Shown: piece after piece, positions 1 to 32,000 of the stretch
Layout: each line of letters opens with the position of its first letter
How positions within the stretch are numbered: the stretch's first letter is position 1
NCBI GenBank assembly: GCA_035357435.1
Contig: DAOPNM010000001.1
Coordinates: 1-32,000 of the forward strand
DNA: 32,000 nucleotides
From: an archaeon
Lineage (GTDB): Archaea; Iainarchaeota; Iainarchaeia; Iainarchaeales; CSSED10-239
Direction: 5' to 3'
Made by a program: the position numbers and the translations under genes
The notes under the pieces: generated by a model
Seen by the model: only the letters and a program-made list of their open reading frames with translations
Told to the model about the DNA's origin: nothing
Database searches by the model: none

Positions 1-54
1 TGAAAAAACCATACAAAAAACCTTATTTTAACTTAAAAGAATTAAAAAAACGCT

Positions 55-67
55 ATTTCTTGGACAC
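55..67 (+). repeat. Copy 1 of the ATTTCTTGGACAC motif, followed by T6
   Basis: Exact 13-mer read directly from the sequence. It lies 52 nt after a TGA at positions 1-3, which may be the stop of a + strand gene ending at the window edge. It forms a 14-bp inverted repeat with copy 2. Confidence 0.6.
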
Positions 68-133
68 TTTTTTCTCACTTATTATTAGTTAATATTAAGA
101 AAAAATAATATATCCAAAAACAGTGGTTTCAGG

Positions 134-146
134 GTGTCCAAGAAAT
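134..146 (-). repeat. Copy 2 of the ATTTCTTGGACAC motif (reads in sense on the minus strand)
   Basis: Plus strand reads GTGTCCAAGAAAT, the exact reverse complement of the motif. It lies 71 nt downstream of the stop of the minus-strand pilin gene. Confidence 0.6.
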
Positions 147-216
147 ATTGTTTTAAGTTATACATTAAATAACAACAAAGTTATAAAATCACCTAAAGTG
201 CAAAAAAAAAGAATAA

Positions 217-405
217 TTATTGTGTTGCTTGATTAGTAATTGCCTCTGCTTCCCTTGTGTGTTTTGCAGATAACTGTTTTACATAGATTGCAACACTTAA
301 TGCAACTAAAATAACTATACCAATAATTATAACAAACTCTAAAGACACTTGTGCCTTTTCATCTTTTAAAAATAATTTTATTTTTTTTAACATGTTTAAC
401 ACCAT
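217..405 (-). CDS. Minimal archaeal type IV pilin (class III signal peptide, Flp-sized)
   Basis: 62-aa ORF. The segment ...KDEKA|QVSLEFVIIIGIVILVALSVAIYV has a short basic leader, Q at +1, E at +5 and a ~20-aa hydrophobic helix. The predicted mature peptide is only ~44 aa. It is the last gene of the pilus operon. The true start could be the internal Met (MLKKIK...). Confidence 0.75.
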   Translation of the reverse strand: MVLNMLKKIKLFLKDEKAQVSLEFVIIIGIVILVALSVAIYVKQLSAKHTREAEAITNQATQ

Positions 406-438
406 TAATTTTTACACTATTCTTTTTTTTCTAACACT

Positions 439-1356
439 CTATACAATCCCTAATAATAACCCAGAAATTAATGTTTGAGACAAACTATATATTGCATAAG
501 ACACCCCTAGCATAACTGGGAAGTAAATAAAAATACCTGTAAGGTTTCCATCTCTCATTATACAGATCATTGCTGCAGCAGCAAATGTTAAAACTATTAA
601 ATAGATATCTAATAACATAAAAATAACTTTCTGTGCTTCAATAGATGTCGAAATAATCTCACCAGTAACTACACCTGCACTAGATGCAACGTTTGTTAAA
701 AACTCAGTAAGTACATGTGTAATTCCAAAAATAAATGGTGCAACAACAGCACCTGTTGCAGCAATAAATATTACTTGCATCATTGTTTTTGTTTGTCTTT
801 CTTTTTTTATTCTAAACATATTTTTTGCATCATCTGCAATGTCTTCTAGTGTTTCTGCTAATTGGGCACCACTTATTAATGCTTCTTTTATAATAGTAAT
901 TGTTCTTCTTATTGTTTTAGAATCTATTGTATCAGACAAATAAGACAATGCATCTTGCATAGTGTACCCCATTTCTAACCGTCTAACCATTTCTGTTATT
1001 TGGAGAGATAATGGCCCAAAATCTGCAGAAGCAACTTCTCTTAATGAGAAATCAAAAGAAGAACCTGCCTTCATACTGTCTGCAATTAATTTTAAAGCAT
1101 CAGGCCAATTTTTTTCAATTTTGTTAATAGTTTGCCTATATACAAAAATAGGAACACCAATACCTAAATCTAGAATAATTATAAATACTAAAATTCCAAT
1201 CATTACTGTGTTAGATACCAAATATACAAGTAAACCCAAAATTAAGGAAAATATTAAAAATATTAATATCCAATAAAGTGCAGGTATCTTTATTTTAATT
1301 GAAGAAAGATATATCTGATATTTGTTTAGTAATTTATTTTGCGTAGTATCTTTCAT
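439..1356 (-). CDS. Type IV pilus platform protein, half-size T2SSF domain (TadC/EpdK/FlaJ-like)
   Basis: 305 aa with N- and C-terminal TM helices flanking a soluble helical domain (WPDALKLIADSMKAGSSFDFSLREVA...LEMGYTMQDAL) typical of GspF/TadC/FlaJ. Operonic with the ATPase. Confidence 0.7.
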   Translation of the reverse strand: MKDTTQNKLLNKYQIYLSSIKIKIPALYWILIFLIFSLILGLLVYLVSNTVMIGILVFIIILDLGIGVPIFVYRQTINKIEKNWPDALKLIADSMKAGSSFDFSLREVASADFGPLSLQITEMVRRLEMGYTMQDALSYLSDTIDSKTIRRTITIIKEALISGAQLAETLEDIADDAKNMFRIKKERQTKTMMQVIFIAATGAVVAPFIFGITHVLTEFLTNVASSAGVVTGEIISTSIEAQKVIFMLLDIYLIVLTFAAAAMICIMRDGNLTGIFIYFPVMLGVSYAIYSLSQTLISGLLLGIV

Positions 1357-1391
1357 ATTTTCACTTTATTTTTCACATTATTTCTTTTAAA

Positions 1392-2543
1392 TTAAATTTT
1401 TGGTTCAATAGATTTTATATAATATATTAAAAATGCAAATATTGCAGGTAATGCTATTAGGAAAATAATTTCCATAATTGTTGTAGAAACCATGCCTTGT
1501 AAAAACATGGTGCCTCCTTGACCTAATGGGGCATTTGCTATTCCCCCCAAAATTGCAACAAACACAGGCATAACAATTGCAACAAAAATAAAAATTATTC
1601 CAAAAAAATTCATTTTTTCTCCAAATCCTCTTACTGCTTCCATAAGATCAAAAGAAACACTATCTGCAACACTGTTTATTGTTTCTGCTAAATTACCACC
1701 AGTGTTTAGTGTTCTTACAATATGAGAAATTGCAATATTAAAACTTTTTGATTGACTTCTTAATGCTGCACGTCTTAATGCAGTTCGTGTATCTGTCCCA
1801 TGATCTATTTCTAATACAATCCTACTCATTTCATCCGAAAGCACACCATAATCATTTTGGGCAATAGATTGAAGAACTTTATACAACCCCATTCCTGCTT
1901 GTAGTTCTGTTGCTAAATGTCTTAAGGCATATGGTAGTTCTGTATCAATTTCTTTTCCTCTTTTTTTAGCTTTAGACATTGGGACTAAATAAGCATATAT
2001 GAATATGAAAAAGAATATACTAAGTATAAAAATAACAGGTATTAATAATAAAAAAATCGGTTTATAAAATGTAAACAAAATAAATAAACCAATAGATATG
2101 GCAGCAGAAGTAATTAGTGAAAAAATTATAGAAAATATTAAATGTTGTAATAATGTTTTCTTTATGTTTGCTGAATATAAATAAAACGAAATTTTTTTAC
2201 CTAATGGATTTTTTAAAATAAACGATGCAAACTTATTAATTATATTCTTAAAAGGATGATACAGTTTTACAACCCTTGCCTCTGTTGGGGATTCAGTACC
2301 TGTTATAAGCTTAGAGTTAGTATCTATATCTAAGGTTGCCAGTTTTCCTTCAGAAATAATATCCCTTAGTTCTCTTAAGTGTTCTTCAATTACAGGTTTG
2401 CCTATCCCTTTTGATTCATCTTGTTTTTTTAATTTAGAAACAATTGATTCAACTGCATCAACATCTATTTCTCGCCCTTCTCTTATATTATCTGATTTTT
2501 TATCAGTTCCAGATTTGAGTTGATCTAATTTAGAGGATGCCAT
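1392..2543 (-). CDS. Type IV pilus platform protein, half-size T2SSF domain (TadB/EpdJ/FlaJ-like) with a ~100-aa hydrophilic N-terminal extension
   Basis: 383 aa. TM helices plus a T2SSF-like domain (LPYALRHLATELQAGMGLYKVLQSIA...HGTDTRTALRRAA). Sits between the ATPase and the second platform gene. Confidence 0.7.
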   Translation of the reverse strand: MASSKLDQLKSGTDKKSDNIREGREIDVDAVESIVSKLKKQDESKGIGKPVIEEHLRELRDIISEGKLATLDIDTNSKLITGTESPTEARVVKLYHPFKNIINKFASFILKNPLGKKISFYLYSANIKKTLLQHLIFSIIFSLITSAAISIGLFILFTFYKPIFLLLIPVIFILSIFFFIFIYAYLVPMSKAKKRGKEIDTELPYALRHLATELQAGMGLYKVLQSIAQNDYGVLSDEMSRIVLEIDHGTDTRTALRRAALRSQSKSFNIAISHIVRTLNTGGNLAETINSVADSVSFDLMEAVRGFGEKMNFFGIIFIFVAIVMPVFVAILGGIANAPLGQGGTMFLQGMVSTTIMEIIFLIALPAIFAFLIYYIKSIEPKI

Positions 2544-2554
2544 TTTTTCTCAAT

Positions 2555-4396
2555 TTATTTTGGTAAATATTCCTTTTGTATAATTTTTGAAACATCTGTT
2601 AAACTTCTTATGTTGTTTTCTACCATATTTTTTAAAACATTTGTTCTTCTAATAATTAATTCATTTAATTCTGAATCAGACAATTTAGAAAATGCTTTTA
2701 CTTTTTCTAAAAATTCCATTGGTGCCTTTGTTCTTTCTATTCTATCAGTTCTTGGGTTCCATGCAAACAATTCCACAATCTTTGGTGACCCCTCAATAAC
2801 TCCTGTAACTTCTGAAATAGAAGTTATTTTTCTTATTAAGCCTTTAGGGGTATTTATTTTTTTCATAACAAATATTAAATCTAAACCTGCTAACATTAAC
2901 TGAGGAACATCCATTGGTGGAGAGGTTAAACGAACAATGGTTTCAGGTGCTGTGTTTGCATGGATTGTACCCATACATCCATCATGACCTGTGTTCATTG
3001 CAGTAAGTAATGTGAATGCCTCTTGGTGTCTTACTTCCCCAACAATTATTCTATCTGGTCTCATTCTTAAAGCGTTTTTTGTAAGAATGTCCATTGTGAG
3101 CTCGCCTTTTCCTTCTAACCCTGGGGGTCTTGCTTCAAATCTAATTACTTGCTTTATTGGTAATCTTAATTCTGCAGTATCTTCTATTGTCAACACTCTT
3201 TCTCTTTCTGGAACAAACGAAGCACACACATTCAAAAAAGTAGTTTTACCAGAACTTGTTCCACCTGAAATTAAAATGTTTGCTGGTTTTGCACCACCAA
3301 ATCCCTCTACTGCACACCATATAAATCCTGCAACGTCTATGTCAATTGTTCTTAAGTTAATTAAATCAATTATGGAATATGGATCTTGTCTAAACTTTCT
3401 GATTGTAATAGTGCTTCCATCTACAGATGCAGGTGGAATTGTAGCATTCACTCTTGAACCATCAGGCAATCTTGCATCTAAAAGAGGAGAGGCCATATCT
3501 ACTCTTCTACCAATAGACCTTGCAATTTTATCAATAATTTCATAAATTTCATCATTAGAGAAATAAACTATGTTTGTTGCCATCATACCAAAGTCAGAAT
3601 GATAAACATATACTGGCTTTCCTGCACAAACAACCATTATATCTTCTAATTTATCGTCATTTAATAATGGTTCTAAAGCACCATAACCAACCATCTCTTT
3701 TACAACTGCATCTGCATAAAAATCAAAAAGATGTTTAGGAATATTTATTTCTGGTGCACTTTCTAAAATATCAATTATTTTTTGATAGTAAATGTTTTTT
3801 CTCTGTATTGGATCCCTTATTTTATAAGGATCTACTGCAATTAACCTTGTTGCAGCTTCTTTCAAAGTATTAATAATCAATTTTTGACTAGGTGTTGGTT
3901 TTGGGATTGGCACTCTATAAAATAAAGTTGCTTGCCCTTCTATTCTATAAATTTCAGTATCACCATATTTTGTTAATAATGTTGCCTTTCCTTGTTTAAC
4001 TAATTCATCTATATTAAAAACAGAAGAATCATCTTTTGAAGAGTGTGTTTCTTTAGATGCTTGAGATGTGGGAAATGAAGTCACAGAAACATCTTTTAAA
4101 GGTTCTTGTTTAATTGGTGTTGCAACTGTTTGTTTAATAGAATTAATTTCTTGCATAAGTTTTGCTAAATCTGGTTGTGAAGAAGTAGAAGATTGTGTTG
4201 GCTGTGATGTGGCAACTGTTGATTGTGGAAATGAATTTTGAGAAGATATTGGTTCTTGAGGTTGTAAAGAACTAATAGAAGCATACTTTGACTTTATTTC
4301 TTGTGATGGTGACACAACAGAAATATTGCCTTGTGCCTGTGACTCTTTTTCTTTTGCAAACTTTTTTAATAGTTCTTCAAATGTTTCTTCAGCCAT
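2555..4396 (-). CDS. Type II/IV secretion-family assembly ATPase (FlaI/TadA/EpdL-like)
   Basis: 613 aa. Walker A is GGTSSGKTT, Walker B region is DRIIVGEVR, followed by TGHDGCMGTIHAN (His box), all as in GspE/VirB11/FlaI ATPases. The N-terminal ~135 aa is a low-complexity S/T/Q/P-rich tract. Confidence 0.9.
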   Translation of the reverse strand: MAEETFEELLKKFAKEKESQAQGNISVVSPSQEIKSKYASISSLQPQEPISSQNSFPQSTVATSQPTQSSTSSQPDLAKLMQEINSIKQTVATPIKQEPLKDVSVTSFPTSQASKETHSSKDDSSVFNIDELVKQGKATLLTKYGDTEIYRIEGQATLFYRVPIPKPTPSQKLIINTLKEAATRLIAVDPYKIRDPIQRKNIYYQKIIDILESAPEINIPKHLFDFYADAVVKEMVGYGALEPLLNDDKLEDIMVVCAGKPVYVYHSDFGMMATNIVYFSNDEIYEIIDKIARSIGRRVDMASPLLDARLPDGSRVNATIPPASVDGSTITIRKFRQDPYSIIDLINLRTIDIDVAGFIWCAVEGFGGAKPANILISGGTSSGKTTFLNVCASFVPERERVLTIEDTAELRLPIKQVIRFEARPPGLEGKGELTMDILTKNALRMRPDRIIVGEVRHQEAFTLLTAMNTGHDGCMGTIHANTAPETIVRLTSPPMDVPQLMLAGLDLIFVMKKINTPKGLIRKITSISEVTGVIEGSPKIVELFAWNPRTDRIERTKAPMEFLEKVKAFSKLSDSELNELIIRRTNVLKNMVENNIRSLTDVSKIIQKEYLPK

Positions 4397-4420
4397 ACAT
4401 AGTCACTATATTTCTCCATA

Positions 4421-5395
4421 TTAGTTTAAATTTAATAAAATTATTTGGGATAAAAGAGCTTGCAATTGAATTCTATCATTTGCACCCTCAACTAATCTAA
4501 AATTAATTTCAGCAATTGCATCAATTATTTTTATTTTCTTTTGAATATTAAGTTCTGTGTCTGGAAACTCAATCACACGCTTATATATTTGAGAAATTAT
4601 GTCTTCTCCAGAAAGACCATAATCTAAAAATAAGCTATCTAGTTTCTTTTTTGCACCATCAAAATCATTATTTAAACAAGCTTCAATTAAACTAATTACT
4701 TCTTTTGGTTGCACAGCACTTGCAACTTCATAAATTGTTTCTTTTTTTATATGTGGACTTGTTGCAGAAGCTGCCTGTAAATAATTAATTGCACTTCTTA
4801 AATCGCCTTCACATACATCACAAATACTTTCAATTGCTTCTTTGTCTATTTCTAGGTGTTCTTGTAAAACAATTTCATTTATTTTTTGAGTAATATCTTC
4901 TTTTTTTAAAGGTTTAAATTTAAATAATGCACATCTACTTTGGATAGGAGAAATTATTTTAGAAGCATAATTTACACTTAAAATAAACCTAACAGTTCCA
5001 GTATACTTCTCCATGGTTCTTCTTAACGCTTGTTGAGCATCTGTTGTTAAAGCATCAGCTTCATCTAAAAATATAATTTTAAAATCTGCACCTAATGGAA
5101 TTGTTCTTGAAAAATCTTTTATGACACCTCTTACAACATTAATTCCTCTTTCATCAGAGGCATTTAACTCTAAAAAATCTTGTGAAAAGGTGTCTCCAAA
5201 CAACTCCCTTGCAAGAGCAACAGCACATACTGTTTTTCCTACACCTGGTGGCCCTGAAAAAAGCATATTAGGTATACTTCTTTTTTGTAAATAAGTTTGT
5301 AATCTTGGAACAATATGCTTCTGACCAATAACTTTATCTAATGCTTTTGGTCTATACTTTTCAACCCAAGGAAAATTTTCTTCTTTTGTGGCCAT
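4421..5395 (-). CDS. rfcS: Replication factor C small subunit
   Basis: Contains PWVEKYRP, Walker A GPPGVGKT, LDEADALT and the SRC motif (IQSRCALFKF). I prefer the start at MATKEE (5395) to the track's upstream Met at 5437, because RFC-S homologues begin just before the WVEKYRP motif. Confidence 0.92.
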   Translation of the reverse strand: MATKEENFPWVEKYRPKALDKVIGQKHIVPRLQTYLQKRSIPNMLFSGPPGVGKTVCAVALARELFGDTFSQDFLELNASDERGINVVRGVIKDFSRTIPLGADFKIIFLDEADALTTDAQQALRRTMEKYTGTVRFILSVNYASKIISPIQSRCALFKFKPLKKEDITQKINEIVLQEHLEIDKEAIESICDVCEGDLRSAINYLQAASATSPHIKKETIYEVASAVQPKEVISLIEACLNNDFDGAKKKLDSLFLDYGLSGEDIISQIYKRVIEFPDTELNIQKKIKIIDAIAEINFRLVEGANDRIQLQALLSQIILLNLN

Positions 5396-5500
5396 AGTTA
5401 TACATATTTCCAATTTACTATAAAAATAATCTTCCAATATATTTATAAAGGTGATTTATAAGATAATATATAATAAATTAAAAAAACAAAAGATGAGAAA

Positions 5501-5917
5501 ATGGCATTTAAAATAAAACTTGATAAAAAAGGAATATTATGGTTTATAGTTTCATATATAATATCCCAAGCATTAATTTGGTGGTTATCAAAAGACAATT
5601 TTTTTAAATCACCAATGTATATATTATTGCCAATTGTTGGCTTCTTTGCATTATATTATTTTACAAAACCAATAACAGAATTTGCAAATTTAAAAAAAAC
5701 AAATTTTTTAATAATATTTACAATTGTTGGGATAATTGGATTTATTGTTGCTATTTATTTTTACTATTGGAATTATGCAATATTAAATAATTTAGGGACA
5801 ATGGAAATTATGAAATATTCCATAGGGACACATCCAATATTCAAAGGATTTATAACCTCTGCATATCTAGAATTTCTAATAAGTGGGATAATTGGAATTC
5901 TTGCTGCAAAGAAATAA
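5501..5917 (+). CDS. Hypothetical small integral membrane protein (~4 TM)
   Basis: 138-aa ORF with four hydrophobic stretches and no recognisable family. Confidence 0.5.
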   Translation: MAFKIKLDKKGILWFIVSYIISQALIWWLSKDNFFKSPMYILLPIVGFFALYYFTKPITEFANLKKTNFLIIFTIVGIIGFIVAIYFYYWNYAILNNLGTMEIMKYSIGTHPIFKGFITSAYLEFLISGIIGILAAKK

Positions 5918-5948
5918 ATGGTAAAAAGAACTAACAAAATAGATTAAT

Positions 5949-7178
5949 GTGTTCAAAATATTCATAAAAACATTTGGATGTACATTAAACCAAAGAGATT
6001 CTGAAGAGATAATAAAGAACGTTAATTATACAACTGATGAAAAAGAAATAACAAAAGCAAACTATATTATAATTAATACTTGTGGTGTAAAGGAACAAAC
6101 AGAACACAAAATTATAAACTATTTAAACAAACTAAAACAAAAAAACATCCTAGAGTCTAAAATAATTATCTGTGGATGTCTTGTAGACATCAACCCTCAA
6201 ATTCTTAAAAATATATTTCCAAATGCGAACTATTTTAAAACAAATCAAATTAATGAAATAAACAAACTTTTTTTAAAAAAAAAACAAATTAAACAAAAAC
6301 AGAAATCAAAACTCACAAAAATAGTAAAGATTTCAAATGGCTGTTTAGGTGATTGCAATTATTGTGCAGTTAAATTTGCAAGAGGAAAATTAAAAAGTAG
6401 AAATCCAAAAGAAATAATTGATGAAATAAAGGAAGCTATAAACAGTGGTGCAAAAGAAATTTATCTTACTGCACAAGATACAGGATGTTATGGATTAGAC
6501 ATAAATACAAACATTGTAGAACTACTTAACCTAATTTTAAAAACAAAAGGGGACTTTAAGATAAGATTAGGCATGGGAAATCCACAATTTTTTATAAAAT
6601 ACTATAAAGAGCTTGGAGAGATTTTAAAAAATAAAAAAATGTACAAATTCATTCATATACCATTACAAAGTGGAGACAAAGAAGTTTTAAAAAAAATGAA
6701 TAGATATTATACACCAGAAGAATGGATGTTTTTAGTAAACTATTTTAGAAAAACTCTAAAAAACATAACAATTGCAACAGATATTATTGTGGGATATCCT
6801 GAAGAAACACAAGAACAATATAATAATACATTAAAGTTAATACAAAAAACAAAACCCGACATAATAAATATTTCTAGATTTGGAAGAAGGCCTGGGATAA
6901 AGGCAAATCAATTTAATGACATTAAAGGGGTAATAAAAAAACAAAGATCACGTGAACTAACAGAACTTTCAAACAAAATATCTTTAGAAAATAATTTAAA
7001 ATACATAGGAAGAATAAAAAGAACATTAATAACAGAGATAGGCAAAGGATGTTATATTGGGAGAACACAAGAATATAAGCCAGTTGTAGTTTATGAAAAA
7101 ACAAAAATTGGAGAAACTTTAAAAATAAAAATAATTGATGCAAAACCACACTATTTAATTGGAAAAACTAGTAAATAA
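5949..7178 (+). CDS. Radical-SAM methylthiotransferase, archaeal/eukaryotic MtaB (CDKAL1)-type
   Basis: N-terminal UPF0004 domain (FIKTFGCTLNQRDSE), radical SAM CxxxCxxC (CLGDCNYC) and a C-terminal TRAM-like segment (GETLKIKIIDAKPHYLIG). Uses a GTG start. Confidence 0.85.
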   Translation: MFKIFIKTFGCTLNQRDSEEIIKNVNYTTDEKEITKANYIIINTCGVKEQTEHKIINYLNKLKQKNILESKIIICGCLVDINPQILKNIFPNANYFKTNQINEINKLFLKKKQIKQKQKSKLTKIVKISNGCLGDCNYCAVKFARGKLKSRNPKEIIDEIKEAINSGAKEIYLTAQDTGCYGLDINTNIVELLNLILKTKGDFKIRLGMGNPQFFIKYYKELGEILKNKKMYKFIHIPLQSGDKEVLKKMNRYYTPEEWMFLVNYFRKTLKNITIATDIIVGYPEETQEQYNNTLKLIQKTKPDIINISRFGRRPGIKANQFNDIKGVIKKQRSRELTELSNKISLENNLKYIGRIKRTLITEIGKGCYIGRTQEYKPVVVYEKTKIGETLKIKIIDAKPHYLIGKTSK

Positions 7179-7183
7179 ACACC

Positions 7184-7196
7184 ATTTCTTGGACAC
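7184..7196 (+). repeat. Copy 3 of the ATTTCTTGGACAC motif, followed by TCTTTTTCTT
   Basis: Exact 13-mer starting 6 nt after the methylthiotransferase TAA stop (7176-7178). No inverted partner is present before glmS. Confidence 0.6.
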
Positions 7197-7318
7197 TCTT
7201 TTTCTTACAAGTTTTTAATAATTACAAAAACAAAAAATTATTTAAAACACACATAAATTAATAGCATTTGTAATTCTAAAAAAACAATTTATAAATCCTT
7301 TTTATAATAATTATAAGT

Positions 7319-9163
7319 ATGTGTGGGATTGTAGGATATATTGGAAAACAAAATGCAATACCTATTTTGATTAATGGTTTGTATAGGTTAGAATATAGAG
7401 GATATGATTCATGTGGTATTAGCATAATTGCAAATAATTCAATAAAAACAATAAAAACAAATGGTAAAATTTCTGTTTTAGAAAATAAGTTAAAAAATAT
7501 AAACTTATATTCAAATATAGGTATTGCCCATACAAGATGGGCAACACATGGTGCACCAAATGAAAAAAATGCACACCCCCATTCTGATTGTAAAAATTCT
7601 ATTGTTATTGCCCATAATGGGATTATTGAAAACTATGATTCTTTAAAAAAATTATTAAGTAAAGAAGGCCATAAATTTACAAGTGACACAGATTCTGAAG
7701 TTATAGCTCATCTTATTGAGAAATTTTATAAAGGAGATTTACTTGAAGCAGTTACTAGTGCATTATCAGAAGTTGTTGGATCATATGGTTTACTTGTTAT
7801 GCACAAAGATAAACAAGAACTGATTGGTGCAAGGAAAGGATCACCACTTGTTTTTGGGATAAATAAGATTAAGAAGGAATATTTTATTGCATCTGATGTT
7901 TCAGCAATAATAGAGCATACCAATAAAGTTATATATTTGGAAGATAATGAAATTGTAGATGTTACAAATAAAGGATATAAAATAATTAATTTGAAAGAGA
8001 CCCATAAAAAAGTAAATAAAGAAATTGAAGAAATAAAATATACATTGGATCAAATAGAAAAAGGAGGGTATAAGCATTTCATGCTTAAAGAAATATTTGA
8101 ACAACAAGATACAGTTGTACAGGCATTAGCAGGAAGAATTGATTTTAAAAAATTAGATGCAAAATTAGGCGGTTTAGAAACCACATTAAGTGATGATAAT
8201 ATAAAAAAACTAAAAAGAATAATAATTATTGGATGCGGGTCATCTTGGCATGCAGGGCTTGTATCTAAATATGTTCTTGAGAAGTATACAAAAATTCCTG
8301 TTGATGTAGAATATGCAAGTGAGTTTAGATATGGGTATCCAATAATTGATAAAGATACACTTGTAATTGCTATTTCTCAATCAGGAGAAACAATAGACAC
8401 ATTAGCCGCACTAAGGAAAGCAAAAGAGCTAAATGGGAAAACCTTTGGCATCGTGAATGTTGTTGGATCCACAATATCAAGAGAAACAGATTGTGGGATT
8501 TATACAAGAGCAGGGCCAGAAATAGGTGTCGCCTCAACAAAAGCATTTACAAATCAATTAGTTTGTATGTATCTTTTAACATTATATATTGCAAAAAGAA
8601 AAAAAACAATGGGTGATAATGAAATAAAGGAATTTATTTCAGATTTAATGAAATTACCAGAATATATTAAACAAACTTTGAAAAAATATAATCAAATAAA
8701 AATTATTGCAAAGAAGATGTCTAAAACAAAAAATTGTATTTTTTTAGGGAGAGGTATAAATTATCCTATTGCCTTGGAAGGTGCATTAAAACTAAAAGAA
8801 ATTAGTTATATACATGCAGAAGGTTATCCTGCTGCAGAAATGAAACACGGGCCTATTGCTTTAATAGACAAGCATATGCCTGTTATTGTTATTGTAAATA
8901 AAGATAAAAACTATGAAAAAGTTATTTCAAATATAAATGAAATTAAGGCAAGAGGTGGGAAGATTGTGGCAATTGCAACACAGGGGGATATTAAAATTAA
9001 AAAGATATCAGATCAGGTATTGTACGTCCCAAAAGTGCCACCATTACTAAATCCTTTTGTAAATGTTGTTGTTCTCCAACTTCTTGCATATTATGTTGCA
9101 GACGAAAAGAAATGTGAAATTGATAAACCAAGAAATTTAGCAAAATCTGTAACAGTAGAGTAA
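7319..9163 (+). CDS. glmS: Glutamine--fructose-6-phosphate aminotransferase (isomerising)
   Basis: N-terminal nucleophile MCGIVGY, two SIS domains (GCGSSWHAG; GRGINYPIALEGALKLKE) and the canonical C-terminus ...LAKSVTVE. Confidence 0.95.
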   Translation: MCGIVGYIGKQNAIPILINGLYRLEYRGYDSCGISIIANNSIKTIKTNGKISVLENKLKNINLYSNIGIAHTRWATHGAPNEKNAHPHSDCKNSIVIAHNGIIENYDSLKKLLSKEGHKFTSDTDSEVIAHLIEKFYKGDLLEAVTSALSEVVGSYGLLVMHKDKQELIGARKGSPLVFGINKIKKEYFIASDVSAIIEHTNKVIYLEDNEIVDVTNKGYKIINLKETHKKVNKEIEEIKYTLDQIEKGGYKHFMLKEIFEQQDTVVQALAGRIDFKKLDAKLGGLETTLSDDNIKKLKRIIIIGCGSSWHAGLVSKYVLEKYTKIPVDVEYASEFRYGYPIIDKDTLVIAISQSGETIDTLAALRKAKELNGKTFGIVNVVGSTISRETDCGIYTRAGPEIGVASTKAFTNQLVCMYLLTLYIAKRKKTMGDNEIKEFISDLMKLPEYIKQTLKKYNQIKIIAKKMSKTKNCIFLGRGINYPIALEGALKLKEISYIHAEGYPAAEMKHGPIALIDKHMPVIVIVNKDKNYEKVISNINEIKARGGKIVAIATQGDIKIKKISDQVLYVPKVPPLLNPFVNVVVLQLLAYYVADEKKCEIDKPRNLAKSVTVE

Positions 9164-9276
9164 AATAACAAAAATTGGATTAAATGTTTTAAATCTTATT
9201 TTAACCATCCCTAGATGTTAAATATTTAAACCATTTGTTATATTTTATATATGTAAATCTATTTTAAAAATGAAAA

Positions 9277-10002
9277 ATGAAGTTATTTATGGCTACAAAA
9301 GATGCATTTAATAAATATGTTAAAAATTATAAGTTGGTTTTAGCATATAGTGTATTATTTATATTCCTATTATTTATAATTGACCCTTTGTTTAAAATGT
9401 ATGGTGGGGGAATTAATTTAACATATAATATTTTTGGCACAAACTTTCTTGCAATTGTTTTAACATTAATTTCAGTGTTACTTCTAATCTTTGTATTTAG
9501 TTTAATACAAGCAGCATTAATCCACAAAGTTACAGACGATTATTTTGTTGGGAGAAGAATACATTTACAAGAGATTAAAACTTCTTTTTTGAAATTATTT
9601 AAATTTAATGGAATTACATTTTTATTAATATATATTGTATCTTTAATTTTGTATGATTTATTTTTATTAAATAACATAATTGTTTCATTAATATTTTTTG
9701 GAATTGCCTTGCTATTATGGTTTACACCACAAGCAATTGTTATTGAGAAAGACAATGTGGGTGTAAGTATGTTGTTCAGTATAAAATATTTAAAAAATTG
9801 GAAAGATGCATTATTAGTTTTTGTAACAACATTCATTTTAACATTTATTAGTATTTTATTAGATGTAGTTATTGGAGGGATTGTTGGGCCAATTTTGTCT
9901 ATATTATTTTTCACATTGTTTGTTATACCATATATAGAGATATTAAAAACGGATCTATACCTTTCAAAATATAGATTATTAAAACCAATGGGGAGGAGAT
10001 AA
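9277..10002 (+). CDS. Hypothetical polytopic membrane protein
   Basis: 241 aa with ~6 hydrophobic helices and no recognised motif. Immediately upstream of the Lrp/AsnC gene and probably co-transcribed with it. Confidence 0.5.
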   Translation: MKLFMATKDAFNKYVKNYKLVLAYSVLFIFLLFIIDPLFKMYGGGINLTYNIFGTNFLAIVLTLISVLLLIFVFSLIQAALIHKVTDDYFVGRRIHLQEIKTSFLKLFKFNGITFLLIYIVSLILYDLFLLNNIIVSLIFFGIALLLWFTPQAIVIEKDNVGVSMLFSIKYLKNWKDALLVFVTTFILTFISILLDVVIGGIVGPILSILFFTLFVIPYIEILKTDLYLSKYRLLKPMGRR

Positions 10003-10005
10003 GTA

Positions 10006-10476
10006 ATGCAAGTAATTGATAAAATAGATAAGCACATAATTGAACAGTTAATTGTCGATGGAAGAATGACATTTGCAAATATTGCAAAAGATATAAATTT
10101 AACAGATGTTGCAATTAAAAAAAGATTAGACAGATTAAAACAGAAAGGGATTATAAAAAATATTTATGCAGAAATAGATTATAAAGTTATTGGGTTTACC
10201 GAAGATCTTATTGTGTTAATAAATGCAGAGCCTACAAAAACAAATAATGTTATTAAAAAATTAAATGATATAGATAATATAATAAAATTGTATGGAGTCA
10301 CCGGAGAATACAACCTTGTTGCACAACTTATTGCAGAAGATAAAGAGAATCTTCAAGAGTTATTAAATTCTATTAATACTATTGATGGAATATTAAAAAT
10401 AACAATCTTAACTGTTTTAAAGGAATATAAGAATAGTAAGAATGTACCAAATAAAATAATACAAACTACATTTTAA
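10006..10476 (+). CDS. Lrp/AsnC-family transcriptional regulator
   Basis: N-terminal HTH (DGRMTFANIAKDINLTDVAIKKRLDRLKQKGIIK) followed by an RAM/AsnC_trans_reg-like C-terminal domain. Confidence 0.85.
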   Translation: MQVIDKIDKHIIEQLIVDGRMTFANIAKDINLTDVAIKKRLDRLKQKGIIKNIYAEIDYKVIGFTEDLIVLINAEPTKTNNVIKKLNDIDNIIKLYGVTGEYNLVAQLIAEDKENLQELLNSINTIDGILKITILTVLKEYKNSKNVPNKIIQTTF

Positions 10477-10487
10477 TATTGAATAAT

Positions 10488-12569
10488 ATGCATATAATAA
10501 TTGCAGAAAAACCAATTGCAGGAAAAAGAATAGCAAGCATTTTGTCTAATGATGATTTTGAAACAACACAAGAGAAAGGTTGTACTTTTTTTTCATTTAA
10601 AAAAAATGGGGAAGATTACATATTAATCCCATTACGTGGGCATATAAACACTGCTGATTTTCTTGAAGAAGACCATTATTGGAGTGTTAATGGTTTAAAA
10701 CAATTAATCGATAAAAAGATAATTTATAAACCTGTAGAAAAACAAATTGTGTCTTTATTAAATACAAAACGAGACGGATTAAAAGAAATAATTATTGCAA
10801 CAGATGCAGATAGAGAAGGAGAAGCAATTGGTGTTGAAGCTTATAATTATGTTGTAGAAAAAAATAAAAACCTAAAAGCAAAAAGAGCATATTTTAGTGC
10901 ATTAACAGAAAAGGATGTAAACACTGCTTTCTCAAAACTTAGAGATATTGATTTTAATTGTGCAGATTCTGTTTTTGCAAGAGAAGAAATTGATTTGTTG
11001 TGGGGTGCAATACTTACAAGATATCTATCAATAGTTTCAAACAGGATGGGCAAACAATTTTTGTCAGCAGGAAGAGTGCAAACTCCATTATTAAATTTTA
11101 TTGTAAATAGAGAATTGGAAAGAATAAATTTTGTTCCACAGAAATATAGAGTTATACAAATTGTTTTTGAAAAACAAAAAATTAAATTTGAAGGAACACA
11201 TAAATTAGGGAAAATTTTTGATTTAGAAAAAGCAGACGATATATTTAAGAAAATAAAGGATGCAAAAGAAGGGCAAGTTAAATCAATTACAAAAACAGAA
11301 AAAATATTACCACGGCCACCCCCATTTAATACAACTAGTTTTTTAAGAGCAGCAAATGCCTTAGGTATTGGTACAAATCAAGCAATGACTATTGCAGAAA
11401 ATTTATATCAAGAAGGATTAATTAGTTATCCAAGAACAGACAACACAGTTTATCCAAAAACAATTGATTTAAAAGAAGTTTTGTTAAAAATAAACGCAAG
11501 CAATGAATACAAAAAGTATGTTCAAGAAATTCTTAAAAAACCACTTAATCCATCAAAAGGAGAAAAAGAAACAACAGATCACCCTCCAATTTACCCAGTA
11601 GGTTTTTCAAATAAATTAAGTGGGGTACAAGAAAAAATATATGACTTGATTGTAAGAAGGTTTCTTGCAACATTATCCACATCTGCAAAAACCGAAAATG
11701 TCTCTGTAACTATTGATGTAAATGGAGAACCATTTTCTTCTACAGGGCAAACAATTTTAGAACTTGGATGGAAAGAGATTTATTATTATTCACAACTAAA
11801 TGAAGTAATTCTTCCAAAATTAGAGAAAGGAGAAAAAGTATCAATTATTGATAAAAAATTAGAAAAAAAGGAAACAACACCTCCACCACATTATACAGAA
11901 GGGGGGTTAATTAAATTAATGGAGGAAGAAAATCTAGGTACAAAGTCAACAAGACCAACAATTATACAAAAATTGAAAGATAGAAAATATATTATAGGAA
12001 CAAAGAATGTTTCTCCAACACCAATTGCAATTTCTGTATGCAGTGTATTGAACAAACATTGTGATGTAATTACAAAACCAGAACTGACTGCAAGCCTAGA
12101 AAAAGATATGGACTTAATTGCAGCAGGGAAAAAACAAAAAATAGAAGTTGTTAATGAGAATAGAGATATTTTACAAAAAGTAGTAGATATTTTAATAAAA
12201 GAAAAAGATGCAATCTCACAGGAATTAAAAGGTGGCATAAAGGAAGCGTCTTTTATAGGCATCTGCCCAACATGTGGTAAAAAATTAATGATTAGACATG
12301 GAAGAACAGGAAAACAGTTTGTTGGATGTGAAGGATATCCAAAATGTACAACAACTTACCCATTGCCACAAAAAAAAAATATTAAACCACTAAATACTAA
12401 TTGTGAAGTGTGTGGTGCACCAATGATTGAAGTAACAGGTGCCAGGGGAAGAACATTTCAAATGTGTTTAAATCCAAAATGTAAAACAAAAGAAGAATAT
12501 TTTGCCAAAAAAGAACAACAAAAACAAATAAAAAAAACAAAAAAAATTACGAAAAAAACAAAAAAATAG
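10488..12569 (+). CDS. topA: DNA topoisomerase I (type IA) with two C-terminal zinc ribbons and a Lys-rich tail
   Basis: Toprim motifs (IIIAEKP, ATDADREGE), active-site Tyr context GLISYPRTDN, and the ribbons CPTCG...CEGYPKC and CEVCG...CLNPKC. I prefer the ATG at 10488 to the track's TTG at 10479. Confidence 0.93.
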   Translation: MHIIIAEKPIAGKRIASILSNDDFETTQEKGCTFFSFKKNGEDYILIPLRGHINTADFLEEDHYWSVNGLKQLIDKKIIYKPVEKQIVSLLNTKRDGLKEIIIATDADREGEAIGVEAYNYVVEKNKNLKAKRAYFSALTEKDVNTAFSKLRDIDFNCADSVFAREEIDLLWGAILTRYLSIVSNRMGKQFLSAGRVQTPLLNFIVNRELERINFVPQKYRVIQIVFEKQKIKFEGTHKLGKIFDLEKADDIFKKIKDAKEGQVKSITKTEKILPRPPPFNTTSFLRAANALGIGTNQAMTIAENLYQEGLISYPRTDNTVYPKTIDLKEVLLKINASNEYKKYVQEILKKPLNPSKGEKETTDHPPIYPVGFSNKLSGVQEKIYDLIVRRFLATLSTSAKTENVSVTIDVNGEPFSSTGQTILELGWKEIYYYSQLNEVILPKLEKGEKVSIIDKKLEKKETTPPPHYTEGGLIKLMEEENLGTKSTRPTIIQKLKDRKYIIGTKNVSPTPIAISVCSVLNKHCDVITKPELTASLEKDMDLIAAGKKQKIEVVNENRDILQKVVDILIKEKDAISQELKGGIKEASFIGICPTCGKKLMIRHGRTGKQFVGCEGYPKCTTTYPLPQKKNIKPLNTNCEVCGAPMIEVTGARGRTFQMCLNPKCKTKEEYFAKKEQQKQIKKTKKITKKTKK

Positions 12570-12581
12570 GCAAAATTTTTT

Positions 12582-12595
12582 AAATCTTGGTACAT
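12582..12595 (+). repeat. Degenerate copy of the 3'-end motif (AAATCTTGGTACAT, then CTCTTTTTT)
   Basis: Begins 13 nt after the topA stop. It shares the AAATCTTGG..ACA core with the variant at 23634-23646 and the downstream CTCTTTTT with copy 3. It has a one-base insertion relative to the consensus. Confidence 0.4.
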
Positions 12596-12664
12596 CTCTT
12601 TTTTATTTTTTGTGCTCGTTTATATACTTATAAAAGTTTTTTAAATAAAAAAATGTGATTAATT

Positions 12665-14860
12665 ATGGAAAAAGCAATATTAACAATAAAAGAAACAAAC
12701 ATACAAGATGTTGGAAAAGGAATTGCAAAGATAGACCCATTAGTTTTTGAAAAATTAAAATTAAGTACAGGAGATGTTATAAAAATACAAGGAACAAAAA
12801 CAGCATTAGCGTATGTTGTTAAAGGTAAAATTGAAGATACTGGTATGAATGTAATTAGAATAGATGGCGGGATAAGATATAATGCAGGGGCGTCTATTGG
12901 AGAAGAAGTCACAATAGAAAAAACAAACACATTGCCTGCACAAACAGTAAATCTTTCACCTGTAATTGATAAAAATTCAAAAATTGAATTAAGTGAAGAT
13001 ATTAAAGCTTATATTAAGGAAAGGTTAATAAATTTAAATGTTATAGAAAACAATATTGTAAAAATACATGGCCTACCTATTTTAACACCTGATGGTTATA
13101 GAGACCTACAATTGCTTGTAACAAAAACATTGCCAAAAGGCGCAGTAAAAATAACAGAGGATACAAAATTGATTATATCTGAAAAAGCAGAAGAAGTTTT
13201 TAAAGCAAGTATTACTTATGATGATGTTGGTGGTTTAAAAAAAGAAATAGAAGCAATTAGAGAAATGGTAGAATTGCCTATTAAAAGACCAGAGATTTTT
13301 AAAAAATTAGGAATATCTCCACCTAAAGGAGTTTTATTGTATGGGCCACCAGGCACAGGAAAAACATTACTTGCAAAAGCAGTTGCTGGAGAAACAGATT
13401 CTCATTTTATTACAATTAATGGCCCAGAAATTGTAAGTGGAGTTTATGGGAAAAGTGAAGAAAATTTAAGAAACATTTTTAAAGAAGCAGAAGAAAAGGC
13501 ACCAACAATAATTTTTATAGATGAAATTGATGCCATTGCACCAAAAAGAGAAAACATTTATGGAGAAACTGAAAAAAGAATTGTTGCACAATTGTTAACA
13601 TTAATGGATGGATTGAACACAAGAGGAAATGTAGTAGTGATTGGTGCAACAAACATCCCAGATGCAGTAGATCCTGCATTAAGAAGACCTGGAAGATTTG
13701 ATAGAGAATTAGAAATTATGGTTCCAGATAAAGAAGGGAGAAAGGAAATATTGTTAATACATACAAGAGGTATGCCATTAAAAGATGTAAACATTGATGA
13801 ACTTGTAGAACTAACCAATGGCTTTTCTGGTGCAGATTTAAATATGCTTTGTAAGGAGGCCGCACTAAAAGCAATAAAAAGATTAATGCCTAAAATAAAT
13901 AAAGAAACTGGAAAACATTTATCAAGAGAAATCATGGATGAACTAGTAATAACACATCAAGATTTTTTAGATGCATTAAACCTCGTTGAACCATCAGCAC
14001 TTAGAGAAGTACAAGTAGAAATACCTAATGTGAAATGGGAAGATATTGGTGGATTAGAAGAACAAAAACAACAACTTAAAGAAATGGTTGAATGGCCTTT
14101 AAAATATGGAGATGTTTTTAAAAAAATAGGAATCACCTCACCAAGAGGTGTTTTATTGTATGGCCCACCAGGCACAGGAAAAACATTACTTGCAAAAGCA
14201 GTTGCTACAAACTCTAATGCAAATTTTATACCTGTTAAAGGTCCAGAATTACTTAATAAATATGTTGGAGAAAGCGAAAGGAGAGTAAGAGAGATATTCA
14301 AAAAAGCAAGGCAATTAGCACCATCAATCATATTTTTCGATGAAGTAGATGCATTAACAAGAACAAGATTTGCAGGAGATACAACAAACGCAGAAAATAA
14401 TGTTGTTGCACAGATTTTAACAGAAATGGATGGTATTTCACAACTAAAAGATATAATAATTATAGGTGCAACAAATAGAAAAGATATGATAGACCCTGCA
14501 TTTTTAAGACCAGGAAGATTCGATATATTATTACCAATACCATTGCCAGATGAAAAAACCAGAGAAAAAATTTTTGAAGTTTATCTTAAAAAATTAAATG
14601 TAGAACAAAACATCTCAGCAAAAGAATTAAGTAAATTAACACCAGAGGCATCAGGTGCAGAAATAGAAGCTATATGTAGAGAAGCAGGAATGTATGCAAT
14701 AAGAAAAATAATATCTGAAAAAGAAGGAAAACTAAAAGAAGAGAAGAACATAAAAATTACAAAAGAAGACTTCAAAAAAGCAATAGATAAAATTTTAAAA
14801 AAGGAAAAACAAACAAAAGAAAAAGGAAGTCAAGATAAAACAAATAAAAGTATTGTTTAA
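12665..14860 (+). CDS. cdc48: CDC48/VCP-type AAA+ ATPase (two AAA domains)
   Basis: CDC48 N-domain ([25 protein letters not shown]), two Walker A motifs (GPPGTGKT), Walker B motifs IIFIDEIDA and IIFFDEVDA, and SRH regions. Confidence 0.95.
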
Positions 14861-14880
14861 AAAGAACAAAATAACACGTT

Positions 14881-14893
14881 ATTTCTTGGACAT
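14881..14893 (+). repeat. Copy 4 of the motif (ATTTCTTGGACAT, 12/13)
   Basis: Begins 21 nt after the cdc48 TAA stop. It is the inverted partner of copy 5, 73 bp away. Confidence 0.55.
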
Positions 14894-14966
14894 GATTATA
14901 ATTATATATAATTAAATAATACTAAAAAAGAAAATATAAGATAATTTCCAAAATAGCAATATAGTT

Positions 14967-14979
14967 GTGTCCAAGAAAT
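14967..14979 (-). repeat. Copy 5 of the ATTTCTTGGACAC motif (sense on the minus strand)
   Basis: Plus strand reads GTGTCCAAGAAAT, an exact reverse complement. It lies downstream of the minus-strand csp gene (176 nt from its stop). Confidence 0.55.
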
Positions 14980-15154
14980 CTTGCTTTTTGTTTGTTTTAG
15001 ACAGATAAAATAATTATAGTTTAATAGATGTTGCCTGATAACACCCACATAATAATAGCATGTTAAATAAATTAAAAAAAATAAAGAAAAAAAGAAATCT
15101 ATAAATAGATAAAAATAAAAAAATAAGAAAAAGAATTAACAAATTTAGAAAAAA

Positions 15155-15346
15155 TTAAATGACTTTAACTTTTACTGCTTTTGCTCCTCTTTCATCATTT
15201 GTAACTTCAAAAGATACTTTTGTACCTTCTTTTACATTAGATTTATTTTCTAAACCTGATTCATGTACAAAATAATCTTTGCCATCTGTTCCAGTTATGA
15301 AACCAAATCTTTTTTTGAAGTTATAAAATTTTATTGTGCCTTCCAT
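15155..15346 (-). CDS. csp: Cold-shock domain protein (bacterial CspA-type)
   Basis: 63 aa. MEGTIKFYNFKKRFGFITGTDGKDYFVHESGL contains RNP1-like (K/R)FGFI and RNP2-like YFVH motifs. Length is typical of single-CSD proteins. Confidence 0.88.
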   Translation of the reverse strand: MEGTIKFYNFKKRFGFITGTDGKDYFVHESGLENKSNVKEGTKVSFEVTNDERGAKAVKVKVI

Positions 15347-15469
15347 TTTTGTATCACTTTGTTATTTTTTACTATTGTTTTGTTTTTGTATTTGTATGAT
15401 TGTGTTTTGCCAATAGTTGTATATATATAAATAACAATAATATTATAAATGGATTGGATCACAAAAAAA

Positions 15470-17113
15470 TTATTTGCTTGATGAAAAATTAGATTTTATT
15501 TGTGTTAAGAATTCAATAAATAATGGATGAGGGTATAGCAGTTTTGATTTTAATTCTGGATGGGATTGCGTAGCAATGAAAAAAGGATGATCTTTTAGTT
15601 CTATAAATTCTACTAACGCACCATCAGGGCTAGTACCACTAATGATTAATCCATTTTTTTCTAATACTGAATGGTATTTGGGGTTTACTTCATATCTGTG
15701 TCTATGTCTTTCACTTATTTTTTGTGAGTTATAAATTTGCATAATTTTTGTACCATCTTTTAAAATTATGTCATATGCCCCCAATCTCATAGTACCACCT
15801 AGTTCTTTTTGTTTTTGATTTGGTAAGATGTCTATTACTGGATAAGGGGTATTTGGATCAATCTCAGTAGTGTTTGCATCTTTTAAACCACATACATTTC
15901 TTGCATATTCTACAATTGCCAATTGTAAACCATAACATAATCCTAAAAAAGGAATTTTGTTTTCTCTTGCATATTTTATAGCATTGATTTTCCCATCTAC
16001 GCCTCTTGATCCATATCCACCAGGAACAATAATTCCATTTAATTTTTTTAGTTGATCAGAAGTTATTTGTGCAGCATCAATATATTCAATATCTATTGGG
16101 CAATTGCAAACTGCAGAGGCATGTGTTAGTGCTTCTGTTATAGATACATATGAATCTTTTAAGGTGGTATATTTCCCACATATTCCTATTTTTAGTTTGC
16201 CTGTATTTTTGTTTAGTTCATTTATTTTATTTATTTTATCAATATATTTTTGAATATTTTTGTTTGGTTGAATATTAAGTTTCTCACAAACAATTTTGTC
16301 TAAATTTTGTTGTTTAAAGATAATTGGGATTTCATAGATGTTGTCAGTGTCAATTCCAGAAATAATATGATTTTCATCTAATTGTGAAACAATAGATAGT
16401 TTTTCTTTTGCTTGTTTGTTAAGATATCTATGTGTTCTACAAATAATTATGTCAGGTTTTATTCCTCTTCGAAATAATTCTTCTAAGGCATTTTGTGCAG
16501 GTTTTGTTTTTTGTTCTTCACTTTTGTATAGTTCTGGAATATAGGTTATATGAATGTTGATTATGTTCCCATCTTGTTTTTGTATAATGTTTTTTATAGC
16601 GTAAATAAATAGTTCATTTTCAATATCTCCAATAGTCCCACCAATTTCAAGAAGAACAATGTCTGCGTTGTTGTCTATTGTAGTTTTTAATATTTTATAT
16701 TCTATATAGTCACTAACTTCTGGAATAAGCTTTACTGTTTTTCCAAGAAATTCGCCTTTTCTTTCTAAGTCAATTATTTCTTTATAGATTCTACCCATGG
16801 TAATATTTTCATCTTTATGACAAGAGATATTCAGAAATCTTTCATAATGCCCAAAATCCATATCTACTTCTGTCCCATCATCAAGAACAAATACTTCTCC
16901 GTGTTCTATAGGGTTCATTGTCCCTGGGTCAAAATTAAGGTATCCATCACATTTTATAGGAAATTTTTTTAATGTATCATCAACTAACAAACCAACACTT
17001 GCAAGAGCTACACCTTTTCCTAATCCTGATAAAACTCCACCAGTAACAACAATAAATTTTGTATTTTTGTCATGTATTTGCTTATGAAGTTCATTTAGTT
17101 GATCACGATACAT
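15470..17113 (-). CDS. pyrG: CTP synthase
   Basis: N-terminal synthetase motif VTGGVLSGLGKG, GATase domain with GLCYGLQ (catalytic Cys), and HRHRYEVN. Confidence 0.95.
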   Translation of the reverse strand: MYRDQLNELHKQIHDKNTKFIVVTGGVLSGLGKGVALASVGLLVDDTLKKFPIKCDGYLNFDPGTMNPIEHGEVFVLDDGTEVDMDFGHYERFLNISCHKDENITMGRIYKEIIDLERKGEFLGKTVKLIPEVSDYIEYKILKTTIDNNADIVLLEIGGTIGDIENELFIYAIKNIIQKQDGNIINIHITYIPELYKSEEQKTKPAQNALEELFRRGIKPDIIICRTHRYLNKQAKEKLSIVSQLDENHIISGIDTDNIYEIPIIFKQQNLDKIVCEKLNIQPNKNIQKYIDKINKINELNKNTGKLKIGICGKYTTLKDSYVSITEALTHASAVCNCPIDIEYIDAAQITSDQLKKLNGIIVPGGYGSRGVDGKINAIKYARENKIPFLGLCYGLQLAIVEYARNVCGLKDANTTEIDPNTPYPVIDILPNQKQKELGGTMRLGAYDIILKDGTKIMQIYNSQKISERHRHRYEVNPKYHSVLEKNGLIISGTSPDGALVEFIELKDHPFFIATQSHPELKSKLLYPHPLFIEFLTQIKSNFSSSK

Positions 17114-17118
17114 ATTAT

Positions 17119-17176
17119 CATCTTTTTTTATTTTTTATTTAAATGTGCATCTTTTTTTATTTTTTATTTAAATGTG
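17119..17176. repeat. Perfect 2 x 29-bp tandem duplication (CATCTTTTTTTATTTTTTATTTAAATGTG)
   Basis: Units 17119-17147 and 17148-17176 are identical base for base. Unit 2 contains the last two codons and the stop of nrdJ. On the minus strand each unit carries TTTAAATA. Unit 1 ends 6 nt upstream of the pyrG ATG. Confidence 0.9.
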
Positions 17177-19750
17177 AAGGTCACAAGAGCCAGTATACCC
17201 GCAATTTAATGAACATTGCGTACAGCCCCCAACTTTGACAATTGTCCCTTTTTTACAATTTGGACAAATATCTCCAACATTTGTGCCTATTTTTTGTTGT
17301 GGGGTATCTTTAGTTTGCGATTGTTCATTTATTGCCGTTATAGATTTTCTTTTTTTTGAAGATTCCTCATTTTTTTTTTCTTGCTCTTTGTTTAATGTTA
17401 ATACTTGCGCATCTCTACTAGAGTCTCTATATACTGTAATCCCTTTACATCCAAGATCATATGCTAGTTCATAAATTTTTTTTGTGTCTTCTATTGTGAA
17501 ATTTGCAGGAACATTTACAGTCTTACTGATAGATGAATCTGTCCATCTTTGAATAGCTGCTTGCGTTTTTACATGTTGTTCAGGTGTTAAGTCCATTGCA
17601 GTAACAAAATAATCAGGAAGTTTATTGTTTTTTAAATAGTCTCCAACAATAGGTACATTTTCTTCATAAAAACCTAATCTAGATTGTCTATAATATTTGA
17701 ATGCATAGTATGGTTCAATACCTGTTGATGTGCCTAACATTGTACCAACTGTACCTGTTGGTGCTTGTGTTACAAGGCACACATTCCTTATACCATTTTG
17801 TTTTATTTTCTCTCTTATTTCTTTTGGCATTTCCATCATAAATCCACTTGCTAAAAATTTTTCTGCATCAAATTTAGGGAATACTCCTTTTTCTAATGCT
17901 AATTGTGAGGATGTAAAATACATTTCACAAGTGATTGTCATATATAGTTTATCAATAAATTTCATGCATTCTGGGGAACCATATTTTATTCTTAATTTAA
18001 TTAATAGTTCTGCTAATCCTAATGTTCCACCACCAATTCTTCTTTCTGCTTTTTGCACTCTTTTGTTTTTTTCATAAAAATAAGGTGTAAGGTCTATTAT
18101 GTTGTCTAAAAATCTAGTAAGGATCCTTGCAGAATATTTTAATCTATCCCAGTTCATTTGATAAACTGGGCCTTCCTCATCTTCCCCTATTTTGTCTAAA
18201 AAAGATGAAAGATAAAGATGGCCTAAGTTACAAACACCCCATGGTGGCAATCCTTGTTCTCCACAAGGGTTTGTTGCAACAATTTTGTTGTAGTAATATG
18301 AATTACTTAATTTATTATATCTATCAATAAATACAACACCAGGTTCTGCACTTTCCCAAACAGAGGTAATTATTTTGTCCCATAATTCTCGTGCATTTAT
18401 TGTTTTGTAAATTACTGTAGGGTATCCTTTACTCTTCCAAAGGTTTAAATCCCCATCCCATTCTTCATTATAGATGTCATAATATCTTTCATTTTCATAA
18501 TCAGGAAATTCTAAATTCCAGATTTCATTGTTTTTTACTGCTTTCATAAAAGCATCCGAAATCAATATGGAAATGTTTGCATTTTCTAAAATTCCAGAAT
18601 TTTTTTTTGCAAATATAAATTCTAGAATATCTGGGTGCCAATCATTTAACATTAACATTAATGCACCTCTTCTAGACCCACCTTGTTCAATTAATCCTGC
18701 CATATAAGAATATAAATCCCCAAAAGATACTGCACCTGATGATCTTCCTTGAACAGTTTTTACAAATGCATATTTTGGTCTTAAAGAGGATAAGGAAAAT
18801 CCACAACCTCCCCCTCTTGAAAATATTTCTGTCATATATTTTAGTTGATCAATTATTCCTTCTCTTGAATCTTCAGGAGATGGTAGAACATAACAATTGT
18901 ATAGTGTTAGTTTTGAAGTATACCCCAATTCACCAACATTTGCACCAGCCATTATTCTCCCAGCTGGTTGAATGTGTTGATTCTTTAGTTCACTATAAAA
19001 TATTTCATACCATTTCTGTTTAAGATAATCTTCTTTTTCTACACTCGCAACAGCTTTTGCAACTCTTTTGTATGCACCATCTGCAGATTCAATTGGTTTT
19101 TCACATTTATATTTTTCTATTTCAAATTCAAAGTTGTTTGAAGGATCTGCATACGGTCCAGTTAACATATATAGTGTCAAAATGTTTTTTTCAGAAATTT
19201 TTTTTACAACACCAATATCTTTTCTTGGGAATTTAGGATCTTCTTTTGTAAGTGTAACTACAAGATCCCCTTCTTTTATATCGTCATGTGATGTTTTTAA
19301 AGAATATCTGTCTAAAAAAATTATTTTCCCTAAACCAGAAAATTGTTGTGAGTTGTTTAAAATATCTATGGCTTGTTTACTTGTATTAATACCTTTTTCT
19401 TTTAGTAATTTTATTTCAGGAGAGTCCTCTGTTTTTTGTGTTGTTTCTCTAAGTTTTCTTCTTTCTTCTCTGTATAATATATATTCTTTTGCAACATTTG
19501 GAAGGTTGCTGTTCATTAAAACAAATTCAATAACATCTTGAACATCTTCTACACTTGGAACTTCTCCTCTATATTTTGATTCTAATATAAGCACAACTTT
19601 TTCAACTAATGAATCTAAGAGCGATTCATTAACTTCATCAACAGCTTTCATTGCTTTATAAATTGCATCTCTTATTTTGTTTTTATTAAATTCAACAACT
19701 TCGCCAGTTCTTTTTTTTATATGCGTAATTTTAATTATTTTCGTAAGCAT
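17168..19750 (-). CDS. nrdJ: Adenosylcobalamin-dependent (class II) ribonucleotide reductase with an N-terminal ATP-cone and a C-terminal Cys-rich zinc-ribbon tail
   Basis: ATP-cone (IKKRTGEVVEFNKNKIRDAIYKA), RNR core motifs (NPCGEQ, active-site Cys context TNPCGEQGLPPWGVCNLG, SSISKTVN) and the tail CPNCKKG...CTQCSLNCGYTGSC. Confidence 0.9.
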   Translation of the reverse strand: MLTKIIKITHIKKRTGEVVEFNKNKIRDAIYKAMKAVDEVNESLLDSLVEKVVLILESKYRGEVPSVEDVQDVIEFVLMNSNLPNVAKEYILYREERRKLRETTQKTEDSPEIKLLKEKGINTSKQAIDILNNSQQFSGLGKIIFLDRYSLKTSHDDIKEGDLVVTLTKEDPKFPRKDIGVVKKISEKNILTLYMLTGPYADPSNNFEFEIEKYKCEKPIESADGAYKRVAKAVASVEKEDYLKQKWYEIFYSELKNQHIQPAGRIMAGANVGELGYTSKLTLYNCYVLPSPEDSREGIIDQLKYMTEIFSRGGGCGFSLSSLRPKYAFVKTVQGRSSGAVSFGDLYSYMAGLIEQGGSRRGALMLMLNDWHPDILEFIFAKKNSGILENANISILISDAFMKAVKNNEIWNLEFPDYENERYYDIYNEEWDGDLNLWKSKGYPTVIYKTINARELWDKIITSVWESAEPGVVFIDRYNKLSNSYYYNKIVATNPCGEQGLPPWGVCNLGHLYLSSFLDKIGEDEEGPVYQMNWDRLKYSARILTRFLDNIIDLTPYFYEKNKRVQKAERRIGGGTLGLAELLIKLRIKYGSPECMKFIDKLYMTITCEMYFTSSQLALEKGVFPKFDAEKFLASGFMMEMPKEIREKIKQNGIRNVCLVTQAPTGTVGTMLGTSTGIEPYYAFKYYRQSRLGFYEENVPIVGDYLKNNKLPDYFVTAMDLTPEQHVKTQAAIQRWTDSSISKTVNVPANFTIEDTKKIYELAYDLGCKGITVYRDSSRDAQVLTLNKEQEKKNEESSKKRKSITAINEQSQTKDTPQQKIGTNVGDICPNCKKGTIVKVGGCTQCSLNCGYTGSCDLHI

Positions 19751-19822
19751 GTTTTATCATTCTCCATTTATTAAATATTTATGACATGTAATTTAATTTA
19801 TTTTATTAAATGTTTAATACCT

Positions 19823-20344
19823 TTAATATTCAATACCTTTTCTAGCATGGGTTTCTGGAAAATAATGTTTAATTATTTTCATTTCTGTAACTAAGTCAGC
19901 TTTGTCAATTATTGCTTTTTTTGCATTTCTTCCTGTAAATATTAGTTCTATGTTTTTTTGTTTACATTTATTTATTATTTCATTAATTGTTTTTATTGAA
20001 GCAAGATTATAATAAATAACTATGTTTATTTCATCTAAAATTAATATATCAATTTTTTTGTTTGAATTTAATATTTTTAAAACAAAATCAATACCTTTTT
20101 TTGCTTGCTTTTTGTGTTCTGGCAAAATTTTTTTGTTAATAATAAATTTTTTACAACCAAATTTTTTAAATAAAATATTCTTTTGCATTTTTAGAATTTT
20201 ATCTTCTCCACTTTTTAGTTTGAAAAATTGAATGAATGCGATTTGCTTATCATACCCTGTTGCACGTATTGCCAAACCAATTGCACAGGTAGTTTTCCCT
20301 TTTCCATCTCCTGTATATATCTGAAATTTTGAATTTGGTTTCAT
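19823..20344 (-). CDS. cobO: Cob(I)alamin adenosyltransferase, CobA/CobO/BtuR type
   Basis: 173 aa. P-loop YTGDGKGKTTCAIGLAIRATG, then ILILDE, FTGR and C-terminal DLVTEM..KH.F....ARKGIEY are collinear with enterobacterial CobA/BtuR. Confidence 0.88.
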   Translation of the reverse strand: MKPNSKFQIYTGDGKGKTTCAIGLAIRATGYDKQIAFIQFFKLKSGEDKILKMQKNILFKKFGCKKFIINKKILPEHKKQAKKGIDFVLKILNSNKKIDILILDEINIVIYYNLASIKTINEIINKCKQKNIELIFTGRNAKKAIIDKADLVTEMKIIKHYFPETHARKGIEY

Positions 20345-20360
20345 TTTTTTCTTTTTTTGT

Positions 20361-20396
20361 AAATATAAAATCTATATTAAATATAAAATCTATATA
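20361..20396. repeat. 2 x 18-bp tandem direct repeat (AAATATAAAATCTATATT/A)
   Basis: 17/18 identity between the units. It lies 17-52 nt upstream of the cobO start, in the cobO/xerA divergent spacer, and contains TATA-like sequence on both strands. Confidence 0.8.
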
Positions 20397-20526
20397 GTAG
20401 TATATAATTCTCTTTTTATATACTTTGATTCAATTTTATAATTTTTTAGATTGCTTTTTTTAACATACCAAAATATACATAAGTAAAATATAATATGTTT
20501 AAAAAACATTCGGCATAAATAAACAT

Positions 20527-21372
20527 ATGCAACAAAATAATTCAGAACTTATAAAAAAATTTATTAATGAACTTAATATTGAAGGATATAGCCAAAAAAC
20601 AATTGAAACATATTCAATGTATTTGAGATTGTTTGAAGAATTTATTAAAAAAGATTTAAAAGAAGTAATATCTGACGATATATTAAATTATTTATCATAT
20701 ATAAAAACTGAAAAGAAAGCAAGTTCTGCTACAATTAATTTAATTTTATCTATTTTTAAACATTTTTATAATTCTTTTTTAAAAAGTGATTTAGATATAA
20801 ATATAAAACTTCCAAAAATTCCAAAAAAGATTCCAATAGTTTTAACATCAAAAGAAATTTCTCAACTTTTAGATGCTGTTGATAATGAAAGAGATAGATT
20901 AATTATTGAGTTTATTTATTCTACAGGTGTAAGAGTTTCAGAATGTATTAATATGAAAATAAAGAATATTAATTTTGATGAGTTTACTGGGAATGTAATT
21001 AGCGGGAAAGGAAATAAAGATAGAATTATTATTATATCTAAAAAATGGGCAGAAGATTATAAAAGATATTTAGAAAAAAGAAATAAAAGAATAGATAGTG
21101 AATATTTGTTTACAAATAATATTGGCGGAAAATTATCACCAGATACAATACAAAAATTTCTAAAAGGGTATGCAAAAAAAGCAAATTTAAATAAAAATGT
21201 TACACCACATACCTTACGGCATTCTTTTGCAACAAGCCTTTTGGAACATGAAGTTAATATAAGGTATATACAACAGTTATTAGGGCACGCTAATTTAAAT
21301 ACAACACAAATATATACAAAAGTTAATACTGATCAATTAAAAAAAATAGAAAATCCATTAGATAAATTATAG
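20527..21372 (+). CDS. xerA: Tyrosine recombinase, XerA/XerC/XerD family
   Basis: 281 aa. N-terminal SAM-like core-binding domain (EGYSQKTIETYSMYLRLFEEF). Catalytic residues are present: STGVRVSE (Arg), HTLRHSFAT (HxxR) and LGHANLNTTQIYTKV (His and the Tyr nucleophile). Confidence 0.88.
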   Translation: MQQNNSELIKKFINELNIEGYSQKTIETYSMYLRLFEEFIKKDLKEVISDDILNYLSYIKTEKKASSATINLILSIFKHFYNSFLKSDLDINIKLPKIPKKIPIVLTSKEISQLLDAVDNERDRLIIEFIYSTGVRVSECINMKIKNINFDEFTGNVISGKGNKDRIIIISKKWAEDYKRYLEKRNKRIDSEYLFTNNIGGKLSPDTIQKFLKGYAKKANLNKNVTPHTLRHSFATSLLEHEVNIRYIQQLLGHANLNTTQIYTKVNTDQLKKIENPLDKL

Positions 21373-21373
21373 T

Positions 21374-21398
21374 TAGACCCCGTACTTCTTGTAATATT
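21374..21398. repeat. Left arm of a 25-bp imperfect inverted repeat (TAGACCCCGTACTTCTTGTAATATT)
   Basis: Starts 2 nt after the xerA TAG stop. It matches the reverse complement of 22071-22095 at 21/25 positions. Three of the four mismatches are contiguous (positions 8-10 of the arm). Confidence 0.75.
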
Positions 21399-21550
21399 TT
21401 GTGTTTTTGTTTTACTAAATATGATTTTTATAAATCTTATGAATGATGAATAAGTGAACATAAATTACAATTTTGTTTAATTTACAAAATAAATAGGTTT
21501 ATAAATACTTTGTATAACTTCTAATATATAATTTTATATTTAAAATAATT

Positions 21551-21558
21551 AAGGAGGA
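21551..21558 (+). promoter_or_regulatory. Shine-Dalgarno sequence AAGGAGGA for the PRC-barrel gene
   Basis: The GGAGG core is separated from the ATG at 21566 by 8 nt. This is the clearest SD I noticed while reading gene starts in this window (not checked at every gene). Confidence 0.6.
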
Positions 21559-21565
21559 ATAAAAG

Positions 21566-21922
21566 ATGACAATGAGAATATCTAAGTTGTTTGGTATGGA
21601 TATATATCAGACAGACGCTACATATAGAGGAAAAGTACATGACCTTATATTGAATTTAGAAGAGGGAAAAATTGAAACAATTACAACACAACCATTGAAA
21701 GTTAACTCAAAGGTAGAAGCAAAGAAGATTATAACAAATTATAGTATACCATATAGTAAAGTTATATCTGTTGATGATATTATTTTATTAAACTCAGGCA
21801 ATATCCCAACAAAACAAACAAAACCTAAGCCAGAAGAAGAAGATGTCAGTGAAGAATCTAAAAGAGAAGCAAATATTAGAAAGAAATATATTGGTTATAA
21901 AAGATACGCACCAAGAAAATGA
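21566..21922 (+). CDS. PRC-barrel domain protein with a basic/acidic C-terminal tail
   Basis: 118 aa. The N-terminal pattern ISKLFGMDIYQTDATYRGKVHDLILNLEEGKIETI fits the PRC-barrel signature (L.G..V....G..lG.V.D..i....g.i). The C-terminal half is low-complexity and charged. Confidence 0.5.
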   Translation: MTMRISKLFGMDIYQTDATYRGKVHDLILNLEEGKIETITTQPLKVNSKVEAKKIITNYSIPYSKVISVDDIILLNSGNIPTKQTKPKPEEEDVSEESKREANIRKKYIGYKRYAPRK

Positions 21923-21943
21923 AAGAATAATTCTTTCATTTTT
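21920..21943 (+). terminator. Hairpin plus T5: a 19-nt perfect palindrome TGAAAGAATAATTCTTTCA followed by TTTTT
   Basis: The palindrome overlaps the TGA stop of the PRC-barrel gene and is followed directly by a T5 run, giving the geometry of an intrinsic terminator. Confidence 0.5.
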
Positions 21944-22070
21944 CCTAATTCTTTAATTTAAATTTTTATATCGTTTACTTATTTTATAATTTATTTAATT
22001 AAAAGATATATTTATAAATAAATACATACATAATATAATTATACATAAGCAAATTATAATTATAAATATA

Positions 22071-22095
22071 AATAATACAAGAAGTGTAGGGTCTA
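22071..22095. repeat. Right arm of the 25-bp imperfect inverted repeat (AATAATACAAGAAGTGTAGGGTCTA)
   Basis: Reverse complement matches 21374-21398 at 21/25. Its last base is the A of the ATG of the ORF at 22095. Confidence 0.75.
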
Positions 22096-22712
22096 TGGTT
22101 AATAATAGTAAAAAAATAAAAGCTAATTTTGTAAAGTATAAGTTTAAATTTAATAATGATGTTAATAGAGTGTCTTATTTATATCAAAAGGTGTTTAGAT
22201 CTATTTATGGATATACACAAAATGTTACAAAGAGTGATAAAAAGGTATATATTTACTATAGAAAAGGGGTAGTTAGTGATATACCATATATTAAACAAAA
22301 CAAGAATACAATAATTTTACCAAAAGGTTATGAAAATAAGTTAATAGAATATTTTGAAACGGGTAAAAATCCTGCACATGATTGGAAAATAAAAGGAGAT
22401 TGGGGTATTGAGTATTCTATAGATGAAATAGAGGTTGATAGTAATTCTGTAATTAAAAGTTTAGAAGATCATATTCAAAGTCTTCAAATTATTGATTCTA
22501 AGAACAATTATGCAAAATTAGTTTCTGAAATTAATAATCTTTTAGATAATAATAGTTTAGATAATAATAATCAAGATTATATTAATTATATAAATGATAC
22601 AATACAAGGAATTATTAATAATGAGTGGTTTAAAGAGACCTATACAAATTCTGAAATTTTAAATGGATTTTATAATAATTATCAAAAATTTAAACAGAAA
22701 TATAATTTATAA
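22095..22712 (+). CDS. Hypothetical protein (ORFan, N/D-rich C-terminal half)
   Basis: 205-aa ORF with no family I recognise. The start codon abuts the right inverted-repeat arm. Confidence 0.45.
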   Translation: MVNNSKKIKANFVKYKFKFNNDVNRVSYLYQKVFRSIYGYTQNVTKSDKKVYIYYRKGVVSDIPYIKQNKNTIILPKGYENKLIEYFETGKNPAHDWKIKGDWGIEYSIDEIEVDSNSVIKSLEDHIQSLQIIDSKNNYAKLVSEINNLLDNNSLDNNNQDYINYINDTIQGIINNEWFKETYTNSEILNGFYNNYQKFKQKYNL

Positions 22713-22722
22713 TTTGTGTTTT

Positions 22723-23262
22723 TTATTTTTCTTTTTCATTATTTGTGTTAATTATTATTATGTTTTTTTTCCATGTCCTTTTTTTTCCTGTGTTATTTAT
22801 TTTAATTAAATTTATGTCTGTTAGTGTTTTTAAATAAGGATATAGACTTTTATCATTTAGATATTCTACATTGAATTGTAATTTTATGTTATGCTTTATT
22901 TCATCCATATCTATCCAACGATCTGTAGGTATTGATTTTATTATATGTTCTGCTTGTGTATTTTCTTTTATTTTTAGTATATCCCATATTGTTGTAATGC
23001 CTTGTTGATTTATTTCAAAAGAATCTATTATTTTAGTATTGTCAATCTTTTCATAATTTTGGATTAATTGGTTTTCTTTTTGATTTAATAAATTTTCTTG
23101 TTGAGTGTTGTTTTTGTTTTCTATTGCTTGTGTTGTTTGTGTATAGTAATTTGTTGAATTAATGTGTTGGATTTTTATATTATTGTTATCATTCTGTTCT
23201 TCTTTATTTTTATTTTTAGTAAATATGTTTAATATATTCTTGAAAAATACTTTAATTCCCAT
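22723..23262 (-). CDS. Hypothetical protein with a Q/N-rich N-terminal half and a possible winged-helix C-terminal domain
   Basis: 179-aa ORF. The C-terminal ~70 aa (DRWIDMDEIKHNIKLQF...SLYPYLKTLTDINLIKINNTGKKRTWKK) has the helix-helix-wing spacing of wHTH proteins. That reading is judged by eye only. Convergent with the ORF at 22095. Confidence 0.4.
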   Translation of the reverse strand: MGIKVFFKNILNIFTKNKNKEEQNDNNNIKIQHINSTNYYTQTTQAIENKNNTQQENLLNQKENQLIQNYEKIDNTKIIDSFEINQQGITTIWDILKIKENTQAEHIIKSIPTDRWIDMDEIKHNIKLQFNVEYLNDKSLYPYLKTLTDINLIKINNTGKKRTWKKNIIIINTNNEKEK

Positions 23263-23271
23263 ATTATATAA

Positions 23272-23382
23272 GTAATTACCGTAGTTATTTTAAACCTATC
23301 TGTAATTACTGTTATAACAATTGGCCTTTTTTGGTAATTACTGTAATTAAATTGGGTTTTTGTGTAGAGTATTAGTAATTAC
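23272..23382. promoter_or_regulatory. Array of palindromic GTAATTAC boxes (4 exact plus 1 variant)
   Basis: Exact copies are at 23272, 23302, 23334 and 23375; the variant GTAATTAA is at 23343. Centre-to-centre spacings are 30, 32 and 41 bp. The array begins 10 nt upstream of the ATG of the ORF at 22723-23262. A GTTATAAC palindrome also occurs at 23311. Confidence 0.6.
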
Positions 23383-23633
23383 TTAATGTTTCTGTTTTTA
23401 TTATATGGTATTATGTATATCTTGTTGTAATATTATTATTTTTTCAATATTTTTTTAATTTTTTTGTATCTTTTGGTGTCATATAATAGTACAAAAGAAG
23501 TAATTTTTTTGTTTTATTTTAGGTAAAGTGGTGTTTTTTTGTTTTCTTTTGTATTTAATACCTTTTTTTGCCCCAATTTTTGTAATATCCCTTGTTTTTT
23601 TCATATATTATAGTAAGTATTTATTAGATAATT

Positions 23634-23646
23634 GTGTCCAAGATTT
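23634..23646 (-). repeat. Variant copy of the 3'-end motif (minus strand reads AAATCTTGGACAC)
   Basis: Plus strand reads GTGTCCAAGATTT. It lies 26 nt downstream of the 3' end of tRNA-iMet on the same (minus) strand and matches the consensus at 11/13. Confidence 0.5.
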
Positions 23647-23671
23647 CTTGTTTTTAACCTAAAAATAGTAA

Positions 23672-23746
23672 TAGCGGGGGTTGGATTTGAACCAACGACC
23701 TTCGGGTTATGAGCCCGACGGGCACTCCAGGCTGCCCTACCCCGCT
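23672..23746 (-). tRNA. Initiator tRNA-Met (anticodon CAT)
   Basis: A 75-nt cloverleaf folded by hand: acceptor AGCGGGG/CCCCGCT with A1:U72, D-stem GGGC/GCCC, anticodon stem TCGGG/CCCGA with three consecutive G:C pairs next to the loop CTCATAA, T-arm GTTGG-TTCAAAT-CCAAC, discriminator A. No encoded CCA. Confidence 0.9.
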
Positions 23747-23793
23747 ATATTTTATTTATTTAATGTGTACAACATATTTTAAAGTGTATGTTT

Positions 23794-24360
23794 TTATTCA
23801 CAGATATATCCTTTCTTGTTGTCATTTATTTGTTTAAGTAATGTTTCTAAATTTTTAATGTTTTTACTAGTTTCTTTTTTTTGTTTTTTTAGCTTTGTTA
23901 TTATTTTTTTATCTTCTAGTTCTAATGGTTTGCCACAAGTTGGGCATTTAAAATTATATTGTGCAGCAATTTCAAATGGCATATTTGAGCATTTATTTGG
24001 GCAAATAAAATAATCTCTATTTTGTTTTTCTAGAATTGTGTTTTCTATTTGTTTATATTTTGTAAATTCGTGATCAAGTAGTTTTTCAACTAATTTTTTA
24101 TATTGTATGTTCCACAGAAATTGATACATGTTTTTTTCATCCCTTTCTTTTTTATAACATGCAATTCCATAAAAATGTAGGCTATTTAATGCAGATCTAA
24201 CATCTGTTATTTTTTCATCTAGTTTTTTGGATATTTCTTCTGGTGTTGTTGGTTTAGTATTCATTAGTTTTATAATGTCTACACCAACATTTCCTGCAAT
24301 CTGCTTTATGTATGTGTTTGTAAAGTTATATTTTAATAATTCTTTTTTTAATTTATCCAT
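23794..24360 (-). CDS. tfe: Transcription factor E (TFE-alpha / TFIIE-alpha homologue)
   Basis: 188 aa. An N-terminal extended winged helix (GVDIIKLMNTKPTTPEEISKKLDEKITDVRSALNSLHFYGI) is followed by a zinc ribbon (CPNKCSNMPFEIAAQYNFKCPTCG). Confidence 0.85.
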   Translation of the reverse strand: MDKLKKELLKYNFTNTYIKQIAGNVGVDIIKLMNTKPTTPEEISKKLDEKITDVRSALNSLHFYGIACYKKERDEKNMYQFLWNIQYKKLVEKLLDHEFTKYKQIENTILEKQNRDYFICPNKCSNMPFEIAAQYNFKCPTCGKPLELEDKKIITKLKKQKKETSKNIKNLETLLKQINDNKKGYICE

Positions 24361-24394
24361 AGTTTGTCACAGATATATATTATTAACAAACATC

Positions 24395-24943
24395 TTAAAA
24401 GGGGATTACTTTTTTCCCACATTTACAAGGAATTATTTTTATTTTTGCATTATTAAATTTTTCATTAATTAGACTTTCTGGGTTTAATAAATATAATAAT
24501 ATTGCTAATGAGGCTACTTCACTATGTGGTTGATTTGTTACTGAAATATTATAGTCTGCTAATTCATAATATTCTTTTTGAACTTTTGGTCCACCTATTA
24601 TTATTAAAAAATTTTTCTTTTTTTTAATTTTTTTTAGTTCATCTATTTTATCAATTATTTTTTCTCCATACATTGTAAGATGAATTATTATTGTATTTTT
24701 CTTTTTTTCTTTTTTTATGAATTCAATAGGTTTTGATATATATTTTATATTGTATTTTCCTCCCCAGTTTTTAGAAATATTTTTTATTGTCATTATTAGT
24801 TTTTTATCATTTACACCTGAAAAATAGAATGAATCGGCAAGGAATGCTCTCCCTACTAGTGCACAATGTGTTGTAATTCTTTTATCCCTTTCTGGTCTGT
24901 GGTTTAGTTTTAACACATTTGTTTTATAAATGTTTTTAGACAT
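24395..24943 (-). CDS. trm56: tRNA (cytidine56-2'-O)-methyltransferase (aTrm56, SPOUT family)
   Basis: LKLNHRPERDKRITTHCALVGRAF..., WGG, HLTMYGE, IIIGGPKV..EYYELADYNISVTNQPHSEVASLAILL is collinear with the Pyrococcus Trm56 sequence as I recall it. Confidence 0.85.
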   Translation of the reverse strand: MSKNIYKTNVLKLNHRPERDKRITTHCALVGRAFLADSFYFSGVNDKKLIMTIKNISKNWGGKYNIKYISKPIEFIKKEKKKNTIIIHLTMYGEKIIDKIDELKKIKKKKNFLIIIGGPKVQKEYYELADYNISVTNQPHSEVASLAILLYLLNPESLINEKFNNAKIKIIPCKCGKKVIPF

Positions 24944-25028
24944 ATTTATTTATATAATAATATATATTTTAAATATATACGTACCAAGATTATATCAGCA
25001 ACTGTCTTCTATTGTTATAAATTTAAAA

Positions 25029-25103
25029 GGGCTCGTAGCTCAGTTTGGTTAGAGCACAAGACTCTTAATCTTGGTGTCGTGGGTTCAAATCCCACCGAGC
25101 TCA
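25029..25103 (+). tRNA. tRNA-Lys (anticodon CTT)
   Basis: 75-nt cloverleaf: acceptor GGGCTCG/CGAGCTC, D-arm GCTC...GAGC, anticodon arm CAAGA-CTCTTAA-TCTTG, T-arm GTGGG-TTCAAAT-CCCAC. No encoded CCA. Confidence 0.92.
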
Positions 25104-25118
25104 TGTGTTTTACAATAT

Positions 25119-25192
25119 GGGTCTGTAGCTCAGTTTGGCAGAGCACCGGACTTTTAATCCGGGTGTCGTGGGTTCAAATCCCACCAGGCTCA
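25119..25192 (+). tRNA. tRNA-Lys (anticodon TTT)
   Basis: 74-nt cloverleaf: acceptor GGGTCTG/CAGGCTC, anticodon arm CCGGA-CTTTTAA-TCCGG, T-arm identical to the preceding tRNA-Lys. Confidence 0.92.
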
Positions 25193-25195
25193 TTT

Positions 25196-25269
25196 GGGAC
25201 CATAGCTCAGTCTGGGAGAGCAATAGGCTGAAGACCTATGTGTCGTGGGTCCAAATCCCACTGGTCCCA
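25196..25269 (+). tRNA. tRNA-Phe (anticodon GAA)
   Basis: 74-nt cloverleaf: acceptor GGGACCA/TGGTCCC, anticodon arm ATAGG-CTGAAGA-CCTAT, T-arm GTGGG-TCCAAAT-CCCAC. It starts only 3 nt after tRNA-Lys(TTT). Confidence 0.92.
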
Positions 25270-25313
25270 TTATGCAATTCTGTTTTTAAAGTGTTTTAAA
25301 TATAGTGTGTATT

Positions 25314-27821
25314 ATGCAGGATCAATTACTTACCCCTATGATGAAACAGTATCTTCAAGTAAAAAAGCAATATCCTGACGGTATTCTTTTATTTAGGGCT
25401 GGGGATTTTTATGAAATGTTTTATGATGATGCAAAAGTTGCATCAGAAATACTAAATATTACATTAACAAAAAGAGGGAAAGGCAAAACAGAAGCTCCAT
25501 TAGCAGGGATTCCTTATCATTCAGTAGACCCTTATATTTCAAAACTTATAAAACATGGGAAAAAAGTAGTTATTTGTGAACAGATTGAAGATCCCAGATT
25601 TGCAAAAGGTGTTGTGAAACGTGCAGTTTCAAGAATTATTACACCAAGTTCTTTGTTTACAGATGCTTATGAAAATAATTTTTTGTGTTCTATTTCTTTA
25701 ATTAATGGGGTTTATGGTTTTTCTATATTAGATATAACTACTGGTGATTTTAAAGTTAAAGCAATGGATGGTATAGATGAGTTATTAAATGAATTAACTT
25801 TAATTAAACCAAAGGAATTGGTTCTTACAAAGAATATTTTAAAAAATTCAGATTTAATTGATTTAATTAAAAAAACAATTCCTAATGTTATTATTAATTA
25901 TTCAGAGAATATAGATGTATCTAAATCTTATGAGTTATTAAAAAATCATTTTAATTTACATAGTTTAGAAAGTTTTGGTTTAGAAAATAGGCCTGAATTA
26001 ATAGTTTCTGCACAAAATGCTTTACAGTATTTGAAAGAAACACAGTTTTCTGATTTAAGTTATATTACGACTATTACTCAACTTAATACAGATAAATATT
26101 TAAAATTAGATAGAAAAACTGCACGTCATTTAGAGCTTGTGAATAATTTAAGAGACAATTCTGTAAAATATACTCTTTTCCACACAATAAATAATACAAA
26201 GACACCAATGGGACATAGGAAGTTATATTTTGATATCTTGCATCCATTTTCTGATATTAATTTTCTTAATATGCAATTAGATTGTGTAGATGAGCTTTTT
26301 AATAATGTTTTTATGCAGCAGGAACTTTCTAATTTATTAGTTTATGTTGGTGATATAGACAAAATTATTAGTAAGATTGGTTTTGGGAATGCAAATCCAA
26401 GAGATTTAATTGCATTAAAGCAAAGTTTATTTATTTTGCCACAAATAAAGCAGGCATTATCTAAATCTAGTTCTGTTAGGTTAAAGTTTATTTTTGAGAA
26501 TTTAATTGAATTGAATGACGTTGTAGATCTTTTAGAAAAAGCAATTGTTGATGACCCTCCATTTAGTGTAAGAGAAGGTAAATTTATTAAACCTAGTTTT
26601 TCTCAAGAATTAAGTGATATCATAAATTTACATAAAACTATAAATTCTTGGTTGCTTGAATATGAAGAAAAGTTAAGGCAAGAGACCAATATTAAATCTC
26701 TTAAAATAAAATATAATAAAGTTTTTGGGTATTATATAGAAATTCCAAAGTCTCAAACAAAAACAATTCCTGATTTTTTTGAAAGAAAACAAACATTAGT
26801 TAATTCTGAAAGGTATACAACAAAAGAATTACAAGACAAAGAAAATACTTTGTTAAATACAAAAGAAAAAAGGGTTGTATTGGAGTTTGAGATTTTTCAA
26901 AATGTTTGTAAACAATTATTGTCTTTCCAAGAGAATATTTTAAATATTTCTAAACTGCTTGCTGATTTGGATGTGTGTTTGTCTCATGCAATTACAAGTA
27001 GTTTAAATAATTATTGTAAACCAGCATTAACAGAAAACGATATTATTTTTTTTAAAGATTTAAGGCATCCTGTTTTGGAAAAAATAATTTCTTTTATACC
27101 TAATGATTGTTATTTAAATAATACTACGCAAAGAACAATGGTAATTACTGGCCCTAACATGGCTGGGAAAAGCAGTTATATGAGAAGCGTATGTCTTGCA
27201 GTAATTCTTGGACACATTGGGTGCTTTGTGCCTTCTTCTGAGGCAATAATTGGTAAAGTAGATGGTATATTTACGCGTGTTGGTGCATCAGATGACATAT
27301 TACATGGGCAAAGTACTTTTTTGACAGAAATGTCAGAGGTTGCATATATTTTAAATAATGCCACACAAAATAGTCTTGTTGTTTTAGATGAAATAGGTAG
27401 AGGGACAAGCACCTATGATGGTTTGAGTTTGGCTTGGGCTATTGTTGAAGAGTTGAATAATAATATTAAATGTAAAACACTTGTTGCAACACATTATCAT
27501 TTATTAAATAAAATGGAGGAGTTATATGAAGGGGTTGTAAATTATCATGTAACTGCAAAAGAAGAAGGTAATTCTTTATTATTTTATCATAAACTTCAAA
27601 AAGGCGGGATTAACAAAAGTTATGGTATACAAGTTGCAAAAATGGCAGGCATTTCAAATAAGGTAATAGAACGTGCAATGTTAATACAAAGAGATTTAGA
27701 GGAAGATGCTTTTTTGAAGACAGATACAAATGTTTCTGTTAAATCAGGTGATGCTAATAAAAAACAAGATCTGAAAAATGTTTTGTTTAAGAAAGAGCAA
27801 AAAACAATTTATGATTATTGA
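25314..27821 (+). CDS. mutS: DNA mismatch repair protein MutS (bacterial MutS1 type)
   Basis: N-terminal mismatch-binding domain (TPMMKQYLQVKKQYPDGILLFRAGDFYEMF, with Phe-x-Glu), Walker A GPNMAGKSSY, DEIGRGTSTYDG and a C-terminal HTH region. I prefer the ATG at 25314 to the track's GTG at 25305. Confidence 0.93.
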   Translation: MQDQLLTPMMKQYLQVKKQYPDGILLFRAGDFYEMFYDDAKVASEILNITLTKRGKGKTEAPLAGIPYHSVDPYISKLIKHGKKVVICEQIEDPRFAKGVVKRAVSRIITPSSLFTDAYENNFLCSISLINGVYGFSILDITTGDFKVKAMDGIDELLNELTLIKPKELVLTKNILKNSDLIDLIKKTIPNVIINYSENIDVSKSYELLKNHFNLHSLESFGLENRPELIVSAQNALQYLKETQFSDLSYITTITQLNTDKYLKLDRKTARHLELVNNLRDNSVKYTLFHTINNTKTPMGHRKLYFDILHPFSDINFLNMQLDCVDELFNNVFMQQELSNLLVYVGDIDKIISKIGFGNANPRDLIALKQSLFILPQIKQALSKSSSVRLKFIFENLIELNDVVDLLEKAIVDDPPFSVREGKFIKPSFSQELSDIINLHKTINSWLLEYEEKLRQETNIKSLKIKYNKVFGYYIEIPKSQTKTIPDFFERKQTLVNSERYTTKELQDKENTLLNTKEKRVVLEFEIFQNVCKQLLSFQENILNISKLLADLDVCLSHAITSSLNNYCKPALTENDIIFFKDLRHPVLEKIISFIPNDCYLNNTTQRTMVITGPNMAGKSSYMRSVCLAVILGHIGCFVPSSEAIIGKVDGIFTRVGASDDILHGQSTFLTEMSEVAYILNNATQNSLVVLDEIGRGTSTYDGLSLAWAIVEELNNNIKCKTLVATHYHLLNKMEELYEGVVNYHVTAKEEGNSLLFYHKLQKGGINKSYGIQVAKMAGISNKVIERAMLIQRDLEEDAFLKTDTNVSVKSGDANKKQDLKNVLFKKEQKTIYDY

Positions 27822-27827
27822 GAATGT

Positions 27828-29561
27828 ATGATTCATATAAAAAAATTGTCATTAGATACAATAAATTTGATTAGTGCAGGTGAAGTTATTGAATCCCCTG
27901 CAGATGTTTTAAAGGAGTTATTAGAGAATTCTATAGATGCGGGTTCTACAGATATTAATGTTGAAGTAAAGGGGGCCGGTGTTGATTTAATTCTAATTAA
28001 AGATAATGGTTCTGGTATTTCAAAAGAGGATTTGCCATTAAGTATAGAAAGACACGCCACAAGTAAATTGTTGTCAATTAATGATTTGTTTAGTTTAGAA
28101 AGTTATGGGTTTAGAGGTGAAGCATTAGCAAGTATAAATGCAGTTTCAAAGTTGTCAATTATTAGTTCTATAGATACTTCTGGTAAAGGATATCTTTTAG
28201 AGAATGGTGTTATTAAGGAAGTTAGTGCAAATAAGGGTACTGCAATCATAGTAAAAGATTTATTTTATAATTTGCCTGTAAGAAAAAAATTTTTAAAATC
28301 AAAATCTTTTGAATTTTCTAGTTTGTACAATGTTTTTTTAGCATATGTTTTATCTAATCCTAATATTAGATTTACATTTGTTTCAGAAAAAAGAAATGTG
28401 GTTTTCCCAGAGTCTACTCAAGAGAATAGATTTATCCAAGTTTTTGGGAAGGATGTTTTATCTAAAACATTGCCAGTAAATATTTCTAATGATTTGTTTA
28501 ATGTTCAAGGAATAATAAGTAATCCAAAAAATTTATTTTATTACCCTACTAATTTTTTATATATTAATAAAAGGTTTGTATACTCTCCACAAATTTATAA
28601 AGCAATTGCCAGTGCATATAAAGATTATTTAATGGTCCAACAAAAACCATTTTTTGTTTTGTCTTTTATTTTAGATAAACATACTGTTGATGTAAATGTA
28701 CACCCTAAAAAGAAAGAAGTAAAATTACAGAATGGGCTACTGGTTTTAATGGAATTTAAAAAAGAGTTAACAAAATTGTTTAATGAATCAAATTTTGGTG
28801 GCCAAAATAATGCATCTTATATTAAACCATTAGATAATTTTTCTATTTTAGAGAAGGCCCCTTTTTTTATAAAAGACGGGTTAGCTAATAAATCTAATAT
28901 GGCTTATAATAGTTATTCTACAAATTTCTCTGCCCAAACATATTTTACAGATCAAACAGTAGATAAGCAATTAGTTTTAAATGGGCACATTATTACAAAA
29001 ATTTTTGGGCAAATAGATAACACATATATACTTTGTGAAACAAAAGATGGTTTTTTAATAATTGATCAACACGCTGCTGATGAAAGAATTAATTTAGAAA
29101 AGAACAGAAAAGTTTTTGAAACAAATTTTGAAAAGCAGAATTTGGTTGTAAAGAAACCATTAGTTAATTTGTCTGATTATCAGAAAGAGATTATTACAAA
29201 GTATATGTCTATTTTTAATAAACTTGGTTTTGATTTTTCATTTGTTGAAGATAATATTTATTTGATTTCTATTCCTTCTTTTTTAAATAATTATTTTGAT
29301 ACCACTTTCTTTTTAGATCTGTTAGCATCATTTGAGGAGGGAGATGTAGATACAATAGATGTTGCAAAAGACAGAATTATAAAATTAATGTCTTGTAAGC
29401 AATCAGTTAAAGCAAATCACCCTCTTTTTTATCCAGAGATTGTTGCATTGATTAATAATTTAGAATCGTGTAAAGATAAAACAATTTGTGCACATGGCAG
29501 ACCAACAATGGTTTTTGTTTCTATATCAGATTTAGAGAAGATGTTTAAAAGAGTTGTTTAG
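27828..29561 (+). CDS. mutL: DNA mismatch repair protein MutL (endonuclease-proficient type)
   Basis: GHKL ATPase motifs (ELLENSIDAG, DNGSGI, GFRGEAL). The C-terminal domain carries DQHAADERINLE (DQHA(x)2E(x)4E), SCK and CAHGRPT metal-site motifs. Confidence 0.93.
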   Translation: MIHIKKLSLDTINLISAGEVIESPADVLKELLENSIDAGSTDINVEVKGAGVDLILIKDNGSGISKEDLPLSIERHATSKLLSINDLFSLESYGFRGEALASINAVSKLSIISSIDTSGKGYLLENGVIKEVSANKGTAIIVKDLFYNLPVRKKFLKSKSFEFSSLYNVFLAYVLSNPNIRFTFVSEKRNVVFPESTQENRFIQVFGKDVLSKTLPVNISNDLFNVQGIISNPKNLFYYPTNFLYINKRFVYSPQIYKAIASAYKDYLMVQQKPFFVLSFILDKHTVDVNVHPKKKEVKLQNGLLVLMEFKKELTKLFNESNFGGQNNASYIKPLDNFSILEKAPFFIKDGLANKSNMAYNSYSTNFSAQTYFTDQTVDKQLVLNGHIITKIFGQIDNTYILCETKDGFLIIDQHAADERINLEKNRKVFETNFEKQNLVVKKPLVNLSDYQKEIITKYMSIFNKLGFDFSFVEDNIYLISIPSFLNNYFDTTFFLDLLASFEEGDVDTIDVAKDRIIKLMSCKQSVKANHPLFYPEIVALINNLESCKDKTICAHGRPTMVFVSISDLEKMFKRVV

Positions 29562-30733
29562 AATCTAACTAACCAAATATATAATATTATCATTATTCCA
29601 ATTAATATACACAAAATGATTGTTTCGTTTTTATTTTCTGCCATAGAGTTTATTGTGTTTGTTTCTGTTACTATGCTTTTTGTATTTGTGTTTTCTTTAT
29701 ATGTTATGTTGAAATATAGAGGGAATTCTCCAGTTTCTGTAGTTTTTATTTTAAAAGGGATACTTATTGTATCTCTCCCTTTTAATATAGGTATTTCTTG
29801 TGAATCCATTAAGATGTTTCCATTAAATTCTGGGATGATATATATGCTGTTTAATTCTTTTTCGGAAATGTTTCTAATTATTAGTTTCCCATTTGTTTCT
29901 TGATTTTTTATAGTGTTTGTAGGAACATCTGTGTATGCTTGTATTTTTGTATCTGGGTCTTGTATTTCAATAACTTGTTGTTTTGTATATATTATGTGTG
30001 TTTCTCCAAATTCATCAGTGTATTTTAATATTGCCCTTGGTGTAATGTATGATGTTTGTTTTGTTGGTTTTATATAATATGATAACTCTTTTGTTTCTCC
30101 TGCTTTTATTATTCCAGAATATTCTGTAGTTCCAGATATGTTTTCTAAATTTGATAGTTCTAAGAATATTTCTTTTGCATTTATTATTTCTATGTTTGCA
30201 TCGTCATACCCGCTGTTTGTAACATGTATTTGAATAGTCAATATGTTTTGTGTGTAATCATATTCTGAAAGTGTTTGATAAAAATCCATTTCATTAAATT
30301 TTGGTAATAAGTAGTTCCCAATTTTACTTTCTTTTGAGATAATTAGTTCTGGCAAGAATTTGTTGTTTACACATATTGTTAGTGTGTTTTTCTTTTGCAA
30401 ATTTATATTTTCTTTTTTAAATATGTTGTTTTCTTTTATATTTTTGTCTTTTATTTCTCCAATTTTTTCATTATTTAGATAAATGTTTATTTCTACGCCT
30501 GAGTTTATTGGTATATAATTTTTTATTTTTATTTGTGTTACAAATGTAGCATTTTCTGTTGTGTTTAGTTCATTAAAATCATAGTTTTTACATATGTTTG
30601 TGTCTTTTACAAAACTAAAATCATTCTCTCCTAGTTCATAAAATGTTTTTTCATCTATACTTGCAGCGTGTATGGTGCTTGTAAAAAATATGAGTGTAAA
30701 TATAATTAATATTATTTTATTTTGGTTTTTCAT
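29558..30733 (-). CDS. Predicted secreted, C-terminally membrane-anchored surface protein (beta-rich, CARDB/S-layer-domain-like)
   Basis: 391 aa. N-terminal signal peptide (IILIIFTLIFFTSTIHAAS) and a C-terminal TM helix (IILCILIGIMIILYIWLVRF). The middle shows alternating beta-strand-like patterns. Its stop overlaps the mutL stop by 4 nt (convergent genes). Confidence 0.55.
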   Translation of the reverse strand: MKNQNKIILIIFTLIFFTSTIHAASIDEKTFYELGENDFSFVKDTNICKNYDFNELNTTENATFVTQIKIKNYIPINSGVEINIYLNNEKIGEIKDKNIKENNIFKKENINLQKKNTLTICVNNKFLPELIISKESKIGNYLLPKFNEMDFYQTLSEYDYTQNILTIQIHVTNSGYDDANIEIINAKEIFLELSNLENISGTTEYSGIIKAGETKELSYYIKPTKQTSYITPRAILKYTDEFGETHIIYTKQQVIEIQDPDTKIQAYTDVPTNTIKNQETNGKLIIRNISEKELNSIYIIPEFNGNILMDSQEIPILKGRDTISIPFKIKTTETGEFPLYFNITYKENTNTKSIVTETNTINSMAENKNETIILCILIGIMIILYIWLVRF

Positions 30734-30840
30734 AGTTTTCCCTCATAGATCTGTTTTTGTTGTGTTGATGTGATTATGATTAATAATATATAATAACAAA
30801 TATATTTAAAAATTGAATTTAATATTTGGTTTTAGTAAAT

Positions 30841-32000
30841 TTATGTGTGTCTTATTACTTTCATTCTTTTTTCTTGATAGTCTATCTTTTTTTTCTTTTT
30901 TGAGTTGTCTGCTCTAAAAAAGAAGTACATTATCAAAAAAATACATAAAATTATTCCGACTGTTGCAATTTGAATGTTTTTTTGATTTTTTTGTGGTTCT
31001 TTTACTGTTGCATTTGATAATAATGAAATTGCAGTTAAGTATTTTCCTTTATTATATTCTTCTTTTGCATTTTCTATTAATGTATCTATTTCTTTATTTT
31101 TGTAAATTTTGTTTTCTTCAATTTTTTTGTCTATTGTTTGTTGTGCATCTTTCTTTATTTGATTATATCCTTTTTCTAATAGGTTTTTCTCCTCATATAT
31201 CTCTTTTAATCTGGTTGTTGTTTCTGGAGAGATTGCATCTATTATTTTTAAATATTCTTTTTTTGAGTATGCTTCTTTTAATTCAGTAAGTTCGTTGTCT
31301 AATGTTGCTGTATCTAGAAATTTGATTTTTTTTTCTAATCGTTCTGCATCTGTTGTTGTAATTGGTGGGAAGTAGTTTATGTCATATATTTCTTGAAGTG
31401 TATATTCTTCAAATATATAATACACTTTTTCTATTAGTTCGTTTATTTCTTTTACATCCAATCCTTCCATAATTTGTGTAATTTCTGAATATATTCTTTT
31501 TGCATTTTTTTCTATCTCTCCATTTATTTTTTTATCTATTTCTGGAATTAATGTCTCTTCTTTTTTTTCTATAAGTTCATTGATTAGTTTGTTGGTTTCA
31601 GGGGAGTTAAGATCATATTCTTCTAAAATATTTTTATAATACACTATATTTTTGTCTATATTTTGTTTTGTTTCTTCAATTTTTTGTTCTTTGTTTGCTT
31701 CTTGTTTTAATTTTATGTTTAATATTTTGTTGTATGCCTCTTGTATGTTGTTATATTTTATTTCATCAATTCCATTTATTTCTTGTTTGTCTTCTGTTGA
31801 TAAATTCATTTTGTTTAATTCTTCAAGTGTTATAAAATATTGCTCTTCAATTGTTTCTAGTTTTTGTTCTAGCGTTTTTATTTCTTCTATTTTTGGTTGA
31901 TAGTTATATATTTGTTTTATTTCTTCAATAGTGTATTGTTCTTTCCACTGAATGTTTTTAGATTCTTTAAAATATTCATTTGCTAGATTTTGTATTTCTT
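30841..32000 (-). CDS. Coiled-coil protein with a C-terminal TM anchor; 5'-partial (frame stays open to the window edge)
   Basis: The track calls 30841-31809 from an internal Met. I translated the same minus-strand frame from 31810 to 32000 and found no stop (...EIQNLANEYFKESKNIQWKEQYTIEEIKQIYNYQPKIEEIKTLEQKLETIEEQYFITLEELNK-MNLS...). It is E/K/I-rich with heptad-like character, followed by the TM segment IATVGIILCIFLIMYFFF and a basic tail. Confidence 0.5.
   Translation of the reverse strand, partial: EIQNLANEYFKESKNIQWKEQYTIEEIKQIYNYQPKIEEIKTLEQKLETIEEQYFITLEELNKMNLSTEDKQEINGIDEIKYNNIQEAYNKILNIKLKQEANKEQKIEETKQNIDKNIVYYKNILEEYDLNSPETNKLINELIEKKEETLIPEIDKKINGEIEKNAKRIYSEITQIMEGLDVKEINELIEKVYYIFEEYTLQEIYDINYFPPITTTDAERLEKKIKFLDTATLDNELTELKEAYSKKEYLKIIDAISPETTTRLKEIYEEKNLLEKGYNQIKKDAQQTIDKKIEENKIYKNKEIDTLIENAKEEYNKGKYLTAISLLSNATVKEPQKNQKNIQIATVGIILCIFLIMYFFFRADNSKKKKKIDYQEKRMKVIRHT

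Follow-up and report, generated by a model that had tools for sequence, protein, structure and literature searches.

Transcription termination in archaea is explained at present by oligo-U tracts together with a general factor, aCPSF1/FttA, and we are aware of no signal in this domain that marks termination sites or unit boundaries by a specific sequence. Sequence-specific terminators exist elsewhere, as in the yeast Nrd1-Nab3-Sen1 system (the Nab3 site being UCUUG), the poxvirus U5NU signal and the T7 class II signal ATCTGTT, all of them recognised either in the nascent transcript or on the template, and polar DNA-bound roadblocks acting as terminators or insulators are exemplified by Reb1, TTF-I and mTERF. 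We know of no archaeal homologues of the factors of the first group, nor of any roadblock terminator system described in archaea. Extremely AT-rich, compact DPANN genomes have T-runs everywhere and short spacers, so that how the polymerase is stopped before a convergent gene or the next promoter is an open problem. Term-seq in Methanococcus maripaludis found the archaeal 3'-end signal to be a low-complexity U-tract, nothing else in the sequence being conserved, and the KH domains of aCPSF1 recognise a short RNA sequence at this end (PMC8716108, PMC7515710).

We analysed a window of 32,000 nt from an uncultivated, AT-rich (27% GC), Iainarchaeota/Diapherotrites-like DPANN archaeon, in which a short word with the core TTCTTGGACA is repeated 3' of genes and of one tRNA, in the direction of the preceding gene. 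The motif is 10-13 nt long (up to ~20 nt), G and C included, with the core consensus T-[C/G]-TTGGACA, and takes the form C-R-N-N-ATTTCTTGGACA-Y in the host species. An earlier note on this DNA had reported seven copies, all intergenic; each of the seven was found where it had been placed and is intergenic, and an eighth, which had been missed, lies in mutS. The copies in the window are:

55-67, plus strand: exact copy of ATTTCTTGGACAC, 52 nt past the stop of a gene encoding a protein with an MJ0043_C domain, with T6 directly after; left arm of convergent pair A
134-146, minus strand: exact copy of ATTTCTTGGACAC, 71 nt past the stop of a class III-signal pilin gene (217-405, minus); right arm of pair A
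7184-7196, plus strand: exact copy of ATTTCTTGGACAC, starting 6 nt past the stop of a MiaB-like methylthiotransferase gene, with T5 2 nt further on and the glmS start 123 nt away
12582-12595, plus strand: variant AAATCTTGGTACAT with a one-base insertion, 13 nt past the topA stop, with T6 runs on its flanks and a separate TTTATATA box for cdc48 downstream
14881-14893, plus strand: 12/13 copy ending ACAT, 21 nt past the cdc48 stop; left arm of convergent pair B
14967-14979, minus strand: exact copy of ATTTCTTGGACAC, 176 nt from the csp stop; right arm of pair B
23634-23646, minus strand: variant AAATCTTGGACAC, its core 26 nt past the 3' end of tRNA-Met (CAT), beyond a T5 run
27203-27215, plus strand: 12/13 copy AATTCTTGGACAC, within mutS, in sense, encoding VILGH

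The gene assignments and distances given previously hold, and what had been called a possible gene ending at TGA 1-3 is a real one, of 425 aa. The tie of the 14967-14979 copy to csp is weak, because the copy lies 176 nt from the stop, as had been stated, with many T-runs between (six runs of at least five T in the first 90 nt). The VILGH of the last copy belongs to a conserved MutS segment; this copy may thus be a coding coincidence, and its membership of the motif family is uncertain. Coincidences of this kind do occur among the intragenic near-matches, as GATTTCTTGGACGC encodes DFLDA in cdc48 of three sequences (L023, L025 and L075) and TTTGTTGGACAA encodes FVGQ in miaB, and they are what can be said for the view that the motif is a product of chance or of the composition of an AT-rich genome. 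We consider this view practically negligible, and chance is rejected for the intergenic copies. At no more than one mismatch, ATTTCTTGGACAC has 6 matches in the window (4 exact and 2 with one mismatch) against 0.07 expected, a number reached in none of 100 shuffles; the core TCTTGGACA is seen 7 times against 0.21 expected, and up to two mismatches give 9 matches against 1.37. With a weight matrix built on 19 copies, in all of which TTGGAC is unchanged, real copies score 18-28 and everything else in the host species at most 12.5, a clean split. The motif is also replicated in an independent region and at orthologous sites of four other species.

The placement of the motif relative to genes was surveyed over ~68 kb of the host species (the window plus further stretches), which hold 10 copies, or about one per 7 kb. 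Nine of these are intergenic, in a sequence of which intergenic DNA makes up 8.6% (P ~2e-9). Five copies fall in convergent spacers (891 nt; P of at least five = 0.006), 4 in tandem spacers (3377 nt) and 0 in divergent, promoter-only spacers (13 spacers, 1612 nt). The gene 5' of a non-coding copy is co-oriented with it in 9/9 cases in the host species (P = 6e-4), and at 11/11 independent loci across species (P = 1e-4). The search of further sequence and of relatives that had been advised gave, in an independent, unselected 21-kb region of the same contig (L071), two copies starting 10 and 37 nt past stop codons, both in sense, as well as the core at orthologous junctions. The strand-specific placement 3' of genes proposed in the earlier note has passed every test run, including that of the independent region and the absence from divergent spacers. 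It had further been said that the two convergent junctions carry paired copies; the pairs are there, but the window has four such junctions, and the two without the motif overlap or have a spacer of at most 10 nt. The statement that tandem pairs carry one copy needs correction, most tandem junctions being without any. The motif is absent from ~16 kb flanking the window, and in the host species it marks only about a quarter of the transcription-unit ends, many ends having T-runs alone. It is therefore an auxiliary signal at most, and is not a general 3'-end signal or terminator.

In comparison with the archaeal terminators of the oligo-U and aCPSF1/FttA type, the motif is likewise strand-specific and directly 3' of genes and non-coding RNAs, and its copies sit inside oligo-T terminator zones, T-runs lying on one side or both. 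It differs in being a specific word that contains G and C, in occurring at some ends only, and in the inconsistency of the T-runs that follow. Such T-rich runs had been noted after several copies; this is true of some, but a run of at least five T within 35 nt downstream was seen for only 7/20 non-coding copies across species, and in 5/9 host-species copies T-runs precede the motif, between it and the gene end. A U-tract terminator is expected to have at least 4-5 U directly before the transcript 3' end and to need no sequence beyond U-richness; on the second point the motif departs from it, being defined by a conserved word bearing TTGGAC. The bacterial intrinsic terminator (a GC-rich hairpin with a 3-8 nt loop and a U-run) was rejected as a class: of 11 terminator-like hits between 1 and 16000, none falls on a copy, and single copies are predicted to be unstructured. 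Like the Nrd1-Nab3-Sen1, U5NU and T7 class II signals, the motif is short, orientation-dependent, at unit ends and without a hairpin, but it is longer and confined to one lineage. It contains UCUUG, as in the Nab3 site, which we take to be a likeness and nothing more. With the Reb1, TTF-I and mTERF roadblocks it shares an asymmetric, orientation-dependent double-stranded site between transcription units, which may adjoin the next promoter, as the motif does in two relatives (L073 and L074); unlike theirs, however, a motif site lying between a TATA box and the start would at the same time act as a repressor of the gene that follows.

The position of the motif is conserved among species. The topA-to-cdc48 junction carries it in five of them (the host, L022, L073, L074 and L075), with TopA ~65% identical and the spacer outside the motif unalignable. 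Past tRNA-iMet the 26-nt spacing is identical in both deep clades, the next gene being ~390 nt off; in L075 the core is 26 nt past the orthologous tRNA though the trailer has diverged. In three species the motif follows the dUTPase stop; T5-T8 runs come after it, and further downstream lie a separate TATA box and Shine-Dalgarno sequence for the following gene. At xerA the motif is present only where a co-directional gene (HD) precedes, and not where xerA lies in a divergent spacer. Between strains, the same copies are retained in all those compared: the 7184-7196 copy is identical in 6 haplotypes, and the 55-67 copy, which lies in a hypervariable patch (54-132, 30/79 columns differing), keeps its 10-nt core TTCTTGGACA unchanged (P = 0.008). 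Three related species have 0-1 copies in 22 kb, so the motif is dispensable.

We tentatively favour, with a confidence somewhat short of an even balance, the reading that the motif is a lineage-specific polar cis-element marking the downstream boundary of a transcription unit, where it would serve termination or 3'-end formation through a trans-factor. An RNA polymerase running past the end of a gene or tRNA would meet the motif in its sense orientation, and a sequence-specific factor there would bring about termination or 3'-end formation, either (i) as a DNA-bound protein forming a polar roadblock or (ii) by reading nascent RNA, as protein or guide RNA, and recruiting aCPSF1/FttA. The motif would then be an auxiliary or fail-safe device beside ordinary oligo-T tracts, insulating the promoter that follows or the convergent neighbour. 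The predicted lack of structure in single copies (z ~0) fits a reader of sequence and not of fold. From the arrangement of the letters we infer any action on transcription ends at all, the level (DNA or RNA) at which the word may be read, and the kind of factor reading it. Placement, convergent enrichment and conservation speak for the 3'-end or termination signal suggested previously; against it, the motif is not general, nor is its link to T-runs, and in a sister clade its position is promoter-like. One might speculate, though we rather doubt it, that a family-level Iainarchaeota-like DPANN clade possesses a sequence-specific, factor-dependent polar terminator or insulator (core TSTTGGACA) besides oligo-T. 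If so, it would be an archaeal counterpart of termination of the eukaryotic NNS or Reb1 type, by which a 27%-GC genome with T-runs everywhere could mark the real ends of its units and protect convergent genes and downstream promoters. The motif is a concrete, testable candidate signal, by which its reader might be found through affinity capture or phylogenetic profiling, and it would improve operon and 3'-end annotation in uncultivated genomes. Even as an operator or UTR element it would be among the first cis-regulatory words described for Iainarchaeota.

It is unlikely, in our judgement, that the motif is a UTR element taking no part in termination, read in mRNA by a protein that binds RNA or by a small RNA complementary to it, at sites in 3' UTRs and at times in 5' UTRs or last codons, the reader setting stability, processing or translation of a set of transcripts. 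All copies are in sense and nearly all are non-coding, archaeal sRNAs have been reported to target 3' UTRs, and single copies are predicted to be unstructured and accessible. Copies just ahead of start codons in the sister clade could be 5'-UTR sites, but the motif is missing from all 13 divergent spacers, where 5' UTRs are the only UTRs. The strong T-runs between gene end and motif in 5/9 copies indicate that most transcripts may end before reaching it, and the motif also follows a tRNA at conserved spacing. Position 5 is C or G at orthologous sites, which is hard to square with pairing to one fixed guide RNA; there is no complementary RNA gene in the DNA examined, and Rfam reports four tRNAs only in the window, the motif matching none of its RNA families at gathering score. 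The same C/G swap fits recognition of double-stranded DNA and speaks for another reading, in which the motif is an operator or lies close to a promoter and is bound by a sequence-specific regulator. The regulon would include cdc48, xerA and a kaiC-like ATPase, and the motif would take its orientation from the regulated downstream gene; we hold this reading to be distinctly unlikely. Further evidence for it comes from the sister clade (L022, L073 and L074), where the motif has the form G-Y-TATATTT-[C/G]-TTGGACA, fused to a TATA-like 5' extension GTTATATTT, and lies 15-37 nt ahead of the cdc48 and xerA start codons: it ends 15-19 nt ahead of the cdc48 ATG in L073 and L074, and 22-25 nt ahead of the xerA ATG, in the last codons of the HD gene, in all three. 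For these genes (cdc48 in L073 and L074, xerA in all three) that extension is the only TATA-like sequence, and TTGGACA between the TATA box and the expected start is in the classic position of an archaeal repressor. In L073, moreover, the motif stays beside cdc48 despite a PALP gene inserted between topA and cdc48. The extension is absent in L075 and in the host, where the 8 bp ahead of CTTGG make poor TATA boxes (e.g. CGCTATTT and CACCATTT). A promoter or operator lies upstream of a gene that it drives and should occur in divergent and tandem spacers but be missing from convergent ones; in the host 5 of the 9 copies are in convergent spacers, with no downstream gene, and 0 in divergent ones. 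An archaeal promoter would also have its TATA box ~26 nt ahead of the start site and a fixed distance to the gene start. The distance to the downstream ATG varies from 15 to ~390 nt while the upstream gene end is close, the motif is followed by a TATA box of its own past dUTPase and at the topA-cdc48 junction of the window, and near tRNA-iMet the spacing is kept to the 3' end of the tRNA and not to the next gene.

That the motif is instead a DNA-level word unrelated to transcription (an uptake-sequence-like tag, a recombination hotspot or a MITE/REP-like remnant of a mobile element surviving best in gene-end spacers) seems to us improbable. Both convergent pairs are inverted repeats that fold as long hairpins (z = -4 to -7), the repeat of pair A extending to ~21 nt with 2 mismatches, and the hypervariable patch, which has sharp bounds, stops at the copies of pair A, a hint of recombination there. 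Uptake sequences of Neisseria and Pasteurellaceae are over-represented words of similar length (9-13 nt), often found as inverted pairs in terminators (PMC1852404); the motif resembles them further in its lineage dialects (C or G at position 5, differing 5' extensions) and in the type IV pilus-like machine encoded at the locus, and its sole intragenic copy is in mutS. However, uptake sequences number about one per kb and at least 1000 per genome, show no strict orientation to genes and are mostly uninvolved in terminators (PMC1852404). The motif is ~7 times sparser (10 copies in ~68 kb), almost exclusively intergenic (9/10) and strictly in sense, which is unexpected for an uptake tag, and is conserved position by position across genera in species with ~65% TopA identity; the arms of the pairs are 66-73 nt apart and do not form tight hairpins. 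In density and orientation the motif departs from the uptake-sequence class, for which preferential uptake of DNA bearing the word would also be expected. With REP/BIME elements and MITEs the motif shares an intergenic location, often in convergent spacers, and inverted pairs, but its copies are mostly single and non-palindromic. The earlier note had named a mobile element as an alternative. A MITE or REP element would be a longer conserved unit with terminal inverted repeats, target-site duplications and insertion polymorphism. Neither a mobile unit nor a duplicated target was found, the interiors of the two pairs are unalignable beyond their AT-richness, no RAYT gene was found and all strains keep the same copies, and this class was rejected. 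The resident TnpB insertion sequence has ends unrelated to the motif.

As an end of this insertion sequence or a target of its guide the motif was also rejected, there being no match with up to three mismatches near the element. The boundaries of the latter were obtained by comparing a filled site (L001) with an empty one (L003): it is an IS200/IS605-TnpB element with ends GTAACAGTTTATAA...TTATAAACTGTTAC, GTAACAGTTTATAA inverted repeats and the target TTTATTT. A 105-bp palindromic MITE family seen in a metagenome scan belongs to an unrelated organism of ~50% GC.

The recurrent 13-nt motif (core T-[C/G]-TTGGACA), which the earlier note had read as a candidate 3'-end or termination signal, is present at all seven coordinates and strands claimed for it, and an eighth copy had been overlooked:

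Motif copies in the window by start position (sequence matches)
55, plus strand: exact copy, ATTTCTTGGACAC
134, minus strand: exact copy, ATTTCTTGGACAC
7184, plus strand: exact copy, ATTTCTTGGACAC
12582, plus strand: variant, AAATCTTGGTACAT
14881, plus strand: 12/13 copy
14967, minus strand: exact copy, ATTTCTTGGACAC
23634, minus strand: variant, AAATCTTGGACAC
27203, plus strand: eighth copy, 12/13, AATTCTTGGACAC, within mutS, sense

With at most one mismatch, six copies were observed against 0.07 expected from dinucleotide-preserving shuffles (0 of 100 shuffles reached six), and the nine-base core TCTTGGACA occurs seven times against 0.21 expected. An unbiased k-mer survey placed sub-words of the motif among the top over-represented 10- to 12-mers, and under a 17-nt weight matrix the true copies scored 18-28 bits, all else in this species reaching at most 12.5.

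The gene assignments and distances of that note were also correct, and its possible gene ending at positions 1-3 is a real one. Our survey of this species (about 68 kb in total) took in a 21-kb stretch of the same contig (L071) that had been reached via a further TnpB copy (90% identity to the first) and was not selected for the motif. It holds two further copies, both intergenic and in sense orientation:

Motif copies in L071
37 nt past the stop of a 139-aa gene convergent with tRNA-Val, sense: ATTTCTTGGACAA
10 nt past the stop of a class II aminoacyl-tRNA synthetase gene, sense: ATTTCTTGGACAT

On the same contig, the flanks of the window were free of the motif over about 6 kb on the left and 9 kb on the right. 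Over the 68 kb, 9 of the 10 copies are intergenic, though intergenic DNA makes up 8.6% of the sequence (P ~2e-9), and they fall into the spacer classes as follows:

Intergenic copies by spacer class (about 68 kb)
Convergent: 12 spacers, 891 nt in total, 5 copies
Tandem: 43 spacers, 3377 nt in total, 4 copies
Divergent: 13 spacers, 1612 nt in total, 0 copies

The probability of at least five copies in convergent spacers is 0.006, and every intergenic copy (9/9) has a co-oriented gene on its 5' side (P = 6e-4). Such a distribution and orientation are contrary to the prediction for a promoter or operator and match that for an element of gene ends. As a general 3' signal, the motif was not borne out: copies stand at a subset of ends only, and a weight-matrix scan of this species for degenerate copies at motif-less gene ends found none above noise beyond those known. 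Many of the motif-less ends have T5-T9 runs immediately past the stop.

The synteny of the topA region is well kept, which allowed a comparison across seven related species. In the sister clade of the window species (L022, L073 and L074, with TopA identities of 81-86% among them), the motif takes the form G-Y-TATATTT-[C/G]-TTGGACA-H and in each of the genomes fills the same three orthologous junctions:

Orthologous junctions filled in L022, L073 and L074
Junction 1: upstream of cdc48, 15-37 nt before the ATG
Junction 2: 15-66 nt past the dUTPase stop, followed by T4-T8 runs and then by the separate TATA box and Shine-Dalgarno of a kaiC-like gene
Junction 3: in the final codons of an HD-domain gene, 22-25 nt before xerA

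A species of the other deep clade (L075) has copies 9 nt past the topA stop and 26 nt past tRNA-iMet, the latter spacing being identical to that in the window despite an otherwise diverged tRNA trailer. Three motif-poor relatives (L023, L024 and L025) hold 0-1 copies in 22 kb, and no substitute shared word was found in their spacers. The sole strong match among them, CATTACTTCTTGGACAC in L023 (19.3 bits, 20980-20996, minus strand), lies in sense orientation in the final codons of cobO, with the RNR start about 49 nt further on, paralleling the HD-xerA layout of the L022 clade. The xerA gene itself is accompanied by the motif only if a co-directional gene precedes it, and is without it in a divergent spacer (window, L075). 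Counting orthologous sites once, a co-oriented 5' gene is found at 11 of 11 independent loci (P = 1e-4). The element is old, its position kept at some junctions and gained or lost at others, and it is dispensable in some lineages.

Comparison of about 20 near-identical strain contigs showed 2 variable motif positions out of 92, against about 2.7% elsewhere, variable sites being too few to gauge constraint. Only one place was informative among strains, namely a hypervariable patch with sharp boundaries at window 54-132, in which 30 of 79 columns differ between identical flanks (compare about 11,210-11,305 in L002 and L003, two of these contigs). The patch spans the plus-strand copy and the spacer of one convergent pair (55-67 and 134-146), beginning 1 nt before the plus-strand copy and stopping 2 nt before the minus-strand one, and the core TTCTTGGACA inside it shows no change (P = 0.008). 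A short import by recombination, or hypermutation confined to the stretch between the inverted copies, may account for the patch. For that pair and the second convergent one (14881-14893 and 14967-14979), folding predicts long hairpins, each with a 13-bp stem and a loop of 66-73 nt (z = -4 to -7), a necessary consequence of the inverted arrangement of convergent copies, and no structure is predicted for single copies (z ~0). A shared RNA hairpin around single copies was rejected, a CAAG...CTTG mini-stem being found in two copies only. Of 11 bacterial-type terminator matches in window 1-16000, none falls on a motif copy, and an Rfam search of the window returned tRNAs only. The strains also differ by insertions and deletions in the pyrG-RNR spacer (window 17114-17167), where there are four haplotypes.

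The motif is a real element, intergenic, strand-specific and conserved, and linked to the 3' ends of genes and tRNAs, as the earlier note had observed. Termination, its putative role, is still the best available reading, narrowed to an auxiliary part played at some ends only. The data are best fitted by a candidate polar boundary element of the upstream transcription unit: copies are strictly in sense, enriched in convergent spacers and absent from divergent ones, they need an upstream co-directional gene, keep a fixed spacing to a tRNA and lie in oligo-T terminator zones. Such an element may contribute to termination or 3'-end formation in an auxiliary or fail-safe capacity, and its reader would be a lineage-specific factor. 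The interchange of C and G at position 5, even between orthologous sites, argues against pairing with a single fixed guide RNA and is compatible with recognition by a protein.

The chief argument for an operator comes from L073 and L074. There, by count and if transcription starts the usual distance of about 26 nt from the TATA box, the motif would have its own TATA-like extension on one side and on the other a start site at the ATG or close to it, so that a nascent-RNA terminator would not be transcribed by polymerases starting at that promoter. In the window species the operator reading breaks down. Sequence inspection disposed of a reverse-strand promoter (BRE AGAAA plus TATA), which fits only the sister-clade copies with C at position 5. 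An uptake-sequence or recombination word is less well supported: the uptake sequences found in terminators of Neisseria and Pasteurellaceae share the habit of inverted pairs, but are unlike the motif in density, share of coding regions, freedom of orientation and positional conservation (PMC1852404). A purely UTR-regulatory element is also less well supported than the boundary element.

The nearest functional analogues of such an element are the yeast Nrd1-Nab3 sites, the poxvirus and T7 class II signals and the Reb1, TTF-I and mTERF roadblocks; the motif contains UCUUG, the Nab3 word. Known archaeal terminators consist of U-tracts that the KH domains of aCPSF1 recognize, and motif analysis of Term-seq data from M. 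maripaludis gave no conserved sequence besides U-tracts (PMC8716108). Searches of the literature on archaea, including DPANN, gave no earlier account of a sequence-specific word in 3' flanks, and a sequence-specific boundary or terminator signal, if the motif is one, is not known to have been described in archaea before.

A MITE origin of the motif was rejected, as the interiors of the two convergent pairs are not homologous and do not align. A tie to the TnpB insertion sequence was rejected too, its ends and target being unlike the motif. This IS605 OrfB/Cas12f-like element (L001, about 12,620-14,090) varies in presence by strain, with an empty site in L003 and L004, has inverted ends GTAACAGTTTATAA...TTATAAACTGTTAC and is inserted at TTTATTT; its second copy lies at L071 10001-11284. 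A search for convergent pairs in a collection of genome contigs without the source species gave nine matches, all bacterial and close to the chance estimate. A broader pair-pattern search of metagenome contigs returned mostly a palindromic MITE, about 105 bp long, whose host is an unrelated organism with a GC content of about 50%, and only L051 came from this archaeon. That perfect-palindrome, MITE-like family (ACTCCTCCCCATTTGTTGGACAATCTCCATTTCG...; L027, L032-L070, mostly Ga0209358 contigs; host GC 45-58%) was matched only because it contains ATTTGTTGGACAA. L042 and L045 have short ORFs only, and the low-GC match L043 (33% GC) is a bacteriophage contig encoding a terminase, a sigma-70 factor and a CHAP endolysin. 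Beside a VRR-NUC gene (L043 3282-3382) lie four direct repeats of ATTATTTGTTGGACA spaced by 22 bp and one further copy in inverted orientation. The array resembles iterons or operators and shows this word recurring in an unrelated system.

The window (GC about 27%) is nearly identical to part of JAKQRE010000998.1 (GCA_029563815.1). Its TopA homologues are labelled Diapherotrites, Iainarchaeum or 'ainarchaeum' in the sources, and TopA identity to the nearest other species is only about 65-67%. By Pfam scans the genes are of archaeal type (RFC small subunit, TFE-alpha, aTrm56, Cdc48, a class III-signal pilin, and the ATPase and platform proteins of a type IV pilus-like system), with bacterial-type Csp and MutS/MutL among them. 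This cold-shock protein (15155-15346) and MutS/MutL pair (25305-29561) stand in a DPANN archaeon, and L022-L025 have dUTPase and kaiC-like genes at the place where the window has csp and pyrG, a difference suggesting lineage-specific turnover or horizontal acquisition.

A putative lysine-rich ORF of 41 aa (23468-23593, minus strand), annotated as a gene in many assemblies, begins 29 nt past the copy of the motif downstream of tRNA-iMet. Four instances of the palindrome GTAATTAC, spaced by 30-41 bp (23272-23382), lie in an unusually long spacer of 408 nt, directly upstream of a 179-aa gene (22723-23262, minus strand), and look like a candidate operator array for some regulator. The words TTCTTTTGCA/TGCAAAAGAA number 10 in the window against about 0.14 expected (e.g. 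at 4349, 6458, 11270, 19484 and 30170); all 10 lie inside coding regions, on either strand, and their excess is probably an effect of codon or amino-acid usage, not a signal.
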